From a candidate division WOR-1 bacterium RIFCSPHIGHO2_01_FULL_53_15 (GTDB lineage: Bacteria > Margulisbacteria > WOR-1 > O2-12-FULL-45-9 > XYB2-FULL-48-7), in contig METM01000027.1 of the NCBI GenBank assembly GCA_001772335.1, forward strand, positions 21,776 to 84,470: a stretch of DNA of 62,695 bases. Direction: 5' to 3'. A program made the translations under genes and the position numbers. The notes beneath the pieces were generated by a model. That model saw nothing but the letters and a program-made list of their open reading frames with translations. It made no database searches and had not been told where the DNA came from. Shown here piece after piece: positions 1-62,695 of this stretch (positions within the stretch are counted from its first letter, which is position 1; the number at the start of each line of letters is the position of its first letter).

Positions 1-80
1 AGCAGATGGCGCGCCTGAAAGCTCCAGTCGATGATTGGGCCAAGATGGAAAAGGGGATTATTCGCGCTCACAGCCGATGA
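1..80 (+). CDS. 3' fragment of a putative antitoxin gene (truncated by window edge)
   Basis: The frame is open from the window edge (...MARLKAPVDDWAKMEKGIIRAHSR*). Its TGA at 78-80 overlaps the ATG (77-79) of the PIN toxin gene, the usual antitoxin-toxin layout. Confidence 0.35.
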   Translation, partial: QMARLKAPVDDWAKMEKGIIRAHSR

Positions 81-493
81 AAAGCTATTTTCTGGACACG
101 AACATCCTGATCTACGCCCACGGCTCAGCGCATAGATATAAAGAGCCCTGTCAGGCAATCTTGCGCCTGGCCGCCTCCGATGAGCTCTTCGGCGTGACAA
201 ATACCGAAGTCCTGCAAGAGATTTTGTACCGCTATTTTTCCCTCGGACAGAGAACTATAGGCATAAGGATTGTCGAAAATACTCTCGCAGTCATACATGA
301 GGTCTTGCCGGTCGAGAAAGCCGATATTCTGCTTTCCGTCAATTTATTGAACCGTTATCGCCATCTGAATGTCAGGGACGCGATCCATGCCGCCACGGCC
401 CTGCGAGGCAATTTTAAATATATTTTGAGCGTTGATAAGCATTTCGATAAAATAAACGGCTTGCAAAGAGTCGATCCTTTAGAAATATTATGA
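77..493 (+). CDS. vapC: PIN-domain toxin (VapC-like)
   Basis: MKSYFLDTNILIYAH..TNTEVLQE..RDAIHAA..SVDKHF gives the four acidic PIN residues in order. The internal ATG at 77 is preferred over 35 because it overlaps the upstream stop. Confidence 0.8.
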   Translation: MKSYFLDTNILIYAHGSAHRYKEPCQAILRLAASDELFGVTNTEVLQEILYRYFSLGQRTIGIRIVENTLAVIHEVLPVEKADILLSVNLLNRYRHLNVRDAIHAATALRGNFKYILSVDKHFDKINGLQRVDPLEIL

Positions 494-1635
494 AAAAAGC
501 CATCGCCATCCTCGGTTCCACCGGCTCGATAGGCAAACAATGCCTTGAGGTCGTCTCGATCTTCCCCAGCCGCCTGCGGGTGGCGGCTCTGGCCACAAGA
601 GACGATATCGACACGATCGTGGAACAGGTCAAGAAATTCCAGCCGCGTATCATTTCCGTTCTCAATGATGAAGTCAAAGCCAAGGTCGAAGCCAAGCTGG
701 CTGGCGCCAAAGTCGAGATCTTTACCGGCGCCGAAGGCCTGCTCAAAGTCGCCACCGCTGCCGACGCCAAAATGGTCGTCGTAGCGATCCCCGGCTCGCT
801 TGCTCTGACCGCCGTCCTTGAAGCGGTCAAGCTCAAGAAAGATATTGCTCTGGCGACGAAAGAAGTCCTCGTCGCCGCCGGAGAGATCTTCATGAATGGA
901 GTCAAAGCCGCCGGTGTTAAAGTTTTTCCGATCGATTCGGAGCATAGCGCCATCGCCCAATGCCTGCGCGGCGAAGATAAGAAAACGATCAAAAAGATAA
1001 TTCTGACCGCTTCCGGCGGGCCGTTCCTGAAAACGCCGGCCGAAAAGCTGGTTCAGATGACCGCCAAGGATGCGCTCAAGCACCCAACCTGGAAAATGGG
1101 GCCCAAGATCACGATCGATTCGGCCACGCTGATGAACAAGGGCTTTGAGGTCATCGAGGCCCATTACCTGTTCGGGCTCGACTATGCGCAGATCGAGGTG
1201 ATTATCCACCCGGAGAGCATCATCCACTCGATGGTCGAGTTTGTCGATGGCTCAATTAAGGCCCAACTTGGCGCGCCGGATATGAGAGTCCCGATCCAGT
1301 ACGCCCTGCTTGAGGAAGAGCGCCAGGCCAATCACTGGGGCCGCCTTGATTTCGCCAAAGTCGCCGGTTTAACTTTCCAGAAGCCGGATAAAATGAAGTT
1401 CCCCTGCCTCGAATACGCCTATGTGGCCGGCAAAGCCAAAGGAACATTGCCCGCCATCCTCAACGCGGCCAATGAAGAAGCGGTTAATCAATTTTTGAAA
1501 GGCAGGTTTAATTTCGACCAGATAGCCGTTAAAATAAAAGCGGTCATGGGCCAGTATCAGAGCAAGGAAAGCCCTGCGCTTAATGATATCCTGGCCGCTG
1601 ACCAGGCCGCCAGAGCGGCCGCCGCTGCAATTTGA
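490..1635 (+). CDS. dxr: 1-deoxy-D-xylulose 5-phosphate reductoisomerase
   Basis: N-terminal ILGSTGSIGKQCL NADPH motif, PIDSEHSAI and HPTWKMGPKITIDSATLMNKG motifs. Length is 381 aa. Confidence 0.95.
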   Translation: MKKAIAILGSTGSIGKQCLEVVSIFPSRLRVAALATRDDIDTIVEQVKKFQPRIISVLNDEVKAKVEAKLAGAKVEIFTGAEGLLKVATAADAKMVVVAIPGSLALTAVLEAVKLKKDIALATKEVLVAAGEIFMNGVKAAGVKVFPIDSEHSAIAQCLRGEDKKTIKKIILTASGGPFLKTPAEKLVQMTAKDALKHPTWKMGPKITIDSATLMNKGFEVIEAHYLFGLDYAQIEVIIHPESIIHSMVEFVDGSIKAQLGAPDMRVPIQYALLEEERQANHWGRLDFAKVAGLTFQKPDKMKFPCLEYAYVAGKAKGTLPAILNAANEEAVNQFLKGRFNFDQIAVKIKAVMGQYQSKESPALNDILAADQAARAAAAAI

Positions 1636-1661
1636 GCGCAAACCTGACGATAATATAATAT

Positions 1662-2276
1662 ATGGCTATTTCCTGGCGTCCAGTGGCTGGCAGAATATTT
1701 GCCGGCATCGGTAATTTGATCCTAGAAAAACCGGCCCGGGTCGGCCTGCTCACCGGGCCGAAGACCTTGATCTATGTCCATCCGCCAGATGTTTCTCTTG
1801 CCGCTGACAACCTCGCCAAAATCAGGACCGGATTGATGGGGCCGAATGAACCAGTTTTGACCATGCAAGAAAGCGAGGCCGCGACTTTTGGCGGGTTTTC
1901 TTCTCTGCTCCAACTTCTGGCCAAGCCCGGACAGCCGGCCTCTGACCGTTTTATCCTGACCGGCAGCGGCGCCAAGTCTTGCCTTCATCAGGCGTTCAGT
2001 CTGATCATTAAAGAGACCCTGAAGCACTCTCTGCGCCCGATCGAATTCTATTTCCCGCTCGACAGCATCCATGAATATTATGAGGATGGGGAGGAGTCGG
2101 CCAAGCGCGTCCTTTTCTATCTCAAGTCATATCAAAGCGAAGCCAGGCGGCTGGGCTTCTCCTCCGCCACCTGGCTTGATGACACCCTGCTGAATAGAAG
2201 AAGAATCGAGAACCCCCTGGTCAGGATCCGTCTCTACTCGACGACCGACAAACTGCTGCAAATCCTTTCATATTGA
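1662..2276 (+). CDS. hypothetical protein
   Basis: A 204-aa ORF fills the gap between dxr and thrS. No motif recognised. Confidence 0.45.
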   Translation: MAISWRPVAGRIFAGIGNLILEKPARVGLLTGPKTLIYVHPPDVSLAADNLAKIRTGLMGPNEPVLTMQESEAATFGGFSSLLQLLAKPGQPASDRFILTGSGAKSCLHQAFSLIIKETLKHSLRPIEFYFPLDSIHEYYEDGEESAKRVLFYLKSYQSEARRLGFSSATWLDDTLLNRRRIENPLVRIRLYSTTDKLLQILSY

Positions 2277-2330
2277 CAGCCATAGCTTGTTTGCCACCCG
2301 TTCCCCCGTCGTGATATACTATAAATCACG

Positions 2331-4070
2331 ATGACAAAAGCGGATCTCGACCTCGAAACCCTCCGCCACTCAACCGCCCACGTGCTGGCCCACGCCGTGC
2401 GGGAACTTTTCCCCGGCGTCAAACTCGGCATCGGGCCCGCGATCGAGAGCGGTTTTTACTACGATTTTGATCTGCCGACACAGATCACGCCCGAAGACCT
2501 GCCCAAAATCGAGGAGAAGATGCGCGAGATCATTAAACATGAGCACAAATTCGAGCGGCAGGAAATGGGCAAAACCAAAGCGATCGAATTATTCGAAGAA
2601 CGCGGCGAAAAATACAAAGTCGAACTGCTCCATGAGATCGAGGATGACAAGGTCAGCGTCTACAAGAGCGGCGATTTTATCGACCTCTGCCGCGGCCCGC
2701 ACATCGAACACACCGGCCATATCAAGGCCTTCAAGCTCCTCTCCATCGCCGGCGCCTACTGGCACGGCATCGAGACAAACCCGATGATGCAGAGGATCTA
2801 CGGCGCGGCCTTCCCATCCCAGAAAGAACTCGACGAGTACATCAAAAACCTCGAGGAAGCCAAGAAAAGAGACCATCGCAAACTCGGCAAGGACCTTGAT
2901 CTCTTCTCGATTCACGAGGAGGCCGGCGCCGGCTTTGTCTATTATCATCCCAAAGGGGCGGTCGTCCGCGGCCTGATCGAGGACTTTTTACGCAAGGAGA
3001 ACAAGAAAAGGGATTATGAATCGGTCTATATCCCACACCTGGCCAAGATCGATCTCTGGAACACCTCCGGCCACAGCAACTACTACCGCGAGAATATGTA
3101 CTTCATGAAGATCGACAAGCAGGAGTATGTCGTCAAGCCGATGAACTGCCCGGGCCATATCCTTATTTTTAAAAGAAAAACCCGCAGTTACCGCGATCTC
3201 CCCATCCGCTACTTTGAGCTGGGGACCGTCTATCGCTACGAAAAATCGGGCGTCCTGCACGGCCTCCTGCGGGTGCGCGGCTTCACCCAGGACGACGCCC
3301 ACATCTTCTGCCGCGAGGATCAGTTAGAGGACGAAATTCTAAATATTATCGATTTTATAACTTTTGTCATGAAGGTTTTCGGCTTCGAATTCAAGGTCAA
3401 TCTCTCGACGCGGCCGGAAAAATTCGCCGGCACGCCGGAAAACTGGGAGCGGGCCACCGCCGTCCTCGAAAAATCGCTGTTGGACAGGAACCTGCCTTTC
3501 GAGATCGATCCCGGCGCCGGGGTTTTCTACGGCCCCAAGATCGACATCAAGCTCAAGGATTCCATCGGGCGCGAATGGCAGGGGCCGACCGTCCAGGTCG
3601 ATTTTAACCTCCCCCAGCGCTTCGACCTGACCTATATCGATGAGACCGGCAAGGAAAAGACGCCGGTCATGGTCCACCGTGCGATCCTGGGCAGTTTGGA
3701 GCGATTCATCGGGGCCCTGATCGAACACTACGCCGGCGCTTTCCCCGTCTGGCTGGCGCCGACGCAGGTCAGCGTCCTGCCCATCTCGGATAAATACCTT
3801 GGTTACGCCGAAAAGATCGCCGGAGAGCTCAAAGAGAATGATGTGCGCGTCGAGGTCGACCGCCGCGGCGAAAAGATCGGCGCCAAGATTCGCGACACCC
3901 AGATGCAGAAGGTCCCCTACATGCTGATCGTGGGGGGAAAAGAGGCAACCGCAGGCACAGTCGCGGTCAGGCACAGAAGCAAGGGCGACCTGGGAGCGAA
4001 ACCGCTGGCCGATTTTCTTTTTGACCTCAAGCCGGAAATGAGCTATAATACACTTAATGGGGGCCACTAA
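2331..4070 (+). CDS. thrS: threonine--tRNA ligase (begins at the editing/second additional domain; no N-terminal TGS domain)
   Basis: HSTAHVLAHAV..GFYYDF editing-domain motifs, class II core (MNCPGH, FRYE..SG.LHGL.RVRGFTQDDAHIF) and an anticodon-binding C-terminus. Confidence 0.95.
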   Translation: MTKADLDLETLRHSTAHVLAHAVRELFPGVKLGIGPAIESGFYYDFDLPTQITPEDLPKIEEKMREIIKHEHKFERQEMGKTKAIELFEERGEKYKVELLHEIEDDKVSVYKSGDFIDLCRGPHIEHTGHIKAFKLLSIAGAYWHGIETNPMMQRIYGAAFPSQKELDEYIKNLEEAKKRDHRKLGKDLDLFSIHEEAGAGFVYYHPKGAVVRGLIEDFLRKENKKRDYESVYIPHLAKIDLWNTSGHSNYYRENMYFMKIDKQEYVVKPMNCPGHILIFKRKTRSYRDLPIRYFELGTVYRYEKSGVLHGLLRVRGFTQDDAHIFCREDQLEDEILNIIDFITFVMKVFGFEFKVNLSTRPEKFAGTPENWERATAVLEKSLLDRNLPFEIDPGAGVFYGPKIDIKLKDSIGREWQGPTVQVDFNLPQRFDLTYIDETGKEKTPVMVHRAILGSLERFIGALIEHYAGAFPVWLAPTQVSVLPISDKYLGYAEKIAGELKENDVRVEVDRRGEKIGAKIRDTQMQKVPYMLIVGGKEATAGTVAVRHRSKGDLGAKPLADFLFDLKPEMSYNTLNGGH

Positions 4071-4072
4071 GT

Positions 4073-4579
4073 ATTAGGGACTATTCGATAAACGAGCGGA
4101 TCTGGGCGAAAGAAGTTCGGCTCATCGACGAAGAAAGCAAACAGCTTGGCGTCGTGGCAACCCCTGAAGCCCTGCGGCTCGCCAGAGAGCGCGGCCTTGA
4201 CCTGGTCCTGATCGCGCCGGCTTCCAAGCCGCCCGTGGCGCGCATCGCCGATTACGGCAAATTGCGCTACGAACTGCAGAAGAAAGAAAAGGAAGGTCGC
4301 AAATCGTCAAAGGGCGGCATCACCAAAGAGATCAAGCTCTCGCAAAAGATCGCCCAGCATGATTTTGACGTCAGGGTCGCTAAGACCAAAGAGCTCCTGG
4401 CCAAGGGTTTCAAGGTCAAGGTCAACATCATGTTCCGGGGCCGGGAAATGGCGCACAAAGAGCTCGGCCATAAGCTGCTGGCGCGTTTCCTGGAAGTGAT
4501 CGGCGAAGCCGCAAAGATCGAAGCGCCGCCCAAGATGGAAGGCCGGAGTTTGAATCTCTTGCTGGGGCCGAAAAAATAA
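4073..4579 (+). CDS. infC: translation initiation factor IF-3 with a non-AUG start (ATT 4073 or ATA 4088)
   Basis: The conserved IF-3 N-terminus INERIWAKEVRLIDEE.KQLGV is encoded upstream of the GTG at 4154 used in the ORF track. The frame is open back to just after the thrS stop and has no ATG/GTG/TTG. Atypical IF-3 starts are a well-known autoregulatory feature. Confidence 0.8.
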   Translation: MRDYSINERIWAKEVRLIDEESKQLGVVATPEALRLARERGLDLVLIAPASKPPVARIADYGKLRYELQKKEKEGRKSSKGGITKEIKLSQKIAQHDFDVRVAKTKELLAKGFKVKVNIMFRGREMAHKELGHKLLARFLEVIGEAAKIEAPPKMEGRSLNLLLGPKK

Positions 4580-4580
4580 T

Positions 4581-4787
4581 ATGCCGAAAATTAAAACAAG
4601 AAAAGCCGCCGCCAAAAGATTTATCATAAAAAAATCGGGCACGATCATGCGCCGGCACGCCAAACTGCGCCACCTGCTCGAGTGGAAATCGACGTCACAG
4701 CGCCGGCGGCTGAAGCGCAAATCGGTCGTTTCGCCCGCCGACGAGACCAGGATAAGAGTCATGCTGCCGGGCGGCGCCAATGGTTAG
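4581..4787 (+). CDS. rpmI: 50S ribosomal protein L35
   Basis: MPKIKTRKAAAKRF N-terminus. Sits in the canonical infC-rpmI-rplT order. Confidence 0.9.
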   Translation: MPKIKTRKAAAKRFIIKKSGTIMRRHAKLRHLLEWKSTSQRRRLKRKSVVSPADETRIRVMLPGGANG

Positions 4788-5139
4788 GGTCAAAAGAGGC
4801 TTTGTCGCCCGCAGAAAAAGAAAGAAGATACTGAAGCGGGCCAAGGGCTTCCGGATCACTTTACGAACGCAGATCAGGCGGGCCAAGACCGCCGTCTTTA
4901 AAGCGAAAAGACACGCCACGATCGGCCGCAAGCAGAAGAAGCAGGCCATGCGCCGGCTCTGGGCGACCAGGATCAACGCCGCCGCCCGCGGTCTGGGCCT
5001 CAAATACAACGAGTTGATCCACAAATTGAAGCAAGCCAACATTATGTTAGACCGCAAGGTGCTGGCCGATCTGGCCGTCAATGATTTTGGCGCTTTCACG
5101 AAAGTAGTCGAGTCCGCCCGCCGGCCGGCGGGCAAGTAA
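4780..5139 (+). CDS. rplT: 50S ribosomal protein L20
   Basis: MVRVKRGFVARRKRKKILKRAKGF signature. Overlaps rpmI by 8 nt. Confidence 0.95.
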   Translation: MVRVKRGFVARRKRKKILKRAKGFRITLRTQIRRAKTAVFKAKRHATIGRKQKKQAMRRLWATRINAAARGLGLKYNELIHKLKQANIMLDRKVLADLAVNDFGAFTKVVESARRPAGK

Positions 5140-5147
5140 AAAACCCG

Positions 5148-5639
5148 ATGATCGAAATGCAGGTCGGGGGCCTGGGCTTTGATCCCCGGAATTTGTCTCC
5201 CATAGTTCTTCTCCGCGACCCGGAAGAGATGAATTTCCTCCCCATCTGGATCGGCGTTTTTGAGGCCGCCGCCATCGCCATGGAGCTGCAGGGAGCGCAG
5301 CCGCCCCGCCCGATGACCCATGATCTCCTGAGGAACGCCATCGAAAGCCTGGGCGGCAAACTCCAGAAGATAATCATTAATGACGTCAAAGACGGCACAT
5401 TCTTCGCGCTGGTTGACGTTGAGGTAAAAGACGGCAAGACCCTGAGCCTTGACGCGCGGCCCTCCGACGCGATCGCGCTGGCCGTGCGCGGGCACGTGCC
5501 GATCTTCGTCTCAGAGGTCGTCATGATGCAGGCCAAGCTGGTCAATTCAGAAAAAGACGCCGAGGAGACAAAGAAGTTCAAGGATTTTATCGAGAACCTG
5601 CGGCCCGAGGACTTTACCAAGTACTACAAAGAAGACTGA
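5148..5639 (+). CDS. bifunctional nuclease (BFN/DUF151) family protein
   Basis: VLLRDPEE..FLPIWIGVFEAAAIA..L.G..PPRPMTHDLL is the typical BFN-domain core. Confidence 0.75.
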   Translation: MIEMQVGGLGFDPRNLSPIVLLRDPEEMNFLPIWIGVFEAAAIAMELQGAQPPRPMTHDLLRNAIESLGGKLQKIIINDVKDGTFFALVDVEVKDGKTLSLDARPSDAIALAVRGHVPIFVSEVVMMQAKLVNSEKDAEETKKFKDFIENLRPEDFTKYYKED

Positions 5640-5996
5640 TCAGGACCGCGAGATCAGGTAAACACCTAAGATGATGACCGCAATCCCCGCCCAGCGAATT
5701 AGCGTCACATTCTCCTTGAAAAAGAAGAAAGAGAAGATCGCCACCAGCACATAAGCCGCGCTGACCATCGGATAAACGAAGCTTAGCTCCATCCTTGAGA
5801 GAACAACGAGCCAGAAGATCGAAGAGAGGCCAAAGGCGGCAAAGCCGAAAAAGACCCAGGGATTCAGGAACATCGGGATAACCTTGGCGAGCAGCTGGCT
5901 GGCGGGAAATGTCCCGAAGAGCATCATGCCGCGTTTCATCAAAAGCTGTCCCGTCACGGCCAGAAGAATCGAAGTCCCTAATAATATATAATTCAC
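5640..5996 (-). CDS. small EamA/SMR-like membrane protein (ArnE-like)
   Basis: Four predicted TM helices. The start is set at the GTG preceded by AAGGAGAG, not the longer ORF that would overlap the pseudopilin gene. Confidence 0.55.
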   Translation of the reverse strand: MNYILLGTSILLAVTGQLLMKRGMMLFGTFPASQLLAKVIPMFLNPWVFFGFAAFGLSSIFWLVVLSRMELSFVYPMVSAAYVLVAIFSFFFFKENVTLIRWAGIAVIILGVYLISRS

Positions 5997-6030
5997 TTTA
6001 CTCTCCTTGTCTCGAGTTGGCCGAGAGACT

Positions 6031-6453
6031 TTATAATTCTGTCTGACTCTGTGTCTCATACGGCGCCGTTGTAAATTCGATCTTCAAAATGACCCTGACC
6101 CGGCCGCGACTGCCAATAGAATAAAGCCGAGCCTGGTCTTTTTCGCGTACTATCACAAATGTTCCCGACGGCAGCGATCCGCCCTCCCCAACCGCCCCCG
6201 CTTTAAGCCACCTGACGTCATCTTCCGGATAATGCTGCAAGTCGGTGTACCAGCCGGGATTGCGAGCCAATTTAACTTTGCCGGCCTCAAGCCCGGCTTC
6301 GGCCAGCCAGAAAGCCGCCTCCCGCTGTTCGATCAGTACCGCCGTCGTATAAGTATTATAGACCATTTTGGTTAGAATTACAGCCAGCGTCATCAAAACA
6401 GCGCAGAGGCTCACGACCAAAATAAGAGCGGAGCCGCTTCTGAGCCTCATCAA
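6031..6453 (-). CDS. pseudopilin-like protein with an N-terminal hydrophobic helix (PilX/GspK-like)
   Basis: N-terminal SALILVVSLCAVLMTLAVIL helix. Last gene of a four-gene pseudopilin operon with overlapping stops and starts. Confidence 0.5.
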   Translation of the reverse strand: MMRLRSGSALILVVSLCAVLMTLAVILTKMVYNTYTTAVLIEQREAAFWLAEAGLEAGKVKLARNPGWYTDLQHYPEDDVRWLKAGAVGEGGSLPSGTFVIVREKDQARLYSIGSRGRVRVILKIEFTTAPYETQSQTEL

Positions 6454-6872
6454 TTTCTCCCCGAGACAAGATAAGAGAGGTCGTCGATCGAAACATTGAC
6501 CGCCCCAACGGCCGGATAAGAGAAGGCCAACCGCTTGATCTCACCGTCATCGGTCAGATAGGCGGTCGTACTCCCCTTTTTTCTTCTGATCTTCGAATCG
6601 ACCAATTTATAACTCCCGCCCTCGCCGCCGATCTTTAAAAAGACCTCGGCAGAGTTTGAACCGGCCAGGACGGCGCTCGAACGGATGTCGCGGCAGATAC
6701 GCTCGGCCACGATATTGGCGATCTGGAGATGCGCGACCCTCTCATTAATTTTTCGCCACACCCTCAAGCCCTGGCCGAAAGAATAGAAAAGCCCGCTGAC
6801 AAGCGCGGTCAAGAGCGTCAGCGCGACGATCAGCTCGACCAGTGTGAAGCCCGCCTGGCATTTTCTCATCAA
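6450..6872 (-). CDS. prepilin-type N-terminal cleavage/methylation domain protein (minor pseudopilin)
   Basis: QAGFTLVELIVALTLL prepilin motif. Confidence 0.75.
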   Translation of the reverse strand: MMRKCQAGFTLVELIVALTLLTALVSGLFYSFGQGLRVWRKINERVAHLQIANIVAERICRDIRSSAVLAGSNSAEVFLKIGGEGGSYKLVDSKIRRKKGSTTAYLTDDGEIKRLAFSYPAVGAVNVSIDDLSYLVSGRN

Positions 6873-7159
6873 TAACAGCTCCTCAAAGTGTAAAGATTGC
6901 CAACCTGGATCAGACAGAGGTCGGCATCCATTTGAACGATCTTTGTCTCGGCCGAGCTGTATGAGGCAAGTTGGCCAAAAGAGAGGCGGCGCACCTTCTC
7001 CATCTCCGAGCGCGCCGAATAAAGAGAGACCGATCTTGCCCCGGCTCTCGCGACATAATTCATTGAGATCTTTGATAGATAATTGAAGCAGGAGACGGCC
7101 AGAAGGAATAGTGTTCCGGCGACGACAACTTCAACGAGAGTCAAGCCCCTCCTATTCAA
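6869..7159 (-). CDS. prepilin-type N-terminal cleavage/methylation domain protein (minor pseudopilin)
   Basis: RGLTLVEVVVAGTLFLL prepilin motif. Confidence 0.7.
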   Translation of the reverse strand: MNRRGLTLVEVVVAGTLFLLAVSCFNYLSKISMNYVARAGARSVSLYSARSEMEKVRRLSFGQLASYSSAETKIVQMDADLCLIQVGNLYTLRSCY

Positions 7160-7487
7160 TTCTCACCCTCCCGACCGAAGAGACGATGACGCGGCGGCTG
7201 CCGGTTTTGCCTGAAATAATTTCCGTCCCCGAGCCGCCGGGCGGCGGGTTGCCTGTTCTTGAGAATATGAACCGTTTGTCATCGGCCTGAAAACTCTGCT
7301 CCTCGCCAAGGCAGACCGCCTTGATCTGTGTTGTTCGCAGATCGGAAACGAGCTGCTTTGAAGCCGACTCGAGGTAGATCTGCTCCTTAAAACTCGAAAG
7401 CGTCGGAAAAGATAGTAGAAGAACCAGCCCGATAATGCTCGTGACAACCGACAATTCAATTAACGTGAATCCTCCCCTGCCTGCCAT
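7152..7487 (-). CDS. prepilin-type N-terminal cleavage/methylation domain protein (pseudopilin)
   Basis: GRGGFTLIELSVVTSIIGLVLL motif. The start is placed at the internal ATG preceded by AAGGGAGGAAGG. Confidence 0.75.
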   Translation of the reverse strand: MAGRGGFTLIELSVVTSIIGLVLLLSFPTLSSFKEQIYLESASKQLVSDLRTTQIKAVCLGEEQSFQADDKRFIFSRTGNPPPGGSGTEIISGKTGSRRVIVSSVGRVRIE

Positions 7488-7571
7488 CTGCCTTCCTCCC
7501 TTATTTCCGTCCCGGATCTCCAAGTCACCCGATCCCCAAACCCTAATCCCCGGATCTCCGGATATCCCTCC

Positions 7572-8417
7572 CTACTCCCCAACCACCATATTATCGATCA
7601 ACCTTGTTTTCCCTATAAATGCCGCCAATGCAAAAAGGACTTTGCCGCCGATCTTTTTGACTTCCTGCAACGTTTTCGGATCGACTGCCACCAGATAGTC
7701 GAGCCGCACGCTCGGCTCACTGCCGATGAGCGCTCTCAGGCGAAAGAGCAACTTGTTGAGGTCGCGCTCGCCCCCCTTGACCTCCCTCTGCGCCAAGCTC
7801 AAGGCCTTATAGAGAATGACCGCCGATTTCCTCTCTCTTGGATTGAGATAAGCGTTGCGCGAGCTCATGGCCAGACCGTCAAATTCCCGTACGGTGGGGA
7901 GAGACACGACTTCGACCGGCAGGTTGAGGTCGGCGACCAGCTGTTTAATGATGAGCTGCTGCTGGTAATCCTTTTCCCCGAAGAAGGCCAGATCGGGATT
8001 AACAATATTGAAAAGTTTGGTCGCCACGGTCGCCACACCGCGGAAGTGGGCCGGCCGCGAACGCCCGCACATTTTTTTTGAGAGCGCTTCAACCTCAACG
8101 AATGTCTTAAAACCTCCGGGGAACATTTTCTCGGCCGCGGGGAGAAAGAGCGCGTCGATTGCAAAATTCTTGAGCAGTTTTTTGTCTTTACCCAAGCTGC
8201 GGGGGTAGCTGGCGAAATCTTCACTGGGGGCGAACTGGATCGGGTTGACGAAGATGCTGACCACCACGATGTCGCATCTCTTTTTGGCTTCGACGACCAG
8301 CGAGAGGTGGCCTTCGTGGAGCGCCCCCATGGTCGGGACAAAACCGATCTTTTTCCCGTGGGATCTGGCCTTCAGGGAATAGAGGTGCATCTCCCTGAGG
8401 TCTTTGATCTCGCGCAT
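7572..8417 (-). CDS. panC: pantoate--beta-alanine ligase
   Basis: GFVPTMGALHEGHLSL and the FGEKDYQQ motif. Confidence 0.95.
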   Translation of the reverse strand: MREIKDLREMHLYSLKARSHGKKIGFVPTMGALHEGHLSLVVEAKKRCDIVVVSIFVNPIQFAPSEDFASYPRSLGKDKKLLKNFAIDALFLPAAEKMFPGGFKTFVEVEALSKKMCGRSRPAHFRGVATVATKLFNIVNPDLAFFGEKDYQQQLIIKQLVADLNLPVEVVSLPTVREFDGLAMSSRNAYLNPRERKSAVILYKALSLAQREVKGGERDLNKLLFRLRALIGSEPSVRLDYLVAVDPKTLQEVKKIGGKVLFALAAFIGKTRLIDNMVVGE

Positions 8418-10582
8418 TATTCGCCTTCCGCCTCTTTGGGTTTGGGCTTTTCCGTGCCTGGCCTCTGCCAGGTAGCGAAATCACACTTTGGATAATTGAT
8501 GCAGCTGAAGAACAGCTTGCCTTTTCTCGTCCGGCGCTCGACCAGGTCGCCGGCGCACTTGGGGCATTTGGCCTCAAGTTTTTTCAGGATCGGCTTTATG
8601 TTGCGGCAGCTCGGATAGCCGGTGCAGGCGAGGAACTCGCCATAACGCCCGCGCTTGAGCGCCATCGGCTTGCCGCATTTTTCGCAGATCTCCTGGATGG
8701 CTTTGACCTTCGCCTCTTCCTCCGGCGTGCTCTTGGTGAATTTGCACTTGGGGTAAGTCGAGCAGGCCATGAACTCACCGTAGCGCCCCTGCCGGATGAC
8801 AAGTTTACTGCCGCACTTTGGGCAGAGCTCGTCGGTCAGTATCTCTTTCTTGACCTTTTCCATCTTGATTTCGGCCTCGGCCAGCGCGGCCTTGAACGGC
8901 TCGTAGAATTCCTTAAGCACCGCGGTCCACTTCATCTCGCCTTCGATGATCTCGTCAAGCTTGTCTTCCATCTGGGCCGTGAACTTGACGTCGAGGATCT
9001 TCGGAAAGCTCTTGACCAGCAGGCGATTGGTTGTGACGCCGATATCGGTCGGCTTGAGCGCCTTACCCTCCCTGATGACATAGCCGCGATCTTGTATCGT
9101 CGAGATGATCGGCGCGTAGGTCGAGGGGCGGCCGATCCCTTTCTGCTCAAGCTCCTTGACGAGCGAGGCCTCGGTGTAGCGCGGCGGTGGCTCCGTAAAA
9201 TGCTGGGCCGGCTTGACTTCGAGGAGCTTAAGCTTTTCGGCTGTCTTTAACTCAGGGAGGAGCGCTTCGCCCTCGCCCTCCGCGGCCTCATCACTGCTCT
9301 CCTCATAGAGTTTGAGAAAGCCCTCGAATTTCATGATCGAGCCGGTGGCGCGCAGCAGATAGTCGCCCGCGGCAACGTCGACCGAGGTCTGGTCGAAGAC
9401 CGCCGCTGACATCTGACAGGCGACGAACCGTTTCCAGATCAGGTCATAGAGCCGGAATTCGTCATTGCTTAAACTATCTTTGACTTTTTCCGGAGAGCGG
9501 GCGATCGAGGTCGGCCGGATCGCCTCGTGCGCGTCCTGGGCCTGTTTCTTTTTCTTGTAGCGGAGCGGAGCGGGCGGCAGGAACTCCGCGCCGAAGGCGG
9601 CTGAGATATATTGCCTGACTTCGGTCTCGGCTTCGGCCGCGATGCGGACAGAGTCGGTCCTCATATAAGTGATTAAGCCGACGCGGCCTTCGCCCTTCAC
9701 CTCTTCGCCTTCATATAATTTCTGGGCGAGGACCATCGTCTTCTTGGCGGAGAAGCCAAGCTTTCTTGAGGCCTCCTGCTGGAGCGTACTGGTTATGAAG
9801 GGGGGCGCCGGGTATCTTTTCTGCTCTTTCTTTCTGACCTCTTTGACCGAGTAGCTCGCCTGCTTGAGCTCTTCAACTATCTTTTTGGCCTCCGCTTCGG
9901 AGGCAATGATCTGTCCCTTTTCTTTCGGACGCACGCCGAGCGGCGTTTCGCTTTTGGCGACCAATCTCGCGGTGAATTCTGAATTATTGGAGAGCCGGAC
10001 ATGAATATCCCAGTATTCCTCGGCCTTGAATTTGCCGATCGCCTCTTCCCTCTCGCAGATGAGGCGGACGGCGACCGACTGGACCCGGCCGGCCGAAAGC
10101 CCTTTCATGACCTTCTTCCAGAGGAGCGGGCTCAATTTATAGCCGACAAGCCGGTCAAGGATCCTGCGCGCCTGCTGGGCGTCCACGCGCCCCATGTCGA
10201 TCTCACGCGGGTGTTTGACGGCCGAGGTCACCGCGTCTTTGGTGATCTCGTGGAATTCGATCCGCTTGATCTTCTTATCCCCGCCGAGGAGAACGCTTAG
10301 ATGCCAGGCAATGGCTTCCCCCTCGCGGTCCGGATCAGGCGCCAGATAAATTAACTTGGCTTTGCCAGCCGCCTCCTGCAGGTCCTTGACGATCTTCTCT
10401 TTGCCTTTGATTATTTGATAAGTCGGCTCAAAGTCCTCATCTATTTTGACCCCGATCTTCTTGGCCGGCAGGTCGCGGACATGCCCGCCGCTCGCCTTGA
10501 CAGTGAAGTCCTTGCCCAGGAATTTCTCCAGCGTCCTGGCCTTGGCGGGCGACTCAACTATTACTAAGTTTTTACTTGCCAT
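8417..10582 (-). CDS. topA: DNA topoisomerase I (type IA) with C-terminal Cys4 zinc ribbons
   Basis: MASKNLVIVESPAKA Toprim start, the active-site region GLITYMRTDS, and three CPKCG...C..YP.C repeats. The start is taken at the internal ATG 10582. Confidence 0.95.
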   Translation of the reverse strand: MASKNLVIVESPAKARTLEKFLGKDFTVKASGGHVRDLPAKKIGVKIDEDFEPTYQIIKGKEKIVKDLQEAAGKAKLIYLAPDPDREGEAIAWHLSVLLGGDKKIKRIEFHEITKDAVTSAVKHPREIDMGRVDAQQARRILDRLVGYKLSPLLWKKVMKGLSAGRVQSVAVRLICEREEAIGKFKAEEYWDIHVRLSNNSEFTARLVAKSETPLGVRPKEKGQIIASEAEAKKIVEELKQASYSVKEVRKKEQKRYPAPPFITSTLQQEASRKLGFSAKKTMVLAQKLYEGEEVKGEGRVGLITYMRTDSVRIAAEAETEVRQYISAAFGAEFLPPAPLRYKKKKQAQDAHEAIRPTSIARSPEKVKDSLSNDEFRLYDLIWKRFVACQMSAAVFDQTSVDVAAGDYLLRATGSIMKFEGFLKLYEESSDEAAEGEGEALLPELKTAEKLKLLEVKPAQHFTEPPPRYTEASLVKELEQKGIGRPSTYAPIISTIQDRGYVIREGKALKPTDIGVTTNRLLVKSFPKILDVKFTAQMEDKLDEIIEGEMKWTAVLKEFYEPFKAALAEAEIKMEKVKKEILTDELCPKCGSKLVIRQGRYGEFMACSTYPKCKFTKSTPEEEAKVKAIQEICEKCGKPMALKRGRYGEFLACTGYPSCRNIKPILKKLEAKCPKCAGDLVERRTRKGKLFFSCINYPKCDFATWQRPGTEKPKPKEAEGE

Positions 10583-10635
10583 CTTGATCTCATAGTAGCA
10601 AACCGGCTGATGTTCTGTCAAATTCACGAATTTTA

Positions 10636-11175
10636 TCACCCCAAAGAATATTTAGGGAAAAAGCCAATTCTTCTCTTCGGCTTTTTCTCTACGGCGATCA
10701 TCTTTTCGATCGTTTTTATGATCAATCCAATCTCGATATCATGCCGGCCGACTTTATGTTTGAGTTCTTTGAATAAATATGTGAGATCTTTGTTTGAGGC
10801 CAGGACTTGACGCAGCTTCACAAAGGCGCGCATTATAGCCACATTGACCTGGATAGCCCTTGCGCTGTGCAAGATGCCTGACAGCATGGCCAGCCCCTGC
10901 TCGGTAAACGCATTAACGTTTTTGGCAAATTTGAGATTTTCAGCACCTGCCTGACCGGAGGATATCACAAATTGTGATATGCTCAATATTTCTTGTCTCG
11001 TTAAGGAAAACATAAAGTCCGCCGGGAATCTTTCAAGATTCCGTTTAACCGCTTGATTGAGGACAAATGTCTTGACTCCATAAAGTTCGGCCAGATTCCT
11101 GTCCAGCATCACTTTTTGTTTTCTAATCACATATATCTTGTTCTCAATTCTTCCAATCGGCATCAATTCCTTCAT
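10636..11175 (-). CDS. ORF6N (KilA-N-like) domain protein
   Basis: IENKIYVIRKQKVMLDRNLAELYGV.T..LNQAVKRN.ERFP.DFMF.LT is the typical ORF6N domain. The gene is wedged between topA and mutL. Confidence 0.7.
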   Translation of the reverse strand: MKELMPIGRIENKIYVIRKQKVMLDRNLAELYGVKTFVLNQAVKRNLERFPADFMFSLTRQEILSISQFVISSGQAGAENLKFAKNVNAFTEQGLAMLSGILHSARAIQVNVAIMRAFVKLRQVLASNKDLTYLFKELKHKVGRHDIEIGLIIKTIEKMIAVEKKPKRRIGFFPKYSLG

Positions 11176-11271
11176 TTCTGCACCTCCGGTAAAGGAGCAG
11201 CAATCTTATTACCACGTTCAACATGCCCAAAAGTGGCGATATTTCGCCGGTGAGGATGGTTTAAGCAGCGT

Positions 11272-12927
11272 TTAGCGGCCGAAACGCTTCTGCAGTTCCT
11301 CTTCGGAGAGGCGGATCATCGTGGGCCGGCCATGCGGGCAGGTCAGCGGATTTTGCGTGGCAAAGAGATCTCTTATCAGCCGGTCCATTTCACCCTGGGT
11401 CAATTTATCCCCCGCCTTGATGGCGCTGTGGCAGGCGACATATTTTCTGATGTTTTCCCGCCGGATCTCAATCTGTGGGCTTTTCCCCGCCGCCTCGATA
11501 TCGGCAATAATGTCACGAATCAGCTGCCGGGCCGGCACTTTTGAAGAAACGACTGGCACTGCCCTTAAAAGGTAGCTGTTGCCGCCAAATTCCTCAATTT
11601 CAAAGCCCAGAGAACTCAGGTAATCAAGATTATCCTTCAAAACCATTGCTTCGGATGCGTTGAGTTCGATCGTTTCGGGCATTAATAATGATTGGCAACT
11701 TGCCCCGAGCGAAGTCGAGGGGCTGGCAACCGGTGACCGAGAAAGCTGGTCATAAAGTATCCTCTCATGCGCCGCGTGCTGGTCGATCAAGACAATTTCT
11801 TCGCCGTCAGTTGCGATAATATATGTGAGCTTTAATTGATAAAGTGGGAAAAACGGCTGTATTGCCGAAACTTCAAATTCAGTCGTATTGGTTATTGTTT
11901 CTTGGTTATTGGTTATTGAAAAGAACGGCTCCATCATCTCCGGTTTCCATTCCGTCCCTCCTGATATTCTGATACCCTGATCTCCACTTCCTGATCCCCT
12001 GATTTCCTGATCTCCCAATGCCTCCCTCACCGCCCTCCTCACCCCATCCATCACCTCCTGGTTATTAACAAACCTGACCTCCCGTTTAGTCGGATGAACA
12101 TTGACATCCACCCGCTTGGGATCGATATCGATAAAAATGATGGCGACAGGATAGCGGTTGCCGGGGATGAGCGTCCGGTAGGCCTCCTCCAGCGCCCGGT
12201 TAAGCAGAAAATTCTTGATATAGCGGCGGTTGACGAAAAATGCCTCATAATTCTTGTCGATCCGGCTCAAGGTCGGCCGGCTGACAAAGCCGCTGATTGT
12301 GCCAACGCCAAAACCGTGCTTCACCTCGACTAGATCCCTCAATAAACCGGCCCCATAGATCGCCAGCACGGCGTCAGAGAGTTGGCCGGTGCCGGGGGAT
12401 GTAATGAGCGGCTTGCCGTCGGAGATGAACCGGAAAGCGATCTGGGGGGTGGCCATGACGTATTTGGCGATGATATCGCCGATGTGGCCGGTCTCCGTCG
12501 CGTCCGACTTCAAAAATTTTTTCCTGGCCGGCGTGTTGTAGAAAAGATCTTTGACGGTCACGGTCAGGCCGGCGCCCGCCGCGTTCCCTTCGATCTTCAT
12601 TTTGGAGACACTGGCGATCGAGGGGAGAGCTTCGCCGCGAAAGCCGAGGGTCGAAATGTTAAAGAGGTCGTCTTGAGAGCTGATCTTCGATGTCGAGTGG
12701 CGCTGCAGCGAAAGCTCAATCTCGGCCGGGCTCATGCCGCAGCCATTGTCCGAGACCTTCATCAGTTTTTTACCGGCATCAGTGATCTCAACGATAATCT
12801 GCGTCGCGCCGGCATCGATCGAATTTTCGACCAGCTCTTTGATGACCGAGGCCGGCCGCTCGACCACTTCTCCGGCGGCGATCTTATTGATGAGGTCTTC
12901 AGGCAGGACAGCAAGCTTTGGCGGCAT
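11272..12927 (-). CDS. mutL: DNA mismatch repair protein MutL
   Basis: INKIAAGEVVERPASVIKELVENSIDAG GHKL ATPase motifs and the C-terminal dimerisation domain (QHAAHERI). The linker contains simple repeats. Confidence 0.95.
   Translation of the reverse strand: MPPKLAVLPEDLINKIAAGEVVERPASVIKELVENSIDAGATQIIVEITDAGKKLMKVSDNGCGMSPAEIELSLQRHSTSKISSQDDLFNISTLGFRGEALPSIASVSKMKIEGNAAGAGLTVTVKDLFYNTPARKKFLKSDATETGHIGDIIAKYVMATPQIAFRFISDGKPLITSPGTGQLSDAVLAIYGAGLLRDLVEVKHGFGVGTISGFVSRPTLSRIDKNYEAFFVNRRYIKNFLLNRALEEAYRTLIPGNRYPVAIIFIDIDPKRVDVNVHPTKREVRFVNNQEVMDGVRRAVREALGDQEIRGSGSGDQGIRISGGTEWKPEMMEPFFSITNNQETITNTTEFEVSAIQPFFPLYQLKLTYIIATDGEEIVLIDQHAAHERILYDQLSRSPVASPSTSLGASCQSLLMPETIELNASEAMVLKDNLDYLSSLGFEIEEFGGNSYLLRAVPVVSSKVPARQLIRDIIADIEAAGKSPQIEIRRENIRKYVACHSAIKAGDKLTQGEMDRLIRDLFATQNPLTCPHGRPTMIRLSEEELQKRFGR
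11955..12016. repeat. simple repeat (six CTGAT units, mostly 8-nt period) in the mutL linker
   Basis: cctgatat tctgatac cctgatct ... cctgatcc cctgattt cctgatct, encoding GDQEIRGSGSGDQGIRISGG. Confidence 0.75.
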
Positions 12928-12942
12928 AATAGAGATTATAAC

Positions 12943-13818
12943 ATGAAATATTCGCCGCTATTTTGCGATAAATATAAAGAGGAGAGTGAGATCTTGAGTA
13001 ACTTCGGCCTTCAACGCATAATGATGGCCAGTCCGAAAAGGATATTGGCGACAATGACCCCCTCGGTTCAGAGCAAGCGGATATGGGGGGGAACTTTCCG
13101 GGTCTCAGTTTACCCGGTCAACGAGCGAACTTATAAGAAATTGGGGCTACGCAGTGAGGTTTTTGCGCCCGGCGCAAGTCTGTTCGTCATGGATGAAGCG
13201 AATTTTTCTCGCTTCTGCCAGCGCACTGATCAGGTTCATGTGAGCGCCCCGGCTTCAGGCCAACCAAGAGAAAATGAGATCGAAATATATCCAAAACCCG
13301 GCTCAGAAGGCAGCCGCCTTTCACAGGACATTGCCCGGGCCATGTATCCCCTCTCTTTGGCCGGCGAACTTGACGCAGTCAGGGAGGAGCGCCTTCCCTC
13401 TCTTTCAGAAAGGTCGAGAACGGCGGTGTTGCGGGAAGATTTCACGACTCTCGAGCTGAAACACGAATTGCTCCACGATCTCTTTCTCGGCCCGACCTAT
13501 TCGGTTGAGATGAGGCGGAATGTAAGCCGCTTCGTTGCGTTCTACGTTAAATGGGCTTACCGGTCAGAGAATGAGGCCACGGTCAAGTTTTTTGAGGAGA
13601 TCAACAGAAGATGCGCAAGAGAATACGACCTGACGCCTCTTCTGGGGCGGGACATCCTGCCGCCGGCCGATCAGATGATAGTTGGCCCGAATCTCTTCAA
13701 TTATGCCGGTGAAACGTTTGTCTATGTGTGGGAAATGTTGCTCGGCCACAGCGATCAGGCATTGGGGCAAGTACCGACCGAATTAAAAACACTTCTGAAG
13801 ACATATCCCGTCTCTTAA
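12943..13818 (+). CDS. hypothetical protein
   Basis: Only the part of the 478-aa ORF lying outside mutL is considered real (ATG at 12943). No motif recognised. Confidence 0.4.
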   Translation: MKYSPLFCDKYKEESEILSNFGLQRIMMASPKRILATMTPSVQSKRIWGGTFRVSVYPVNERTYKKLGLRSEVFAPGASLFVMDEANFSRFCQRTDQVHVSAPASGQPRENEIEIYPKPGSEGSRLSQDIARAMYPLSLAGELDAVREERLPSLSERSRTAVLREDFTTLELKHELLHDLFLGPTYSVEMRRNVSRFVAFYVKWAYRSENEATVKFFEEINRRCAREYDLTPLLGRDILPPADQMIVGPNLFNYAGETFVYVWEMLLGHSDQALGQVPTELKTLLKTYPVS

Positions 13819-15113
13819 GGCAGCAGTCCTTTTAAGATCTTCTCAAACCCCGGGAAAGAAGTTTCTATGCAATCGGTATTTTCGATAGTAGTGGTGCCTT
13901 CCGCAATCAAACCCGCGATAGCCATCGACATCGCGATCCGATGGTCGCCGTAGCTCTGTAAGAGGGCTCCTTTTAGTTTTTGCGGGCCAGGGATACGCAG
14001 GCCGTCCTCCAGTTCTTCAATTTCAGCGCCGAGCTTGCGCAGTTCAGCCGCCGTGGTTTTGATGCGGTCGCTCTCCTTAATGCGCAATTCTTTCGCGCCG
14101 CGGATCTCCGTCACTCCCTCGGCCTGCGTCGCCGCGACGGCAATGATGGGAATCTCATCGATGATCCTCGGAATGATCTCGCCGCTCAACTCAATACTCC
14201 GTAACTCCGAACTCCGAACTGTAATATCCGCCCTGGGCTCTTCCGAGAGCATGATCTCTCGCGGAACTTCAATCGAAGCCCCCATGCGATGAAGCACATC
14301 AATAATGCCGGTGCGGGTCGGGTTGAGGCCGACATTTAAGAGGGTGAGTTCGGAGTTTGGGGTTATGAGAGCAGAAACCATAAAGAAGGCGGCCGAAGAG
14401 ATATCGCCCGGGACATCGACCTCGGCTGCGTCAAATTCGCTGCAGCCAGTGACGCGTAATTCGTTATGCGTAATGCGAAAGGCGGCGCCGAAGTGCTCGA
14501 GCATTCTCTCTGTATGATCGCGGGATGGGAATTTTTCGGCAACCGTTGTCTCACCGTTCGCAAAAAGGCCGGCCAGGAGGACTGCTGATTTAACCTGGGC
14601 TGAGGGAACGGGCAGTTCGTAGCGGATCGGGCAAAGGTCGCCGCCGATGATCTTGAGCGGCGCGAAGACCTCGTTGTTCCTGATCTTGCCTTCGATGCTG
14701 GCTCCCATCAGCCGCAGGGGCTTGGCGACGCGGCCCATCGGCCGCTTCTCGATCGACTCGTCGCCGGATATTTTAACCTCGAACTTTTGACCGGCTAAAA
14801 TACCGGAGAGCAGTCTTATAGTCGTACCGGAATTGCCGACATCGAGAATTCCTTTTGGCTGCGCCAGGCCAGGCAGCCCTTTCCCCATTATTGAAACAAC
14901 ATTCGCGTTACGCGTTACGCGTATCTCTATTCCAAGCTTGCGGAAGCAATCGACCGTCGCCAAACAATCCGCGCTCGGCAGAAAATTATTGACGACGGTT
15001 TCCCCCCTGGCCAGCGCGCCCAGCATGATCGCGCGGTGGGTGATCGACTTGTCGCCGGGCATGCGGATCTCGCCTTTGAGGCCTTTGGCTTGATTGATCT
15101 GGAGGGTTTTCAT
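13815..15113 (-). CDS. aroA: 3-phosphoshikimate 1-carboxyvinyltransferase (EPSP synthase)
   Basis: PGDKSITHRA..GNSGTT.R and RIKESDRI motifs. The ATG at 15113 lies right next to the tyrA stop. Confidence 0.95.
   Translation of the reverse strand: MKTLQINQAKGLKGEIRMPGDKSITHRAIMLGALARGETVVNNFLPSADCLATVDCFRKLGIEIRVTRNANVVSIMGKGLPGLAQPKGILDVGNSGTTIRLLSGILAGQKFEVKISGDESIEKRPMGRVAKPLRLMGASIEGKIRNNEVFAPLKIIGGDLCPIRYELPVPSAQVKSAVLLAGLFANGETTVAEKFPSRDHTERMLEHFGAAFRITHNELRVTGCSEFDAAEVDVPGDISSAAFFMVSALITPNSELTLLNVGLNPTRTGIIDVLHRMGASIEVPREIMLSEEPRADITVRSSELRSIELSGEIIPRIIDEIPIIAVAATQAEGVTEIRGAKELRIKESDRIKTTAAELRKLGAEIEELEDGLRIPGPQKLKGALLQSYGDHRIAMSMAIAGLIAEGTTTIENTDCIETSFPGFEKILKGLLP
14904..14924. repeat. 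tandem heptamer CGCGTTA x3 inside aroA
   Basis: cgcgtta cgcgtta cgcgtat, encoding IRVTRNA. Confidence 0.8.
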
Positions 15114-15114
15114 G

Positions 15115-15963
15115 TCAACCAAAAATTGAATCCCTGGTTTTTTTCGCTTTCTCGAGCTCTTCGCGGATCTTTTCACCGTTGCCTTCTTTTATCAGCCTCT
15201 CTAAGTTGGCCAACGATCGCTTGAACGAGCCGAGCATTTTGAGGACTGCTTTTTTATTGGTCGTGAACATATCGACGCCGAGGATCGGGTCGCCGGAGGC
15301 GATGCGGGTCGTGTCGCGCAAGCCCGAGGCGGCCGCTTTTGACATGAGGTCTTTTTCCGGCTGATCGGCTACCGCGTTAACCAGCGCCGCGGCGACCGCT
15401 AATGGCATGTGGCTGATGCCGGCGACGACCAGGTCGTGAGTTTTAGTCTCCATTTCCAATGCTTTGGCGCCTAACAAACTAACCAACTTACCAACTTCTT
15501 CCCATGCTTTCTTGCTCGTTTTTGAGGTTTTAGTTAAAACCCATGTCTTGCCGCTGAAGAGCCCCGGTTCGGCCGCCTCGAGCTTTGATGTCTCCTTGCC
15601 CGCCATCGGATGCCCGCCGACAAAATAGACGCCCCTGGGCATGGCTTTTTCCGCGGCCGAAACAATTTCATATTTTGATGAGCCGACATCGGTCACGATC
15701 GTCCCTTTCTTTAAATTCGGAGCGATCTCGGAGATCACCGGCAGGATCAAATTGATCGGCGTGCAGACAAAAACGATATCCGCGTCGGCCGCGCCTTTGA
15801 CATGATCGATCGTCCCCTCATCGATCGCGCCCATCTTGATCGCCTGATCGATGGTTTCTTCGCGGCGCGGGATGCCGATAATTTTGAATCTTGAATTTTG
15901 CCTTTTTAATTTTAATCCGATCGAGCCGCCGATGAGGCCAAGACCGATGATCGCGATCTTCAT
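15115..15963 (-). CDS. tyrA: prephenate dehydrogenase
   Basis: MKIAIIGLGLIGGSIG Rossmann motif, GGHPMAG motif, aromatic-pathway neighbours. Confidence 0.85.
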   Translation of the reverse strand: MKIAIIGLGLIGGSIGLKLKRQNSRFKIIGIPRREETIDQAIKMGAIDEGTIDHVKGAADADIVFVCTPINLILPVISEIAPNLKKGTIVTDVGSSKYEIVSAAEKAMPRGVYFVGGHPMAGKETSKLEAAEPGLFSGKTWVLTKTSKTSKKAWEEVGKLVSLLGAKALEMETKTHDLVVAGISHMPLAVAAALVNAVADQPEKDLMSKAAASGLRDTTRIASGDPILGVDMFTTNKKAVLKMLGSFKRSLANLERLIKEGNGEKIREELEKAKKTRDSIFG

Positions 15964-17153
15964 AATTTGCCGCCAAGAAATTTTGCCAACAATTCATGGC
16001 CCTTTTGAATTTTCAATTTTGCTCTTTTAATCGCTTTTTCATTGTAACCAGTAACGCGTAACGGGTGACGCGTAACGCGAGAAGGATAAATTACAAACGG
16101 AACTGCGTCAGAAGTATGGGTCATTAATTTACATGGCGTTGGATGGTCTGGCAAAACCAAAACCCTTACCCCATCCCCCATACCCCTTACCCGCAAAAGA
16201 ATTGTTCCAACAACTAACTTATCAAAATCCTCGATCGCCCTGATCTTCTTGCGCGCATCCCCCTCATGCCCCGCCTCGTCCGGCGCCTCGACGTGGACAA
16301 AAACAACGTCGCTCCTCTTCAGTTCTCTCAATGCATATTCGGCCTTGCCTCTGTAATTGGTGTCGAGATAGCCGGTCGCCCCGGGGACATTGATTATCTT
16401 CATCCCAATGATCTTGCCCAGGCCTTTCAAAAGATGGACCGCCGTGATGACCGCGGCTTTCTTTTTGAATTTCTTTCTGAAAGCGGGCATTTTGGGCGCC
16501 TCACCCTGTCCCCACGGCCAGATCGTGGTCGCCTGGCTTTTCATCTGATGGAGCAGGACTTCGCTTTCATTCATCAAGCTGACCAGGCGCTCGGCGCCTC
16601 TCCCCTTCGGCAGAAATTTGCCGATCGCCCGGCCGGTTATGTCATGCGGCGGGGTTGTTTTTAAATCCCTGAGTCCGGCTGTCTGCTTTCGGCTTTCTGT
16701 TCTCATGACCAGCAGATTACGGTAGCTCAAGCCGGGATAAAAGCGGATATTTTTCGAGCCGATCTTCGCGTTCAAGAACTTGAATATATTTTTGGCTTCA
16801 GCGGTTGAAATATGATCGGCGGTAAAATCCTTCATCCGCCCGTTCTCGATAGTAACCAGGTTGCAGCGGAAGGCGACTTCGTTGGGATTGAGCTCGACTC
16901 CTAAACTGGCCGCCTCGAGCGGGCCCCGGCCGGTATAATATTTTTTGGCATCGTAGCCAAAGATCGACATGGCCGCAACATCCGAGCCCGGTTCAAGCCC
17001 GGGCGGGACGTTATTCACCAGGCCGCAAACGCCATGCTTCGCCAGAAAATCCATGTTCGGGGTTTTGGCGGCTTCGAGCGGCGTCCTGCCGCCGAGTTCT
17101 TTGAGGGGGAGGTCCGACATGCCGTCCCCGATCAGGACCAGGAATTTGGTCAT
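15960..17153 (-). CDS. apgM: cofactor-independent phosphoglycerate mutase family metalloenzyme (archaeal-type ApgM-like)
   Basis: LIGDGMSD N-terminus, HVEAPDEAGHEGD and LPDHPTP motifs of the ApgM family. Confidence 0.8.
   Translation of the reverse strand: MTKFLVLIGDGMSDLPLKELGGRTPLEAAKTPNMDFLAKHGVCGLVNNVPPGLEPGSDVAAMSIFGYDAKKYYTGRGPLEAASLGVELNPNEVAFRCNLVTIENGRMKDFTADHISTAEAKNIFKFLNAKIGSKNIRFYPGLSYRNLLVMRTESRKQTAGLRDLKTTPPHDITGRAIGKFLPKGRGAERLVSLMNESEVLLHQMKSQATTIWPWGQGEAPKMPAFRKKFKKKAAVITAVHLLKGLGKIIGMKIINVPGATGYLDTNYRGKAEYALRELKRSDVVFVHVEAPDEAGHEGDARKKIRAIEDFDKLVVGTILLRVRGMGDGVRVLVLPDHPTPCKLMTHTSDAVPFVIYPSRVTRHPLRVTGYNEKAIKRAKLKIQKGHELLAKFLGGKL
16044..16078. repeat. tandem heptamer GTAACGC x5 (imperfect) inside apgM
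   Basis: gtaacca gtaacgc gtaacgg gtgacgc gtaacgc, encoding RVTRHPLRVTGY. Confidence 0.8.
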
Positions 17154-17554
17154 CTCTTTTTCGCCGGCACGGGGACTGCTTCGAGTAATCGTTCGAGCTC
17201 TTTTTCCGGGACTTTGATCTTTGGGATCTTGATGGTCTTAGTTTCCGCCGTGGGCGCCGCGATGATCTGCTCTTTGACGAAAGAGTTGATCTTGGGCGCG
17301 CTGTTTTCCACCGCCGGGTACCCCCAGGCGATCAGGGCGTGGGACAATCTGACAAAATAGGCGTTCTCAAGAGTTTTCCTCGCGTCGCCGGAGATAAATG
17401 GCGAATTGAGCAGAAGGCGCGAAGCCAGGCCGAAAAGAAGCAGGATCGCCAGCACGATCAAAACGTTCTTGACCGTCTTGATAATGCCGCCGGCATTTTT
17501 GAGGAGATAAAACAAGATCAGGCCGGCCACGACCAGGTCAATGATGTTGAGCAT
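17150..17554 (-). CDS. membrane protein (CvpA-like N-terminus)
   Basis: Two N-terminal TM helices (IIDLVVAGLILFYLL, VLIVLAILLLFGL). Weak family call. Confidence 0.4.
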   Translation of the reverse strand: MLNIIDLVVAGLILFYLLKNAGGIIKTVKNVLIVLAILLLFGLASRLLLNSPFISGDARKTLENAYFVRLSHALIAWGYPAVENSAPKINSFVKEQIIAAPTAETKTIKIPKIKVPEKELERLLEAVPVPAKKR

Positions 17555-18010
17555 CTATCCCTTCCGCAGTCCCTTTTTAAACGCTTTCAGCCGGGCCTTT
17601 AACTCCGGATATTTGAGGGCGAGGATCTGCGCCGCCAGTATCGCCGCGTTCCTCCCGCCGTCGATCGCCACGCTGGCCACCGGCACGCCGGGGGGCATCT
17701 GGACGATCGAAAAGAGAGCGTCATGGCCGGCCAGGCCTTTTGAATGAATAGGAATGCCGATGACCGGCAGGATCGTGTGGGCCGCAATGACGCCGGGCAG
17801 GGCCGCCGCCATCCCCGCCGCCGCGATGATAAGGTCATATTTATTTTCGGCGGTTCTGGCGTACTGTTCAACTTTCTTCGGCGTGCGGTGGGCGGAAGCG
17901 ACCGTCACATCATAAGCGATGCCGAATGCCTTGAGCTGTTTCTCGCACTTTTCGATGACCGGCAGGTCAGACCGGCTGCCCAATATAATGCCGACTTTTG
18001 GCTTAGCCAT
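17555..18010 (-). CDS. purE: 5-(carboxyamino)imidazole ribonucleotide mutase
   Basis: VGIILGSRSDLPV...SAHRTP...AAGMAAALPGV motifs. Confidence 0.95.
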   Translation of the reverse strand: MAKPKVGIILGSRSDLPVIEKCEKQLKAFGIAYDVTVASAHRTPKKVEQYARTAENKYDLIIAAAGMAAALPGVIAAHTILPVIGIPIHSKGLAGHDALFSIVQMPPGVPVASVAIDGGRNAAILAAQILALKYPELKARLKAFKKGLRKG

Positions 18011-18065
18011 AACGCGCCTATTATAACTTGGCTTTTTTTTCTTTACAAGTTATACTAATTTAGCC

Positions 18066-18911
18066 ATGAGAAAAATCGTCGGCCTTATCGGTTATCCGCT
18101 CGGCCACAGCGTCTCGCCGGCCATGCACAACGCCGCCTTTAAAGAGCTTGGCCTCGATTACGAGTATATCCCGTTCGAGGTGGAGCCGGCCGACCTCAAA
18201 GAAGCCCTGCCCGGCCTGCGCGCCCTCCACATCGCCGGCTTCAACGTCACCATTCCACACAAGGAGGCGATCGTTCCCCTGCTTGACGATGTGACCAAGC
18301 TCGCCGCCACGATCGGCGCCGTTAACACCGTCGTCAATCAGGATAGCAAACTGATCGGCTACAACACCGACGGCCCCGGCTTTATCGAATCGCTGAAAGA
18401 AGACGCCAATTTTGAGCCGGCGGGAAAACGCGTGGTCGTTCTGGGCGCCGGCGGCGTCAGCCGCGCCGTTTCTGTCATGCTAGCGGAAGTTGAAGCCGCC
18501 TCGATCGTTATCGCGGATATTGTCGAAGAAAAAGCCAAAGGCCTGGCCGAATATGTCAACGATCTGTCAAAAACCAAATGCCTCGGGGCCAATATTTCCG
18601 GCCAGACGCTCAAGAACGAGATCGAACGGGCCGATCTTTTAGTCAACGCCACGCCGATCGGCATGTCGCCAAAGATCAACGATTCGCCCCTGCCCTCCGG
18701 AGTAAAATTGAACAAAAAAACCCTGGTCTATGACCTGGTCTACAACCCGGCCGAAACAAAACTCCTCAAGACGGCCAAAAAAGCGGGCTGTCGCGTTGTT
18801 TCAGGCCTGGGCCTGCTGGTCCGCCAGGGAGCGATCGCCTTTACGGTCTTTACCGGCGAGGAAGCGCCGATCGAAACCATGTGGTCGGCCGCGCGGAAAG
18901 CCCTACGTTAA
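18066..18911 (+). CDS. aroE: shikimate dehydrogenase
   Basis: IGYPLGHSVSPAMHNAAF, NVTIPHK, NTD and GAGG motifs. Confidence 0.9.
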   Translation: MRKIVGLIGYPLGHSVSPAMHNAAFKELGLDYEYIPFEVEPADLKEALPGLRALHIAGFNVTIPHKEAIVPLLDDVTKLAATIGAVNTVVNQDSKLIGYNTDGPGFIESLKEDANFEPAGKRVVVLGAGGVSRAVSVMLAEVEAASIVIADIVEEKAKGLAEYVNDLSKTKCLGANISGQTLKNEIERADLLVNATPIGMSPKINDSPLPSGVKLNKKTLVYDLVYNPAETKLLKTAKKAGCRVVSGLGLLVRQGAIAFTVFTGEEAPIETMWSAARKALR

Positions 18912-20633
18912 CCCTTCTTTTATCGCGGTTTCATAGAACGCTTTGACCTGTTCGGCAAAAGCCCGCTCGCCCGCCACCGGCAGATCGAGCGTGCTCTCGC
19001 CGTAGAGTGCGGTCGAGACCCAGTCCAAAAACTCGGGCATGTGCTCTTCATCGTCAAGCGTCAACTTTTTGATCACCGAAATTTGTTTATCTTCGTTTCG
19101 CCCGTAAAACATGAACACTTGAGCCAGTTTAAGGAACGAATCGCCGCCCAGCAGTTCGTCTGCCCGGAGCGCGCGAAAGAGGAGCAGGGTCATCATCGGG
19201 GAAAGGTCGGTCCCCATTATCGCCGAAAATTTTTGTCCTAATTTTTCTTCAAATATTTTTTGCTCAACGGCCTGCCTGACTGCGCGGATCAAATCGGTCG
19301 CCCCGAGAGGCTCGACCGGCCGGCCGCTGATCAGCCAGAGCAGGGCTCGCTTGGCGCGCAAATATCGATCGGTCAAAGACATCTGTCTCTCTTCAGGCCC
19401 GATCGGCAGGATGCTCTTTTTGATCAGATGTTCGATGCCGTACCAGACCATGGTCAATTCATCGAGACGGAAGTGTTCTTTGAGATCGATCAGGCGCCGG
19501 GCGCCGCTCTGCAAGACCTCTTCGAGCGCCTCTAGGACGGCAAGATCGCAGCCCTCCGATCGGATCTGATCGATCGCCTCCTTTTTGGAGAATACTTTCT
19601 GCCTTTGCTCGATGCCGCCGCGACGCAAAGAATATTCGCCTTCGGACTTGTGGAGGCGATCGCTGGTCATGCCGTCAAAACGGTCGGCCACCATGATTAT
19701 TTGTATCGCGAGCTGTTGTTCGGGCGTCAATACTCCTTCACGGGCCCAGGCAGGGTAATCTTTTTTAATGTCATGGTGGTGCTGGACCGGAGGAATAATA
19801 TTTTTTAGCCACATTATTCCCGAAAGAAAATAGATGCTGACCGACAGGTGCTCATTGAGAAGCACGATCTCGTCTTTATTCGGCCGGGGGAGTTTGAGCG
19901 TCGCGGCGGGGATGCCTAATTTGCCGATATCATGCAGCAGGCTGGCTGTCTTGATCCGCTGAAAAAGCTTGCCGTCGACGGGAATGCCAAGGGCGGCGGC
20001 GATCTTCGCCGCATAGAAAGTGACAACGCCGGAGTGGACCGCCGTGCCGGGATCATGGAGCTGGATCGCTTTCAGCATGATATTGATGATAAAGTTGACG
20101 TGGTCATGATCGTCCGCTTCCGACGCGTTGGCCAGGATTATAAAATCATTCGTCAGGCTATAAATGTAGGCGGCGGCCTCAAATTCATCCGGCATGCTTA
20201 GCGTCGCGATCGCGGAGCCAGCCATGGTCCTCATAAGCTCTTCCGCGAGCAGCTGTTCTACCTGCGGCCGGGTCACTCCCAGCCGCGCCAGGATCACAGG
20301 CAGTTGACTTGTTCCGCCATAGACCCGGAGCTTTTCCGTCAGCCAACCAGTCAGGTTTTCGCCGCCCCCCTTGAGGTCAAGCTGATCGCGAAAGTTTTGA
20401 GCGCTGATGGCGCTTAGGTTGATAGTGGCGCCGGGCAGTCCAAATTGCTGAATTATCTTCGGGTCACCGACCAGCCGGATCTTTTGCGCCAAATCGCTAT
20501 CGGCTAACTGTGCCCTGGTCAAGAGTGGCCGCCGGCCGTTGGTCAGTTTTACCCCGGCACTCATCAAACGGCCAAACGCCGCAGTCGGGAATATACGAGT
20601 TTCCCCTGCTTTCATGAATGTTTTTCGCCTCAA
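18903..20633 (-). CDS. HD/HD-GYP-type domain protein with a long C-terminal extension
   Basis: H..VV..YA..IA, LLHDIGKLGIP and a second His cluster (QHHHD). The exact start is uncertain (ATG 20633 or 20615). Confidence 0.65.
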   Translation of the reverse strand: MRRKTFMKAGETRIFPTAAFGRLMSAGVKLTNGRRPLLTRAQLADSDLAQKIRLVGDPKIIQQFGLPGATINLSAISAQNFRDQLDLKGGGENLTGWLTEKLRVYGGTSQLPVILARLGVTRPQVEQLLAEELMRTMAGSAIATLSMPDEFEAAAYIYSLTNDFIILANASEADDHDHVNFIINIMLKAIQLHDPGTAVHSGVVTFYAAKIAAALGIPVDGKLFQRIKTASLLHDIGKLGIPAATLKLPRPNKDEIVLLNEHLSVSIYFLSGIMWLKNIIPPVQHHHDIKKDYPAWAREGVLTPEQQLAIQIIMVADRFDGMTSDRLHKSEGEYSLRRGGIEQRQKVFSKKEAIDQIRSEGCDLAVLEALEEVLQSGARRLIDLKEHFRLDELTMVWYGIEHLIKKSILPIGPEERQMSLTDRYLRAKRALLWLISGRPVEPLGATDLIRAVRQAVEQKIFEEKLGQKFSAIMGTDLSPMMTLLLFRALRADELLGGDSFLKLAQVFMFYGRNEDKQISVIKKLTLDDEEHMPEFLDWVSTALYGESTLDLPVAGERAFAEQVKAFYETAIKEGLT

Positions 20634-20695
20634 ATATCTGGGAATTTCATGATATTTGACCGGCGATTTTTCGCCAGCACGGCCAAGATCAAGCG

Positions 20696-20711
20696 TGGCA
20701 ATAATCTTGCT
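20696..20711 (+). promoter_or_regulatory. sigma54-type -24/-12 promoter candidate
   Basis: TGGCAATAATCTTGCT fits TGGCAC-N5-TTGCW with the correct GG/GC spacing. It lies 13 nt upstream of the gspE-like ATG. Confidence 0.4.
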
Positions 20712-20723
20712 TCCTTTTAATTA

Positions 20724-21716
20724 ATGGAAACTAACGGGGTAACTGAACTATTCGATGAGATATTGGCCAAAGCCCTTGGGATGAGTGCCTCTGACATTCA
20801 CATCGAGCCCCGTGAGGATTTTGTTCGCGTCCGCTACCGGGTTGACGGCCTGCTTCAGGAGGCGCCGCCGGTCAACAAAGTCCGGCAGGCGGCGCTGATC
20901 TCGCGCGTCAAGGTCATGGTTAACCTCGATATCGCCGAAACGCGCCTGCCGCAGGACGGCCGCACCGACTTAAAGATCGGTAAAAGCCACATCGACCTGC
21001 GCGTCTCGACCCTGCCGACCATCCACGGCGAAAAGATCGTCCTGCGGCTCCTCAACCGGCGGCAAGCGCACCTGAAATTAGAAGAACTGGGCATGGAAAA
21101 AGATTCCCTCGACGCCTACAAAAGCATTATCGCGAAAAAGACCGGCCTCGTCCTGGTAACCGGGCCGACCGGCTCGGGGAAAACGACCACTCTTTACGCG
21201 ACGCTAGCTGAACTTAATTCCAAAGAGGTAAATATCATGACAGTTGAGGACCCGGTCGAGTATCAATTGCCGGGGATCAACCAGATCCAGGTCAATAATA
21301 AGTCGGGGCTGACCTTCGCGCGCGGCCTGCGCAGTATCCTGCGCCAGGACCCCGACATCATCATGATTGGCGAGATCCGCGACCTCGAGACGGCGCGGGT
21401 CGCCATACAGTCGGCGCTGACCGGGCACCTCGTCTTTTCGACCCTGCACACTAATGACGCCCCCTCGGCCGTCACGCGCCTCATGGAGATGGGGATCGAA
21501 AAATACCTGGTTGAGGCAACGGTTCTCGGCGTCGTCGCCCAGCGCCTCGTGAGAAAGACCGCGCCGGCCGGTTACAAAGGTCGTTTAGGCATCTATGCGG
21601 TCATGACCGGCTTTGCGCCGCAGGCCGGCATGAGATCATTGCGGGATGACGCGCTGTTGAAAGTTAAGAGAGGGCTAACTAATGTTGAGGAAATTGACCG
21701 GGTTCTTTCCCTGTAA
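20724..21716 (+). CDS. GspE/PilB-family secretion ATPase (ATPase core only)
   Basis: ASDIHIEP, Walker A GPTGSGKTTTL, Asp box, Walker B PDIIMIGEIRD and His box TGHLVFSTLH. Confidence 0.85.
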   Translation: METNGVTELFDEILAKALGMSASDIHIEPREDFVRVRYRVDGLLQEAPPVNKVRQAALISRVKVMVNLDIAETRLPQDGRTDLKIGKSHIDLRVSTLPTIHGEKIVLRLLNRRQAHLKLEELGMEKDSLDAYKSIIAKKTGLVLVTGPTGSGKTTTLYATLAELNSKEVNIMTVEDPVEYQLPGINQIQVNNKSGLTFARGLRSILRQDPDIIMIGEIRDLETARVAIQSALTGHLVFSTLHTNDAPSAVTRLMEMGIEKYLVEATVLGVVAQRLVRKTAPAGYKGRLGIYAVMTGFAPQAGMRSLRDDALLKVKRGLTNVEEIDRVLSL

Positions 21717-21939
21717 GTTTTAATAAGTCGGTAGCCATTTTCCTGATCACTTCGAACAGGCGCTTGACGGCCAGCTGGGGGCTGACCCGGTAGCAGGTCC
21801 GGCAGGCCTCGAAACGGAGATTGGGGGCCGAACAGCATTCTTCGCTGTAATAAATACAGCGGCGCGCCGGTCTTTTGAGCCGCAGACTTTCGATCTGATT
21901 GGCAGCGCCGCTCTCTTCGATCCTCAAGTAATTCTCCAT
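21679..21939 (-). CDS. small Cys-rich hypothetical protein
   Basis: 86-aa ORF with C..(8)..CC..(8)..C..C. It converges on and overlaps the gspE-like 3' end by 38 nt. Weak call. Confidence 0.25.
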   Translation of the reverse strand: MENYLRIEESGAANQIESLRLKRPARRCIYYSEECCSAPNLRFEACRTCYRVSPQLAVKRLFEVIRKMATDLLKLTGKEPGQFPQH

Positions 21940-22007
21940 GGCGAATATTTATCGATGGCTCGCCGCGAAAATTGCAACCATTCTTAATTCCCTGATATAC
22001 TTAAGTC

Positions 22008-22727
22008 ATGATTGCCCTGCGCCTCCTCCATACGGCGTTCCTGATCTGTCTGATCATGATCAGTTACTTTGTCGGGACGGCGCTCGCGCTCTGCTTCACC
22101 CCCTTTGTCCGGCCGCGCACGCGCGTTTTTCAGGCCGCCGCCCATTACTGGGCGAGGTTCCTCTCTTTTTTTGCCGGGATCAAAGTGACGGCCGGAGGGC
22201 TTGAGAATATCCCGCGAGGCCAACCCCTAATCTTTGTCGCCAACCACCAGGGAGCGGCCGATATCCCGATCCTCCTCGCTTATCTGCCGGTCCGTTTCCG
22301 GTTCGCCATCAAAAAAGAGCTGTTCAATATCCCGGTCTTCGGCTGGTTCCTGCGGCAGGCGGGTTATTTCCCGATCGACCGCGAGATAATTCTTTCGGCT
22401 TACAAGATGATCGAGCGGATAATTGAAATTTTGAAGTCGGGCGAGTCGGTCATGATCTTCCCCGAAGGGACGCGCAGCCGGGACGGCACACTGGGGAAAT
22501 TCAAGCGGGGCAGTTTGATGGCCGCGCTCAAATCCGGCGCCCCGATCATCCCCATCGCCATTTCCGGCAGTTACGGCATCATGCCGCGCGGCACGTATCT
22601 TATCAAGCCCAGCCCGGTCAAGCTCTCCGTCGGCCAGCCGATCTACATAAAGACGGAAGAAGAATATGACAATAAGGTCGAGGAGGTCAGGAAAGTTATT
22701 GCAGAGATGCTGTCAGCGCGTCCTTGA
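22008..22727 (+). CDS. plsC: 1-acyl-sn-glycerol-3-phosphate acyltransferase
   Basis: FVANHQGAADI (HX4D) and FPEGTRS motifs. Confidence 0.85.
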   Translation: MIALRLLHTAFLICLIMISYFVGTALALCFTPFVRPRTRVFQAAAHYWARFLSFFAGIKVTAGGLENIPRGQPLIFVANHQGAADIPILLAYLPVRFRFAIKKELFNIPVFGWFLRQAGYFPIDREIILSAYKMIERIIEILKSGESVMIFPEGTRSRDGTLGKFKRGSLMAALKSGAPIIPIAISGSYGIMPRGTYLIKPSPVKLSVGQPIYIKTEEEYDNKVEEVRKVIAEMLSARP

Positions 22728-24066
22728 TCCCCGCCGCGCCGTCTAATTTTATTTTCGCCTTCTTTAATTCTTTGAGATTCGCATTCGGCAGATAAACTGT
22801 TTGAAAACCAAGCTTCTCCGCCTCCCGCACCCTCTGTTCGGCGTGGTTAACCGAGCGCAGCTCGCCAGCCAGCCCGATCTCGCCGATGGCCAGCGCTTTT
22901 TGATCGATTGGCCTATTCTTGTAGCCCGAAGCGATAGCCAGCGCGATCGGCAGGTCGATCGCCGGCTCGACCGTGCGCACGCCGCCGGCGGCGTTGACGT
23001 AGATATCCATTGAAGAGAGCTTAAAGCCGAGATGGCGCTCGAGGACCGCGATGACGATCGCCACGCGGTTGTAATCGACGCCGGTCGCTTTCCTGATCGG
23101 ATAAGCCATCTTGGTCGGCGCCACCAGCGCCTGGATCTCGACGAGGAGCGGCCGCGTCCCTTCGATCGCCGCGGTGATGACCGAGCCGGGCGACTTCTCC
23201 GGCCGCTCGGAGAGGAAAACCTCCGACGGGTTGGCAACTTCGACCAGGCCGCGCTCCTTCATCTCAAAAATGCCGACCTCGTTGGTCGAGCCGAAACGGT
23301 TCTTGGTCGCCCGCAGCAGCCGGTACTGCTTGTGCTGTTCGCCCTCGAAGTAGAGCACGGTGTCGACAACATGTTCGAGCACGCGCGGGCCGGCCACCGT
23401 CCCCTCTTTGGTCACGTGGCCGACAATAAAGATCGGGATGCCGGTTGATTTGGCGATCCTGACCAGATAGGCGGCGCACTCCCTGACCTGGGCGACCGAG
23501 CTCGCCGCCGAGGCGACATCATCGCGGAAGATCGTCTGGATCGAATCGATGACGACAAATTGCGGTTTAACCTCTTCGATCGCTCGCTCGATGGCGAAAA
23601 GATCGGTCTCGGGATAAAGGATCAGCGTTTTTGAAAGGGTCCCCAGCCGCTCTGCCCGCAACCTTATCTGTTTGGCCGACTCCTCACCGGAAACATAGAG
23701 GACTTTCGAGTTCTTGGCTAAAGCTTCTGCTGCTTGCAACATCATGGTCGACTTGCCGATCCCCGGCTCCCCGGCCACCAGCACGACCGAGCCGGCCACC
23801 ATTCCTCCCCCCAAAACCCTGTCCAATTCCCCCATCCCCGTCGCCATTCTCTCTTCATTATTAAAGTCAATTTCGGTGATCGGCGTCGGTTTTTCCTGTT
23901 TGGGATTTTGGATTTGTGATTTGTTTTGAAGTTTGGATCTTGAAGTTTGAAGTTCTTCCGTTAGAGTATTCCATTCCCCACAAACCGGACATTGCCCGTA
24001 CCATCTCGGGAATTCATTGCCGCACGACTGGCAGAGAAAGTGGGTTTCGGGTTTGGATGCTATCAT
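22696..24066 (-). CDS. radA: DNA repair protein RadA
   Basis: N-terminal C4 zinc finger (FLCQSCG..CPVCGEW), Walker A GEPGIGKST, KNRFG motif and a Lon-like C-terminus. Confidence 0.95.
   Translation of the reverse strand: MIASKPETHFLCQSCGNEFPRWYGQCPVCGEWNTLTEELQTSRSKLQNKSQIQNPKQEKPTPITEIDFNNEERMATGMGELDRVLGGGMVAGSVVLVAGEPGIGKSTMMLQAAEALAKNSKVLYVSGEESAKQIRLRAERLGTLSKTLILYPETDLFAIERAIEEVKPQFVVIDSIQTIFRDDVASAASSVAQVRECAAYLVRIAKSTGIPIFIVGHVTKEGTVAGPRVLEHVVDTVLYFEGEQHKQYRLLRATKNRFGSTNEVGIFEMKERGLVEVANPSEVFLSERPEKSPGSVITAAIEGTRPLLVEIQALVAPTKMAYPIRKATGVDYNRVAIVIAVLERHLGFKLSSMDIYVNAAGGVRTVEPAIDLPIALAIASGYKNRPIDQKALAIGEIGLAGELRSVNHAEQRVREAEKLGFQTVYLPNANLKELKKAKIKLDGAAGIKDALTASLQ
23900..23955. repeat. 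heptamer repeats (TTGGATT / TTGAAGT types) in the radA zinc-finger/ATPase linker
   Basis: tgggatt ttggatt tgtgatt ... ttgaagt ttggatc ttgaagt ttgaagt, encoding LQTSRSKLQNKSQIQNPKQ. Confidence 0.75.
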
Positions 24067-24073
24067 AAAGCGG

Positions 24074-24349
24074 TTATTGATTCTTTATAAAGTTTTTAAT
24101 CTCATTGTGATTGCCAACAATGAGGAAGGTTATTGAATCATTAGAAAAAGATAATAATATTCGATCCTTGAGAGATGATCGGATTTCCCAAATATCTTCG
24201 CGCAAATGCTTCAGGCCCAGACCCTCTGTTTTGCCCCCTGATTCATAAAATCCTATCAGCGCCTGAATCGCATCAAGCGCTTTCTCTTGCTTTTCGAACT
24301 GCAGTTTTTTAAATGTTCTTTTGAATGAATTTTTCCGCTCATATCTCAC
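24074..24349 (-). CDS. RelE/ParE-superfamily toxin-like protein
   Basis: 91 aa, with F.K.FKKL....Q..........L...P......LKHL...IWE.R......R.L pattern. Overlaps the upstream small gene by 4 nt. Confidence 0.55.
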   Translation of the reverse strand: MRYERKNSFKRTFKKLQFEKQEKALDAIQALIGFYESGGKTEGLGLKHLREDIWEIRSSLKDRILLSFSNDSITFLIVGNHNEIKNFIKNQ

Positions 24350-24588
24350 TTCTTCATTAATCCCTTTAAATGCCCTATCAGTTCTTTTCCTGATTTAAAC
24401 GCTCTTCCTTTATCTTTTTTCAGAGATATTATTTTGCCCCATTCTTCTTCAGTGAATTCCTCTTCATTTTTGCTTGGCCCTCCCCACAGCCATTTAATAA
24501 AGTCCAAGGCCTCCATTTGCTTGATCGGCGGAAGTTTTCGAGCGTAAAACAGGATTTCGTTCTGTAGTTTTTTGATCGGTTTTTTCAC
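24346..24588 (-). CDS. DUF2281-like putative antitoxin
   Basis: KLPPIKQMEALDFIKWL resembles the DUF2281 core. The GTG at 24588 preceded by GGAGG is preferred. The maximal ORF extends to 24648. Confidence 0.45.
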   Translation of the reverse strand: MKKPIKKLQNEILFYARKLPPIKQMEALDFIKWLWGGPSKNEEEFTEEEWGKIISLKKDKGRAFKSGKELIGHLKGLMKK

Positions 24589-24677
24589 TTTTTCTTCACC
24601 TCCAAACCATATAAGTAAATTATACCATTCCCGACTGAAATTTTCCATGAAATGTAACGATAATTAGGCAGGACAAA

Positions 24678-24720
24678 GCCCGCCAAAGGCGGGCAGGCGC
24701 GAGTCCCGATTTATCGGGAC
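24678..24720 (-). terminator. two adjacent GC-rich hairpins (possible insulator/terminator upstream of the TA cassette)
   Basis: GCCCGCC-AAA-GGCGGGC (24678-24694) and GTCCCGAT-TT-ATCGGGAC (24703-24720). On the minus strand the first is followed by CTTTGT. Confidence 0.3.
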
Positions 24721-24890
24721 GAGCCTATGTTCTACACAGCGAGGAGCCATTTTAATGGTCATGGGAATAAACAGCAATATTTTTTAGGCCAACTGCCGTC
24801 TATCGCGGGCCCGATCGAAATAATCAGCCAAATGCGGTCATAACTACCCGCGGCTGCCGAGGGACAACCTGAAGCTTCTTTTGCCCCTTA

Positions 24891-24938
24891 AATTCCGGCG
24901 CAAAACTGGCAGAAAAAGTGGGCTTCGGCTTTGGGCAT
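24891..24938 (-). pseudogene. orphan duplicate of the radA 5' end
   Basis: 24906-24934 matches radA 24028-24056 at 26/29 nt. It would read MPKAEAHFFCQFCAGI* versus radA MIASKPETHFLCQSCGNEF. It keeps the same short spacing to the preceding stop codon as radA itself: 6 nt here and 7 nt at radA. Confidence 0.6.
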
Positions 24939-24944
24939 ATCCTG

Positions 24945-25172
24945 TTATAAAAGACCGGCCAAATCTTCAAGGCCTATTCCAGCATCACGAATCAGCTTTC
25001 GAATAAGCCCTTTGCCTAATTCTTTGTGGCGTGGAATCGTCAATGGCTTTTTGGCCTTATCGCTCTGATGATGCATCCGGACATGGCTCCCCTTCTGCCG
25101 GCTTATTTCATAGCCCAATTTCTTGAAACATCCGATCGCTTTGTCTCCGGAGAGTGTCGGCAACTTAGGCAT
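24945..25172 (-). CDS. hicA: HicA-family toxin
   Basis: LSGDKAIGCFKKLGYEISRQKGSHVRM.H......LTIPRHKELGKGLIRKLIRDAGI is canonical HicA/YcfA. Confidence 0.85.
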   Translation of the reverse strand: MPKLPTLSGDKAIGCFKKLGYEISRQKGSHVRMHHQSDKAKKPLTIPRHKELGKGLIRKLIRDAGIGLEDLAGLL

Positions 25173-25401
25173 GTGAAAGAGTTAAAAAACTGATCTCTTT
25201 GGGGTTGTAGCCCTTCAGAATTTCCTTGTTGTTCTTTTCCTCGAGGCAAAGATCGATCACTTCTTTAATGTTCTTAATCGCCGCGTCCAGCGTCCTGCCT
25301 TGAGTGTAACAGCTTTTAAAGATCGGACATTCGACAACATAATAGCCGTCCTCATCTTTTTCAACAATAATCGGCAGAAAGTGTTTCATAGTCATTGACA
25401 C
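25165..25401 (-). CDS. hicB: HicB-family antitoxin
   Basis: IIVEKDEDGYYVVECP....CYTQGRTLDAAIKNIKEVIDLCLEE. Overlaps hicA by 8 nt. Confidence 0.8.
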   Translation of the reverse strand: MSMTMKHFLPIIVEKDEDGYYVVECPIFKSCYTQGRTLDAAIKNIKEVIDLCLEEKNNKEILKGYNPKEISFLTLSHA

Positions 25402-25481
25402 CTCCAGTTTTGATTATATCATTCTCATCTCAAATATTCCATCTAACTGAAATTTCCCCGCTCCAACAAGGATATAAAGGC

Positions 25482-26408
25482 ATGAACATCAGCGCCGCCA
25501 TCCTCCTTTACAACACCCACCTCTTCGGCGACACGCTGCCGATCATGTCTGAGAAACACACCCATGAGGATAAGTTCCGCGCCTTCGCTATTGCTGATGC
25601 GGTTGAAGCCACCGATGCCGATGTCGTACTGCTGACCGAGGTCTGGGATAAAAATCTTGCTAAAATCATCCTGGCCCAAACTGCCGACCACTACCCCAAT
25701 AGCTACCTGCCGGAACAGCGTAATATTTTTGGCTTTGGCAGCGGTCTGCTGATCCTAAGCAAGTTTGCCATCATTGATCCCTCCACAACCAAATACAGCT
25801 GGCTGATCGGCAGCGATATTTTTTCTCAAAAGGGCTTTATCGTGGCTAATCTGGATCTCCCCGGCGGCCCGCTGGGACTTTTCCTCACCCACGTCCAATC
25901 GCACAACGGACTGCTTGAATATGTACAAGCACGCGCGTCAAATCTAAAACAATTAGCGGAAGCGGTCGCGGCCTATAAACAGGTTCACCCTGCCCGGCCC
26001 GTCCTTGTGGCCGGCGACCTCAATGTTGTGGCAGAAGAACCTGGTCAACCGACAAAGGAATATAAGGCCATGACCGAATTGTTTGGCGGAAGAAAGCTGA
26101 TTGACCTGGCGCGCCAATTCTACCCCAACTCCCAGGCCTGGCCCGGTTTCACCTATGATTCACTGCATAATACTCTGATCCCTCAATTTAACCCGGAAAT
26201 TGCGGAAGACCATGGCCAGGAACGTATTGATTACTTTTTCGGCACGCCAGACATCAAGCCCATCGCCATCACAACTGACCCGGCCAATAACCAGAGCGTT
26301 TTCAAGTCCGATTACCGCTATAACAGCGGCACGGATAATTTATCGGATCATTTCCCGCTGCTGCTGGAAGTCATCGTCAAGCCTGAAGCTTCTCCTGCCG
26401 GACGCTAA
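25482..26408 (+). CDS. endonuclease/exonuclease/phosphatase (EEP) family protein
   Basis: DVVLLTEVW, VAGDLN and C-terminal LSDHFPLLLE motifs. The start is taken at the internal ATG 25482 after AAGG. Confidence 0.7.
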   Translation: MNISAAILLYNTHLFGDTLPIMSEKHTHEDKFRAFAIADAVEATDADVVLLTEVWDKNLAKIILAQTADHYPNSYLPEQRNIFGFGSGLLILSKFAIIDPSTTKYSWLIGSDIFSQKGFIVANLDLPGGPLGLFLTHVQSHNGLLEYVQARASNLKQLAEAVAAYKQVHPARPVLVAGDLNVVAEEPGQPTKEYKAMTELFGGRKLIDLARQFYPNSQAWPGFTYDSLHNTLIPQFNPEIAEDHGQERIDYFFGTPDIKPIAITTDPANNQSVFKSDYRYNSGTDNLSDHFPLLLEVIVKPEASPAGR

Positions 26409-26436
26409 GCGCGAGGAAACCGCATTTCAGTGGGGG

Positions 26437-28947
<2,511 letters not shown>

Positions 28948-28953
28948 GAGCAC

Positions 28954-28982
28954 ATTATAGCGCCTCGACAAGCTCGGCGCAA
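28954..28982 (-). promoter_or_regulatory. sigma70-like promoter giving a probable leaderless clpC mRNA
   Basis: On the minus strand: TTGCGC-N17-TATAAT, followed by only 6 nt (GTGCTC) before the clpC ATG at 28947. Confidence 0.4.
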
Positions 28983-29036
28983 GCAACCCGGGCGCAAGTT
29001 TTCACCGGTTTGAGCCGATATTTACTATATAGAGCC

Positions 29037-29255
29037 ATGTGCGCGCAAGATATGAACGAACTGAATATTGACGGGACCGCCCAGCTGACGATCGGGGACA
29101 CCACCTATCGGACGGGGGGCAACATTCTCTTTGAAAAAGACGAAGGCAAATATTATTCGGCTGAAAGCACAGTGATGGAAAAGATGAACAAGGCCGCCCA
29201 GGCCAGCATCGTGGAAAACGGCATGCAGTCGCTGCTCAAAAAGATCCGCGGCTAG
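29037..29255 (+). CDS. small hypothetical protein
   Basis: 72-aa ORF in the clpC/DUF2779 intergenic region. No motif recognised. Confidence 0.2.
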   Translation: MCAQDMNELNIDGTAQLTIGDTTYRTGGNILFEKDEGKYYSAESTVMEKMNKAAQASIVENGMQSLLKKIRG

Positions 29256-29272
29256 ATTACAAATCGCTCTCC

Positions 29273-30751
29273 TTATATTCCTCTATTCCTCAAACTGGCC
29301 AAAATATCGATCATCGCTTGCGTATCAAGCTGACAATATTTCTCAAGCGCCGTACGGACTTTTTGAAGGTCCTTTGGATCGAAATTTTCACCAAAGGTGA
29401 CCCTGGCATATTCCCGGCTGGCCGTCCCGCCATCGGCGATCTCCATCCCCTTATAGCTGGAATCAGTCAGAGCGGGAAGAACATACTTTAGGGACGCGCT
29501 TCCCTCTTGCGCAGGATGATAGTAACTAAAACCGCGGAAAGGGACGATCAGATCAATAAAGCGCTTCTCCAACCGGCTAACCCAACTTATGTAGTCAGGA
29601 TAGGCTTTCGCCGATTTTTTCAGACAATTGATCTCAAAATGCATGTTCCAAGCAAGGACTGTTCCAGAACTGCCTAAAAGCGACTTTAGAAGTCGTAAAA
29701 TCTCCGGCCGCGGATCAACATCCCCCGGCGCCAGATAAGGATGATGGACAGGCTTACCGCCCTCTTTTTCAATGACGTGCAGGGAGAATTGGAAGGGGAT
29801 CCACTCATAAGGGTGGGTCAGATCATAAACCGGAACAGCAGGGTTAATTGTTTCAAAATCAAGCAGGTATAACGGATATTTTAGCTCGTCTAGAAAATCC
29901 CCGATCCCCTCCTTATCAATATGCGCTTTACCCGAACGATGGCTCTTAACTTGAATGAGCTGTTTGTCATTAAGATCGTCAAGCGGGATGTCGGTTAGCT
30001 TTAATATTCCCTGATCCAGCAGGGCGAATAAACGCTCTTTCCGGCCACGATAAAGCTGGAAGATATCGCCTTTTGGTAAAAATTCCCAACAAAGCCCCTC
30101 TAACGGACAAGGGTACGGATCCCCGCAATGCGGGCCGATCTTGACCTTTGGCTCCTGGCCAGCCATTATCGCCAGCGTCTCTTCTATCGATTTCTCCAAA
30201 CCTTGCCGGTACGGTTTGATCTTTTCAGTAATATCCACTTTGGTAAACAGCTTCTTGGGCTCAACTGGACCTTTTCGGAGATACTCTGTATTAATATGCA
30301 TCAGGTAACAGTGGCGGACCTTTAGTCCAGCACCGGAATAGACATATTTCTGGAAAGCCGTGTCGATTAGATGTTGTTCCTCAACGTCGGTCCCGCTTTT
30401 AACTTCAATAATATCCCAGGCGTTGTTTTCGACCGGGACAAGAATATCAGGCAAGGCATAAGTCCGGCCGTAGATCAGGCCGGCTTCAAAGAGCGGTTTG
30501 CGCAGCTTAAGGGCTTCTATCGACTTGGCGTGTGTTAGCTCCGGCATATTCTCACGGCCGATCAGGATTCCCTCCGGGTATAACTTGCGGGCTAATTCGC
30601 CGACAAGCGTCCCCTGATCGAAGATCGCCTGCGTTGCCGGGTCTGTCTCGCCAAACGCTTCCCTTTTATTAAAATCGCACCAGAGCAGCTTTGAACACTT
30701 TACTCCGTTAAGATACTTCGATTTTGAGAGGAATGGTTGGGGTTTAGGCAT
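29273..30751 (-). CDS. DUF2779 domain protein (Cas4/RecB-like nuclease N-terminus)
   Basis: LSKSKYLNGVKCSKLLW N-terminus and D..EVK nuclease-like core (WDIIEVKSG), typical of DUF2779. Confidence 0.7.
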   Translation of the reverse strand: MPKPQPFLSKSKYLNGVKCSKLLWCDFNKREAFGETDPATQAIFDQGTLVGELARKLYPEGILIGRENMPELTHAKSIEALKLRKPLFEAGLIYGRTYALPDILVPVENNAWDIIEVKSGTDVEEQHLIDTAFQKYVYSGAGLKVRHCYLMHINTEYLRKGPVEPKKLFTKVDITEKIKPYRQGLEKSIEETLAIMAGQEPKVKIGPHCGDPYPCPLEGLCWEFLPKGDIFQLYRGRKERLFALLDQGILKLTDIPLDDLNDKQLIQVKSHRSGKAHIDKEGIGDFLDELKYPLYLLDFETINPAVPVYDLTHPYEWIPFQFSLHVIEKEGGKPVHHPYLAPGDVDPRPEILRLLKSLLGSSGTVLAWNMHFEINCLKKSAKAYPDYISWVSRLEKRFIDLIVPFRGFSYYHPAQEGSASLKYVLPALTDSSYKGMEIADGGTASREYARVTFGENFDPKDLQKVRTALEKYCQLDTQAMIDILASLRNRGI

Positions 30752-30780
30752 TATTTATTCTTAAACCATCCTTTAACTGA

Positions 30781-30827
30781 TCCATCATCCCATACTCCGT
30801 CATATCACAATGGAGCGGCGTGATGGA
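30781..30827 (-). repeat. surE 3'-end remnant A
   Basis: 45/47 nt identical to surE 34978-35024. Flanks still read WLTGEV-ISITPLHCDMTEYGMMDQLK. Confidence 0.85.
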
Positions 30828-30850
30828 GATAACCTCACCCGTCAACCAGT

Positions 30851-32305
30851 TCATATCAAAAAGAAATACTCCAATGGGACCGTAACAATGTTATTGCTTT
30901 GATCATAATTAAGCAAAGCGTTAGTTATCAACAGGCCAAAAGCCCCTTTTTTTCTTCTCATTGTCCCGATCACCTGATCCGCATCCCTCTTTCCCCAGCC
31001 AACTTCTATCACAACTCTCTTACCGCCGATCTCCAGGATAAAATCCGCCCCACCCTTGGCTGAATCGTAACTTAAGGCAAATAGCGGCTGGCCGCCATAT
31101 TCACGCTGCAGGCAGGCTCCAACCGCATCCTCAAGCAGCTTCCCTTTGTACTTCAGGTCGATCGCCTTGGAATCGATAATGTTCAGGAGCGCCGCACGGA
31201 TGCTCGGGGCCGCAAATAAATATTTCGACGGCTTGCGCACTTTTTTCCCGATCGACCCGTAAGGATAGACCCGGATCAATAGTTCTGACTTTTCCAGCAC
31301 CGCTAAAACACCTCGCAAAGTCCTCGGATCAATATTCTCAACTCCCCTGACCATGGTCGGCAAACTCATTTCATCAAAACCCGCCAGCATAAAGAGCACC
31401 CGCTGGATCTGCGCCGATTTTTCCGCGGTGAAACTTTTTAGCAAGGGGACGTCCCGCTCCACGATCCGGTCTACGACCATGTTGAGAATACTGTAAATTT
31501 GCGCCTCTTCTTTATACAGCAGCGTGCACGGCAATGAATAATATTTCAGGTATTTACCAATCATTAATGGATCGATCTCCTGCCAGTATGCCCTGACAGC
31601 CGTCTGCAGGAATAATAACCGATCATAAGCGGCCCTGGAGTTATCAGAGCTGAAAAGCGCGTCCTTTATCTGGTAGCCCAATTTAGGCGGAAACCTGGTA
31701 TTTTGCCCTTCAGCGCGAAAAGTTGAGATCATTGCGTATTCAGTGAACTTCAGCGGATACATTTTCTCAAATAAGGCGCGCCGCGCAATGTCCGTGTTGA
31801 CGTTCAAAGCAACCGCTGAAGAGCCGGTCGCGATAATAAAAACATTCTTTGTCCGGTCATATAACGTTTTGAGGGCAAACGCCCATTTTTTATCATATTG
31901 GACTTCATCAACCAACAGCAACACTTTCTCCTTCATTGCCGAGAGCCTCTCTCCCAGCAATTCCTGGTACGCGTCTATAACTTCGTAAAGATTGCTATTG
32001 ATCCGATTGACCACGTCATCGAGCGAAATGTAGATAATTCTGTTTGGAAAATCCCCCTTGAAACGCTGAAAAAGCTGGGCCAGGACCGTTGTTTTCCCTA
32101 CTCCGCGCAATCCCGGTATAACAATCCAGCGCGGCTCCGCGCTCTGCGCTAAAAAGTCCTTGATCTGCTTTTCCAGACGATAATAGATAAAACGCTTAAG
32201 GAGCGGCTGCCCCTTTTCACTGCTGGAGATCTGACGCAGGACACCTGTTTCTTCTGACAGCTGGTTGCTAACATATTGCTTAATTAAATCTGCTTCGGCA
32301 AACAC
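30851..32305 (-). CDS. AAA-family ATPase of the AAA_14/DUF4143 type
   Basis: Walker A PGLRGVGKTT, Walker B LLLVDEVQ, and a C-terminal nuclease-like tail (GADFILE..VVIEV). GTG start after GGGAGGGG. Confidence 0.7.
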   Translation of the reverse strand: MFAEADLIKQYVSNQLSEETGVLRQISSSEKGQPLLKRFIYYRLEKQIKDFLAQSAEPRWIVIPGLRGVGKTTVLAQLFQRFKGDFPNRIIYISLDDVVNRINSNLYEVIDAYQELLGERLSAMKEKVLLLVDEVQYDKKWAFALKTLYDRTKNVFIIATGSSAVALNVNTDIARRALFEKMYPLKFTEYAMISTFRAEGQNTRFPPKLGYQIKDALFSSDNSRAAYDRLLFLQTAVRAYWQEIDPLMIGKYLKYYSLPCTLLYKEEAQIYSILNMVVDRIVERDVPLLKSFTAEKSAQIQRVLFMLAGFDEMSLPTMVRGVENIDPRTLRGVLAVLEKSELLIRVYPYGSIGKKVRKPSKYLFAAPSIRAALLNIIDSKAIDLKYKGKLLEDAVGACLQREYGGQPLFALSYDSAKGGADFILEIGGKRVVIEVGWGKRDADQVIGTMRRKKGAFGLLITNALLNYDQSNNIVTVPLEYFFLI

Positions 32306-32327
32306 TATGTGCCCCTCCCGCCACTAT

Positions 32328-32353
32328 ATTTTATTTACTATGGTATGACATTA
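32328..32353 (-). promoter_or_regulatory. conserved promoter-like element P1
   Basis: Minus strand: TAATGTCATACC-ATAGTAAA-TAAAAT, upstream of the AAA ATPase gene. Overlaps the perfect palindrome CATTACTATAGTAATG. Confidence 0.55.
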
Positions 32354-32440
32354 CTATAGTAATGCCAAGCGCAACATTTTCAGCGTTTTTATAACTATTA
32401 TTCATTGCTTTTCTATCCCACCGGCCAACATTTTAACTGT

Positions 32441-32489
32441 TCTATATAATTATACTCCGTCATGTCACAATGGATAGGGCGCAACAGGA
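32441..32489 (-). repeat. surE 3'-end remnant B (degenerate)
   Basis: The central 23 nt match surE at 21/23. It reads ...PIHCDMTEYNYIEQLK. Confidence 0.65.
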
Positions 32490-32495
32490 TTTTCA

Positions 32496-33032
32496 TTATT
32501 CCTCAATCTCAACCTCCCCTTCGCGATTAACTCTTAAAGAATTAAACTCGATATCGCCTTTTTTAATAGTTGACTGAATTGATTTAAGAATTTTTTCTTG
32601 TTTGCCATTATGCGGCTCATAAGCGACAAAATCAATGCTCTTTATTCTTTCACTTTCAGAATTCATGCCGTCAAATACAATAAAATCAACCGGATCAAAG
32701 ATCGTTTTAACATCCTGCGGATCTATTCCCTTCCCGGAAAAAAGCGGATCAATCTCTTTAAGCCTGCGTTTCGCTAATAACTGCCCTTTTCTCCTTGCTT
32801 TTTCCTGCTCCATGATCATCAACTCATCAAATCGTATTTCATAAGCTTCTTTACGCTGCTCTGCTTTTACAACTTTATTTTCATATTGTTTCAATTTTAA
32901 AAATTGATCATCCTTTTTCTCTCTTGAAGGGAACCGGAATTTTGCGTCAGAAAGATGAAATATCTCGCCGCAGCACGGGCAAACACCATAGATAGCCTGG
33001 AACTCATCGATAAGGTCTAATAACTTATTCAT
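32496..33032 (-). CDS. Zn-ribbon / coiled-coil / Holliday-junction-resolvase-like endonuclease family protein (paralogue 2)
   Basis: CPCCGE..F N-terminal ribbon, a charged coiled coil, and a C-terminal DPVDFIVFDG...I..IDFV module. The internal ATG 33032 overlaps the upstream stop by 8 nt. Confidence 0.5.
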   Translation of the reverse strand: MNKLLDLIDEFQAIYGVCPCCGEIFHLSDAKFRFPSREKKDDQFLKLKQYENKVVKAEQRKEAYEIRFDELMIMEQEKARRKGQLLAKRRLKEIDPLFSGKGIDPQDVKTIFDPVDFIVFDGMNSESERIKSIDFVAYEPHNGKQEKILKSIQSTIKKGDIEFNSLRVNREGEVEIEE

Positions 33033-33543
33033 CCTTGACCACCTCGAGATTGACCCTGCCACCCCTGACAATCCGCCTAATATCCTTCTGCGAATCTGAA
33101 AGCACCGCATTCCCTGATTTAACATCAATAAAAGAAATGAGATCAACCTTATTCTTGCTGGCCAGGTTGTTAAAAATAATATAATCGATCGGCTCATACA
33201 AAGCTCGGCAATCCTTAATATTATAAGGAAAACCACTAAATGAAGGGACTATCTTTTCCACGATTTTACCGAAATTCACTCCTGCCGTTGTGGCTTTTAT
33301 TCTTTTAGGCTTCTCGATTTTTTTGGTTCGCAATTTTTTCCTTTCCGCCTTAACCGTTGCCACGCGCAAATCCAAATCGGTCCATGTTTTATCATATGTC
33401 CTTTTTATCTTCTGGGGCAACTCCTCCTTAATTGAAAACATATTTGCTGATCGCGGGTAAAAACTTTCTTCGCAAGCGGGGCATTCTAATTTCAGGCCTT
33501 TGATACGCTCGATCTGTCTTATAATATCGCCTTTTCTACTCAT
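33025..33543 (-). CDS. Zn-ribbon / coiled-coil / Holliday-junction-resolvase-like endonuclease family protein (paralogue 1)
   Basis: CPACEE..F ribbon, a basic coiled coil, and EPIDYIIFN...V.LISFIDVKSGNAVLS..Q..I...V..G, resembling the archaeal Hjc-related endonuclease family. Confidence 0.5.
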   Translation of the reverse strand: MSRKGDIIRQIERIKGLKLECPACEESFYPRSANMFSIKEELPQKIKRTYDKTWTDLDLRVATVKAERKKLRTKKIEKPKRIKATTAGVNFGKIVEKIVPSFSGFPYNIKDCRALYEPIDYIIFNNLASKNKVDLISFIDVKSGNAVLSDSQKDIRRIVRGGRVNLEVVKDE

Positions 33544-33567
33544 TTATAATTTCCCCCTTTTAACTGA

Positions 33568-33598
33568 TCCATCATCGCATACTCCGTCATATCGCAAT
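33568..33598 (-). repeat. surE 3'-end remnant C
   Basis: 31/31 nt identical to surE 34978-35008. It reads CDMTEYAMMDQLKGGNYK*, and its TGA overlaps the next ATG. Confidence 0.85.
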
Positions 33599-33605
33599 CG
33601 GCACC

Positions 33606-34208
33606 TTATGCTTTCCTTCTCACCTCTGATAATGCGCGGTCAATAGGTTCAATAAAAAGCGCAAGATTATTGAACGCATCCATGATGTTCTCTGCAAATG
33701 TCCCTTTTCTAAGTATTTCTATCCATTCATCTGGGGACTGCTTTAATTCATAGTAAAAAATAAAATCATTATCGCTTTCAATTTTAATGCCTTTAAAACT
33801 ATTTTTTGCTTTTTCTGCAGCTAAATTAAAGGTTTCAGCGAATTTTGCGGGTTTATCTATTTTTGTCCTAATCTTCTCTGACCATATCCCGGCATTTGGA
33901 TGTTCATCGGCCGTCCCCATTAACCCATCCAAACTAATTTTGCCAACCCAAAGCGATACATGATCCCATTTATCTGTCCCAATTTTCCATGATTTTTTGC
34001 ATATTCCGACTTCGCTGTAGTTAGAATAAAACATTGGGGCTTCAAACTGTTTCTTGTCCCACCATTCACTTTCGATCAGTCTTGCTTTAACTTCATTCTG
34101 CAGACATGAAGCCATATTCCCTTCAATATCATTTACGCAATTAATTAATTTTGCAGTGTCCCCCCAATTTTCCAGCAGAAACGTCTCATGTTCTTTCGTT
34201 TTCTTCAT
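33606..34208 (-). CDS. hypothetical protein
   Basis: 200-aa ORF overlapping the preceding nuclease-like gene by 23 nt. No motif recognised. Confidence 0.45.
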   Translation of the reverse strand: MKKTKEHETFLLENWGDTAKLINCVNDIEGNMASCLQNEVKARLIESEWWDKKQFEAPMFYSNYSEVGICKKSWKIGTDKWDHVSLWVGKISLDGLMGTADEHPNAGIWSEKIRTKIDKPAKFAETFNLAAEKAKNSFKGIKIESDNDFIFYYELKQSPDEWIEILRKGTFAENIMDAFNNLALFIEPIDRALSEVRRKA

Positions 34209-34947
34209 CTCTGTCCTCCTTTATGCTTTTATTGATCCTAATGATATTATTTTCGATACATTCCTTATACTGTTCCGCCACCCATTTAGTTTTTTCTGCC
34301 TCAGCCATACGCGCAAAATCGTTTAGGCAGCGAACCATGGTATCCCACCCGACCCATGAAAACATCGTTCCCTCAACAACATCGGTAGCATTCTCCTTCG
34401 ACAAGAGAAATCCCCATCTACGTTTTTCATTGATGCCAAATGACTCGGCTCTTTTTATCAAATCCACTTCTTCCCTTTTAAGCTGTTCTTTTGTGGGTTT
34501 CATGCCGACCTTGTTTTCGATATGTATAATAAATCTATTCATTGTTTTTCTGATAATCTCGATATCTATCCTTGATTCATCCCCTGAAACTTCTTTCTTA
34601 ACACAGAAATCGGGCCCGTCAAGTATTTCCACGGGCAACCTTTTTTCCCTAATGAAAATACTAAAGAACAGGTCTTTTTGCGCATGAGTTTCTGTTGGGT
34701 CTAACAACCAAGCGAGAAATTTACTGTGTTTCATCTCATCATATGTAAAACCAAGAATATCTAATATGTTGATTTCTTCGGCATTCTTCCTTTGTTTTTC
34801 CCGGACTCCTTTAAGCATCTCTATAAATTGATTAATATATTTTTCATTTTCCGCTAATAACGATGAATAATATTTATCTTCAAGCTCAACAAACGAAGAC
34901 AATGTTCTTTTAAAGCGGCTTACTAATTGCAATGCGGTTTCAGGCAT
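34186..34947 (-). CDS. PD-(D/E)xK nuclease superfamily protein
   Basis: HSKFLAWLLDP ... ESRIDIEI ... FIIHIENKV is the D...E.K arrangement seen in stand-alone PD-(D/E)xK families. The ATG overlaps the surE TAA (TAATG). Confidence 0.55.
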   Translation of the reverse strand: MPETALQLVSRFKRTLSSFVELEDKYYSSLLAENEKYINQFIEMLKGVREKQRKNAEEINILDILGFTYDEMKHSKFLAWLLDPTETHAQKDLFFSIFIREKRLPVEILDGPDFCVKKEVSGDESRIDIEIIRKTMNRFIIHIENKVGMKPTKEQLKREEVDLIKRAESFGINEKRRWGFLLSKENATDVVEGTMFSWVGWDTMVRCLNDFARMAEAEKTKWVAEQYKECIENNIIRINKSIKEDRDEENERT

Positions 34948-35711
34948 TATTTGCTTTTATACCATTCTTTGATTTGTTCCATCATCGCATACTCCGTCAT
35001 ATCGCAATGGAGCGGCGTGATGGAAACATAACCTTGATTGATCGCATCAATATCACTATCCTGCTCGCCTTCCAGGTCAATAACCTCACCAGACAGCCAG
35101 TAATAAATCCGGCCGTGAGGATCGGTCCGCTTGTCGAATTTCTCGATAAAGGCTCGCTTGCTCTGCCGCGTAATCTTAACGCCTTTTACCTTTGACTTCA
35201 CCACCGCTGGAACATTGACATTAAGCAGTATCCCTTTCGGTAAACCTTTTTTAATGACCATTAAGGCTATCTTGCGAGCAAATTGGGCGGCAAAAGTATA
35301 ATCGGGCTTAGTAAATGTCCCCAGGGAGATCGCCATTGAAGGAATACCAAGGATAACGCCTTCCGTCGCACCCGATACTGTCCCCGAATAAAGGACGCTG
35401 AAGCCGGTATTGGGGCCGAGATTGATCCCGGAGATGACGAGGTCAGGTTTTTGCTTGAGGATCGCCCGGACCGCTAGCTTAACGCAATCGGCCGGCGTGC
35501 CAGTAGTTGAGTAAATATTTTTGTCCAACTGGTTGACCCGGAGAGGATCAGAGAGGGTGATCGCGTGACCGACCGCGCTCCGTTCGCTGTCGGGGGCGAC
35601 GATCGTGACATCCCCTATTCCCTTAACCGCTTTGTAGAGCGCCTGGATCCCGGCAGCGCTGATGCCGTCATCGTTAGTTAGAAGTATGCGCGGCTTACGC
35701 TTCCTAATCAT
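34947..35711 (-). CDS. surE: 5'/3'-nucleotidase SurE
   Basis: ILLTNDDGI..AGI, SGINLG.N and GYVSITPL motifs. Confidence 0.92.
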   Translation of the reverse strand: MIRKRKPRILLTNDDGISAAGIQALYKAVKGIGDVTIVAPDSERSAVGHAITLSDPLRVNQLDKNIYSTTGTPADCVKLAVRAILKQKPDLVISGINLGPNTGFSVLYSGTVSGATEGVILGIPSMAISLGTFTKPDYTFAAQFARKIALMVIKKGLPKGILLNVNVPAVVKSKVKGVKITRQSKRAFIEKFDKRTDPHGRIYYWLSGEVIDLEGEQDSDIDAINQGYVSITPLHCDMTEYAMMEQIKEWYKSK

Positions 35712-35752
35712 AAATTAAATTTTACTCTGTACACTGCCCAATAACAAGGCAG

Positions 35753-36169
35753 TTAGCGTTCGCCATTCTGGGCCTCGAGATAGACCTGCCGCCAGGCTTC
35801 CCGATCGATCGCCTCCTGCTCGAATTCATCCGTGGTTTTGACTGGATATAGAAGTGAATTCAATTCCCAGAGCTCTTCCGAGGTAAAGCTTGCCAGCCCT
35901 TTCCCCTGATAATATTCCCGCCACCGCGTCAGCTTCGGCTTGTCCCGCGGCGCCCGTCCATCGATCAAAAGCTCGACCTCTTCGCAACGGTTGAGGAATT
36001 TATTCGCTTTCCAGCGCTCCTTTTCGTCCAGATAAAAAAGGACCCAGCCTGTTTCGGGATCGATCGTCCATTTTTCGATCTTCAATTCCATTAAAAGCGC
36101 CTGGACAAAACCATCCTTTGGAATATCACCTAATTTGACTATCGCTTCAATAGTCTCGTCTTCCATCAT
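35753..36169 (-). CDS. hypothetical protein
   Basis: 138-aa ORF overlapping the upstream gene by 4 nt. No motif recognised. Confidence 0.45.
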   Translation of the reverse strand: MMEDETIEAIVKLGDIPKDGFVQALLMELKIEKWTIDPETGWVLFYLDEKERWKANKFLNRCEEVELLIDGRAPRDKPKLTRWREYYQGKGLASFTSEELWELNSLLYPVKTTDEFEQEAIDREAWRQVYLEAQNGER

Positions 36170-36381
36170 TCAACCTCCGCCCCGCATTGGGCGCATTTGA
36201 GCGTTGAGGAGATAATGTCCAGGTCCGGAGAGCCGCCGGAGAGAACCAGCCCCGATCTCCCTTTTGAGATCGACACTTCTTCCCGATAATTCGCCATCCC
36301 CTCATTGATGAACGAACTGCTCCCGCACGCGCAGGTATAAGTTTCGTTTTCTTCTTTTTGTTTAACTTTTTTCTTTGCCAT
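36166..36381 (-). CDS. small Cys4 zinc-ribbon protein
   Basis: MAKKKVKQKEENETYTCACG...(42 aa)...CAQCGAEVE. The internal ATG 36381 overlaps the ClpX-like 3' end by 20 nt. Confidence 0.4.
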   Translation of the reverse strand: MAKKKVKQKEENETYTCACGSSSFINEGMANYREEVSISKGRSGLVLSGGSPDLDIISSTLKCAQCGAEVE

Positions 36382-37396
36382 TGTTATTTGCCTCCTGTTT
36401 ACCAATATCGAACATCCGGTCCTCAAAAAACCGCCTGACCAGCGGGCCGACACAGCGCCCGCCCATTGCCTCGTGCGCTTTTGAAGCGGTGACGATCAAG
36501 TGAATTATCTCGGTATAGACGCCGGCTTCCTCGCCCGATATGGGAACATAGAAATTATACTCCTCCACTTCTTGCCTGATAAGCTGCTTGACCGCTTCCC
36601 CGTCAAGCGGCTCCAGGCGGATAATATTGCCGAGCCGATTGGCAAATTCCGGGATAAAGCCGTAGCGGACCAGGTCTTTATTATTTATTTCCTCTTTTTC
36701 TGCCAAACGGCCAAACGCCCCGCCAAAGATAAAGAGCACATTGCTGAAGTTAAACTTTTCCCGGTCATACTCCGTGTGGTCCGGCTCATAATAAACCTCC
36801 CCGCCGTCAATAATAGGGAGTAAATCTTGCTGGACGCCGCTGCCGGCAAAATCATCATCGCACCCCCAGCAGTTTCTGATCTTATCGATCTCGTCAATAA
36901 AGACGATCGCCCATTGAGCCTGTCGCCTTTGCTCTTTAGCCGAGGCCCGCAGCAGATCAACGATCTGTTCCGCGTGCATCCCGCCGCGGTAGCCCCGCTG
37001 GGTAAAATTAGTCGCATCAAGCTTTAGGTAAGGGACTTCGGCAATATCGGCCAGCGCCTTGGCCAGCATCGTCTTGCCGCAGCCGGACGGGCCGATCAGC
37101 AGCGCGTTCGTCTTGGGCAGCTGTTTCCCTTCTCGGGCCAACGCATAACGCTTGAGATGCTGGTAAAGGATGACCGACAAACTTTTTTTGGCCTCCGCCT
37201 GCCCCAGGACAGTTTTATTTAGCTCCTCGCAGATCTTTGACGGCGGGATGACAGGGTCATCAGCAAAAAGCTTCTCCTGCCTGGTGAGATTTTCCCGCCG
37301 ACCGCCCGCCGGCTCCTTTTCCGGCGCCACCAGCCCGTCAAACGCCCTGGCGATATCTTCTGCCGACAATAACTCTTTTTCCGACATTTTAAACAC
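36362..37396 (-). CDS. ClpX-like AAA+ ATPase lacking the N-terminal zinc-binding domain and the IGF-loop region
   Basis: L...V.GQ..AKK.LSV..Y.H.KR, Walker A IGPSGCGKTMLAKALA, pore-loop GYRGG, FIDEIDKI, GVQQDLLPIIDGG and GFIPEF.NRL all parallel ClpX. There are no N-terminal Cys residues and only a short segment where the IGF loop would sit. Confidence 0.7.
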   Translation of the reverse strand: MFKMSEKELLSAEDIARAFDGLVAPEKEPAGGRRENLTRQEKLFADDPVIPPSKICEELNKTVLGQAEAKKSLSVILYQHLKRYALAREGKQLPKTNALLIGPSGCGKTMLAKALADIAEVPYLKLDATNFTQRGYRGGMHAEQIVDLLRASAKEQRRQAQWAIVFIDEIDKIRNCWGCDDDFAGSGVQQDLLPIIDGGEVYYEPDHTEYDREKFNFSNVLFIFGGAFGRLAEKEEINNKDLVRYGFIPEFANRLGNIIRLEPLDGEAVKQLIRQEVEEYNFYVPISGEEAGVYTEIIHLIVTASKAHEAMGGRCVGPLVRRFFEDRMFDIGKQEANNNGKEKS

Positions 37397-37406
37397 CTCC
37401 GGCTAT

Positions 37407-37432
37407 ATTATAAAGGGAGCACAGTGACATTA
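37407..37432 (-). promoter_or_regulatory. conserved promoter-like element P2
   Basis: Minus strand: TAATGTCACTGT-GCTCCCTT-TATAAT, then a leader with GGAGG before the ClpX-like ATG. The plus strand shows the near-palindrome TGACATTATGTGTCA. Confidence 0.55.
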
Positions 37433-37521
37433 TGTGTCATGGTCAAGCAGATGCGCTTTAGGCAGATAGCGAACTCGGGCCCTGGCCGTTTCCAGATCGC
37501 TGATATATTCGTGGACTACTT

Positions 37522-37788
37522 TTACCACGCCCAGCCGCCCAGCTCCCGGAGGTCTTTTAGCGCCGGGCCTTTCAGGAACGAAAAAAGAAGAACTTTCTTG
37601 TGCTGGAAGGCAAACCCTTTTAAGGCGTAGGTCATCCCAAGTAAATAATCCTTGATCCGCCTCGCCTCCTCTTTGTTGACCGCTTGCTCCAGTGAAACGA
37701 GGATCTTGCCCGCCTTGCGGTATTTAATCGCCGCCTTTTTCCCCTCGTCATAATCCTTCGGACAATAGATCCTTGATATTACCGGCAT
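37522..37788 (-). CDS. hypothetical protein
   Basis: 88-aa ORF overlapping the upstream gene by 10 nt. Confidence 0.35.
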   Translation of the reverse strand: MPVISRIYCPKDYDEGKKAAIKYRKAGKILVSLEQAVNKEEARRIKDYLLGMTYALKGFAFQHKKVLLFSFLKGPALKDLRELGGWAW

Positions 37789-38633
37789 ATTTCCCCTCCT
37801 TTTTTCTTTTTCCCCGGCGGATCAAAAAGCTCCCAGAGTTGCCGGGGATCATTTAATGAGATCAGCCATTTTCCGCTTCTCATGTTTTTTAATATTTCGA
37901 AGACAACTTTTTGCGGCCGCTTGGACCTGTCCCTCTCCCAGTAGAGCCGGCAGAGGTATTGCACCAGAGGGGCGCAGCTCGCTACCTCCCGGGAGAGCTC
38001 GGCGCCGTTTTCCGTTTCCAGCGCGTTGACGGTAATAATAACAGCGGCATTATATTCTTCGGCCAGCCGCTTGATCTCTTTAACTGCCTTTTGGAGAAGT
38101 CCGGAGCGAAGCGCGGCACGATCACCTTGTTCGGGATAGTATTCGTAGATATAATCGATAGAGTCAATTATCACCAGCCAGGCCGGGATCTTTCTGGCAT
38201 GTTTCTCAACAGGGTCCATCGCCCTGACCTTTTCGGCCGGTTCTTCGTAAGCATATTTCTGGAATAGCAGTTCCATCTCGCTTGGTCTGGCCTCATCTAT
38301 CTCCTCACAGGAAACGCCTTGCACCGGTTCGATATAAAGGGGCGCTTTGGCGCCCGCGCCTGACAGACGATTGGCGATATTTGCCGGCCTTGATGAGGTC
38401 AAATAGAGCGTTTTGATGTTATTTTTGACCGCGCAAAACAGGGCGGCAGAGACGCAGAAGGCGGTTTTACCGGCCGCGTGCGGAGCAGAAACCGCCATAA
38501 TCTCCCCCGGCTCCATGCCGCCGCTCGCCTGGCTAATTAAACGCGCTCCGGTAAATATCGACTCTTTCTTACGCGCTTTTTCGATCTTTTCGGCAGCCAG
38601 TATCTCTTTTATTTTCATAGCGGGCGCCTCCAT
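37779..38633 (-). CDS. RecA-fold ATPase resembling the DnaB helicase C-terminal domain
   Basis: GGMEPGEIMAVSAPHAAGKTAFCVSAAL (Walker A) and VIIDSIDYI (Walker B-like). There is no DnaB N-terminal domain. Confidence 0.55.
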   Translation of the reverse strand: MEAPAMKIKEILAAEKIEKARKKESIFTGARLISQASGGMEPGEIMAVSAPHAAGKTAFCVSAALFCAVKNNIKTLYLTSSRPANIANRLSGAGAKAPLYIEPVQGVSCEEIDEARPSEMELLFQKYAYEEPAEKVRAMDPVEKHARKIPAWLVIIDSIDYIYEYYPEQGDRAALRSGLLQKAVKEIKRLAEEYNAAVIITVNALETENGAELSREVASCAPLVQYLCRLYWERDRSKRPQKVVFEILKNMRSGKWLISLNDPRQLWELFDPPGKKKKGGEICR

Positions 38634-38639
38634 ATGCTA

Positions 38640-38665
38640 TTTATACCATGGGCGGTATGACATTA
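38640..38665 (-). promoter_or_regulatory. conserved promoter-like element P3 (leaderless layout)
   Basis: Minus strand: TAATGTCATACC-GCCCATGG-TATAAA, then 6 nt before the ATG at 38633. Confidence 0.6.
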
Positions 38666-38671
38666 ATTGTC

Positions 38672-39418
38672 TTAGCGGTTCAAGATAGTTTTTGCCAGAG
38701 CAAGAGTGGGTTTTTTACCGGCGAGGGAAGCGTAGGCGGCGACCCTGATCAGGGCGCCCTCAAGCGCCCTGATGTTTGTAGTAATCCTTTTTACCAGATA
38801 AGCAAGCACTGCGGCGGGGACTTTATAATTTCCCAGTTTTGCTTTATTTTTTAAGATAGCAAGCCGCGTCTTAATTTCCGGCTGTTTGATCTTAACAATA
38901 GTCCCATGCTTAATAACCGGCAACTGGCACAACTTTTGGCTAAATATCGTGCCAGGCGGCCGGTCGCTCGTGATCACTATCTGTTTGCCCAATTTATACA
39001 ATTCGCTCAAAATGCCGATCAGCTCGCCCGCAGTCCGCTCCTTATGCCGCACAAATTGAAGATCGTCCAAAAGGAAGATGTCAGGGGCGCAATACTTCTT
39101 TCGGAAGCTATTATATTTGCCCAGCCGGAAAGCTTTAACAAGATCGCTGACGAATCTTTCCGTTGACACATAAGCGACTTTGCGCGGCGGCCTCTTATTT
39201 AAAATATAATTACCGATGGCCCACATTAAATGCGTTCTCCCCAACCCTTCCCCTCCGGTAATAAATAACGGGTTGTGCCGCTTCTCCAGCCCCCTGGCGA
39301 CATCAAGCGCCGCTTTAAAAGTGACGCGATTGGACGCGCCAACAACAAACGAGCTAAAAGCATATCTTTTGTAACGCCCATCCTTTTTCAGGTAAATACT
39401 ATTATCAAAGCTTTTCAC
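38672..39418 (-). CDS. DnaA domain-III-only (Hda-like) AAA+ protein with Walker-A Lys replaced by Arg
   Basis: FSSFVVGASN..A...A, NPLFITGGEGLGRTHL, LLDDLQF, ITSDRPP and the box VII/VIII-like NIRALEGALIRV. It ends where DnaA domain IV would begin. Confidence 0.7.
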   Translation of the reverse strand: MKSFDNSIYLKKDGRYKRYAFSSFVVGASNRVTFKAALDVARGLEKRHNPLFITGGEGLGRTHLMWAIGNYILNKRPPRKVAYVSTERFVSDLVKAFRLGKYNSFRKKYCAPDIFLLDDLQFVRHKERTAGELIGILSELYKLGKQIVITSDRPPGTIFSQKLCQLPVIKHGTIVKIKQPEIKTRLAILKNKAKLGNYKVPAAVLAYLVKRITTNIRALEGALIRVAAYASLAGKKPTLALAKTILNR

Positions 39419-39442
39419 GATCGCCTCATTTTCTTGCCCGCA

Positions 39443-39655
39443 TCAGTTTTTAGCTTTTATCTGCGCGATGAGCTCTCTTGCCTCACCTACGCGCTGCTTG
39501 TTATCCAGATACGCATTTCTCATCGTCTTCGCCAGACCAATCAAACCGTTTAAGCTCTCGCTCATGGATCTGTCCAGGGCATCGATATTGTTATCGATCC
39601 GGGAAAGATTTTCCAACAGAATCTCTGTCCGGTCATTTCCTCGCTTTTTTCGCAT
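39443..39655 (-). CDS. small coiled-coil hypothetical protein
   Basis: 70-aa ORF downstream of element P4. Confidence 0.35.
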   Translation of the reverse strand: MRKKRGNDRTEILLENLSRIDNNIDALDRSMSESLNGLIGLAKTMRNAYLDNKQRVGEARELIAQIKAKN

Positions 39656-39779
39656 GGCACACCCCCTCCACCCTATATAAACGTTTTATTTTTCCAAAAA
39701 ACTAAACTGGCGCCACTTTTTCGCGGCTTTATGCTTAATTTATTTTTCAAACTGGCGGCATCAGAATAATATATACCAT

Positions 39780-39805
39780 GGGCGGTGTGACATTAATGGG
39801 CAGGG
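39780..39805 (-). promoter_or_regulatory. conserved promoter-like element P4
   Basis: Minus strand: TAATGTCACACC-GCCCATGG-TATATA. It shares a 27-nt block (26/27 identical) with P3. Confidence 0.55.
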
Positions 39806-39815
39806 GATGCGGTAT

Positions 39816-40628
39816 TTATTTCTTTATTTTATCGCCAAGCCACTGGAGATCTTTATCGCTCCACCAGCGGCAAGCAAAATGGGGAACGACAAATATACGC
39901 GGCCTTAGAGCAGCGAAGCTAAGCATCGTGCAACCCTTACCGTTATGTTTATTGATCCTAATTTCCTGGCATTCATTTTCTTTCCCTTCGGCAAACACAG
40001 AAATATATTCTTTGGTATGCAATCTGCCAAAGCACAACACAAAATCAATATGCTCCCTGTTCTTATCGAACATCTCCTTCAACCGCCCAAATCTATTACT
40101 TTTGCACCATTTGTAATATTCTTCCTTGTCTTTCATGCCGGTTACTGTTTTTTCGGCCTCGCTAAAAGTAGTTGTTGTTTTTGGAAAATCAAGGGGATAT
40201 AGATTTACCTGAAAAGTATCCCCATTTTGGCATTTAGCGGTAAATAATTTTTTGGAAATATATTCCTGCCAATACTCTTTCCAGTTATTGCTATTTTCTA
40301 TCTGAGCAATCACCTTTGCCATTTTTTGGCATGTCCGCCAGCTTGTATATTTACCGTTGCGTTCGTCATTATATTTCAATTTGAAGTTATCATCCCATTC
40401 CATAGGCACTTGATCACGACTGAATCTTTCGTTTTCACTCCGGATTTGATCGACTAATCCTTTGTGCCTGTTATCCTTTGTCTTTTCATCAACTTTTCTG
40501 CCGTATTCAACACCGCTAAACCAATATTTGCCCCCGGGATTGCCCACCATGCCGGAATAGCTTAACGCCCATTCCTCAAATTCATTATTTACATGATATT
40601 CATGAGAATTTGTGTCATCATTATTCAT
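39816..40628 (-). CDS. hypothetical protein
   Basis: 270-aa ORF whose ATG overlaps the stop of the HEAT-like gene (ATGA). No motif recognised. Confidence 0.45.
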   Translation of the reverse strand: MNNDDTNSHEYHVNNEFEEWALSYSGMVGNPGGKYWFSGVEYGRKVDEKTKDNRHKGLVDQIRSENERFSRDQVPMEWDDNFKLKYNDERNGKYTSWRTCQKMAKVIAQIENSNNWKEYWQEYISKKLFTAKCQNGDTFQVNLYPLDFPKTTTTFSEAEKTVTGMKDKEEYYKWCKSNRFGRLKEMFDKNREHIDFVLCFGRLHTKEYISVFAEGKENECQEIRINKHNGKGCTMLSFAALRPRIFVVPHFACRWWSDKDLQWLGDKIKK

Positions 40629-40870
40629 TGATTTTTTTCTCCTTGCTTAAATTGTATCATACCAGCCGCCTCCCTCACCAGATAATGCTCATCAAGAGCC
40701 AGGCGGCGTAAAACCTTAAGCGGGCATTTCTTATGCTTCGCCACTTTTTTTCGCACCGGAAAGAACTCGTCGCGACTAAGCCGAGCTAAGATGCCGGCGG
40801 TTGCGGACGGATTGGCGGCGGCCGCTTCCCTGACCGGCCATGACTCATCACGGGAAAAGCGCTCTAACAT
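40625..40870 (-). CDS. HEAT/leucine-rich-variant-like repeat protein
   Basis: Repeated D(E)..PVR..AA motifs (DESWPVREAAA, DEFFPVRKKVA, DEHYLVREAA). Confidence 0.45.
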   Translation of the reverse strand: MLERFSRDESWPVREAAAANPSATAGILARLSRDEFFPVRKKVAKHKKCPLKVLRRLALDEHYLVREAAGMIQFKQGEKNQ

Positions 40871-41034
40871 ATCCAGCGGGATCCGCCTGTCCCTGATCGC
40901 TTGAGCCCTTTGGCTTTGGCCCAGGCCTTTGTCCGCTGCGTCTTCCCCTGACCTGTACCACCCCAGAGAAACGGCGTCACGTATATCCCCTCGCTATTTT
41001 TCTGCCATAAGACATCCAGCGCTTTTTCGATCAT
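40864..41034 (-). CDS. 56-aa P-loop fragment (not in the ORF track; possible frameshifted N-terminus of the HEAT-like gene)
   Basis: GGAGG-N7-ATG, then MIEKALDVLWQKNSEGIYVTPFLWGGTGQGKTQ..., i.e. beta-strand plus Walker A, terminating 56 codons in. The HEAT frame is open across its 3' half. Confidence 0.3.
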   Translation of the reverse strand: MIEKALDVLWQKNSEGIYVTPFLWGGTGQGKTQRTKAWAKAKGLKRSGTGGSRWIC

Positions 41035-41118
41035 GTTGATTGCCTCCGGAAGTTATTATAAATGAGCCACCCTGACAGAAAGTGGCAGGGGGTTGTGGTA
41101 TAATAAATATCAAGCAAC

Positions 41119-41826
41119 ATGATCGAAGCTGAGCTTAGCCACAAAATAGATAACCGCTCCGAAGACGTATTAACCTCTACGGTTTTTGGCCTATTAAAGT
41201 ATTCTTTTGCTAAAGATCTATTGATCTCTTTCTTAGGCAAAGCCCAATCTGTTTCCGACCCCAGCTCATATTTTTCACATTTGATCGGGGATCACCTTTT
41301 ATTTGCCGGTGATTATAGATTCGTCTTTTGGAAATATTTTGATCGTTATGGCGAACCGGACCTAATAATCGAAGGGCCCGATTATGTCATTATAATCGAA
41401 GTTAAATATTTATCCGGGCTGTCGGGCGAATTGCAGCTGGAAAATTATCATAATTTAATGGAGAATAAATATAAGAAGAAAGCCAATAAATATTTGATTT
41501 TCTTAACCGCGGACTTATCCATACCCGGGTTACCCGCCTCAACAATAAATTTACTTAAAGACAAGAATTTTTTCTGGCTATCATGGTATGAACTAAACAA
41601 AGCGATATTATCTATTTCTATGACTTGCGGAGGCACATTAAAAGAGATATCGGCTGATCTGCTTAGATTGCTGAAAGAAAGCAGAAATATCGTAGAATTT
41701 GAAGGATTCAGCAAATATAATATTATGCCTAGGCAGAACTATCTTTTCTGGAAACAGAGGGAAAGTATTTTCAGCCAATATCGTAAAGCTGAATTGCCAG
41801 ACCCAATATTTTTTAAGGGGGAGTAA
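41119..41826 (+). CDS. PD-(D/E)xK-like nuclease-fold protein
   Basis: GEPDLIIEG.DYVIIIEVKY gives a D...(E)VK core. Preceded by TGTGGTATAAT (extended -10). Confidence 0.45.
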   Translation: MIEAELSHKIDNRSEDVLTSTVFGLLKYSFAKDLLISFLGKAQSVSDPSSYFSHLIGDHLLFAGDYRFVFWKYFDRYGEPDLIIEGPDYVIIIEVKYLSGLSGELQLENYHNLMENKYKKKANKYLIFLTADLSIPGLPASTINLLKDKNFFWLSWYELNKAILSISMTCGGTLKEISADLLRLLKESRNIVEFEGFSKYNIMPRQNYLFWKQRESIFSQYRKAELPDPIFFKGE

Positions 41827-41830
41827 TTAT

Positions 41831-42418
41831 ATGGATGACAAAGGCAATAATGTGATTGATTTAATCAGGCAGATGGAAAAACTATATATTGAGATCTCAA
41901 GGCTGATTAAATGTTTTGATAAAAATATCCAAAAGAGAGGATATCTCCTCCCTTCAAGCTCCTCATCTGTAATAAAAGATATTTCACAATCATTAAATGC
42001 GCCAGAAAATTGGCTCCCAATGTGGTTATATCGCAACTACCAAAACAACGCCAACAAAGAAGTATTATCCTTGAATATCGCCCTAGATTATCCTGAGTTC
42101 CCTGAAAGGATAAATGAGCCATTAGTCCTTGTCGCGAAATTTAGCGGTAAAAAAGTTGATCTTGATCATGCGTGGTATCCATGGGATATATATTTTCATT
42201 TCAGGCCATTAACAAAGCGGTACAATAAAATATACCTGCTTAAGGATTTTAACCTTAATGATAATGATACTTTGGAAGAGTTATCCGACTGGTCAAAGGA
42301 AGAAAAAGAAAATCTGACAAATCACTTTAAAGCCATTAGTTTTATTGCCGCACCCCTGATGGAGATGAGCGATGAAAAGAACATTATCAAATTCATTGAT
42401 CCCATTTTTAATCAATAA
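41831..42418 (+). CDS. hypothetical protein
   Basis: The internal ATG 41831 lies directly after the upstream stop. 195 aa, no motif recognised. Confidence 0.45.
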   Translation: MDDKGNNVIDLIRQMEKLYIEISRLIKCFDKNIQKRGYLLPSSSSSVIKDISQSLNAPENWLPMWLYRNYQNNANKEVLSLNIALDYPEFPERINEPLVLVAKFSGKKVDLDHAWYPWDIYFHFRPLTKRYNKIYLLKDFNLNDNDTLEELSDWSKEEKENLTNHFKAISFIAAPLMEMSDEKNIIKFIDPIFNQ

Positions 42419-42426
42419 TATTTAAT

Positions 42427-43410
42427 ATGGAACGCCACATACTATTCAGGATTTATGATATCGACCGGATGCTCAAGCGGAAAGAATATCCGAACTGCAC
42501 AAAGCTAAAAGAATATTTCCTTGAACATCACGGCTTAACCCTCTCGATCCGGACGATCATGCGCGACATTGACACTATGCGGCTTGACCTCGGCGCTCCT
42601 ATCGAGTATGACCGCGAAAAGAACGGCTATTACTATGAAAATGAGAGTTTCTCGCTCCCGGCCGTCCGCCTGACCGAAGGGGAACTGATCTCGATCTTCC
42701 TGGCCGAAGAGATCTTGAAGAAATATAAAAATACCCCGTTTGAAGCGACGATCAAGCGCGCGTTTGAGAAAGTCGAATTGCTCCTGCCACAGAGCGTCTC
42801 GATCGATTTCAATGAGATCGGCCAGGCCTACTCTTTTGATATCCGGCAGACCCGCCCCCTGGACAAGCAGTCGGCCAAGGTTTTTGACACGCTGGCCAAG
42901 GCGATCGGAGATAAAATGAGTGTGGAGATCAACTATTACGCCATCAGCCGCAACGCGACGCAAAAACGGGTCATCGATCCTTATCACCTGCGCCATACCC
43001 AGGGCGCCTGGTATTTGGTCGGTTATTGCCATCTCAGGAAAGAGGTGCGGACATTCGCGGTCAACCAGATCAGATCTATAAAAACGTTGAAAGAGCCTTT
43101 CACCGTCCGGGCGGACTTCTCGCCGGAAAAATTCTTTGAGCACTCCTGGGGGATATCGGAAGGTGGGCCTTTGACAAAAGTCGTGGTTAAAATCGACAAA
43201 GAGATCGCTCGCTGGTTTGAAGACCGCAAGCTCCACTCCAGCCAGCAAACCAAAGAAAACAAAGACGGCTCCCTCACCCTAACCTTCCGCGTCGCCGGGA
43301 CGAATGAGATCAAGCGGTGGATATTGAGCCAGGGAAGATATGCTAAAGTGGTGGAGCCGAAAGAATTGGAGCAGGAAATTAGGAGAGAGGTAATGGAGAT
43401 TTTGAAATAG
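42427..43410 (+). CDS. WYL-domain transcriptional regulator (wHTH-WYL-WCX architecture)
   Basis: N-terminal HTH region, then RVIDPYHLRHTQGAWYLVGYCHLRKEVRTFAVNQIRSI, the classic WYL core, and a C-terminal extension. Confidence 0.85.
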   Translation: MERHILFRIYDIDRMLKRKEYPNCTKLKEYFLEHHGLTLSIRTIMRDIDTMRLDLGAPIEYDREKNGYYYENESFSLPAVRLTEGELISIFLAEEILKKYKNTPFEATIKRAFEKVELLLPQSVSIDFNEIGQAYSFDIRQTRPLDKQSAKVFDTLAKAIGDKMSVEINYYAISRNATQKRVIDPYHLRHTQGAWYLVGYCHLRKEVRTFAVNQIRSIKTLKEPFTVRADFSPEKFFEHSWGISEGGPLTKVVVKIDKEIARWFEDRKLHSSQQTKENKDGSLTLTFRVAGTNEIKRWILSQGRYAKVVEPKELEQEIRREVMEILK

Positions 43411-43428
43411 GGAGGGGATGATTTAATT

Positions 43429-44250
43429 ATGTTGGAAAAATATTGGTATCCCAAAATTCAGAAGTATTTAGAAAACGAAGGCTATGTTTGTCATGGGTTT
43501 TACAAAAATGGGAAGAAGCTCGATTTTATTGATACGGGGATAGGCAATGCTCGCATTGATGTTCTGGGCATAAAAAGGGCATCTTTAATCGCATCAAATT
43601 TTCAACTCGAAACAATTGGAGTTGAAGTAAAACATATCGGTAAAATTACCATTAAAAATATAAGACAAGCCGCAAGTTATGCTCACCTTTGCACAAGATG
43701 CTATTTGGCGGCTCCAGTAGAAAGATTCTCCGAAAATGATAAGAAAAATGCAGCTCAAGCAGGGGTTGGATTAATCCGCTTAAAAAGAAAAAGAGTTGAT
43801 GTTATTGTTGAATCTAATAAGTTTCAACCAGACATCGATTTAATAAATCAGTTTCTATGGTTCTTAAATGTGGTTTTTTGCCCAATATGCAGAACATATA
43901 AGCATCGCTACGACCCAAAGGAACTTAAATATAATGGTGGATCTTGGAGAAATGATATATTTTCAAAAAAGAATAAATGGATATATATTTGCAACGAATG
44001 CAATATTAAGCTTTCAAAGAATACCAGACAATATCTAATGGCCCGGGAACTGGAACAGATTAGAAATCGATTTGAGGGAATTGAACAAAAACTTGCTAAA
44101 ACAAAAAGACATGTAGATAAAATAGACAACTATTATTACCATAAATATTTGAAGCTGAAGGGCAAAGGAGAGCGAAGCATCAAAAGGCTTGACAATTACT
44201 ATTATTCAAAGCATGCAAATCTAAACAGGGCATTGAAGAAGATTAAATAA
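43429..44250 (+). CDS. PD-(D/E)xK-like domain + Cys4 zinc ribbon + coiled-coil protein
   Basis: ARIDVLGI ... IGVEVKH core, CPICRTY...CNECN ribbon, and a C-terminal repeat (DNYYY.KY/H). Confidence 0.45.
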   Translation: MLEKYWYPKIQKYLENEGYVCHGFYKNGKKLDFIDTGIGNARIDVLGIKRASLIASNFQLETIGVEVKHIGKITIKNIRQAASYAHLCTRCYLAAPVERFSENDKKNAAQAGVGLIRLKRKRVDVIVESNKFQPDIDLINQFLWFLNVVFCPICRTYKHRYDPKELKYNGGSWRNDIFSKKNKWIYICNECNIKLSKNTRQYLMARELEQIRNRFEGIEQKLAKTKRHVDKIDNYYYHKYLKLKGKGERSIKRLDNYYYSKHANLNRALKKIK

Positions 44251-44299
44251 TTTAACATCCCCCCGTCCCGAGTGGCAGATTGACAAAGAAGGGATAATC

Positions 44300-44818
44300 A
44301 TGAAAGAACATGAAGTAATAGCAAAGACTTTAGTTTACTTAATAAAAAAAGAACAAGCAGAGATTAATTCAGTCGCGACCCCTAAAAAACATGAAAAATA
44401 CATTAAAAAAGCCATCAATAATGCCGGTCTGACAAAAAATCAAATAAATTTGATAACTTTTAAACAGGTAGGGGCGGATATAATTGCTGTTCTAAAATTT
44501 AAATCCGGACGACCACAAAAACGCATACAAATCGAAGCAAAAGGCGGAAATGTATATTACGGCATCTATACAGCATTGGGTCAGTTCATCTGTTTAAAAG
44601 AATCGCCTAGCACATATCATTGGTTTGCGTTCGCTTTCCCACTTCGTTGGCGAGAGAAAATAAGGAAATGGCTTTTAACTCCCAAGGAAAGGATAAAACC
44701 GGTAATTCGAGATATTATAAATCTATACACCAAAAACGGACAAGGCTTATGGTTTTATTTTATAAATGAAAAAACAGGGAAAGCAATAAAAGAAACATGG
44801 GAAACGACCTTGCGATAA
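44300..44818 (+). CDS. PD-(D/E)xK-like nuclease-fold protein
   Basis: GADIIAV ... RIQIEAKGG core. Confidence 0.4.
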   Translation: MKEHEVIAKTLVYLIKKEQAEINSVATPKKHEKYIKKAINNAGLTKNQINLITFKQVGADIIAVLKFKSGRPQKRIQIEAKGGNVYYGIYTALGQFICLKESPSTYHWFAFAFPLRWREKIRKWLLTPKERIKPVIRDIINLYTKNGQGLWFYFINEKTGKAIKETWETTLR

Positions 44819-44915
44819 CGAAGAAACCATGGAATGGCCAAATTGAATAACTCATAAAAAAATAATATCATAACCTTTTTTGTGTATTTGGCAAAAAGCC
44901 CCCACCCCTGTCCCG

Positions 44916-44941
44916 TAGTGTCATACCCCTCGTGCCATAAT
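44916..44941 (+). promoter_or_regulatory. conserved promoter-like element P5
   Basis: TAGTGTCATACC-CCTCGTGC-CATAAT, 10 nt before the ATG at 44952. Confidence 0.6.
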
Positions 44942-44951
44942 TACCGGTAGA

Positions 44952-45395
44952 ATGCCGTTTAAAACTTTAACCGATCTATATTTTGACAACAAAATTCAGG
45001 TCATCCCGCCCCGGGCGCTGACTTTCTTCGGCTACCTTAATGAGCTTGAAAAGACGCTGAAGACACCGGGGCTGATCGATCTGGATGAGGCCGACTTAAT
45101 GACCATCCTGTTCGGCGCCAGCCGGGCGGCTATTGTTGTGATCGAGTCCCCGCTTAAAGAGATAACCGGAAAATTGCGCCGCACTCTGCGGCAGGTCAAA
45201 GCCAAAAAAGCGGACGGCGCAATCTTCCATGTCATCGGCGATGAAAACATGACGCTATCAGATGTCAACGATGTCGCTGAAACAATTTATACCGTTCTCA
45301 ATGACAAGGCCAATATTATTTTTGGCGCGGCGATCGATGAAGAGATGAAAAGAACCGTCAGGGTGCTGATAATTCTGGTCAATCGGGATGAATGA
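44952..45395 (+). CDS. FtsZ C-terminal-domain-only homologue (T7-loop region onward; no GTP-binding domain)
   Basis: TPGLIDLDEADLMTIL parallels FtsZ TPGLINLDFADVKTIM. MTLSDVNDVAETIYTVLNDKANIIFGAAIDEEMKRTVRVLIILV parallels FtsZ LSLYEVQEAADIV...NMIFGSVINENLKDEIVVTVIATG. Confidence 0.7.
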   Translation: MPFKTLTDLYFDNKIQVIPPRALTFFGYLNELEKTLKTPGLIDLDEADLMTILFGASRAAIVVIESPLKEITGKLRRTLRQVKAKKADGAIFHVIGDENMTLSDVNDVAETIYTVLNDKANIIFGAAIDEEMKRTVRVLIILVNRDE

Positions 45396-45509
45396 AATTA
45401 AACAATGAACCCGAGGAGGTATGCGGATGAGGATGAACCAAGAAGTTTCCGTGAAGATGTCAGAGAAGAAACGAAAGCAGTTGCCCGCGGGTAGTCATGC
45501 CTGGCCTCG

Positions 45510-45535
45510 TAGTGTCATACCCCTCCTGCCATAAT
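45510..45535 (+). promoter_or_regulatory. conserved promoter-like element P6
   Basis: TAGTGTCATACC-CCTCCTGC-CATAAT, 12 nt before the ATG at 45548. Confidence 0.6.
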
Positions 45536-45547
45536 TACCGGCATAAT

Positions 45548-45835
45548 ATGTTGACTTTCCTTAAACAATTATTCTGCAAGCATAAATGGGCGGCGCGCAA
45601 AGACATGCCCGTCGCGGCCTTGATCAGATCACGGGGTAGAACAAAGAGGTGCAGTAAATGTCAAAAAGAGTGGACCGACCCGTCGCTTAGGGGCATCCCC
45701 ATAAGTTTATCCTACCGAATAGTCGAATTCTGGGAAATAATGTATTGGGACCGGAAAATACTTCGCTTAAGCATGAGCGACGCTTACAAAGCATCGAAAA
45801 AGCTGAACGCGCTCACTTTACAGGAAAGGAGCTGA
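45548..45835 (+). CDS. small hypothetical protein (Cys/Lys-rich)
   Basis: The internal ATG immediately after element P6 (MLTFLKQLFCKHKW...CSKCQKEW) gives 95 aa. Confidence 0.35.
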   Translation: MLTFLKQLFCKHKWAARKDMPVAALIRSRGRTKRCSKCQKEWTDPSLRGIPISLSYRIVEFWEIMYWDRKILRLSMSDAYKASKKLNALTLQERS

Positions 45836-45844
45836 TCTGCCCCA

Positions 45845-45870
45845 TAATGTCATCCCCCTAGTGCCATACT
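45845..45870 (+). promoter_or_regulatory. conserved promoter-like element P7 (leaderless layout)
   Basis: TAATGTCATCCC-CCTAGTGC-CATACT, 6 nt before the ATG at 45877. Confidence 0.55.
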
Positions 45871-45876
45871 ACAACT

Positions 45877-46083
45877 ATGATTAATTTACTAATGCCCGGG
45901 CTTGTGTTGATCGCCATGATCTGGAGTTTTGGCTGTGTCGTTTACTGGCTCGCCAAGACCGCGGAGTGGCTGGAAAACGCCGGCCGACCGCCGGAGATCC
46001 ATATCCACAATCACCCCGTTCAGCGGGAAGTTTATGTCTCAAGGATCATTGAGAAAGAGAGACGGATTTTCTTGCCTAGATAG
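45877..46083 (+). CDS. small membrane protein
   Basis: 68 aa with one N-terminal TM helix (LLMPGLVLIAMIWSFGCVVYWL). Confidence 0.35.
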   Translation: MINLLMPGLVLIAMIWSFGCVVYWLAKTAEWLENAGRPPEIHIHNHPVQREVYVSRIIEKERRIFLPR

Positions 46084-46128
46084 CTAGATAGGTGGTATAA
46101 TATTATCAAATATGCGGGGTGTAAAATA

Positions 46129-46671
46129 ATGAGCAAAAGTCATGAGTTACATTTAATGATCGGTGAGTCGATCAATTCGGCCTTTGAAGGGAAAGCAGGC
46201 ATTAAAGTTGTCAGAGATGAGGCTTGCGGTGGGAAGCAGCATATCCCCCTGTTTTTATCTGAAAATAAGAAGAGGGAAAATGTTATTTGTAATGTGGATT
46301 TAATGGTCATAAAAGATAACCACATATCCATAATTATTGAGATTGAGGAATCAAATGTAAAGCCAACGCAGATTTGCGGCAAATACCTGACCTCCGCGAT
46401 TTCAGTCTGTTACTTTCACGCAAAGGAGAACAATAAACCCGTAAGAATGTCAAAAAACGTCTTATTTATTCAAGTTTTGGATAATATAAAATTGCCGAAA
46501 GGATCGGTTAAGATCCCGCAATGGATACAAATCGGGGAAAGGATCAAAAAAGTAATAAGCGACTTTCACGGCACATCAGTCAATAAATATGAATTGCTTT
46601 TTGGGAATAAGGGCCAATTTAGCGGCCTTGAAAAAGCGTTGATAAATAAGATTGAGGCGCACCTAACCTAA
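46129..46671 (+). CDS. PD-(D/E)xK-like nuclease-fold protein
   Basis: NVDLMVI ... IIIEIEESNVKP core. Preceded by TGGTATAAT. Its stop directly abuts the ATG of the HD gene. Confidence 0.4.
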   Translation: MSKSHELHLMIGESINSAFEGKAGIKVVRDEACGGKQHIPLFLSENKKRENVICNVDLMVIKDNHISIIIEIEESNVKPTQICGKYLTSAISVCYFHAKENNKPVRMSKNVLFIQVLDNIKLPKGSVKIPQWIQIGERIKKVISDFHGTSVNKYELLFGNKGQFSGLEKALINKIEAHLT

Positions 46672-47286
46672 ATGAATAACATCGACATCAATGCCCGCTA
46701 TCAATCGCTAAAAAACAATATCTCCGGCCGAAAACCCAACTTCGATCCATTCATCTCCATGCTGGAAAAAGATACCTCCTGGCTCACCAGCCCGGCCAGC
46801 ACCCGCTTCCACCTTAACCACGAAGGCGGCCTGCTTGAGCACAGCGTCGGAGTGGCGGAAAATCTGCTGAAATTCAGGGCGGCGCTGGCGCCGGAGATCT
46901 CGGAAGAGTCGTGCGTCATCGTCGGCCTTTTACATGACATCGGCAAGATCGGCATGCCGGGCAAGCCGAGATATCATAAGAACGAGAACCAATGGGAGAT
47001 CAAGAATCGGGACATGACTTATGTCGTGAACCCCGATGAGGTCTACATGAATTTAGCGGCGCGTAGCTTGTATATTATCGCCAAATATCTCCCGCTCTCG
47101 GACGCCGAAGCCCAGGCGATCCTTTACCATGACGGCCAGTATGTCGATTTCAATCGCGAAGTCGCCCACAAGGAAGAGCCCCTCACCCTGCTCGCCCACT
47201 GGGCCGATTATTGGACGGCGCATATTTACGAAGAGAAGAGGACCATAAAAGAAGACATTAGTTACTTTGATCGGCGGCAAAAATGA
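46672..47286 (+). CDS. HD-domain metal-dependent phosphohydrolase
   Basis: FHLNHEGGLLEHSVGV and VGLLHDIGK motifs, with a later HD (ILYHDGQY). Confidence 0.8.
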   Translation: MNNIDINARYQSLKNNISGRKPNFDPFISMLEKDTSWLTSPASTRFHLNHEGGLLEHSVGVAENLLKFRAALAPEISEESCVIVGLLHDIGKIGMPGKPRYHKNENQWEIKNRDMTYVVNPDEVYMNLAARSLYIIAKYLPLSDAEAQAILYHDGQYVDFNREVAHKEEPLTLLAHWADYWTAHIYEEKRTIKEDISYFDRRQK

Positions 47287-47351
47287 TCGGCTGATTTTCT
47301 TTTTTTGCAATTTTTTGCCTTCTCCGCTTGGACATGATCACACCCTCAACT

Positions 47352-47372
47352 GGCGAAAATTCGCCGTTTTTT
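47352..47372 (+). terminator. weak rho-independent terminator candidate
   Basis: GGCGA-AAAT-TCGCC followed by GTTTTTT. The stem is only 5 bp. Confidence 0.3.
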
Positions 47373-47407
47373 GGCCTTTGAGACCCTCGAATTAGCTTGG
47401 GCAAGCG

Positions 47408-47423
47408 TGGCAATAAAATTGCT
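47408..47423 (+). promoter_or_regulatory. sigma54-type -24/-12 promoter candidate
   Basis: TGGCAATAAAATTGCT has the same spacing as, and a nearly identical sequence to, the site at 20696. Both are preceded by CAAGCG. Confidence 0.4.
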
Positions 47424-47440
47424 GCCCATCCTCCGGGAGG

Positions 47441-47492
47441 ATAAATACTAAATGCTAAATACTAAACAAGACCAAAATACTAATGACCAAAA
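47441..47492 (+). repeat. heptamer-based (CTAAATA-type) repeat block, 5' flank and N-terminus of four-helix-bundle gene 1
   Basis: ATAAATACTAAATGCTAAATACTAAACAAGACCAAAATACTAATGACCAAA. A direct copy lies at 47856-47907. Confidence 0.7.
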
Positions 47493-47850
47493 AACAAAAA
47501 GACGCTATGATCTTGAGGAAAGAACAATGTTGTTTGCAAGGGAGACCAATGCTTTCGTTCGGCGACTGCCAAAAGATGTAACGGTATCTGAGAACGGCAG
47601 ACAATTAGTTCGCTCGGCTGGTTCCGTGGCCGCCAACTACATTGAAGCCAACGAAGCGCTAAGCAAGAAGGATTTTATAATGAGGATCAAGATCTGCCGA
47701 AAGGAAGCGAAAGAAAGTCGCCTTTGGCTCAATCTTCTCCAGCCGCCAATTCAGGAGATGACTTATAAGGACCGCCTTCTGGATGAGGCAACGCAACTCA
47801 TGAAAATATTTGGGGCGATACTGACAAAGACGGGAAACACAAAGTTTTAA
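47452..47850 (+). CDS. four-helix-bundle protein (23S rRNA intervening-sequence protein family)
   Basis: YDLEERT..FA......RLPK......QL.RSAGSVAANYIEANEA.SKKDF..R.KICRKEAKES..WL.LL is the family signature. Confidence 0.85.
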   Translation: MLNTKQDQNTNDQKTKRRYDLEERTMLFARETNAFVRRLPKDVTVSENGRQLVRSAGSVAANYIEANEALSKKDFIMRIKICRKEAKESRLWLNLLQPPIQEMTYKDRLLDEATQLMKIFGAILTKTGNTKF

Positions 47851-47855
47851 GCTCT

Positions 47856-47907
47856 TAAATACTAAACGCTAAATACCAAACAAGAACAAAAATGCTAATG
47901 GTCAAAT
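47856..47907 (+). repeat. direct copy of the heptamer repeat block
   Basis: TAAATACTAAACGCTAAATACCAAACAAGAACAAAAATGCTAATGGTCAAA, compared with 47441-47492. Confidence 0.65.
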
Positions 47908-47950
47908 TTTCAAAATAATGAAGACTCGTTTCGGTCATTCAGATTTTGTG

Positions 47951-47995
47951 TTATTTGAATTTGTTTAGTATTTAGAAATTAGCATTTAGTATTTC
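47951..47995 (-). repeat. inverted orphan copy of a four-helix-bundle gene 5' end
   Basis: 47951-47975 is 25/25 identical to 60322-60346, the 5' coding end of gene copy 2. No ORF follows. Confidence 0.7.
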
Positions 47996-47997
47996 AA

Positions 47998-50196
47998 CTA
48001 AAGCTTCTGCGGCAAAGTAATAATAAACGTCGTTCCGCTTCCCGCCCGGCTTCTGACCTTGATCGAACCCTTGTGCTCTTCGATGATGCGCAGTGTGATC
48101 GGCAGGCCCATGCCGGTGCCGGTCACTTTTGTCGTGAAGAACGGATCGAACAAGCTTTTCAGATTTTCATCCGAGATGCCGCCGCCCGTATCGGTCACTT
48201 CGATAAAAACGACCGGCGTCTGTTTCCCCATCTCTTCTTCCTCGCCCCAGACCATCTCCTCGCCTTTTTTGATGCCCTGGCGGGCGCGGATCTTGCCCAG
48301 CTTGATCACCGATCCCACATCGGTCTTGACGATCAGCTCGCCGCCCTTGTCCTGCATCGACTCGATCGCGTTCTTGATGATATTGACGAAGGCCTGAGAG
48401 AGCTGGCCGGCGTCGCCCGAGATCTCCGGCAGTTGGGCCAGCTTCTTGGTCACCCGCACGTTGTTCTTTTTGCACTCGCTCTCAAACAGGAGAAGAACTT
48501 CTTCCAACAGCGAATTGACCTCCACTTTGCTCAACTCCGGCTTCATCGGCCGGCCGAACTTAAGCAAACTCTCGGCAATCCGGTTGATGCGCTCGATCTC
48601 GTGCGGGATGATGGAGGAGAATTTTTCCCGGAACTCCTTGTCGTCCCACTTCTGCTGGAGGAGCTGGGTAAAGGTGCGCAGGGAGACGAGCGGATTTTTT
48701 ATTTCATGCGCCATGCCGGCCGCCATCGTCCCCAGCGAGGCCAGTTTCTCGGAGAGGATCAGGCGCTCCTGGCTGTCGCGCAGGTCGCGCGTCATCTGGT
48801 TAAAGGCCGTCGCCAGCTTGCCGATCTCATCGTTTGAGGCGACGGCGATATGATAGCCCAGTTCGCCCCGGGCGACGGCTTCGGTTCCCAGCTTGAGCTC
48901 TTTGATCGGCTTTTCGATCGAGCGCGCGAAAAAGATGCCGGTCAGCGCCGTGATGATGATCCCGACGATGACAAAAAGGAGTGAATTCGTCTCCAGCCGC
49001 CGCAGCTCAAAATAGGCCTTGCCGATCGGCTCTTCGACCACGACCCCCAGGCCGAATTTCTTGACCGGCAGATAAGCGCCGGCCATCAGCTCGCCCAATT
49101 CGTCGTGGAATTCGCCGGCCCCGCTCAAACCCTGCGAAAGCTTGCCGACCGCTTCGTTGGCCGCGACCCGCTCCTTCTGGATGGCGCGCTTCTTGTCCGG
49201 GTGGGCGACCAGCCGGCCGCTCTCGTCAATGACAAAAGCCACCGCGCCGCCCAAACGCTGGTCGGTAACCAGCGCCTGCAGGGCCTCAAGGCCGGGTTTT
49301 TCCTTAGCGGCGGCGATCTTGTCGGCCAGATTTTCGGCGTTCTTAAGATAACTGCCGAGGATGTTCTTTGAGAGCGCGTTCTTGCTGATATTGATCGTCG
49401 CCAGCGTGGTCGCCTCGAAGAGTATAACGATCAGCAGGACGAAGATGAGCATCAGCTTGAAAAGGATCCTCGTCCGCAAAAAGCGGAGCGGCGCCTGCGC
49501 CTCCGCCGAGTCGGCCGGCACGAGCTCCGCCAGCAACAGGAGCAGGATCGAGAGAAGCGTCATAACCCAGGCCGCCAAAAGATAGCCGGCTTCGCCGGTC
49601 GGGACATACAGAGAGGCCGAAAATAACGAGCCGAGGAAAATGATGGCCGCGGCGCCGGTATAGGCGGTCAGCGCCCGCTTGCCGCCGCCGGCCGAGAGCG
49701 CTGAGCCGAAGGAAAATATGCTGAGAACAAGCCACATCAGTGAGAAGAACGGCTTCTCCGGTATCCACGACGAATAATAGACAATCGGTTCAACGACCGC
49801 CTCGCGATAGATCAAATTGAGGGAAGAGTCAAAGATCCGGTAAATAAAAAAACCGGTCAGGAAAAGGAGAAGGCAGGATGCGATGTGCCCCCACCTCAAC
49901 TCAAATTTTTCGACGATGTAAAGCCAGATCCCCAGCGCGCAGAGGAAGAGACTGGCGGAGACGATCTTTTGCGCCAGAATCAGCTCGGTTAGCGGCCGCT
50001 CGAGGTTGAACATCAGCTGTGAGGCAAGCGCCGCTGAAACATAAACGAAGAGCGAAAGGAAGAAAAGCGAAAGGAAGAGCTCGCGCCGCCGGCCGGTCAG
50101 GAAAAAGCTGCGCAGAAAAGTGATCCCGCCCGAGAGGAGGATCCCGCCGGTGAAGATCTCAGTAAAGATGCTGATGATCGTCAGGGTTGAGAACAT
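47998..50196 (-). CDS. sensor histidine kinase (multi-TM N-terminus, extracytoplasmic sensor, HAMP, HisKA, HATPase_c with insertion)
   Basis: HAMP-like region, H-box MAHEIKNPL, N-box NIIKNAIES and G-boxes DTGGGI..GTGMGL. Confidence 0.9.
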   Translation of the reverse strand: MFSTLTIISIFTEIFTGGILLSGGITFLRSFFLTGRRRELFLSLFFLSLFVYVSAALASQLMFNLERPLTELILAQKIVSASLFLCALGIWLYIVEKFELRWGHIASCLLLFLTGFFIYRIFDSSLNLIYREAVVEPIVYYSSWIPEKPFFSLMWLVLSIFSFGSALSAGGGKRALTAYTGAAAIIFLGSLFSASLYVPTGEAGYLLAAWVMTLLSILLLLLAELVPADSAEAQAPLRFLRTRILFKLMLIFVLLIVILFEATTLATINISKNALSKNILGSYLKNAENLADKIAAAKEKPGLEALQALVTDQRLGGAVAFVIDESGRLVAHPDKKRAIQKERVAANEAVGKLSQGLSGAGEFHDELGELMAGAYLPVKKFGLGVVVEEPIGKAYFELRRLETNSLLFVIVGIIITALTGIFFARSIEKPIKELKLGTEAVARGELGYHIAVASNDEIGKLATAFNQMTRDLRDSQERLILSEKLASLGTMAAGMAHEIKNPLVSLRTFTQLLQQKWDDKEFREKFSSIIPHEIERINRIAESLLKFGRPMKPELSKVEVNSLLEEVLLLFESECKKNNVRVTKKLAQLPEISGDAGQLSQAFVNIIKNAIESMQDKGGELIVKTDVGSVIKLGKIRARQGIKKGEEMVWGEEEEMGKQTPVVFIEVTDTGGGISDENLKSLFDPFFTTKVTGTGMGLPITLRIIEEHKGSIKVRSRAGSGTTFIITLPQKL

Positions 50197-51110
50197 TATT
50201 TATATACCGTGATCGCCCCGGAGCCGACGCCGAGGCCGCCGCCGGTGTTGGCCGCCTGCACCGAGACCACATACGTGCCGGCGGAGATGCTGCTGCCGGG
50301 TACAAACTCAAGCGACCAGTTGTTGCCGCTGCCCTTTTCGAGCTTTTCCCGCTCGGAGAGACCCAGCGACTTCAAGTCGGCCGTGACGCTCTCCACATCT
50401 TCCGGCCGGCCGGGATTATCGATCACAGCCGTTATTGTAACCAATGTCTTGCCGTCTGCCAAGGCCCTTTCCGGAGAAAATCTCACTTCGGTCACGGTCG
50501 GGTTCTTCCTGACATCGAGCGAGGTCTTGGCCAGCGCCAGCCAGCCCTTCTTGTTGGCGACGGCCACGGGAATATCTTTAACCCCCAGCGCGACACTGCG
50601 CGAAACGCTCGTCTGCAGAGTATAGACGCCGTCGGCCGCTCGCTGGTCGCCGAAGAGCCCGTTGTCGACCAGCGTCGTGTTGGGCAGGCGGCCGATCGAG
50701 GAGAGGTCGGCCCGCACCCCCGAGATGTTGGAGAGGCCGGCCGGGTCGTCGACGGAGGCGACGAGCTCGAGCACGGTGCGGCCGTCGGGCGGCATCTTGC
50801 GCGGCACCGCCTTGACGTAATTGATCGTCGGCGTCAGCTTGACCCTGTTGACCTTGGTCACGTCGTAGCCCACCGTCCAGGAGAGGAGCTCGCCGATCTT
50901 CTGCTTCATGAAATCGGTGGCCGAGAGCATCATGATCGCCTCGCCCTTGGTCAGCGTCTCGCCCGCTTCGGCCTTCTTCTGGGCGTAGACAGGCGCGGCG
51001 AAGTTAAGGCAAAAACCGAACACGAAAGAATAAAGTAACGCGTAACGCGTAACGCGTGCAATGTACGCGTTACTCATTACCCTATTCGCATTACTTGTAA
51101 AGATATTCAT
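50196..51110 (-). CDS. secreted protein with Ig-like repeats
   Basis: Signal-like N-terminus and repeated ...DGVYT/ GTYVVSV... beta-sandwich-like segments. The ATG overlaps the upstream stop (ATGA), and the stop overlaps the kinase ATG (TAATG). Confidence 0.45.
   Translation of the reverse strand: MNIFTSNANRVMSNAYIARVTRYALLYSFVFGFCLNFAAPVYAQKKAEAGETLTKGEAIMMLSATDFMKQKIGELLSWTVGYDVTKVNRVKLTPTINYVKAVPRKMPPDGRTVLELVASVDDPAGLSNISGVRADLSSIGRLPNTTLVDNGLFGDQRAADGVYTLQTSVSRSVALGVKDIPVAVANKKGWLALAKTSLDVRKNPTVTEVRFSPERALADGKTLVTITAVIDNPGRPEDVESVTADLKSLGLSEREKLEKGSGNNWSLEFVPGSSISAGTYVVSVQAANTGGGLGVGSGAITVYK
51035..51055. repeat. tandem heptamer GTAACGC x3 inside the N-terminus of the 304-aa secreted protein
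   Basis: gtaacgc gtaacgc gtaacgc, followed by the inverted TACGCGTTAC at 51064-51073. Encodes ARVTRYALLY. Confidence 0.8.
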
Positions 51111-52789
51111 TTGGCGGCTTTCCTCAACAGATTGAAGAGCTTGTCCCCTTCCTCTCTGGTCACCGGCGCCTCGGGCCGGAACGTGCCGTCGGGGAACGGC
51201 GCCAGGAGGCCGGCGTCAACCACGATCTTGATGAAGGGAGCCAGCGGATTATCTCGTCTGACGTCGGTATAGAGGTCGGCCTCGATCTTGGGCAGACGGA
51301 AGCCCGAGGCCTTGGCCAGCCAGGTGGCGAGGTCGCCCCTGGTCAGACTGGCATCGAGGCGGAACTCGGCGCCCGGCGCGACTTCGACCACGCCGAGCGT
51401 CACCAGCTCTTCGACTTTCTTTTTCTGCTCAACAACCTTCTCTGCCTTTTTCTTGATCGCTTCGACTTCCTCGGACGACTTCGCTCTGGCCAGCTCTTGC
51501 TTGATCGCCTTTTCTTCCGCCACCTCGACTTTGGCCTTGCGCAGGACCTTGTAGGTCCAGTCCTTCTTTTCTCCCTGGTAGCGCGCTTCGACGATGATTA
51601 AGTTCTTGCCCAGCTGGAGCGGCACTGTCACCTTAAAGCTGTTGTCGTCGGCGGTGACCGCCCGCGCGTCGTTGACGTAGACCTCGACGCCGGATTTAAC
51701 AGCGCCGAAAATCTCGAGGCGGTCGTCGTAGGACTCGATGTTGTCGGCCAGCGAAATCTTTTCGAGCGCTGTCTCAAGGATCACGGCCGGCCGGTCAACC
51801 TCAAGTTTCTCCTGGACAATCCACTCCGGCGGGAAATAGAGGGCCGAGAAATAGGTCAGGTCTTCGTCGCGCAGGGGCTCGCGGCTCCTGACGAGATCGA
51901 TGCCCCATTCGCCGGCGCGATAACCCAGGCCGAGGTTCAAACTGGTGACCGTGCTGCCCGGTTTGGCCTGCTGCATAACGCCGGCGCGCAAATAATAGGT
52001 CTTAGCGATTCCCCACTCGCCGCCCAGGCGCAGGAGCGCGCCGCTCCTTGAGAGATCAAGCTCGCCGGCGACTAACAGTTCCCGGCCTTCAAGAAAGACC
52101 GGTGACTTGAGATCGCCGATGACCCTGGCCGAGCCGCCGAGTTTCAACTCGGCCGGAATGCCTTCTGTCCCGCCGACATCCCAGCTGATCTGGCCGCCGC
52201 CCAAAACACCGGCCGGCAAAATATTCTGGAGAGCGGCGCCGGCCGACCACCAGTCGGAGCCCTTATAGAGAACGCCGAGATCCATGTCCCAGCCGACAGC
52301 GGAGCGGTCCGGCTGTCCCGTGCGGCGCAGCGTCTCGCCCAGGAGGGCCTTGACGCTGAGGCCAAAGCCCAGCTTCTGAAAAATCTCCCGCTCGGCCAGA
52401 TAAGGCAGAAAATTGAGTTTCGTGCCGTAAGAAAGGAGCACAATGTTGCTGCTCGAAGCGGCCACCCCGCCGGCGATCGGTACCGACGAAATATTGGCGT
52501 TGACGACCGCGAGCCCCAGCGAGGAATTATTGCCGGTGGGGAAGGCCATGACACCCGTGATATTCTCGAGGTCCTTGAGGGCCAGGGCAACGCCCTTGAC
52601 CCAGGCCTGGCCGCCGGGGTTGTATAAGACCGTATTGACGTCGTCGGCCGCGCCGACAAAGGCGGCCCCCAGGCCCAGCGGCCGGGCGCCGCCCTCAAGT
52701 TTCAGGGGATTGAAGCCGATCTCAGTTAGCTGGGCGCGCGCGGCCGAGGCGGCCAAGGCAAAAAGAAAAATAAAAAGCAGTCGTTTCAT
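51107..52789 (-). CDS. outer-membrane beta-barrel (PorV/UPF0164-like) - Ig-like - coiled coil - C-terminal SLH domain protein
   Basis: Signal peptide, GARPLGLGAAFVGAADDVNTVLYNPGG barrel signature, a Lys/Glu coiled coil, and C-terminal LTRGDLATWLAKA...PFPDGTFRPEAPVTREE (SLH). Confidence 0.6.
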   Translation of the reverse strand: MKRLLFIFLFALAASAARAQLTEIGFNPLKLEGGARPLGLGAAFVGAADDVNTVLYNPGGQAWVKGVALALKDLENITGVMAFPTGNNSSLGLAVVNANISSVPIAGGVAASSSNIVLLSYGTKLNFLPYLAEREIFQKLGFGLSVKALLGETLRRTGQPDRSAVGWDMDLGVLYKGSDWWSAGAALQNILPAGVLGGGQISWDVGGTEGIPAELKLGGSARVIGDLKSPVFLEGRELLVAGELDLSRSGALLRLGGEWGIAKTYYLRAGVMQQAKPGSTVTSLNLGLGYRAGEWGIDLVRSREPLRDEDLTYFSALYFPPEWIVQEKLEVDRPAVILETALEKISLADNIESYDDRLEIFGAVKSGVEVYVNDARAVTADDNSFKVTVPLQLGKNLIIVEARYQGEKKDWTYKVLRKAKVEVAEEKAIKQELARAKSSEEVEAIKKKAEKVVEQKKKVEELVTLGVVEVAPGAEFRLDASLTRGDLATWLAKASGFRLPKIEADLYTDVRRDNPLAPFIKIVVDAGLLAPFPDGTFRPEAPVTREEGDKLFNLLRKAAK

Positions 52790-54036
52790 TCGACAATCAG
52801 GAGGGAGGCCTCGCCCTGGCCCGGCCAGCCGAGCCGGTCAACGGCCGTCACCTCGAACCTTTTCTCGCCCGCCTGCTTCGGCTGGTAGGAGATATTCAAT
52901 GAATAGACCAGGTCGCCGGCGATCTCGTCGCCGCGCTCACCGTCGTCATACATCTCCGCGTCGGGCACGCCGCCGATCGCTGAGAGGTCGACCTTGACTT
53001 TTGAGATCGGCGCAAAACTCTCCCGCGAAGCGATCTCGGCGCGCAGTTTGACGCTGGTTGTCTGATTAAGGGTGAGGCGAGCCGGATTGGCTTTGAATGA
53101 AACGACGACCGGGGCGACATTGAGGCCGCAGAATCGCTCTCCCGTATAGCCGGTCTCGAAATCGGCGAGCCGGGCGACCTGCCCCTGGGCCGAGGCGAAG
53201 CGCGAGATCAGCGTGGCCGCCTCGGCGCGCGAGATGGCGCGGGTCGGATCATAGATCGGCAGGTCTTTGGAGACGCCGATGACGAGCCCTTTCTCTTTGG
53301 CAATATAGATCGGCGCGGCCCCCTTCCCCTCCTGCGGCACATCGCGGAAAAGCGGCACGAGTTTCGAGGTGATCGCCAGTCCCTCGGTCTTGACGGCCAG
53401 ATCGGCCGCCTCCGCCCGCGAGATCGGGTCGTCGAGGCCGAAGGTCTCTTTCGAGTAAGGCGCCATGTAGCCGGCGTCGGTCACGGCTTTGACGTCTGGC
53501 GCCCGCCAGTGCTCCTTGGGCACGTCAAAAAAGACATCGGCCGTGAGTTTCTCCGTCGGCAGTCCCTTGACCTTGGCCAGCCAGGTGGCGAATTCTCCGC
53601 GCGTAACCGGATTGCCGGGAGAGAAGCTGCCGTCGGGATAACCCTCGATCACGCCGAGCGTGGCCAGGTAAACGATCTGGCCGCGCGCCCAGTGTTTTTT
53701 TCCTTCGTAGGCGGTCTCGACGTCGGGATAAGTGATGAGGCGCAGGACCCGCAGGCGTTTTTCTTCTTCGCCGGCGCGGATGAGGACCAGGTTCTTCCCG
53801 GGCTTGAGCACCAGGCCGACGGCAAAGGCGCCGTCCGGCGCCGCTTTAAAGGGGATGTTCTCGATCGTCAGTTTGGCGGCGGGCGCGACCCGGCCCCGGA
53901 GCATGACAACTTCGTCGAACGTCAAAAATTTATCTTGAGGAGTTGAGACCCGGATCTGTGCCCCTGCCTGTCCGGCAGGCAGGCAGGCGGCCGCGGCCAG
54001 AAAAACCAATGGCAGGGCTAACAGCCATTTTCTCAT
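52786..54036 (-). CDS. SLH-domain envelope protein (three SLH repeats) with Ig-like ends
   Basis: HWARGQIVYLATLGVIEGYPDGSFSPGNPVTRGEFATWLAK and two further SLH repeats. Signal peptide present. Confidence 0.8.
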   Translation of the reverse strand: MRKWLLALPLVFLAAAACLPAGQAGAQIRVSTPQDKFLTFDEVVMLRGRVAPAAKLTIENIPFKAAPDGAFAVGLVLKPGKNLVLIRAGEEEKRLRVLRLITYPDVETAYEGKKHWARGQIVYLATLGVIEGYPDGSFSPGNPVTRGEFATWLAKVKGLPTEKLTADVFFDVPKEHWRAPDVKAVTDAGYMAPYSKETFGLDDPISRAEAADLAVKTEGLAITSKLVPLFRDVPQEGKGAAPIYIAKEKGLVIGVSKDLPIYDPTRAISRAEAATLISRFASAQGQVARLADFETGYTGERFCGLNVAPVVVSFKANPARLTLNQTTSVKLRAEIASRESFAPISKVKVDLSAIGGVPDAEMYDDGERGDEIAGDLVYSLNISYQPKQAGEKRFEVTAVDRLGWPGQGEASLLIVE

Positions 54037-54096
54037 ACCGGTTATTCTAACAAGTCATTCTTGCTCTGTCTATTTATATTTGTTATCATTATTAAA

Positions 54097-56298
54097 ATGT
54101 TTCTGAAATCGCTCAGCCTGCGCGGCTTTAAGACGTTCGCGGACGCGACCGAGATCGAGTTCGGCCCCGAAGCCAGGATCACGGCGATCGTCGGCCCCAA
54201 CGGCTGCGGCAAGAGCAACCTGCTCGACGCCATCCGCTGGGTTCTGGGCGAGGACAACGCCCGCGACCTGCGCGTCGCGGCGCTCGCCGACATAATTTTC
54301 TCCGGCACCGACCGGCGCAAACCGCTTTCGCTGGCCGAGGTCGGCCTGCTGTTCGACAATTCAACTGCAAAATTCAACGTTCCCTTCACCGAGGTCGGCC
54401 TCCGCCGGCGGACGTTCCGCGAGGGCGAGAGCGAGTTTTTTATCAACAAGAACCTCTGCCGCCTCAAGGACATCAAGGACCTGCTGCTCGACACGGGGCT
54501 CGGCGAAGGCGCTTATTCCATCATCACCCAGGGGCAGGTCGACGCCATCCTCTCGAGCAAGGGCGAAGAGCGGCGCGCCGTGTTTGAGGCGGCGGCCGGC
54601 ATCAACAAGTACAAAACCCGCAAGCTGAACGCCGAAAAAAAACTGATCGCGGCCGAGCAGAATATCCTCCGGATCAACGACCTCAAGATCGAGGTCGGCG
54701 AGCGCCTGATCACTCTCGAAGAGCAGGCGCGCCGCGCCCGGGAATATCTCGCCCTGCAGGCAGAGATCAAAGAGATCGAGATCGGCCTCAGCAAAAAGCT
54801 GATCGGGGGCCTGCTTGAGAAAAAAGCCCGGCTGGAGGCAGAGCTCGCCGCCGCCCGGGAGGCTTCACGGCAAAAAGTCGAAACGGAGAAAAAGGACGAG
54901 ACGGAATTGCTCGGCCGCAAAGAAACCCTGAGACAGAAAGAGCTCGAGCTGGACGAGCTCGCGGTCAAGCTCGACTCCGAAAAGGACCGCCGGCGCGATC
55001 TCGAGCTCAACCGGCGTTTCGTGGCGGGGGAGATCGAGCGCGCCGAGAAACAGCAGGAATTGCTGGCCGCCAAAAAGGGCGAACTGCAAAAAAAGATCGG
55101 GGAGCTCAAACAAAAAGAAGCCGCGGAAACTCCGCCGCCTGTTTTCCTTCAGGAACTTTACGCGCAGATGAAGAATTCTGTCGAGCTGTTTGCCTCGATC
55201 CTTGCCTTTTTTGGCGCGGCGGCACCCTTTTCCCACGCCGACCAAAAATTAAGCGAAGCCGTCGATTTCAAGCTTGAACTGCTGGAAACGGAGACCAAGC
55301 GGCTGGCTGAGGAGATCGAGCGCGCCGGCTTCAGTTTGCAGGCGCACCGAGCGCAACTTGAGAATCTGGCCGCGGCGGACAACAAAAACAAGCCGGCGCT
55401 CGACGAAACAATCGCGGCCCGCCGCGCCGAACGCGATGAGCTGCGCCGCGCGATCGTCGGCCTCGAGGAGAAAAGGCGGGCGGAGGACCGGGACGAGCGG
55501 TCGGCCGAAGGCCGCATCACTCAGCTTGAGATCGCCCTGGCCAAACTGGAGGGCGAGATGACCGGTCTCTCGGAAAAACTTTTCAACGAATACAACCTGA
55601 CGCTGGCGGAGATCGAGGCCCTGCCGCAGACGGCCGCCGGCGCGGGGCGGGCGCGCGCCGAGCTTGATGAAAAAAAATCGCGCCTGCGCGCGCTTGAGCC
55701 GGTCAACCTCCTGGCCATCGAAGAATTCGACCGGAGCCGCGAGCGGCTGACCTTTATCGAGGTCCAGCTCGCGGACCTCAATTCGGCGCGCGACAACCTG
55801 CGCGCCCTGATCAGTGAGCTTGACGCGCGCGCCGAAGAAAATTTCTTGAAGACCATGGCCCGGCTCTCGGTCGTTTTTTCGGAGACCTTCGCCCGGCTCT
55901 TTGCCGGCGGCGAGGCGAAGATCGAGCTGTCGGCCGGCGCGCCCGCTTTGTCGGCCGAGATCGAGATCTCGGTGCGGCCGCTGGGCCGCCGCTGGCTCCC
56001 CCTCTCCCAGCTTTCGGGCGGCGAGCGCTCGCTCTCGGCCAGCGCGATCCTTTTTTCGCTCATGAAGATCCGGCCGGCGCCTTTCTGCTTCCTTGACGAG
56101 GTCGACGCGGCGCTCGACGAGGCCAACATCGGGCGCTTCACCGAGATGCTCAAGGATTTCGCCGCGGCCGCCCAGATCCTCATCATCACGCACAATAAGC
56201 GGACGATGGCGGCGGCCGATAACATCTACGGGATAACGATGGAAGAGCCGGGCGTCTCAAAAGTCATCTCCATGAAACTTGCCGGAGCGGCCGCATGA
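54097..56298 (+). CDS. smc: SMC-family ATPase, short (733 aa), no recognisable hinge domain
   Basis: The head N-terminus is FLKSLSLRGFKTFA..GPNGCGKSNLLDAIRWVLGE. The C-terminus has LSGGERSL..SAILFS...PAPFCFLDEVDAALDE and ITHNKRTM. The middle is coiled coil only. Confidence 0.8.
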   Translation: MFLKSLSLRGFKTFADATEIEFGPEARITAIVGPNGCGKSNLLDAIRWVLGEDNARDLRVAALADIIFSGTDRRKPLSLAEVGLLFDNSTAKFNVPFTEVGLRRRTFREGESEFFINKNLCRLKDIKDLLLDTGLGEGAYSIITQGQVDAILSSKGEERRAVFEAAAGINKYKTRKLNAEKKLIAAEQNILRINDLKIEVGERLITLEEQARRAREYLALQAEIKEIEIGLSKKLIGGLLEKKARLEAELAAAREASRQKVETEKKDETELLGRKETLRQKELELDELAVKLDSEKDRRRDLELNRRFVAGEIERAEKQQELLAAKKGELQKKIGELKQKEAAETPPPVFLQELYAQMKNSVELFASILAFFGAAAPFSHADQKLSEAVDFKLELLETETKRLAEEIERAGFSLQAHRAQLENLAAADNKNKPALDETIAARRAERDELRRAIVGLEEKRRAEDRDERSAEGRITQLEIALAKLEGEMTGLSEKLFNEYNLTLAEIEALPQTAAGAGRARAELDEKKSRLRALEPVNLLAIEEFDRSRERLTFIEVQLADLNSARDNLRALISELDARAEENFLKTMARLSVVFSETFARLFAGGEAKIELSAGAPALSAEIEISVRPLGRRWLPLSQLSGGERSLSASAILFSLMKIRPAPFCFLDEVDAALDEANIGRFTEMLKDFAAAAQILIITHNKRTMAAADNIYGITMEEPGVSKVISMKLAGAAA

Positions 56299-59000
56299 AA
56301 CTTCAAATCGGGATTTTGTCATTGGTATTTTTGGTCTCTTTTGGCGTGGGCAGCGATGCCGACCCGCCACTGCCCCGCCCCCTCTGGGGCGAGACGGGCC
56401 TGGCCATAAATAACACGCCGGGCAACACGCCCCAGACGAACCCCAAACTGAGCGCGACGGTCGACGGCGCTCTGGCCCTGGTCTGGGAAGACGGCCGCAA
56501 CGGCTACACAAATATATATGCCCAAAAATTCGACAGCGCGGGCAGCCGGCTTTGGGCCGATGCCGGCGTCCAGGTCAGCGGCGGAAAATCCGGTTTGGAC
56601 AACCAGAATAACCCCTCATTAATTGAGGACGGCGCGGGCGGTCTTATCGTCGTCTGGCAGGGCTACTACAAAGGCGGCGCTGACATTTACGCCCAGCGCG
56701 TGGATAAAAGCGGCCAGCTCCTCTGGGGAACTGACGGGCTTATCATAAGCGACGCGGCGGCGGGCCAATTTGCCCCGGAACTCGTCTCCGACGGGGCGGG
56801 CGGCGCTCTCATCACCTGGTACGATAACCGCGGCGGAGCGGGGGAAGATATCTATGCCCAGCGCGTGGACAAAAGCGGCCAGCTCCTCTGGGAAAAGAAC
56901 GGCAGCCCGATCTGCGATCTCCCGGGGACGCAATGGTATCCAAAAATTTCAAGCGACGGCGGCGGCGGGGCCATTATCGTCTGGTCGGACGGCCGGGCCA
57001 GTTCTTCGGACAACAATATCTATGCCCAGCGCGTCGACGGCGGCGGCAAACTGCTCTGGGAAAAAGACGGCAGCGCGGTCAGCGCCGCCGCGCAAAACCA
57101 GGAAAAGCCGGTCATCACGGCAACCGAGGGCGGAGCGGTCATCGCCTGGCAGGACTCGCGCTCCGGCAACGTCGATCTCTATGCCCAGAAGATCGACCTG
57201 AGCGGCAAACCGCTCTGGGCGGCGGATGGCGTCGCGCTGGCGACCGCCCGCTACGGTCAGGAAGATCCTCGCCTGTCACCGAACGGCCGCGGCGGCGCGA
57301 TCTTCGTCTGGACCGACAACCGGGCAGACGAGAGCGGCATTTACATGCAATCGGTTTCTGCCGACGGCAGGATCGAATGGGGCGATAACGGACGGCAGGC
57401 GGCCAAAGGCCCGGCCAGGCAGGAAAATCCGGTCCTGATCCGGCTCAAAACTCTTGACTGGGCCGTGGTCTGGGAGGATTCGCGCAAAGGGACGCCGCTC
57501 CTTTACGCGCAAAAGATCAACAGCGCCGGCGTTCAGCTCTGGCCGGAGGGGGGCATCGCACTGTCCGCCGGCGGCCGCAGCGAGGAAAAGGCGACCGCGG
57601 CCGTTCTCCCCGACGGTCAACTGGTGGTCGGCTGGCAGGATAGCCGCAGCGGGGAGAATGATATTTACGGACAAAAAGTGCTGGCGGACGGCTCGCTCGC
57701 CTGGACGGACAACGGGCTCGTTCTCAACAATGCCCCTGGTTCCGTTATCCATCAGAACGCCGCCATGATCGAGAGCGGCAAGGGCGAGGTGATCGTCGTC
57801 TTCGAGGACGCCCGCCCCGGTTTCCTGAATATTTATGTCCAGAAGATCGATCGGGCGGGCAACGTGCTCTGGGGCAAGGGAGCGGTGCCCGTGGCGCCGA
57901 TCAAGGCCGACCAGAGAAGACCCCAGCTCGCGCCGGACGGCGCCGGCGGCGCGATCATCGTCTGGGAGGATCAGCGCGATCCCACCTCGACCAATATCTA
58001 TGCCCAGCGCATTTCCGCCCAGGGGAAAAAGGTCTGGGCCGGCGGCAGTCTGCCGCTGGCGAAGGGCGGCGCCCGACAGTCGGCGCCAACGGTCGTCACC
58101 GATCGGGCGGGCGGGGCGATCGTTGTCTGGCAGGACGAAAGAAACCCGCTCGGCCTCAAAGACCTCTACGGACAGCGCGTTTCCCCGGCTGGTGAGCCGC
58201 TCTGGGGAAGCAAGGGAGTTCTTATTAACGGCGAGAACGGCGACCAGACGGAGCAGGCGCTCATCCCCGACGGCGCCGGCGGCGCGCTTCTGGCCTGGAC
58301 CGATTACCGCCGGGGGGAGAGAAATCCCGATATTTACGCCCAACATATCGATCCCGCCGGCAAACTGCTCTGGCAGGAGGATGGACTGCTTGTCTGCGGC
58401 GCCCCCGATGTCCAAAAATCGCCGTCGATCGCAAGAGACGCGGACGGCACGGTCCTGGTCGCCTGGACCGACAAAGGCGGCGGCAGCTATGACATCTATG
58501 CCCAGGGGATCGGGCCTGACGGCCGGATCCTGTGGCTGACCGACGGCATCCCGGTCAGCCAGTCGCCCCGGACCCAGCAGGAGCCGGATATCAGCCGCCG
58601 GAAGACTATCGCCTGGGAAGATTACCGCTACGGCAATTGGGACATTTATGCCAATGCCGTCAGCGCGCAGGGAAAGCTCATCTGGGGAGAGGACGGCGCG
58701 CCGGTCGTTTCGCTGCCTCTCACGCAATACGCGCCGCAGATCATTGACTGGAAAGACGAGAGCGCGATCGTCGCCTGGGAGGATTATCGCAACGGCAAAC
58801 AATACGAGATCTATCTGCAGCTGCTGGACGGCGACGGCAAACCCCGCTGGCCGGAGAACGGTTTCTTGGTCAGAACGATGAACGGCGCCCGGGCACCGAA
58901 ACTGCTCGCCCTGCCGGAACAAAGCGTTTTCGTGGTGATCTGGGAAGATTACACGGGGGGCGGCAAAGCCATCTCCGGCCAGATGTACTCGCTCGACTAG
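56295..59000 (+). CDS. secreted protein with about 16 tandem ~55-aa repeats (beta-propeller-like)
   Basis: Signal peptide, then a recurring G(G)A(I/L)IVW.D.R.....(D/N)IYAQ(R/K)(V/I)...G..LW..(D/N)G unit. The ATG overlaps the smc stop (ATGA). Confidence 0.7.
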   Translation: MKLQIGILSLVFLVSFGVGSDADPPLPRPLWGETGLAINNTPGNTPQTNPKLSATVDGALALVWEDGRNGYTNIYAQKFDSAGSRLWADAGVQVSGGKSGLDNQNNPSLIEDGAGGLIVVWQGYYKGGADIYAQRVDKSGQLLWGTDGLIISDAAAGQFAPELVSDGAGGALITWYDNRGGAGEDIYAQRVDKSGQLLWEKNGSPICDLPGTQWYPKISSDGGGGAIIVWSDGRASSSDNNIYAQRVDGGGKLLWEKDGSAVSAAAQNQEKPVITATEGGAVIAWQDSRSGNVDLYAQKIDLSGKPLWAADGVALATARYGQEDPRLSPNGRGGAIFVWTDNRADESGIYMQSVSADGRIEWGDNGRQAAKGPARQENPVLIRLKTLDWAVVWEDSRKGTPLLYAQKINSAGVQLWPEGGIALSAGGRSEEKATAAVLPDGQLVVGWQDSRSGENDIYGQKVLADGSLAWTDNGLVLNNAPGSVIHQNAAMIESGKGEVIVVFEDARPGFLNIYVQKIDRAGNVLWGKGAVPVAPIKADQRRPQLAPDGAGGAIIVWEDQRDPTSTNIYAQRISAQGKKVWAGGSLPLAKGGARQSAPTVVTDRAGGAIVVWQDERNPLGLKDLYGQRVSPAGEPLWGSKGVLINGENGDQTEQALIPDGAGGALLAWTDYRRGERNPDIYAQHIDPAGKLLWQEDGLLVCGAPDVQKSPSIARDADGTVLVAWTDKGGGSYDIYAQGIGPDGRILWLTDGIPVSQSPRTQQEPDISRRKTIAWEDYRYGNWDIYANAVSAQGKLIWGEDGAPVVSLPLTQYAPQIIDWKDESAIVAWEDYRNGKQYEIYLQLLDGDGKPRWPENGFLVRTMNGARAPKLLALPEQSVFVVIWEDYTGGGKAISGQMYSLD

Positions 59001-59006
59001 CTTTTC

Positions 59007-59975
59007 CTACCAAACACCTGAAAGCGAGATCCGGTGAACATTGCTCGACGACAGTTCCCGATTATTGACATAAGCGTAGTCGACTCGCGCCTGATTGATG
59101 GCAAACCCGGCCCCGGCTGTGAGGCCGCTCCCGGCATAGCCGACCCGAAATGACAGGAATTTGTCGGTCCACTCGTAGCCGGCGGAGATATCGGGGGAGT
59201 AATTCGATTTCATCGTCTGACTAACATCAACGGCAAAAGTGCCGGGATTCGGAGAATGGTATGCCAGACCCAAGCGAAGTTTAGGGGGGACTTTCTCGAT
59301 CGTGCCGGTGCCCCACTGCTGCTGGTTGAGGGCGTCGTCGAGTTTGAGGCCAATTGTTACGATGGACGAAGGACGAGAGACGATGGACGATAATCTGATC
59401 AGCAAGCCTGGGGTTACGCTATAACCGCTCCCCTGCCCGCCGCTGACCCCCGCCATATCACTTGTTAGATATTTACCGGTGAGGCCAACCGAGATATGTT
59501 CATTCAAGTTCTTGCCATAAGAGAGAAGATAGGCGTTTGAAAAGTAGCTGAAGATGCTGAGATTCTGCACTTCGTTATTGATATCGACCTCCGCCGAGGT
59601 CTGGTTGATACTGCCCAAGCCAACCTGGATCCAGGAGATGCCGAGCGTGCCGCCCAGCGCCGGGCGGACATAGCTGATGTAGTAATGGTCGGCGTCGGTG
59701 GAGAGGCGGGTCTGCATGGTCGTGATCTCGTTGCTGGTAACCTGCCCTAACCCGGCCGGGTTCCAGTAGGGAGCGTCGGCGTTGTCGGCGATCGCCGTGA
59801 AGGCGCTTCCCATGCCGAGCGCGCGGGCGCCGACGCCGGCATTGAGGATAGCGATGTCGGTGCCGGCTTGGCCTTGAGCAATAGCCGAAGAGGTTATTGC
59901 CCAAAATAAATACAAAACACTAAATCCTAAACAAATCATAAATTTAAATGACCAAAACACAAAACTCATTTGCAT
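59007..59975 (-). CDS. PorV/UPF0164-like outer-membrane beta-barrel protein
   Basis: GARALGMGSAFTAIADNADAPYWNPAGL signature and an aromatic C-terminus (..LSGVW). The exact start is uncertain because the N-terminus is encoded by a repeat. Confidence 0.6.
   Translation of the reverse strand: MQMSFVFWSFKFMICLGFSVLYLFWAITSSAIAQGQAGTDIAILNAGVGARALGMGSAFTAIADNADAPYWNPAGLGQVTSNEITTMQTRLSTDADHYYISYVRPALGGTLGISWIQVGLGSINQTSAEVDINNEVQNLSIFSYFSNAYLLSYGKNLNEHISVGLTGKYLTSDMAGVSGGQGSGYSVTPGLLIRLSSIVSRPSSIVTIGLKLDDALNQQQWGTGTIEKVPPKLRLGLAYHSPNPGTFAVDVSQTMKSNYSPDISAGYEWTDKFLSFRVGYAGSGLTAGAGFAINQARVDYAYVNNRELSSSNVHRISLSGVW
59920..59965 (+). repeat. heptamer-based repeat block flanking four-helix-bundle gene 2 (inverted relative to its 5' end)
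   Basis: CTAAATCCTAAACAAATCATAAATTTAAATGACCAAAACACAAAAC resembles 47455-47500. Confidence 0.6.
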
Positions 59976-60370
59976 TTCTCCAGAATCGAACCGAATATTT
60001 TCATCAATTCAGTTGTTTCTTGAATCAATTTCTGTTTTTCAATTTCTTCCGATTCTACCGGCTCACTTAGGTTCAACCAATATCGGCTTTCCTTTGCTTC
60101 TTTCCGGCATATTCTAATCCTCATCGCGAAATCTTTTTTTCCGAGAGCTTCGTTAGCTTCAATATAATTAGCACCGACAGAACCGGCCGAGCGAAATAAT
60201 TGGCCGCTTATTTCAACGTTCGTGACCGATTTGGGCAACTTTTTTATATAATTTCTAATTCTCTCAGCATATTTCAATGTACGATCTTCCAGATCGTACC
60301 GTTTTGTGCTTCGAGTTTCAATTATTTGAATTTGTTTAGTATTTAGGATTTCGGATTTTGCCTCTGTCAT
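59966..60370 (-). CDS. four-helix-bundle protein (23S rRNA intervening-sequence protein family), copy 2
   Basis: YDLEDRT..YA....NYIKKLPK......QLFRSAGSVGANYIEANEALGKKDF.MRIRICRKEAKESRYWL. The ATG 60370 overlaps the upstream stop (ATGA). Confidence 0.85.
   Translation of the reverse strand: MTEAKSEILNTKQIQIIETRSTKRYDLEDRTLKYAERIRNYIKKLPKSVTNVEISGQLFRSAGSVGANYIEANEALGKKDFAMRIRICRKEAKESRYWLNLSEPVESEEIEKQKLIQETTELMKIFGSILEKCK
60322..60356 (-). repeat. heptamer-based repeat at the 5' end of four-helix-bundle gene 2
   Basis: Contains the reverse complement of CTAAATACTAAACAA, shared with gene 1 (47455-47469), and a 25-nt identity with 47951-47975. Confidence 0.7.
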
Positions 60371-62695
60371 TTCAGCACCGCTATTTTGCCGCGTCCGGAG
60401 ACCGATCTGTCTCCAAGCCGAGCCATAACCTCGAAAGGATAGATCCCGTTCATGACAATGTCGCCGCGTCCATTGCGCCCATCCCACTCAACATCATTAT
60501 ATTTGCCCCAAATGCTCGAGGCCTCTCCGGCGGTCGTGCCGTCAAGCTCGGTGACGAGGGAGCCGGTGACATCGTAGATCCTGATCTTAATCTCGCTCGC
60601 GTCAGTCGAGAGGCGGTAGCGGATCTTTGTCCTCTCCCTGTTCGGATTGAACGGATTCGGATAATTCGTGATGCCGGATAGCGATAATTCCGGACTAATA
60701 GTGAATGACCAAACTTCCGATGTCGCCGCTTCGTTGGTGGAGAGCGCCGTCACTTTCCAATAATAAGTGTCTCTATCAAGTCCCGGGTCAAACTCGTGGA
60801 TGGCGTAGTTGAAGTAGTAGAGCGTAGCGTCGGTCTTATCCGGCGAACCGGTGTTGGCTGACTTGTTGAAGGTTTGATGAGCAACCGTATTAAATGTATC
60901 CTCCTTGTCTATTTCAAGTTTGTATTCGGTCGCGTCGCCCTTGTGGTGCTTCCATTCGAAAGTTGGGCGGATGCTTTGAACATTCTTGTATGCGGCATCT
61001 CCTATATTTTTCGGAGCGACGAGGGTTGGAGATTCAAGGGCTGCGGACTCGCTTACAACAGTATGCCTTATTGCCATTGATACTGTCCCATTTATAGGAG
61101 CAAAATCGACAGGGATTTTTTGGAAATATACCGCAGGTGCATTTCCTCCGTTTCTCCAATCACGCCAAGCAACATAGGCATTATTATTGGCATCAACCGC
61201 TAGAGAAGGATACTCCTTTATGCCCGAAATATTTGTTAATTGGATCCAGGCGGAATTTGCCCGCCTATACCATATTTGATTGTTTTCGGCCTTTACGGAA
61301 TGATCTCCTATTGAGGTTGGGCCCACTGATGGTGGAGGTCCCACGTAAGGGCCATTGAATTGCCCCCAACTTTGACCAAGATCGGAAGAACTGCGTTGAT
61401 AGCGTATGTAAGCCATGGGATTAATTTGCTGAATAACCCACGATATCATTAACTGTGTCCCATTATTCGATAGTTCAGGTAAACCTGAATAAGGCAGGGC
61501 CCCTGTCCAGGCACCCCCTGCAATTAACACGTCGTCTCTTGCATAGGCCCAAGTAGCGTAAGTTACGGATTGATTTCCGGCTTCGTCTGAAGCCGCTACA
61601 GCAAAATAATAGTCCCCTTCATTAACATAATCGCCAGAGTCATTTTTGCCATCCCAAGTGGTTGAAATGCTTCCAGCTGCGATATAGCCGCTGTCCCAAA
61701 ATCTAATTGTCCTGACTCGTGTGAGATCCATTTTGTAAATACGTACTCCATAATTTACTTGGCTGGAATAATTATCGTTGATAGTTACTCCCATCGTCGA
61801 CTGTTGATACATTTGATTAAATGGATTAGGTGAAAGAGAATTGATTGTAACCGATGGCGGGGTTAAATCAATTTTAAAAGTAAGTAGCTGCGAATTATTT
61901 GACAGGCCAACCCCATCTACCGCCTTGATATAAACCGTATGCGTTTCCTCTCCCAAAGTCGGATGCCAACCCGTAGAAACATTGCCCTGGTCAACATCAT
62001 CAATAAATCCTCGATAATAACTGACGCCGCTGCCATTGCCGTCCCCAGGATCCGACCAGGTGAAATAGGGAGAACTATGATTCGACCAGCTGCCAACCGG
62101 CGTATGAGCGGCGGAAACCACCGGCGCGGCAGGCGGCGCCGTATCGATCCTGAAGACGAGGGGCGCCGAATCGGCGTATAATCCCGCCTTGTCATAAACT
62201 CTCAATTTAACCGTGCACCCGCCGTCAGGCAGTGCGATATGCCAGGCGCTGTAAAATGTTGATTGATTATTGCAGTCCGTTTGGGTCTGATAGGCGCCGT
62301 CAATATAATATTCAACGCGGCTTGGTTTCGACGTCGCGTCAGTCGCGCTGTAATCGATATATGGAGTATTGTGATTCGACCAGACCCCGACCGGCTGGTT
62401 GACCGGCGTGTGAGAGACGACGATCGAAGGGAAATTTGGCGGCGTCGTGTCAACAACAATTGAATCGCTGTTGTACCCGTAATTCCCGGCTTTATCCGAA
62501 TATCTGACATAAATATTTTTTACTCCGTCCGCCCCAGACAGCGTCCAGCTCTTTGACAAAGCAGGAGTTTCCCACGCCGTCAAGTTTCCATTGTCATCGC
62601 TAAAACTCATCATATCAATGCCGCTGGTCGCGTCAGAATAGGTTAGATTTAAAGTGATAGCGGGAGACGTAGTATAGGTATTATCATTATTGATC
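60367..62695 (-). CDS. large surface protein with Ig-like repeats and a FlgD-Ig/T9SS-type C-terminal domain (5' end beyond the window)
   Basis: The frame stays open to the window edge. There are repeated HTPV..WSNH..PY modules. The C-terminus is NYPNPFNPNRE.T.I.Y.L......I.IYDVTG.LV..L...........W.WDGRN..G..V.NGIY. Confidence 0.7.
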   Translation of the reverse strand, partial: INNDNTYTTSPAITLNLTYSDATSGIDMMSFSDDNGNLTAWETPALSKSWTLSGADGVKNIYVRYSDKAGNYGYNSDSIVVDTTPPNFPSIVVSHTPVNQPVGVWSNHNTPYIDYSATDATSKPSRVEYYIDGAYQTQTDCNNQSTFYSAWHIALPDGGCTVKLRVYDKAGLYADSAPLVFRIDTAPPAAPVVSAAHTPVGSWSNHSSPYFTWSDPGDGNGSGVSYYRGFIDDVDQGNVSTGWHPTLGEETHTVYIKAVDGVGLSNNSQLLTFKIDLTPPSVTINSLSPNPFNQMYQQSTMGVTINDNYSSQVNYGVRIYKMDLTRVRTIRFWDSGYIAAGSISTTWDGKNDSGDYVNEGDYYFAVAASDEAGNQSVTYATWAYARDDVLIAGGAWTGALPYSGLPELSNNGTQLMISWVIQQINPMAYIRYQRSSSDLGQSWGQFNGPYVGPPPSVGPTSIGDHSVKAENNQIWYRRANSAWIQLTNISGIKEYPSLAVDANNNAYVAWRDWRNGGNAPAVYFQKIPVDFAPINGTVSMAIRHTVVSESAALESPTLVAPKNIGDAAYKNVQSIRPTFEWKHHKGDATEYKLEIDKEDTFNTVAHQTFNKSANTGSPDKTDATLYYFNYAIHEFDPGLDRDTYYWKVTALSTNEAATSEVWSFTISPELSLSGITNYPNPFNPNRERTKIRYRLSTDASEIKIRIYDVTGSLVTELDGTTAGEASSIWGKYNDVEWDGRNGRGDIVMNGIYPFEVMARLGDRSVSGRGKIAVLK

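Follow-up and report, generated by a model that had tools for sequence, protein, structure and literature searches.

What placed a row of nuclease and ATPase genes behind surE, with a relic of surE preceding each accessory gene block, is the question raised by the 62,695-nt stretch of METM01000027.1 (GCA_001772335.1) analyzed here; the whole stretch is called the window, and all coordinates are counted within it. All genes of the array lie on the minus strand. At its head stands an intact surE (34947..35711; 254 aa, Pfam SurE, E 2.2e-65), whose product has its closest homologues in Candidatus Omnitrophota, and upstream of it a promoter-like TTGTTA-17-TAAAAT aligns with the conserved promoter of the relatives. 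Unit A comprises a gene for a PD-(D/E)xK nuclease (PDDEXK_4; 34186..34947, 253 aa, E 1.9e-19) and, overlapping it by 23 nt, a 200-aa ORF of no known family (33606..34208). Unit B comprises the genes of two Hjc-related endonucleases (PF10107), Hjc1 of 172 aa (33025..33543, E 1.1e-21) and Hjc2 of 178 aa (32496..33032, E 4.8e-10), which overlap by 8 nt, and unit C encodes a 484-aa AAA_14/DUF4143 ATPase (30851..32305; AAA_14, E 2.2e-26; DUF4143, E 4.7e-11). Units A to C thus form an insert of ~4.08 kb of nuclease/ATPase genes that separates surE from the gene of a 492-aa DUF2779 protein (29273..30751; domain at residues 295-420, E 5e-35). The units measure 1.1-1.6 kb, are stacked three deep and are translationally coupled to the relics, and unit GC contents are unequal (37, 39, 47, and 48%). 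The first-pass annotation had the first gene of each unit start on a surE stop; this holds for PDDEXK_4, Hjc1, and DUF2779 but not for the ATPase, the only gene whose upstream junction is not a stop/start overlap, 107 nt of non-coding DNA (32306-32412) preceding it. A promoter element had also been ascribed to the ATPase; promoter-like matches upstream of it were no better than chance.

To define the repeats, we combined a repeat search with alignments. One repeat family, D1, has members at 30769-30827, 32429-32487, 33556-33614, and 34966-35024, and a 24-nt core pattern, with as many as 3 mismatches allowed, matched exactly 4 sites, compared with 0.00 expected from 100 shuffles, confirming that the surE 3′ core recurs on the same strand in four minus-strand copies. 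Alignment likewise bore out the identities first reported: copy 1 (33568-33598) and copy 3 (30781-30827) match the resident at 31/31 and 45/47 positions, and copy 2 is degenerate (29/49, ungapped). The resident copy of the duplicated segment (34936..35101; families D1, D6, and D13 plus alignments) begins at WLSGEV, takes in the 47-nt core (34978-35024) and the tail, and ends ~14 nt beyond the stop (ATGCCTgAAACCgCA). Its similarity to copy 3 spans WL(S/T)GEV to ~14 nt past the surE stop, i.e., into the start of the next gene, whose ATG overlaps that stop (TAATG). As first described, AAATAATGCCT is present at both junctions, that of surE with PDDEXK_4 and that of copy 3 with DUF2779, and an ATGA lies at 33540-33543.

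Each relic has its own structure. Relic 1 (33540..33602) consists of GCCG[-ctcc], the 31 nt identical to the resident, and the tail DQLKGGNYK followed by a stop; it contains a 16-codon ORF (33590..33540) whose stop overlaps the Hjc1 ATG in the ATGA. Relic 2 (32413..32496) is a mini-surE ORF of 27 codons in which an N-terminal MKILL is joined to RPIHCDMTEYNYIEQLKCWPVG and a stop, and its ATG overlaps the Hjc2 stop (TAATG). Of 120 Omnitrophota SurE proteins, 15 have exactly MKILL as their N terminus, and the tail of relic 2, PIH..IEQLK.W, is not of the genus type, so that both of its ends are of a non-genus surE type. Relic 3 (30740..30854) passes from WLTGEV over a 54-nt deletion into ISITPLHCDMTEYGMMDQLK and a 1-nt frameshift; the deletion amounts to 18 codons, correcting the 16 given before. 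It reads as a 36-codon ORF (30854..30744) whose ATG overlaps the ATPase stop and whose stop overlaps the DUF2779 ATG. The relic tails differ from the resident tail by synonymous or conservative codon changes, as genuine surE alleles do. CAGTTAAA, which is common to the relics, was considered as a core site and rejected, being the surE tail in a variant that differs at the codon level (DQLK versus EQIK).

The array could in principle be a collapsed or chimeric contig, given that the repeats are short. Ten contigs (L001-L010) were compared over window positions 29000-36000. Three shorter ones end inside Hjc1, which might hint at such a fault, but the seven that span the region, each from another assembly (ENA, NCBI GCA_001771345.1, and JGI) and produced by different assemblers, are 99.97-100% identical over 7001 nt. 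Moreover, the repeats (31-59 nt) are shorter than the k=141 of several assemblies and every copy has diverged. An assembly artefact is accordingly extremely improbable.

We then compared related loci. In L092 and L127, whose surE is 81-84% identical to that of the window, surE abuts DUF2779 through the same ATAATG overlap. These loci are therefore empty sites, and DUF2779, previously listed as a cassette, is the ancestral downstream neighbor of surE in this clade. Relic 3 and the DUF2779 start are colinear with the L092/L127 junction, and to judge by this alignment they constitute the ancestral surE/DUF2779 junction. At the same junction, L128 carries a different insert, with a 340-aa ORF and ~12 nt replaced, and shows no duplication. 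Two loci from two other metagenomes preserve further surE remains. In L120, the native surE promoter is followed by 15 N-terminal codons, which a CATCA microhomology links to the last 21 codons, and then by a type I restriction-modification (R-M) system, for which no distal relic was found. In L095, a C-terminal relic precedes a 283-aa gene, behind which DUF2779 is fused to 12 codons from the surE N terminus (27/36 nt as in the window). The presence of N-terminal surE in copy 2, L120, and L095 implies that whole surE genes were duplicated and later cut down; no tandem full-length pair was seen among these loci, and the full-length stage is deduced from the relics. Altogether, seven relics at five independent loci retain the same 3′ portion of surE. 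The left borders of copy 1, copy 2, and the L115 and L120 relics fall within ~10 nt of GCCGCTCC, whereas the other three relics start 21-36 nt further upstream, copy 3 including an extra upstream segment, so that borders vary by up to ~36 nt.

The junction is thus empty (L092 and L127) or differently filled (L128, the window, and L095) and without mobility genes, and both surE flanks are variable within the clade. We propose that the surE 3′ flank is a gene-gain hotspot in one genus-level Omnitrophota clade. The comparison supports part of the original claim of repeated insertion at the surE end, namely, insertion relative to L092/L127 and a regenerated gene end, but not its site-specific or integron-like nature. 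Likewise, of the variation expected among relatives, only differences in the junction as a whole were found (empty, another insert, or the array), and presence or absence of single units at the repeats was not found among the compared loci. Within surE itself, the core contains the only exact match longer than 20 nt between the window and L092 (37 nt) or L127 (51 nt); outside it, the longest match to either is 20 nt. A single long identity block at this place would suit a RecA-type crossover.

The cargo was searched against Pfam, PADLOC, and PHROGs. The Pfam assignments (PDDEXK_4, two Endonuc_Holl [PF10107], AAA_14 plus DUF4143, and DUF2779) agree with the identities proposed from first reading, and the two Hjc-like proteins are indeed paralogues, albeit distant ones (24% identity, E 9e-11). 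The PDDEXK_4 protein matches the candidate defence system PDC-S26 (E 1e-20), the ATPase matches PDC-S01 (E 5e-29), and near its N terminus (residues 18-223) the DUF2779 protein weakly matches Cas4 (E 1.3e-5). By these profile matches the cargo is defence-like, as had been suggested. The PDDEXK_4 gene begins with codons borrowed from the DUF2779 start; its nearest homologues are ~50% identical, and 8 of the 10 aligned are longer at the N terminus. The 200-aa ORF had no Pfam, PADLOC, or PHROG match, and its derivation from surE was rejected (hhalign probability, 0.3%). Cargo at other loci includes R-M, RhuM/Fic, and ORF6N genes.

To examine whether a dedicated recombinase could have built the array, all ORFs in 29.3-47.3 kb, and elsewhere in the window those of at least 150 aa judged to be real genes, were scanned with Pfam and PHROGs. 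No integrase, transposase, recombinase family, or Phage_integrase match occurred among the scanned ORFs, in keeping with the first-pass annotation, and intI was absent among them. No tRNA lies within the 62.7-kb window. The array has the promoterless, one-orientation genes of an integron, yet no attC-like site or hairpin common to the copies was found: only the resident core, an imperfect palindrome, folds better than its shuffles (z -2.6/-2.9), with copies 1 and 2 at z +0.4/+0.6 and copy 3 at z -0.8. Reading of the four copies revealed no 28-bp Xer/dif site in which inverted XerC and XerD arms enclose a 6-nt spacer; of the XerD arm, GTTAAA alone is present, in the three relics only. Signs of a transposon or IS were equally lacking in the window, inverted repeats being at chance level and the duplications unequal (50-166 nt). 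The locus does share with integrative islands a regenerated gene end, a displaced old end, and an empty site in relatives, but its repeats are not confined to the 3′ part of the target gene, as the N-terminal surE in copy 2, L120, and L095 demonstrates.

Thus, the array bears more resemblance to the outcome of repeated homology-driven insertion with subsequent trimming than to the product of a dedicated cassette recombinase, and we regard homology-driven duplicative accretion at a hotspot, with later truncation of the duplicates, as the best reading, at a probability of roughly 0.45. Incoming DNA with a copy of surE or of its 3′ part, followed by accessory genes, would recombine with the resident surE, either by unequal exchange or, if circular, by a single crossover of the Campbell type, yielding two surE copies that flank the new genes. 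Crossovers between ~80% identical surE alleles would land in the 37-51-nt core because, we propose, no other perfectly identical stretch is of sufficient length for RecA-type exchange. Long direct repeats would be unstable and loop the cargo out, and arrays would survive where microhomology deletions had reduced the redundant surE copy to a short relic. Selection for stability and coupling may have favored deletions that preserve the reading frame and the stop/start overlaps, so that the accessory genes would stay cotranscribed from the surE promoter and translationally coupled. Repetition of these steps, probably in this order, would stack three blocks (PD-(D/E)xK with the 200-aa ORF, the two Hjc-like nucleases, and the AAA_14 ATPase) ahead of the original surE 3′ end and DUF2779. 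The 54-nt deletion and frameshift of copy 3 support decay by deletion, and homology that extends beyond surE to cover ~14 nt at the start of DUF2779 likewise speaks for homology-driven accretion. This reading does not explain the origin of the first duplication, and few well-documented natural cases of short-homology circles integrating in the Campbell manner are known.

Several observations, some of which count against homology-driven accretion, would fit site-specific accretion, in which the units are, or descend from, integrative elements whose attP carries a replacement surE 3′ end, the tyrosine or serine recombinase being encoded elsewhere in the genome (trans-mobilized cassettes) or lost through deletion in microCIME-like decay. 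The four relic borders that cluster at GCCGCTCC lie closer together than would be predicted for random deletions and could reflect a fixed crossover site; the 31-nt perfect block of copy 1 with its sharp tail switch resembles an att core; the resident core is an imperfect palindrome; and a regenerated end with old ends displaced distally in one orientation matches the e14/icd/icdC layout. The absence of a recombinase or its remnant applies to the 62.7 kb of the window, and in L011, a distant Omnitrophota relative, a PF00589 tyrosine integrase lies 3.4 kb downstream of surE in a putative island, the contig breaking 71 nt beyond the gene. CIMEs and microCIMEs free of recombination genes are common in tandem arrays (PMC7563491), and composite SCC islands stack at rlmH between direct repeats (PMC7029136). 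Nevertheless, integration at a 3′ end cannot yield N-terminal surE relics; the borders differ, and copy 3 carries additional upstream surE; and the cargo ORFs reach the relics directly, leaving no room for arm sites. In addition, the L128 insert occupies the same junction without a duplication, the L120 R-M island lacks a distal relic, no homologue of the L011 integrase was present in the window or at any of the loci compared, and neither the core nor a surE-end mimic was present on the viral contigs searched. Site-specific accretion by a trans-acting or lost integrase is therefore less probable than homology-driven accretion, though still plausible.

Two further processes were weighed. Unrelated illegitimate insertions of the homology-facilitated type, together with tandem duplications arising locally at the surE/DUF2779 junction, would make the relics by-products without a common mechanism; the plain insertion in L128, the seemingly truncated and fused 5′ end of PDDEXK_4, and the variable DNA on both surE flanks are consistent with this. 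It is unlikely, however, given that the relics at all five loci keep one and the same part of surE, that the three in the array share one orientation, and that copy 2 comes from a different surE lineage and so is no local duplication. Free-standing homing endonucleases gain immunity at their target sites through recoded target sequence. By analogy, the PD-(D/E)xK, Hjc-like, and DUF2779 proteins might cut a cassette-free surE 3′ end, repair copying in the cassette with a recoded, cleavage-immune tail and successive homing genes accumulating. Pfam nuclease domains in units A, B, and D, the synonymous or conservative differences between functional and displaced tails, and a target within a conserved motif of a conserved gene would agree with such homing. 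Yet the core, which is the best-conserved part, is the same in resident and relics, so no immunity is visible there; the cargo of other loci is not nucleolytic in this sense; homing by double-strand-break repair normally leaves its target unduplicated; and PDDEXK_4 and the ATPase match candidate defence families. We consider nuclease-driven homing very unlikely.

The surE array can be set beside several known systems. In E. coli K-12, e14 begins 165 nt ahead of the icd stop codon, and its opposite end holds an icdC of the same length. Like e14 or phage 21 at icd, the array has been supplied with a new functional 3′ end, the old end persisting as a short same-strand pseudogene; e14, however, has intE/xisE beside its site, and at surE the short units, their triple stacking, their coupling to relics, and the N termini kept by some relics are different. 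Integron arrays resemble it in their mostly promoterless ORFs of one orientation stacked behind a fixed site, an upstream promoter, and a short repeat after each cassette, whereas the surE repeats are coding remnants rather than attC hairpins; copies 1 and 2 do not fold, and no R′/R″ core is shared. Some SCC units have no ccr of their own and rely on CcrAB supplied in trans. SCC cassettes in staphylococci stack at the 3′ end of the housekeeping gene rlmH (orfX), and a copy of the gene terminus delimits each of them as an 18-nt direct repeat (PMC7029136); these elements of 3-60 kb have short, uniform serine-recombinase sites, unlike the surE repeats of 50-115 nt with unequal borders. Tandem ICE/IME/CIME arrays, including the streptococcal ones at fda and tRNA-Lys with their microCIMEs, likewise place units at one gene's 3′ end between att-type repeats, many without recombination genes (PMC7563491). 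CIMEs, however, keep defined att sites and stand in tandem with, or are recognizably derived from, integrase-bearing elements; the surE array showed neither such a partner nor a remnant of int or a uniform att border, and the N-terminal relics do not fit. Defence hotspots have reportedly been described in E. coli. Hotspots of gene gain and defence that lie between core genes, lack integrases, and turn over through homologous recombination in their flanks share with the surE site variable defence-like cargo at one chromosomal junction, a lack of mobility genes, and empty or differently filled alleles. Flank-mediated double crossover at such hotspots leaves no duplicated flank, whereas at surE every gain was accompanied by a remnant of the flanking gene, and this implies events of a single-crossover or duplicative kind.

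A repeat search of the window detected three further copies (relics 1 to 3) of the surE 3′ core (47 nt, 34978-35024), all in the same orientation, in agreement with the recurrence of the surE terminus described in the first-pass annotation. A 24-nt core pattern with up to three mismatches occurred at exactly four sites but at none in 100 shuffles, and a chance origin of the repeats was therefore dismissed. Identity to the resident core was 31/31 nt in copy 1 and 45/47 nt in copy 3, with copy 2 being degenerate. Copy 3 consisted of two colinear surE segments with a 54-nt deletion between them (18 codons, rather than the 16 originally counted) and a 1-nt frameshift, and its similarity to the resident reached about 14 nt past the surE stop. 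Synonymous or conservative codon changes (EQIK versus DQLK) set the relic tails apart from the resident one; the tails look like alleles of a real gene rather than a recombination core. Ten contigs carrying an identical SurE were compared with the window. Seven of them, each from another assembly (ENA, NCBI GCA_001771345.1, and JGI), spanned the region and were 99.97-100% identical over all 7001 nt, and three shorter ones stopped within the Hjc1 gene. Since all seven full-length contigs agreed, the structure is real and fixed in that population, and an assembly artifact is excluded in practice.

Downstream of surE (34947-35711), and like it on the minus strand, lie a PDDEXK_4 nuclease gene (34186-34947) and a 200-aa ORF of no family (33606-34208), together called unit A; two Hjc-related endonuclease genes (PF10107), Hjc1 (33025-33543) and Hjc2 (32496-33032), called unit B; an AAA_14/DUF4143 ATPase gene (30851-32305), called unit C; and a DUF2779 gene (29273-30751). 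GC content is 37-48% in the units compared with 50.5% in surE and 60% in clpC, placing the block below its surroundings. The PDDEXK_4 protein resembled the candidate defense family PDC-S26 (E = 1e-20) and the ATPase the candidate family PDC-S01 (E = 5e-29); calling the cargo defense-island-like is reasonable to the extent that candidate families can support it. The DUF2779 protein showed a weak N-terminal match to Cas4 (E = 1.3e-5) and no sequence relative among solved structures; DUF2779 is listed in a publication about the RNase H-like superfamily (PMC3985635). Hjc1 and Hjc2 shared 24% identity. The 200-aa ORF gave a weak tblastn match to surE because of the adjoining in-frame relic, and its origin as a decayed surE was rejected by hhalign (probability 0.3%). 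The start codons of PDDEXK_4 were taken from the DUF2779 start, and its N-terminus is shorter than in 8 of 10 aligned homologs; this 5′ end looks like an illegitimate fusion.

Stop/start overlaps were found at all but one of the array junctions: TAATG at surE/PDDEXK_4 and Hjc2/relic 2, ATGA at relic 1/Hjc1 and ATPase/relic 3, 8 nt at Hjc1/Hjc2, and ATGCCTAA at relic 3/DUF2779. Relics 1, 2, and 3 form open reading frames (16, 27, and 36 codons, respectively) linking the genes on either side. Truncations preserving frame and coupling may be those that were retained, an argument that is at most suggestive because such overlaps are common in this genome. Use of the methionine within CDM, together with a Shine-Dalgarno sequence, as the start of the relic frames is a weak idea, by eye inconsistent among the relics. 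Promoter-like and terminator-like matches within the array occurred at chance level only, and this includes the promoter-like matches upstream of the ATPase, to which a promoter element was formerly assigned.

The closest SurE proteins were those of Candidatus Omnitrophota, among which a small group forms a genus-level clade; its members are 78-84% identical, begin with MARKPRILLT, and have the tail PLHCDMTEY.MM. In two clade relatives (L092 and L127), surE is directly followed by DUF2779 with the same AAATAATGCC stop/start overlap as in the window, and window copy 3 together with the DUF2779 start is colinear with their junction. This indicated that DUF2779 is the ancestral neighbor of surE and not, as first thought, a cassette. 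The segment of approximately 4.08 kb between 34932 and 30851, made up of units A-C, is an insertion. A third relative (L128, 830-2123) carries a 340-aa coiled-coil-like ORF of no family, uncoupled, that separates the surE tail, shortened to …GWLD and a stop, from the DUF2779 ATG; the insert takes the place of about 12 nt of the ancestral junction, and surE is not duplicated. Different downstream genes were found in L130 and, judged from the short sequence before the contigs end, in L091 and L129, and the upstream flank varies up to the conserved promoter TTGCAA-17-TAGAAT. Being empty or differently filled among relatives, the surE-DUF2779 junction is therefore a hotspot. Polymorphism was seen for the junction as a whole but not as unit-by-unit presence or absence at the repeats. 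Relics are not a general property of surE loci, as none of 80 loci, mostly from other phyla, had one downstream.

An exact-pattern scan of JGI metagenome contigs returned 28 matches, approximately the number expected by chance by our own estimate; four were genuine surE-tail relics and none was an intact surE. Each of the four adjoined different accessory genes, namely a RhuM/Fic protein gene (L115), genes for three ORF6N-like proteins and a four-helix-bundle protein (L103), a 283-aa gene (L095), and a type I restriction-modification system (L120). The surE N-terminus was retained in three relics, those of L120 and L095 and window copy 2. In L120 (1600-1800, at the start of the 199-kb contig Ga0265292_1000081), a "mini-surE" retains the native surE promoter, and its 15 N-terminal codons (MARKPRILLTNDDGI) are joined to the 21 final ones at a CATCA microhomology common to both parts; it is a whole surE gene minus one in-frame internal deletion. 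Upstream of it lies a YhcG/DUF1016 nuclease gene (Pfam), and downstream a five-ORF block, interpreted by eye from the translated sequences as a type I restriction-modification cluster (hsdM-, RhuM-, hsdS-, and hsdR-like ORFs and an unknown one), followed by cell-wall genes. In L095, a C-terminal relic and the 283-aa gene precede an in-frame fusion of 12 N-terminal surE codons (27/36 nt identical to window surE) with DUF2779. In window copy 2, MKILL is followed by RPIHCDMTEYNYIEQLKCWPVG and a stop. Of 120 Omnitrophota SurE proteins, 15 begin with exactly MKILL, and the PIH…IEQLK.W tail of copy 2 is likewise of non-genus type, so both ends point to one foreign surE. The 36-aa relic ORF, a query too short to inform, retrieved only itself from 1.8 billion representative proteins. 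Because site-specific insertion at a 3′ end cannot yield N-terminal relics, complete duplicate surE genes must once have stood in the arrays and later been cut down.

Our tentative preference, at a probability of about 0.45, is homology-driven duplicative accretion at surE followed by truncation of the duplicates. Incoming DNA in which accessory genes lie downstream of surE, or of its 3′ part, would recombine with the resident surE in the core and leave a surE copy on each side of the cargo. Because recombination between long direct repeats would excise the cargo again, the arrays that survive would be those whose redundant surE shrank to a relic of insufficient length and similarity for efficient recombination; repeated rounds would stack the blocks. 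The insertion, the whole-gene relics with their deletions and differing borders, the lack of a recombinase in the window, and the unique identity block are directly seen. Exact matches of more than 20 nt to the window surE allele fell only at the core (37 nt in L092 and 51 nt in L127), those elsewhere being at most 20 nt. RecA-type exchange requires perfect matching over some tens of bases, and crossovers between diverged alleles would therefore be channeled to the core; this would explain a sharp identity block with differing tails on either side, no att site being needed. The core showed no excess nucleotide conservation across seven clade surE genes, with a third-position identity of 0.49-0.65 like that of the rest of the gene; a clade-wide nucleotide constraint was not seen. 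What we infer is in what form the DNA came in, that exchange depended on RecA, in which order the events took place, and that stability and coupling were selected for.

Site-specific accretion by a recombinase acting in trans or since lost is possible but rather unlikely. In general layout the array matches known systems (e14, CIMEs, and SCC) exactly, copy 1 retains a 31-nt perfect block, and four relic left borders cluster within about 10 nt of GCCGCTCC; three others, however, lie 21-36 nt further upstream, and such unequal borders, like the N-terminal relics, argue against it. In favor of site-specific accretion, the resident core (34975-35027) is an imperfect palindrome of about 50 nt, TTCCATCACGC.GCTCC … GGAGT..GCG.ATGATGGAA, folding at -13.5 kcal/mol (z = -2.6 on the coding strand and -2.9 on the other). 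The palindrome is partly retained in copy 3, gone from copies 1 and 2, and disrupted in the L128 and L129 orthologs in an alignment read by eye. Folding the copies against shuffles led to rejection of attC-like hairpins, and the integron-like stacking originally proposed is not supported. Cargo ORFs abutting the relics, the L128 insert without duplication, and the lack of a distal relic beyond the L120 restriction-modification island also speak against a site-specific enzyme, as does the 62.7-kb window, in which, as already observed at first pass, there is no recombinase. A further point for site-specific accretion is another Omnitrophota contig (L011, MAG ELA427, 2534-7099), which carries surE, two unknown ORFs, an HTH_3 protein gene, and a PF00589 tyrosine integrase gene (5928-7028). 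The integrase lies 3.4 kb downstream of surE, the contig breaks 71 nt past it, and this may be an integrase-borne island at the same surE flank; no second surE end is visible there, and, as a point against, the integrase has no homolog in the window or any fetched locus.

It is doubtful that an undescribed Omnitrophota cassette system, served by a trans-acting recombinase or by cargo nucleases, uses the end of surE for attachment; in such a system cassette-sized promoterless defense genes would be captured, stacked behind surE, and expressed from the surE promoter, the enzyme being encoded away from the locus. If true, it would be a functional integron analog built on a protein-coding gene end. 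No tRNA or tmRNA target was found, nor were viral or proviral carriers of the core, of a surE-end mimic, or of the L011 integrase. A series of unrelated illegitimate events is improbable and nuclease-driven homing still more so, both being less likely than either duplicative or site-specific accretion.

DUF2779 is not a constant companion of the surE relic, since eight loci with 71-74% identical DUF2779 had other contexts; six (L121-L126) contained no surE relic by tblastn, and two (L131 and L132) were judged from gene lists only. In three cases (L121/122, L123/124, and L125/126), which belong to other lineages, DUF2779 stood at the edge of defense-gene clusters, which in L121, L123, and L125 are large, lie downstream of it, and contain type I restriction-modification, patatin plus SMODS (CBASS-like), GmrSD, Fic, DUF1016, 23S_rRNA_IVP, and ORF6N genes. 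DUF2779 may mark island borders. The DUF2779 gene of L125 shows the ATGCCTAA overlap seen at relic 3/DUF2779, here with the stop of a WYL gene.

Other accessory regions were present in the window. Immediately upstream of surE and codirectional with it, 35753-39418 encodes a DnaA/IstB- or DnaC-like ATPase (38672-39418), a degenerate DnaB_C/AAA_25 protein (37779-38633), a ClpX-like AAA ATPase (36362-37396; weak PADLOC DolB/IetA matches, PHROG 4339), and a SepF-like 88-aa ORF; this set could be the remnant of a mobile-element replication module or an unrecognized system. Further upstream, a second low-GC block (39400-47900, 35-50%) holds genes for a WYL/WCX regulator (42427-43410), an FtsZ_C-like 147-aa protein (44952-45395), and an HD phosphohydrolase (46672-47286), a 132-aa ORF read as a four-helix-bundle protein without family match (47452-47850), and several family-less ORFs. 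Close copies of the WYL and FtsZ_C-like genes lie beside the L095 relic, and the module may therefore travel with the surE locus. A low-GC patch (24900-26408, 43-48%) adjoining clpC has a HicA/HicB toxin-antitoxin pair on the minus strand (about 24947-25395, from the gene calls of the compared contig L003) and an Exo_endo_phos gene (25395-26408). Between mutL and topA is an ORF6N-domain gene (10636-11175) that shares 4 nt with the start of topA; further ORF6N genes were seen beside the L103 relic and in the L121 island. A group encoding SLH-SLH, SMC_N-like 745-aa, and 901-aa (faint DUF1491) proteins (51107-59000) is syntenic with L121 and L123, in which DUF2779 is 4-5 kb away; in the window the distance is approximately 25 kb, on the other strand, indicating rearrangement around these accessory regions.

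Many defense islands and gene-gain hotspots lack mobility genes, and how their cargo was acquired is largely inferred. The surE locus keeps the footprint of each gain as flanking-gene relics, of which some preserve both ends, together with matching empty sites in relatives, and thereby offers a testable mechanism, namely single-crossover or duplicative recombination in a short, perfectly conserved block followed by stabilizing truncation. The leftover mini-ORFs can keep gained genes cotranscribed with and translationally coupled to a housekeeping promoter. Were a trans-acting recombinase responsible, the locus would represent a new system for capturing cassettes, in a phylum of which little is known. 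Precedents exist for protein-gene ends being regenerated while their remnants are displaced, for tandem accretion, for units lacking a recombinase, and for hotspots free of integrases. In Escherichia coli, e14 has its start 165 nt ahead of the icd stop, and a 165-nt icdC remains at the opposite end of the element; CIMEs and microCIMEs without any recombination genes are common in tandem arrays (PMC7563491); and SCC composite islands are stacked at rlmH between direct repeats (PMC7029136). What differs here is that the units are cassette-sized and translationally coupled behind a housekeeping promoter, that the relics are trimmed whole-gene duplicates, including mini-surE genes with both N- and C-terminal parts, and that the setting is Omnitrophota.

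Follow-up and report, generated by a model that had tools for sequence, protein, structure and literature searches.

At the middle promoters of phage T4, a MotA box (element TGCTTtA) at -30 is combined with a -10 box in a mode called 'sigma appropriation'. There, an element specific for one factor stands in for the -35 box, some 12 nt upstream of the -10 box (PMC8635444), as appears to be the case in the promoters described here, although the element differs in sequence and the proteins are unrelated. Closer counterparts belong to the WYL family. Mycobacterial PafBC (RecA-NDp, 'sigma adaptation') uses a GTC element at about -26 in promoters of the form tGTCgg-N10-tAnnnT, which have a canonical -10 but no -35 box (PMC8635444). 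It is a PafB/PafC heterodimer, or a fusion of both, with one HTH bound to the DNA and the second to sigma region 4, and controls a regulon of about 150 DNA-repair genes in Actinobacteria. The homodimeric DriD of Caulobacter crescentus (wHTH-3HB-WYL-WCX) binds a pseudo-palindrome with a GTC in each half-site; this site covers the -35 position, its distance from the -10 box is the same in every DriD promoter, and these promoters lack a -35 box (PMC13004042, PMC10853764, PMC9186387). Its gene lies divergently beside a target, and the target didA is a cell-division inhibitor. SiwR of Mycobacterium smegmatis is a homodimeric WYL activator as well, encoded divergently from its local regulon of DinB-like enzymes, with an imperfect 19 bp palindrome between the -35 and -10 positions and an essential -26 region (PMC10693628). 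CapW and BrxR (CBASS, BREX, defence islands) are homodimeric wHTH-WYL-WCX repressors which control defence-type genes, respond to ligands and bind palindromic operators in divergent promoter regions (PMC9122588, PMC9122601, PMC11662680). The promoter type of PafBC, DriD and SiwR is already known, and the set described in the following is probably a further case.

The window, a stretch of 62,695 nt from a candidate division WOR-1 bacterium, contains a low-GC island (29.3-47.3 kb) in which an earlier note had reported seven promoter-like sites, each consisting of a 12-mer, 8 nt and a hexamer. A pattern search of the window allowing up to three mismatches recovered all seven in the reported orientation and with the 12+8+6 layout. 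At this tolerance TARTGTCAYACC-N8-YATAAT matched exactly seven times, compared to 0.07 matches expected from shuffles. The positions were correct for six sites, whereas P4 is located at 39770-39795(-) instead of 39780-39805, a shift of 10 nt. The consensus as originally written is exact at P5 and P6 only; P1 and P3 deviate by one mismatch, P4 and P7 by two and P2 by three. Three points go beyond the earlier description: the 12-mer belongs to an imperfect inverted repeat, cTGNCN-N5-TGTCA, of which it makes up the promoter-proximal half, the layout matches that published for PafBC, DriD and SiwR promoters, and there are nine units rather than seven. The two additional sites, which use one operator (41055-41104), had been overlooked because the 12-mer deviates (CTTTCTGTCAGGGT, with a TGGCA counterpart on the opposite strand). 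The seven sites and this back-to-back pair therefore make up nine promoter units over the island, listed here together with the proposed cognate factor and the genes that the units are predicted to drive:

P1, 32328-32360 (-): TAATGTCATACC-N8-TAAAAT; predicted to drive an AAA_14/DUF4143 ATPase gene (30851-32305), probably also a DUF2779 gene (29273-30751).
P2, 37407-37439 (-): TGACA-CATAA-TGTCA-N12-TATAAT; predicted to drive a ClpX-like ATPase gene and the downstream genes to about 32496 (Zn-ribbon ORF, orf138, SurE, PDDEXK_4, orf200, Endonuc_Holl).
P3, 38640-38672 (-): aGACA-ATTAA-TGTCA-N12-TATAAA; predicted to drive an AAA_25/DnaB_C-like ATPase gene (37779-38633) and a SepF-like gene (37522-37788).
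P4, 39770-39802 (-): TGCCC-ATTAA-TGTCA-N12-TATATA; predicted to drive a 70-aa ORF (39443-39655) and a DnaA ATPase-only gene (38672-39418).
P8, new, 41055-41087 (-): TGCCA-CTTTC-TGTCA-N12-TATAAT, ATG 20 nt downstream; predicted to drive orf56 (40864-41034), an LRV/HEAT 81-aa gene and orf270 (39816-40628).
P9, new, 41073-41104 (+): TGACA-GAAAG-TGGCA-N11-TGgTATAAT, ATG 14 nt downstream, operator common with P8; predicted to drive a NERD-like gene (41119-41826), the next ORF, the WYL regulator, orf273 and orf172.
WYL regulator, 42427-43410 (+): wHTH-WYL-WCX protein of 327 aa, the proposed cognate factor.
P5, 44909-44941 (+): TGTCC-CGTAG-TGTCA-N12-CATAAT, ATG 10 nt downstream; predicted to drive the gene of an FtsZ C-terminal-domain protein (44952-45395).
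P6, 45503-45535 (+): TAGTGTCATACC-N8-CATAAT, ATG 12 nt downstream; predicted to drive a 95-aa ORF (45548-45835).
P7, 45838-45870 (+): TGCCC-CATAA-TGTCA-N12-CATACT, ATG 6 nt downstream in a leaderless layout; predicted to drive a 68-aa ORF, orf180 and an HD-domain gene (45877-47286).

The distal half-site is off by 1 nt in P6 and missing in P1, where a 16-bp palindrome occupies its position. Distances from the -10 box to the first ATG agree with those of the earlier note, and the extended -10 motif TGn, which it had mentioned for several sites, is present at five of the seven. P2 and P3 have an additional ATG 19-21 nt past the -10 box with GGAGG ahead of it, and P1 has a leader of 22 nt with a GGAGG-like stretch (GGGAGGGG). 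As these three units offer leaders of this kind, the leaderless layout is not universal among the units.

Between the inverted repeat and the TATAAT-like -10 box downstream of it are 11 or 12 nt, and a -35 box is absent. Across the 25 loci whose WYL homologue is 53% identical or more, 17 of the spacers between TGTCA and a near-consensus -10 box measure 11 nt and 26 measure 12 nt, a peak compared to about 0-8 cases for each other spacer (mean about 4); loci with WYL homologues of 25-41% identity showed no such peak. Target promoters mostly have the 12-nt spacer (25 cases; 11 nt in 10), and 10 of the 14 promoters of regulator genes the 11-nt spacer. At none of the 49 sites did a sequence 16-18 nt from the -10 box agree with TTGACA in more than 3 of 6 positions. 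Judged as canonical sigma-70 promoters, the sites have the -10 but not the -35 box, consistent with the original proposal that the hexamer is a -10 box and that the 12-mer does not represent a sigma-70 -35 box. The 35 target promoters all keep the proximal half-site unchanged, but only 14 of them have a perfect TGACA as the distal one.

Scanning the 45 kb of backbone in the window with a weight matrix turned up no additional copy. Likewise, no full element was present in 82 kb around topA from five Saganbacteria/Margulisbacteria MAGs, used as housekeeping control, or in 233 kb of unrelated genomes, and a single one occurred in 1.3 Mb from other phyla. The density in the 25 loci, in contrast, was 15.2 per 100 kb. 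All sites of loci with 10-kb flanks were located from -0.3 to +4.8 kb of the regulator gene; the loci were gathered via the regulator itself, and co-occurrence was tested against controls, not genome-wide. Promoters without a -35 box are numerous in cyanobacterial relatives and many other bacteria, and the comparison covers a fraction of the genome only. Nevertheless, it is very improbable that the element represents the general promoter type of the organism or lineage, as it is missing from the backbone and the topA neighbourhoods and its copies in the 20-kb loci cluster no more than a few kb away from the WYL gene. The absence near housekeeping genes of the lineage and the fixed spacing of 11-12 nt rather speak for a dedicated factor, as suggested before.

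Outside the window, the same element adjoins close homologues (53-87% identity) of the island regulator in about 20 other Saganbacteria/Margulisbacteria contigs. The conserved targets are the regulator gene itself and the genes for the ClpX-like ATPase (about 10 loci), the FtsZ C-terminal-domain protein (5), the AAA_25 ATPase (3) and SurE. Sites orthologous to P2 precede ClpX-like genes in L051, L054, L056, L103, L111, L116 and L149, and those orthologous to P5 precede FtsZ_C-like genes in L055, L057, L101 and L118. The equivalent of P3 was found upstream of the AAA_25 homologue in L051, and a P8-type promoter (TGTCAGGGTGGCTC..TATAMT) recurs in L106 and L111. In 13 other loci, an equivalent of P9 immediately precedes the WYL gene, and a homologue of the P6 ORF follows the FtsZ_C-like gene in L055. 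The element was not found at loci whose WYL homologue is 25-41% identical, and no relatives of the regulator were found in viral contigs. Nearly identical spacers in P3/P4 and in P5/P6/P7, which also occur in other genomes, might mean that the copies are left over from a duplicated or mobile cassette and have no regulatory role. We consider this extremely unlikely, since the conserved unit comprises only the promoter module of about 35 bp with unrelated flanks, and each copy is aimed at an adjacent gene start, mostly 6-30 nt away. Moreover, orthologous genes whose proteins are 53-87% identical still have the element in front of them, although neutral DNA would have decayed at this divergence.

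The WYL regulator had already been named as a candidate factor, and this is strengthened by the finding that the element accompanies its close homologues and precedes the regulator gene itself. Pfam assigns a WYL domain (E 6e-22) and a WCX domain (E 2e-19). The protein carries the canonical WYL motif GAWYLVG, and its recognition helix contains R42 and R46, both invariant in 33 homologues, in which W195, Y196 and L197 are conserved as well. The best relatives of solved structure are PafBC (E 1e-24) and DriD (E 1e-15), followed by CapW and BrxR with weaker values (E 1e-4 to 5e-6); Foldseek ranks them in the same order, with DriD as top match. By sequence, the regulator is thus nearest to the activators PafBC and DriD and not to the repressors CapW and BrxR, from which it is separated by many orders of magnitude in E-value for both sequence and fold. 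These repressors carry an RWHVR motif (PMC11662680) in place of the WYL motif, and CapW palindromes overlap the -10 box (PMC9122588). With GAWYLVG and an operator clear of the -10 box, the island system does not show the signature of a CapW/BrxR-type repressor in these two features.

G-T-C is read by R46 and R50 of PafB and by R37 and R41 of DriD (PMC8635444, PMC10853764). Arg46 of the island protein aligns with PafB R50, and the R-x3-R arginine pair in helix 3 is predicted to read G-T-C here too. The proximal GTC and R42/R46 are all invariant. RTxxRD is a widespread motif in YafY-type HTH domains. Sites with the 11-nt spacer reproduce exactly the GTC-to--10 distance of PafBC. Differences are the missing counterpart of the PafB wing tryptophan W70, the spacer of most target sites, which is 1 nt longer and counts against the likeness, and a regulon that is a local island in Saganbacteria. 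The window and all related loci have a single WYL gene each, and a PafB/PafC pair does not occur. One regulator gene per locus, presumably encoding a homodimer, together with an inverted-repeat site led us to reject PafBC proper. With DriD, the locus has in common the pseudo-palindrome over the -35 position at constant distance from the -10 box, the missing -35 box, the divergent regulator gene beside a target and a target related to cell division, here an FtsZ fragment. The half-sites differ, however (TGACA-N5-TGTCA compared to ATACGAC-N7-GTCGTAT, with 7-nt half-sites and a 7-nt gap), and the proteins are only about 22% identical. The DriD residues R178, Y192, R204 and W206, which contact ssDNA, correspond to R181, Y196, R208 and F210 and were counted as kept; two of the six conserved contact residues are replaced (R176 by Q179, R207 by A211) (PMC9186387). 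SiwR is similar in its imperfect palindrome with an essential -26 region, its divergent gene and its local regulon (PMC10693628), but its conserved triplet is GGA and not GTC.

Another dedicated factor, namely an alternative sigma factor or other island protein, might read the element instead of the WYL protein. A bipartite layout with fixed spacing would be expected of a sigma factor, and several island ORFs have no assigned function. This appears unlikely to us: there is no sigma-like gene among the island ORFs scanned, 11-12 nt between TGTCA and the -10 box are too short for -35/-10 recognition, and the upstream inverted repeat suits a dimeric HTH protein. In addition, the WYL gene is the only gene common to all loci carrying the element, and the palindrome tracks the recognition-helix motif across phyla.

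We therefore consider it somewhat probable, based on the sequence comparisons and the analogy to PafBC, DriD and SiwR, that the elements are promoters of one regulon and that the wHTH-WYL-WCX regulator encoded in the island activates them. A dimer would bind the imperfect inverted repeat, with Arg42 and Arg46 of each recognition helix contacting G-T-C of a half-site. Relative to the predicted transcription start sites, the proximal TGTCA would be placed at about -29 to -25, the position where the -35 box is missing, and the regulator may act there in the same way as PafBC, DriD and SiwR. These promoters lack a -35 box and keep the proposed binding site at a constant spacing from the -10 box, so that the island as a whole is probably turned on by a single sensor protein; all its genes would then be induced together, possibly in response to a ligand.

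The same factor and site might, however, act with the opposite sign, with the WYL dimer sitting over the -35 region and repressing self-sufficient extended -10 promoters. It would be released when the WYL domain binds a ligand, as for CapW and BrxR, and the island would still be inducible. Of the 14 regulator promoters, 11 have the motif TGn and 12 a perfect TATAAT; among the 35 target promoters, TGn occurs in 16. Extended -10 promoters may fire without a -35 box or activator, and for these repression therefore fits equally well. The regulator's own promoters in particular, with a near-consensus TGnTATAAT and a perfect palindrome, look like autorepression. One palindrome common to divergent genes, which is also the arrangement of CapW (PMC9122588), counts against the activator reading. 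The nuclease and defence-candidate genes in the island (PDC-S01, NERD, Cas4-like) are in line with repression, as are the palindromes of some distant relatives, located only about 13-19 nt before the regulator start codon in a typical repressor position. On the other hand, 11-12 nt separate the operator from the -10 box at all sites, and the two never overlap, unlike in CapW. Steric repression does not require a spacing that is fixed across non-homologous genes and phyla, the distal half-site of target promoters is degenerate, and the protein lacks the RWHVR motif and is nearer to activators in sequence and fold. Repression thus remains a serious possibility, but in our judgement a lesser one than activation.

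A set of probably co-regulated genes is now defined for an otherwise opaque island. The unusual fragments of FtsZ, DnaA and SepF in the regulon could act on cell division and replication. It is conceivable, though rather doubtful, that the regulon is an inducible cell-cycle brake or decoy set of cut-down core machinery combined with an ancient operator-promoter module. Members would be the FtsZ C-terminal subdomain with its T7-loop aspartates kept, the SepF-like protein, the DnaA AAA+ module without DNA-binding domain, the DnaB_C/RecA-like ATPase and the ClpX-like unfoldase, which one WYL sensor might turn on together with the nucleases after DNA damage or phage attack. The module itself (TGACA-N5-TGTCA, 11 nt, -10 box, 7 nt, leaderless ATG) would be a feature of the very large YafY/WYL family from Actinobacteria to sister lineages of Cyanobacteria.

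With cTGNCN-N5-TGTCA, 11-12 nt and a -10 box, a testable operator/promoter code is available for a WYL regulator of an uncultured phylum related to Cyanobacteria. The findings suggest that the -35-replacing design of PafBC, DriD and SiwR is widespread and not peculiar to Actinobacteria and Caulobacter. Among 98 distant YafY/WYL genes, which have the recognition helix RT[IV][LM]RDI in common with the island regulator, the bare palindrome TGACA-N5-TGTCA was detected just upstream of 54, compared to 0.007 expected per window. The findings further suggest that regulon prediction for hundreds of YafY/WYL regulators could be based on this palindrome.

The earlier note had described seven copies of a 26-nt promoter-like element (P1 to P7), and a search of the window allowing up to three mismatches yielded exactly seven, compared to 0.07 expected from shuffles. 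The proposed pattern is matched exactly at two of the seven sites; the 12+8+6 layout is common to all of them, and each is oriented towards its adjacent gene, as had been reported. Six copies lie where they had been placed, and only P4 had to be relocated, to 39770-39795(-). The extended -10 box suggested for several copies was found at five of seven sites as a TG separated from the hexamer by one base. When the 45 kb of high-GC backbone (dxr, thrS, topA, mutL, aroA, radA and clpB-type genes) were scanned with a weight matrix derived from all seven copies, no further copy was detected, in agreement with the previous observation that backbone genes lack the motif, and the sites are confined to the low-GC stretch at ~29-48 kb of the window, the island. 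One unit had been overlooked, a divergent pair of promoters:

41055-41104, minus strand: P8, TGTCA-N12-TATAAT, facing orf56
41055-41104, plus strand: P9, TGACA-N5-TGGCA-N11-TATAAT, facing the operon containing the WYL regulator (a wHTH-WYL-WCX protein encoded at 42427-43410)

As this pair adds two promoters to the seven sites, nine units are present across the island.

Close homologues of the regulator (53-87% identity) were found in Saganbacteria, Margulisiibacteriota and WOR-1 contigs, where the element adjoins the regulator gene and also precedes the same kinds of genes as in the window. Alignment of the sites identified TGTCA as the promoter-proximal half of an imperfect inverted repeat, cTGNCN-N5-TGTCA, and where divergent genes are separated by a short intergenic region, two promoters, one per strand, share a perfect TGACA-N5-TGTCA. 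Counting TGTCA followed by a hexamer matching TATAAT in at least five of six positions over 302 kb from 25 close-homologue loci gave spacer peaks at 11 nt (17 cases) and 12 nt (26 cases), compared with about 0-8 cases, on average about 4, at each remaining spacer length; loci with homologues of 25-41% identity (187 kb) showed no spacer peak. After removal of duplicates, 49 sites were retained, comprising 14 regulator promoters and 35 target promoters.

Promoter features of the 49 sites (regulator promoters; target promoters)
Spacer of 10 nt: 3/14; 0/35
Spacer of 11 nt: 10/14; 10/35
Spacer of 12 nt: 1/14; 25/35
TGn before the -10 box: 11/14; 16/35
Perfect TATAAT: 12/14; 12/35
Perfect distal TGACA: 12/14; 14/35

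A -35 box (TTGACA, 16-18 nt from the -10 box) reached at most 3/6 matches at any of the 49 sites. The hexamer is usually located 6-30 nt upstream of the start codon, the distance being 7-12 nt for the regulator genes, which corresponds to a leaderless or nearly leaderless layout. P1, P2 and P3 instead have a slightly later start with a Shine-Dalgarno sequence of the GGAGG type (GGGAGGGG at P1) ahead of it. Other promoter types were considered as well. A sigma-54 site (TGGCAC-N5-TTGC) was ruled out by the missing invariant GG, and the distal TGACA is too distant for a -35 box, at 21-22 nt from the -10 box. ATGTCA could serve as a weak -35 box for another -10 box, located 16-17 nt further downstream, only at P1 and P4, so that this reading is not general. 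At P1, the perfect 16-bp palindrome CATTACTATAGTAATG (32349-32364) overlaps the 5′ end and occupies the position where other sites carry the distal half-site. Conservation extends to the spacer that separates TGTCA from the -10 box, across unrelated genes as well as across genomes (TACCnCCCATGGTA; TACCCCTCnTGCCATAAT), namely at P3/P4 and P5/P6/P7 in the window and in three loci from other genomes (L055 at 4792, L116 at 12798 and L057 at 11047), which suggests either that there is an additional contact or that promoter modules were copied as a whole.

The density of the full element was determined in four sets of sequences.

Density of the full element
Loci of close WYL homologues, 302 kb: 46 matches (15.2 per 100 kb)
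Unrelated genomes, 233 kb: 0 matches
topA neighbourhoods of five Saganbacteria/Margulisbacteria MAGs, 82 kb: 0 matches
topA neighbourhoods of other phyla, 1.3 Mb: 1 match

In six loci with 10-kb flanks, all sites were located between -0.3 and +4.8 kb from the regulator start. In the loci and neighbourhoods scanned, the element thus does not behave as the general promoter of this lineage. Scanning 185,579 species-representative genomes, a set that does not include the source genome, with a strict motif returned 34 single matches; 33 look like chance, and the exception comes from a contig of Saganbacteria in which a WYL homologue is encoded as well. Among the matches listed, a looser scan for the full element gave noise, with one Saganbacteria match inside an otsA-like reading frame.

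Distant loci were collected by means of the recognition helix, represented by the peptide pattern [EQI]RT[IV][LM]RDI[ED]. They comprise 98 YafY/WYL loci of 22-41% identity from Gordonia, Rhodococcus, Nocardia, Streptomyces, Chloroflexota and soil metagenomes, and in 54 of them TGACA-N5-TGTCA, with no more than one mismatch, is found shortly ahead of the gene, with 0.007 expected per window; across phyla, a shared recognition helix is therefore accompanied by a shared palindrome. The palindrome precedes the WYL/YafY gene by about 10-150 nt (L072-L100 and L155-L180), and in actinobacterial loci a gap of 10-11 nt separates it from an nAnnnT hexamer, which in turn stands 6-7 nt ahead of a leaderless ATG. 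In some soil loci, TGACA-N5-TGTCA is found only 13-19 nt ahead of the start codon. This pairing of helix and palindrome is the strongest argument for the WYL protein as the cognate factor. The earlier proposal of a dedicated factor is supported, with the WYL regulator as the probable candidate. A full-text literature search retrieved no paper describing TGACA-N5-TGTCA as a WYL operator, and the operator consensus and regulon appear undescribed in the literature searched.

Among proteins of solved structure, the regulator is closest to PafBC (E 1e-24, family profile) and DriD (E 1e-15), with CapW and BrxR at E 1e-4 to 5e-6. Foldseek with a moderate AlphaFold model (pLDDT 75.6, pTM 0.37), which served for ranking folds and not for geometry, likewise placed DriD (5e-17) and PafBC (1.5e-15) ahead of CapW/BrxR (2.6e-11 and weaker). 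PafBC promoters have the form tGTCgg-N10-tAnnnT without a -35 box, and their G-T-C is read by R46 and R50 of PafB (PMC8635444). The distance from GTC to the -10 box is identical to that of island-type sites with an 11-nt spacer and one base shorter than at sites with a 12-nt spacer. R46 of the window regulator aligns with PafB R50, R42 reaches PafB R46 by ungapped extension, and both arginines are invariant among 33 homologues. DriD binds as a homodimer to the pseudo-palindrome ATACGAC-N7-GTCGTAT (PMC13004042, PMC10853764), and SiwR, also a homodimer, uses an imperfect palindrome in which the -26 region is essential, and its gene is divergent from its targets (PMC10693628).

The system belongs to a known class, that of WYL-controlled promoters lacking a -35 box. 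On balance we place it with the WYL activator group, in which the ligand-bound WYL dimer would supply the contact otherwise given by the -35 box. The main alternative, which is less likely, is that the same WYL protein represses these promoters. In favour of repression, the extended -10 box at many sites might function alone, the promoters of the regulator itself come close to the consensus and contain a perfect palindrome, and the shared divergent operator is the CapW arrangement too. CapW palindromes overlap the -10 box (PMC9122588), and in the WYL repressor group RWHVR replaces WYL (PMC11662680); CapW/BrxR repressors carry RWHVR, whereas the window regulator has GAWYLVG. With activation or repression alike, the island would be induced once the WYL domain binds its ligand. 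Since four of the six conserved ssDNA-contact residues of DriD (PMC9186387) are kept and two are replaced in the regulator, ssDNA is a likely but not assured ligand.

The following island genes lie behind the sites (the DUF2779 gene probably so), besides small ORFs and an HD-domain gene:

29273-30751 (-): DUF2779 protein with a weak Cas4-like N-terminus, recurring beside the ClpX-like/WYL module in L055 and L056, two loci from other genomes
30851-32305 (-): AAA_14/DUF4143 ATPase, matching PADLOC candidate PDC-S01
36362-37396 (-): ClpX-like AAA_2 ATPase, followed by a separate small Zn-ribbon ORF
37522-37788 (-): SepF-like protein, 88 aa
37779-38633 (-): AAA_25/DnaB_C-like (RecA-like) ATPase, paired with the SepF-like gene
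38672-39418 (-): DnaA ATPase-only gene (AAA+ module without domain IV), with a 70-aa ORF
44952-45395 (+): FtsZ C-terminal-domain (FtsZ_C) protein

The ClpX-like and Zn-ribbon genes are followed by genes for SurE, a PD-(D/E)XK nuclease and Holliday-resolvase-like endonucleases. The genes conserved alongside the regulator encode the ClpX-like ATPase, to which the Zn-ribbon ORF and a gene of the DUF2779/Cas4-like type are often added, and an FtsZ_C-like protein; the remaining targets are variable and include TPR proteins and nuclease-like genes. PADLOC assigned no known defence system to the ClpX-like or FtsZ_C genes and gave candidate matches only for the AAA_14 and NERD genes (PDC-S01 and PDC-M15A). 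The FtsZ_C protein aligns with residues 224-338 of Methanocaldococcus FtsZ and keeps the T7-loop aspartates (GLIDLDEAD versus GLINVDFAD). As DriD induces a division inhibitor (PMC13004042, PMC10853764, PMC9186387), it is attractive to infer by analogy that the FtsZ fragment could act as an inducible division brake. The cut-down FtsZ, DnaA, SepF, DnaB_C/RecA-like and ClpX-like paralogues may be inducible inhibitors or decoys.

The window matches GCA_001771345.1, a genome assembled from a groundwater metagenome. TopA of the window is 69-71% identical to TopA of Candidatus Saganbacteria/Margulisiibacteriota MAGs, a lineage placed in the Cyanobacteriota/Melainabacteria group. No tRNA gene is present in the window, and there is no evidence of phage origin, as the viral contigs searched contained no relative of the regulator. 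In the stretches 54061-59000 (+) and 47452-47850 (+), a 745-aa ATPase gene of the SMC_N/AAA_23 type overlaps a gene of 901 aa without assigned function, and 23S_rRNA_IVP (four-helix-bundle) genes flank the region; these genes may belong to a defence-type set that lies outside the regulon.

Follow-up and report, generated by a model that had tools for sequence, protein, structure and literature searches.

In the closest described systems, DriD-DidA of Caulobacter and SOS-SulA, a damage- or ssDNA-responsive regulator turns on a division-blocking protein, and the WYL regulator DriD, which drives the division inhibitor gene didA, sets a precedent for what is proposed for the locus described here (PMC9186387, PMC4211646). 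CapW, DriD, and PafBC turn on their targets when ssDNA accumulates, as it may upon DNA damage or phage or mobile-element activity (PMC11662680, PMC9186387, PMC11804915). Promoters of mycobacterial PafBC follow the consensus tGTCgg(N10)tA(N3)T and lack a -35 box (PMC8635444); islands of the CapW/BrxR type combine a wHTH-WYL-WCX regulator, and a palindromic operator at its own and neighboring operons, with a variable setting rich in nuclease and Abi genes (PMC9122601, PMC11662680).

We analyzed a window of 62,695 nucleotides (the whole stretch of DNA, to which all coordinates refer) from an uncultured Saganbacteria-like bacterium, in which look-alikes of replication and division proteins sit in a genomic island. 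Five island genes encode DnaA domain III, the DnaB C-terminal domain, a SepF core, a ClpX AAA+ module, and the C-terminal half of FtsZ, and the island may represent an undescribed route to cell-cycle stalling. As for DriD, the island regulator belongs to the WYL family, its promoters have WYL-type architecture, and one regulated gene encodes an FtsZ fragment; but whereas DidA and SulA lack homology to their targets, the putative island effectors are fragments of the target machines, number at least five, and would reach replication besides division. The original prediction named the DnaA, DnaB, ClpX, and FtsZ look-alikes; all four lie where it placed them, each truncated as it described, and only the fifth truncated copy, the SepF-like core, had been overlooked. 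The genes are:

35753-36169, minus strand: p138, final gene of the ClpX-like unit, with surE next; its start overlaps the zinc-ribbon stop (ATGA)
36166-36381, minus strand: zinc-ribbon protein, 71 aa, CxC...CxxC; starts inside the 3′ end of the ClpX-like gene
36362-37387, minus strand: ClpX-like AAA+ unfoldase, 341 aa, without zinc-binding domain or IGF loop
37522-37788, minus strand: SepF-like core, 88 aa, without N-terminal membrane-targeting helix or linker
37779-38618/38633, minus strand: DnaB_C-like protein, 279/284 aa, C-terminal RecA-fold domain only
38672-39418, minus strand: DnaA-like protein, 248 aa, AAA+ domain III and lid, without domains I, II, and IV
39443-39655, minus strand: cc70, 70 aa, predicted coiled coil, opening the cc70/DnaA-like unit
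42427-43410, plus strand: wHTH-WYL-WCX protein (Pfam WYL 6e-22, WCX 1.9e-19), proposed regulator of the island promoters
44952-45395, plus strand: FtsZ_C-like protein, 147 aa, helix H7, T7 loop, and C-terminal domain only
45557-45835, plus strand: p92, small protein conserved directly 3′ of the FtsZ_C-like gene

The DnaA-like protein matches Pfam Bac_DnaA (2.7e-46) and TIGR00362 DnaA (5e-74, model positions 105-336 of 437) and aligns to B. subtilis DnaA residues 113-338, corresponding to domain III plus the lid; it ends 5 residues past the lid and thus has no domain IV, bearing out the predicted domain III-only protein with GLGRT. Its Walker A reads GEGLGRTHL, a K-to-R change, and CQLPVIKHGT stands in place of the box VII segment RSRFEWGL, so that the arginine finger is gone. 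Architecture and substitutions are identical in loci L011 (47% identity) and L030 (42%), the K-to-R change and RSRFEWGL loss thus occurring in all three DnaA-like lineages; L024 has only a DnaA remnant of 116 aa without Walker A. The gene adjoins the DnaB_C-like/SepF-like pair in every case. Like Hda, the protein is a DnaA-derived AAA+ domain without a DNA-binding domain, and as Hda acts on DnaA rather than on DNA, the same is proposed here. Hda depends on two features, its arginine finger and a clamp-binding motif at the N-terminus; neither is seen in the island protein, which scores 250 bits against DnaA versus 60 bits against Hda. The coiled-coil protein cc70 has no family match in Pfam, NCBIfam, or PHROG; homologues follow the DnaB_C-like gene in L013, L014, L025, and L029, and one precedes the DnaA-like gene in L032.

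The fragments might be non-functional relics, that is, chance-clustered pseudogene fragments of duplicated housekeeping genes, and decay does occur, as the L024 remnant attests. However, the DnaA-like gene, the only look-alike tested for selection, is under purifying selection (dN/dS = 0.22 versus the L032 copy); with about 45% identity to canonical DnaA, and no special closeness to Saganbacteria DnaA, it must be an old copy (the one canonical DnaA identified, P0029, comes from another Saganbacteria MAG than this genome); the look-alike ORFs remain intact and of the same length at 25-70% identity over at least 12 lineages; and their RBS and promoter elements are conserved. These conservation data effectively refute the relic explanation, to which we assign a negligible probability.

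The FtsZ_C-like protein lacks both the GTP-binding domain and the C-terminal tail. It matches Pfam FtsZ_C (7e-15), as do all six family members, and TIGR00065 (positions 202-322 of 353), and aligns to M. jannaschii FtsZ residues 224-338, confirming the predicted C-terminal part and adding H7 and the T7 loop. D48, aligned to the last Asp of the FtsZ T7 loop, is invariant in the family although overall identity falls to 24%. Kil, DicB, MciZ, T7 Gp0.4, and CbtA/CbeA are likewise accessory or mobile-origin proteins, with a block of Z-ring assembly proposed here as there, and in the CbtA/CbeA case a bundling factor accompanies the inhibitor (PMC5371832); but those are short peptides unrelated to FtsZ, whereas the island candidates are half an FtsZ and a SepF core. 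The SepF-like protein reaches the Pfam SepF cut-off (5.6e-6, 27 bits), a SepF match is found in all six members of its family, and the profile of that family hits the core of B. subtilis SepF (1.8e-5). In L021 and L022, the p92 counterpart directly after the FtsZ_C-like gene is 57% identical; we place the p92 start at ATG 45557 because the ORF as listed begins at 45497, ahead of the promoter element.

The final 10 nt of the DnaB_C-like gene double as the start of the SepF-like gene, and the two are adjacent in 12 lineages; this pair is the conserved core of the module. For the DnaB_C-like gene the likely start is ATG 38618 (279 aa), preceded 8 nt upstream by the RBS GGAGG, and homologues begin MKIKEIL. 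Its protein matches Pfam AAA_25 (6e-9), DnaB_C (4e-6, slightly below the Pfam cut-off), and IstB_IS21, as well as the PHROG families 'DnaB-like replicative helicase' and 'DnaC-like helicase loader'. Against solved structures, the top match of the family profile is DnaB (Taq DnaB, 1.3e-9), the alignment falling at TGFxxLD...GKTAF where the C-terminal domain starts; in an exhaustive search, the nearest non-family relatives are for the most part proteins of 400-450 aa, matched over residues ~150-440, the pattern that would be expected of DnaB. Structure prediction gives a generic RecA fold (pLDDT 78), which DnaB, Rad51 and its paralogues, Twinkle, and KaiC fit about equally well, so that the predicted RecA-fold-only truncation stands but the name DnaB rests on sequence and not on fold. 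GKT and Walker B are intact in the window protein; of the 13 family members, four (P0123, P0124, P0131, and P0133) have a degenerate Walker A and three have lost the arginine finger (the arginine of the LSRE motif).

The ClpX-like protein matches NF003745 ClpX (7.9e-54), and its top matches among solved structures are ClpX. Its first 45 residues contain no cysteine, which leaves no zinc-binding domain, and, aligned to E. coli ClpX, it passes from chain residue 218 directly to 253, without the IGF-loop segment between, in agreement with the original prediction on both counts; Walker A, Walker B, and the pore loop GYRG are retained. Several look-alikes carry conserved inactivating changes, a better fit to binding proteins than to enzymes; the window DnaB_C-like and ClpX-like proteins, with intact Walker motifs, may be active enzymes.

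Ahead of the look-alike genes lies an island promoter element, a TGACA-N5-TGTCA palindrome 10-11 nt 5′ of a -10 box, without a -35 box, for which 5-6 matches were observed versus 0.04-0.5 expected by chance:

37407-37439 (element 37407-37429), minus strand: ClpX-like unit promoter, perfect TGACA-N5-TGTCA, 11 nt, TATAAT
38640-38672 (element 38640-38662), minus strand: DnaB_C-like/SepF-like unit promoter, palindrome with one mismatch, TATAAA
39771-39802 (element 39771-39792), minus strand: cc70/DnaA-like unit promoter, TGTCA half-site with degenerate partner, -10 box TATATA
41055-41104, no single strand: bidirectional promoter region, one palindrome TGACA-GAAAG-TGGCA common to the WYL operon (plus strand, TATAAT at 41099) and the p56/LRV/p270 operon (minus strand)
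44909-44941 (element 44919-44941), plus strand: FtsZ_C-like promoter, the -10 box ending 11 nt 5′ of the ATG, so that the mRNA must be nearly leaderless
45513-45535, plus strand: promoter element upstream of p92
45838-45869, plus strand: promoter element upstream of a 68-aa ORF at 45877

Each look-alike gene was predicted to have its own copy of the element; this holds for the ClpX-, DnaB_C-, and FtsZ_C-like genes but not for the DnaA-like gene, whose copy precedes cc70. The element is confined to loci with the wHTH-WYL-WCX regulator and includes the regulator's own promoter. Every WYL-bearing locus has its look-alike genes and WYL gene behind a palindrome at the position of a -35 box, and perfect palindromes are found in WYL-bearing loci only, always at promoters of WYL, other WYL-domain, or look-alike genes. 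Specifically, i) the L018 site orthologous to the DnaB_C-like promoter is a perfect palindrome common to divergent WYL and DnaB_C-like genes; ii) L021 and L022 keep the element ahead of their FtsZ_C-like genes; and iii) the element can still be read within the translated N-terminal extension of P0137. Regulator orthologues occur in L018 (87%), L011 (62%), L021 (61%), and L024 (57%). The prediction of a coordinated set is thus upheld, the look-alike genes having one regulatory element in common and being neighbors again in other genomes.

Against solved structures the regulator matches PafBC best (2.6e-20), followed by DriD and CapW. The island promoter grammar, tGTCnn-N10/11-TAnnnT without a -35 box, is like that of PafBC (PMC8635444), and the placement of the palindrome matches the geometry of the PafBC '-26 element'; but PafBC is a heterodimer reading a single -26 element, whereas a palindrome implies a homodimer as for DriD, CapW, and BrxR, and lineage and regulon content differ as well.

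Our preferred reading, held tentatively and with a little less than even confidence, is that the look-alike genes would form a single regulon under the island's wHTH-WYL-WCX regulator, induced by ssDNA or DNA damage as the published behavior of CapW, DriD, and PafBC would predict, whose products would bind host FtsZ, DnaA, and DnaB and so arrest division and replication. These products would be binding-competent but catalytically crippled fragments of the host replication-initiation and division machinery, each protein-target interaction being proposed from homology. The FtsZ fragment, keeping the T7-loop face without the GTP-binding face, would cap FtsZ filaments, and the SepF core, without its membrane anchor, would sit on the FtsZ tail but provide no tether to the membrane, both steps being extrapolated from textbook FtsZ and SepF biology; the DnaA fragment, presumably incapable of normal ATP hydrolysis or DNA binding and with no arginine finger to donate, would either terminate DnaA oligomers or else hold on to DnaB; rings formed by the DnaB fragment would be mixed or dead-end ones; and the ClpX-like unfoldase, unable to dock ClpP, would remodel its targets instead of degrading them. 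Taken together, these actions are predicted to arrest division and replication initiation reversibly; if true, this would give island or host a checkpoint for damage or infection, or else a dormancy resembling abortive infection.

The regulon could instead supply extra repair or replication-restart factors, such as a motor of the RadA/Sms or DnaB type, a loader resembling DnaA, and an unfoldase, rather than inhibitors. DNA repair genes dominate the PafBC regulon, repair factors are commonly RecA-fold or AAA+ proteins, and the DnaB_C-like model fits Rad51 and its paralogues as well as DnaB. The PafBC-like promoter geometry and the regulator's top match to PafBC point the same way (PMC8635444). 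We nonetheless consider such helpers quite improbable: no part in repair is obvious for SepF and FtsZ fragments, catalytic motifs are degenerate, the host radA already lies next to the island (22696-24066), and the module is surrounded by nuclease and Abi-type genes, not repair operons.

Those surroundings, which in Saganbacteria include PD-(D/E)XK, Holliday-junction-resolvase-like, HD, AIPR, PLD, GIY-YIG, patatin, and STAND-like ATPase genes, would suit anti-phage decoys mimicking the phage-attacked hubs FtsZ, DnaA, DnaB, and ClpX, such that a phage inhibitor binding a decoy is soaked up or triggers neighboring nuclease effectors; a BrxR/CapW-type regulator alongside is likewise a hallmark of defense islands (PMC9122601). 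We think decoys very improbable, however, because a PADLOC search yields generic AAA+ matches and nothing else, no effector is fused or constantly linked to the fragments, and Margulisbacteria elements carry the pair without defense genes. In contrast to CapW/BrxR islands, the regulated genes here are cell-cycle homologues with no match to a catalogued defense system.

All related loci are islands or integrative elements of Saganbacteria or Margulisbacteria, and their protein family is tiny, with 6 clusters among 1.84 billion representative proteins; relatives were sought in IMG/VR and none were found, a result that weighs neither for nor against anti-phage decoys. DnaA-like genes occur in three lineages (window, L011, and L030, plus the L024 remnant), FtsZ_C-like genes in five (window, L011 as a TPR-repeat fusion, L013, L021/L022, and the P0137 contig), and ClpX-like genes in two (window and L018, where a 73% identical orthologue adjoins the DnaB_C-like gene), with a ClpP-like gene instead in L011; the ClpX-like protein is the least constant member of the set. 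Co-occurrence of the four genes elsewhere is accordingly partial: subsets recur, but the complete set, whether counted as four or five genes, is restricted to this lineage. On the whole, the interpretation given with the original prediction is supported in part.

The Margulisbacteria elements carry the DnaB_C-like/SepF-like pair without the WYL gene or the palindrome, next to SSB, primase, and recombinase genes, a context that would also fit a role in replication or establishment. The elements that carry the pair in L013, L014, L016, L025, and L030 also contain serine or tyrosine recombinases, SSB, DUF2958, and a DnaG-DUF5906 primase. The module could thus serve replication or maintenance of an integrative mobile element, with the Saganbacteria island a decayed copy, the DnaB_C-like protein a RecA-fold-only replicative helicase like RSF1010 RepA, the DnaA-like protein an AAA+ loader or initiator cofactor like DnaC, and the other genes accessory. 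The AAA_25, IstB_IS21, and PHROG helicase and helicase-loader matches, the intact GKT and Walker B in the window, and the constant adjacency of the DnaA-like gene to the pair all favor it, and RSF1010 RepA (AAA_25) is likewise comparable to a protein of ~280 aa consisting of a RecA domain only; but the DnaB_C-like family does not conserve Walker A or the arginine finger and has a SepF-like constant partner. Moreover, the DnaA-like protein lacks a DNA-binding domain and arginine finger and has the K-to-R Walker A; neither SepF nor the frequently associated FtsZ fragment is replicative; no DnaA-box cluster, iterons, or tandem repeats are found in the window; the Saganbacteria islands contain no recombinase, SSB, or primase; and the integrative elements have their own DUF5906-domain primase, taken to supply the helicase. 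An odd mobile-element replication module, the alternative offered by the original prediction, is thereby weakened, and we regard it as unlikely.

Two small proteins of the ClpX-like unit complete the set. The zinc-ribbon protein has no family match, and in L011 a homologue (58% identity) is flanked by the ClpP-like and TPR-FtsZ_C genes. For p138, neither a family nor a solved-structure match was found; a small ORF in L011 looks similar, by eye, to its C-terminal AIDREAWRQVY motif.

Four island genes had been predicted to encode truncated look-alikes of DnaA, DnaB, ClpX and FtsZ, each behind a shared promoter element. Profile comparison supports each of these truncations, and the same units contain four genes that the original prediction had missed (the SepF-like, cc70, zinc-ribbon and p138 genes).

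Genes of the look-alike units and their putative regulator
36362–37387, ClpX-like gene (ClpX AAA+ module)
Zinc-ribbon gene, 71 aa, overlapping the end of the ClpX-like gene
p138, 138 aa, a further gene of the look-alike units
37522–37788, SepF-like gene, 88 aa, between the DnaB_C-like and ClpX-like genes, its start overlapping the DnaB_C-like stop
37779–38618, DnaB_C-like gene (RecA-fold protein)
38672–39418, minus strand, DnaA-like gene (DnaA domain III and lid)
cc70, coiled-coil gene (70 aa) preceding the DnaA-like gene
42427–43410, plus strand, WYL regulator gene (wHTH-WYL-WCX)
44952–45395, FtsZ_C-like gene, 147 aa (helix H7, T7 loop and C-terminal subdomain)

The DnaA-like protein matches TIGR00362 over positions 105-336 of 437 (5e-74, 250 bits, below the equivalog cut-off of 343.9) and covers B. 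subtilis DnaA residues 113-338; domains I and IV are absent, with no match to PF08299 (Bac_DnaA_C, the domain IV helix-turn-helix) or PF11638, and the protein ends five residues past the lid. Walker A reads GLGRT, as had been predicted, in the window protein, in a second protein found in the searches (P0002) and in L030 (L numbers denote the other loci and contigs compared), and GCGRT in L011, rather than the canonical GxxGxGKT. The box VII arginine finger (RxxSRFEWGL) is gone from the window protein, which has QKLCQLPVIKHGT instead, and is also gone in L011 and L030, so that the K-to-R change, the loss of box VII and the truncation points are common to all three. Relative to a sister lineage, dN is 0.074 and dS 0.337 (ratio 0.22), and the conservation data exclude a reading of the look-alikes as pseudogene relics. 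Against the Hda model TIGR03420 the protein scores 60.4 bits (cut-off 194.8); it lacks the arginine finger of Hda, and its first 20 residues contain nothing resembling QL[SD]LF, the approximate form of the Hda N-terminal clamp-binding motif. PF01695 (DnaC/IstB loaders) gives 46 bits (cut-off 24.1) in a match confined to the shared AAA+ core; the protein is not extended at its N-terminus, and all NCBIfam helicase loader models fall far below their cut-offs.

Several other candidates from the searches were rejected. P0043, P0066, P0076 and P0085 retain GKT and RSRFEWGL and are pieces of ordinary DnaA, and P0045, a seemingly short DnaA-like protein, comes from a dnaA gene broken in two on a long-read contig, where a neighboring ORF encodes Bac_DnaA_C. 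P0013, considered as the host dnaA, is the canonical dnaA of another genome, in an rpmH-dnaA-dnaN-recF-dciA context. This full-length DnaA (L036-L039) is among the closer full-length matches to the island protein (46% identity), and the DciA gene at its locus suggests that the genome uses DciA, not a DnaC-type loader. In the GenBank phage set, DnaA matches were all on unannotated records, some of just 3-6 kb, and because their identity of about 40% is that of ordinary bacterial DnaA, they carry no information on phage origin.

The DnaB_C-like protein (279-284 aa) is modeled as one N-terminal helix followed by the RecA core; the N-terminal helical domain and linker of DnaB are absent, and the score against TIGR00665 (DnaB) is 20 bits (cut-off 385). 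The window protein carries the DnaB signature TGxxDxD...GKTAF, and the family profile, compared with solved structures, finds DnaB first, aligned at the start of its C-terminal domain. The prediction of a protein reduced to the RecA fold of DnaB is upheld by profiles; a Foldseek search with the model did not tell DnaB, Rad51, KaiC and Twinkle apart, and the DnaB label rests on sequence profiles, not fold. The family is very rare: 5.8 billion proteins contain 13 clusters of it at 90% identity, and it is seen in 3 GTDB species representatives. When 1.84 billion representative sequences were searched exhaustively with HMMER, six family clusters came up at E <= 1e-30; the next matches are mostly proteins of 400-450 aa that align over residues ~150-440, as DnaB would. 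Of the 13 members, 4 have a degenerate Walker A (GAT, EAT, DKK, or a deletion) and 3 have lost the LSRE arginine, which aligns with DnaB LRES.

Sequence comparison likewise identifies the 88-aa product as a SepF core: it scores 27 bits against PF04472 (gathering score 27), this model is matched by all 6 family members, and the profile built from the family aligns with the SepF core of B. subtilis (1.8e-5). The core match begins at residue 7-8, leaving no N-terminal amphipathic membrane-targeting helix or linker; a single-sequence AlphaFold model, all helical, is too low in confidence (pLDDT 57) to bear on the fold.

The ClpX-like protein keeps Walker A (GPSGCGKT), Walker B (DEIDK), the pore loop (GYRG versus GYVG) and the GFIPEF motif, and scores 183 bits against NF003745 (cut-off 359) in a match that begins at model position 56. 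Both predicted losses are found: residues 1-45 contain no cysteine, the N-terminal C4 zinc-binding domain being absent, and the ClpP-docking IGF loop is cleanly deleted, with E. coli ClpX chain residues 218-253 skipped and AEKEE in their place. The FtsZ_C-like protein is, as proposed, a C-terminal part only, matching TIGR00065 at model positions 202-322 and M. jannaschii FtsZ at residues 224-338; the N-terminal GTP-binding (tubulin) domain is absent. Its T7 synergy loop (GLIDLDEAD) aligns with GLINVDFAD, and D48, the counterpart of the final T7-loop aspartate in FtsZ, is invariant in FtsZ_C-like proteins down to 24% identity; Pfam FtsZ_C matches 6 of 6 members. The protein finishes with the final strand of its globular part (...VRVLIILVNRDE), without the C-terminal tail peptide that binds SepF, FtsA and ZipA. 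Searches with p138, p270 (another island protein), cc70 and the zinc-ribbon protein gave no family matches, nor did p138 or p270 match any solved structure.

The island (about 29.0-47.9 kb) has a G+C content of 38-51%, versus 55-64% in its flanks, and a scan of this region found no tRNA gene, recombinase or Rfam match.

Features bordering and within the island
25395–26408, endonuclease/exonuclease/phosphatase-family gene
26437–28986, Clp ATPase gene, ClpB/ClpC-type with UVR motif, at the left border of the island, with radA further upstream
29273–30751, DUF2779 gene
30734–30850, 32429–32487, 33556–33614 and 34930–35110, copies of the surE 3′-end repeat
47443–47503 and 47934–47994, 61-nt inverted repeats flanking the PF05635 gene
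47452–47850, PF05635 gene
47998–50196, histidine-kinase gene at the right border

Contig METO01000016.1 (MAG GCA_001771345.1) and several groundwater metagenome assemblies match the window. The organism very probably belongs to Saganbacteria (WOR-1), a barely studied sister group of Cyanobacteria: the island genes have their nearest relatives in Saganbacteria MAGs, among them DeMMO3_43 (WYL regulator 87%, ClpX-like 73% and SurE 71% identity); the closest FtsZ_C-like relative, at 58% identity, is labeled Candidatus Saganbacteria by NCBI.

Context look-ups and blastp comparisons of loci uphold the expected co-occurrence in part: subsets of the look-alikes recur, and the complete set is confined, among the loci compared, to this lineage. 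Specifically, i) the DnaB_C-like and SepF-like genes are adjacent in 12 lineages (window, L011, L013, L014, L016, L020, L023, L024, L025, L026, L029 and L030), L018 being the only locus with a DnaB_C-like gene and no SepF-like gene; ii) the DnaA-like gene adjoins this pair in the window, L011 (47% identity) and L030 (42%); iii) an FtsZ_C-like gene is found with the pair in L013, in L011 (there fused to TPR repeats) and in the window, while in L021/L022 its only companions are a WYL gene and an AIPR abortive-infection gene; and iv) the ClpX-like gene is found again in L018, and the zinc-ribbon gene in L011, where a ClpP-like gene, its catalytic triad kept when the sequence is read by eye, takes the place of the ClpX-like gene. 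IMG/VR, searched with the DnaB_C-like, SepF-like and FtsZ_C-like proteins, yielded no relatives.

The contexts are of two classes: Saganbacteria-type islands with a WYL regulator, DUF2779 and assorted nucleases but no recombinase, and Margulisbacteria-type integrative elements with serine or tyrosine recombinases, SSB, DUF2958 and primase but no WYL gene. The second class fits a more ordinary reading, as do the PHROG and Pfam labels, in which the genes form the replication module of a mobile element, with the DnaB_C-like protein as helicase and a loader beside it. Such a module would leave unexplained the degenerate catalytic motifs, a DnaA-like protein without a DNA-binding domain, and the constant SepF and FtsZ partners. 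It also finds no origin-like repeats here: the DnaA-box matches in the window (15 versus 8.5 expected) are scattered and form no cluster, and searches of the window for iterons and Rfam matches returned none. Even if the module did serve replication of a mobile element, the constant pairing of a DnaB domain with a SepF homolog would be new and unexplained.

The predicted island promoter element is real, with copies at all four look-alike units, the DnaA-like gene sharing its unit with cc70. TGTCAY-N11-TATAAT has 5-6 matches in the window versus 0.04-0.5 expected, and its TGTCA forms the downstream half-site of a palindrome, TGACA-N5-TGTCA, that a -10 box follows; the palindrome at <=2 mismatches has 30 matches in the window versus 12.3 ± 3.5 expected. 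It lies at the promoters of the ClpX-like unit (where it is perfect), the DnaB_C-like/SepF-like unit, the cc70/DnaA-like unit and the FtsZ_C-like gene, and also at a 68-aa ORF and at the divergent WYL and p56 operons (1 mismatch at the WYL promoter), while p92 and the DUF4143 ATPase gene are preceded by copies of the TGTCA half-site and -10 box alone. In the full set of loci retrieved, perfect palindromes are confined to those bearing a WYL gene, where they lie just upstream of the WYL gene itself in L011, L018 and L021/L022, and before the PIF1-WYL helicase (L024), L018 ClpX-like and L024 DnaB_C-like genes; in L018 one palindrome is common to the divergent WYL and DnaB_C-like genes. A generic sigma-70 and terminator scan added nothing.

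The regulator has both WYL (PF13280, 6e-22) and WCX (PF25583, 1.9e-19) domains, and its best matches among solved structures are PafBC, DriD and CapW. Spacing at the island promoters (TGTCnn-N10/11-TAnnnT without a -35 box) is that of the published PafBC consensus, tGTCgg(N10)tA(N3)T with a "−26 element" (PMC8635444), and, as with CapW, BrxR, DriD and PafBC-type regulators, the predicted operator is palindromic and found at both own and target promoters. CapW, a repressor, comes off its palindromic site in response to single-stranded DNA (PMC11662680), while DriD and PafBC are ssDNA-responsive activators (PMC9186387, PMC11804915); by analogy, ssDNA is the putative ligand of the island regulator as well. 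Given the WYL-type promoters, the WYL-WCX regulator and the ssDNA response of its family, we infer that the look-alike genes belong to one WYL regulon, which ssDNA, DNA damage or phage activity would switch on. Such a regulon might instead supply extra repair factors under WYL control, or the fragments might be phage decoys; we give both readings lower weight.

Since every DnaA-like protein has the K-to-R change and lacks the arginine finger, and the motifs of several DnaB_C-like family members are degenerate, the catalytic motifs are dispensable, despite the dN/dS of the DnaA-like gene. Interaction surfaces are kept and chemistry is lost, as one would expect of proteins that bind rather than catalyze. 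SulA is turned on in the SOS response. DriD, for its part, turns on DidA, an inhibitor of division (PMC4211646, PMC9186387), and by analogy with both systems the WYL regulon would bring the cell cycle to a halt. The FtsZ_C-like protein, with the T7 face and no nucleotide-binding face, should cap FtsZ filaments; the SepF-like core, having lost its membrane anchor, should be a competitor at the FtsZ tail; the DnaA-like protein, with an altered P-loop and neither DNA-binding domain nor arginine finger, is expected to terminate oligomers of DnaA or to sequester DnaB; the DnaB_C-like RecA domain could form dead-end rings; and the ClpX-like protein, lacking the IGF loop, would only remodel its targets. 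B. subtilis ClpX inhibits FtsZ assembly independently of ClpP.

We therefore propose, tentatively and as a possibility we hold to be more doubtful than probable, a new kind of cell-cycle brake in which one ssDNA-sensing WYL regulator releases catalytically dead fragments of self origin (the FtsZ bottom half, the SepF core, DnaA domain III without lysine or arginine finger, the DnaB RecA domain, and a ClpP-independent ClpX) that poison the polymers and rings of host division and replication, and which islands and integrative elements of Saganbacteria and Margulisbacteria use as an infection- or damage-triggered, abortive-infection-like dormancy switch. A WYL-controlled stress or defense regulon with a putative division inhibitor is of a known kind; the effector principle may be new. 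The original prediction knew of no described system combining these proteins, and we find the module in no model of Pfam, NCBIfam, PADLOC or PHROGs, while a full-text literature search for such a module turned up nothing relevant. With PADLOC 2.0, the DnaB_C-like, SepF-like and FtsZ_C-like proteins match nothing, and the look-alikes otherwise give weak generic AAA+ matches (DolB 2.4e-8, IetA, mad8), none system-specific. We know of no earlier bacterial island that uses pieces of its own targets as dominant-negative inhibitors, and this would be the first known if the fragments act on host FtsZ, DnaA and DnaB. Control by WYL regulators would then reach beyond single division inhibitors (DidA) to the joint arrest of division and replication, and the fragments, as naturally optimized candidate cappers of FtsZ and DnaA assemblies, would be useful reagents. 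For this barely studied lineage, the analysis also provides an operator and promoter grammar of WYL regulators that can be tested.

Other observations concern the make-up of the island and of related loci. The last ~25 codons of surE (core CCATTGYGAYATGACGGAGTATG..GATGATGGA) are present in three further copies downstream of the gene, each just upstream of the next 1-2 genes (in order, PDDEXK_4 with p200, two Endonuc_Holl genes, the AAA_14-DUF4143 ATPase gene, and DUF2779). It looks as if cassettes of 1-1.6 kb had accreted in tandem at the 3′ end of surE, although no recombinase is encoded in the window. The surE gene of the Saganbacteria locus L018, too, adjoins WYL, DnaB_C-like and ClpX-like genes. 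DUF2779 proteins (~490-510 aa, 41-70% identity between loci) accompany the WYL regulator in all 4 lineages whose contigs are long enough to show the gene (window; L011 53-1561; L021 4642-6123; L024 7560-9098), and may be a fixed part of the Saganbacteria-type island rather than cargo. At the right edge, the PF05635 gene (23S rRNA-intervening-sequence protein family) lies between inverted repeats of TAAATAC heptads and could with them constitute a small mobile or invertible unit. A smaller low-G+C stretch (45-50%, 24000-26400) between radA and the Clp ATPase gene, containing the endonuclease/exonuclease/phosphatase-family gene, is probably a separate insertion.

At the place of the DnaA-like gene, and adjoining the DnaB_C-like/SepF-like pair, L024 has a 116-aa mini-DnaA (2261-2611) with Walker A deleted and box VII kept (LRARLEAGL), either a decaying copy or a DnaA fragment reduced even further; downstream are PIF1-WYL helicase, WYL-WCX, GIY-YIG, DUF2779, PDDEXK_4 and patatin genes. 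A protein of 337-358 aa without a Pfam match is inserted into the module in L011 (7597-8610) and L024 (3084-4160), with 40% identity between the two. A 160-aa ORF of L014, taken at one point as Clp_N-like, was dropped for want of Pfam support. Window p270 (39816-40628) has a 27%-identical homolog at L030 1961-2767, divergent from the DnaA-like gene, and by eye its GxPGG and HF motifs are reminiscent of uracil-DNA-glycosylase-fold proteins. Finally, p118 (~115-125 aa, motif YPPRGRVVY), absent from the window, is found in four loci (L014 11022-11378; L023 1184-1561; L024 1917-2264; L025 2108-2464) behind the DnaB_C-like/SepF-like pair or behind the coiled-coil gene that succeeds the pair, in about the position that the FtsZ_C-like gene has in L013.
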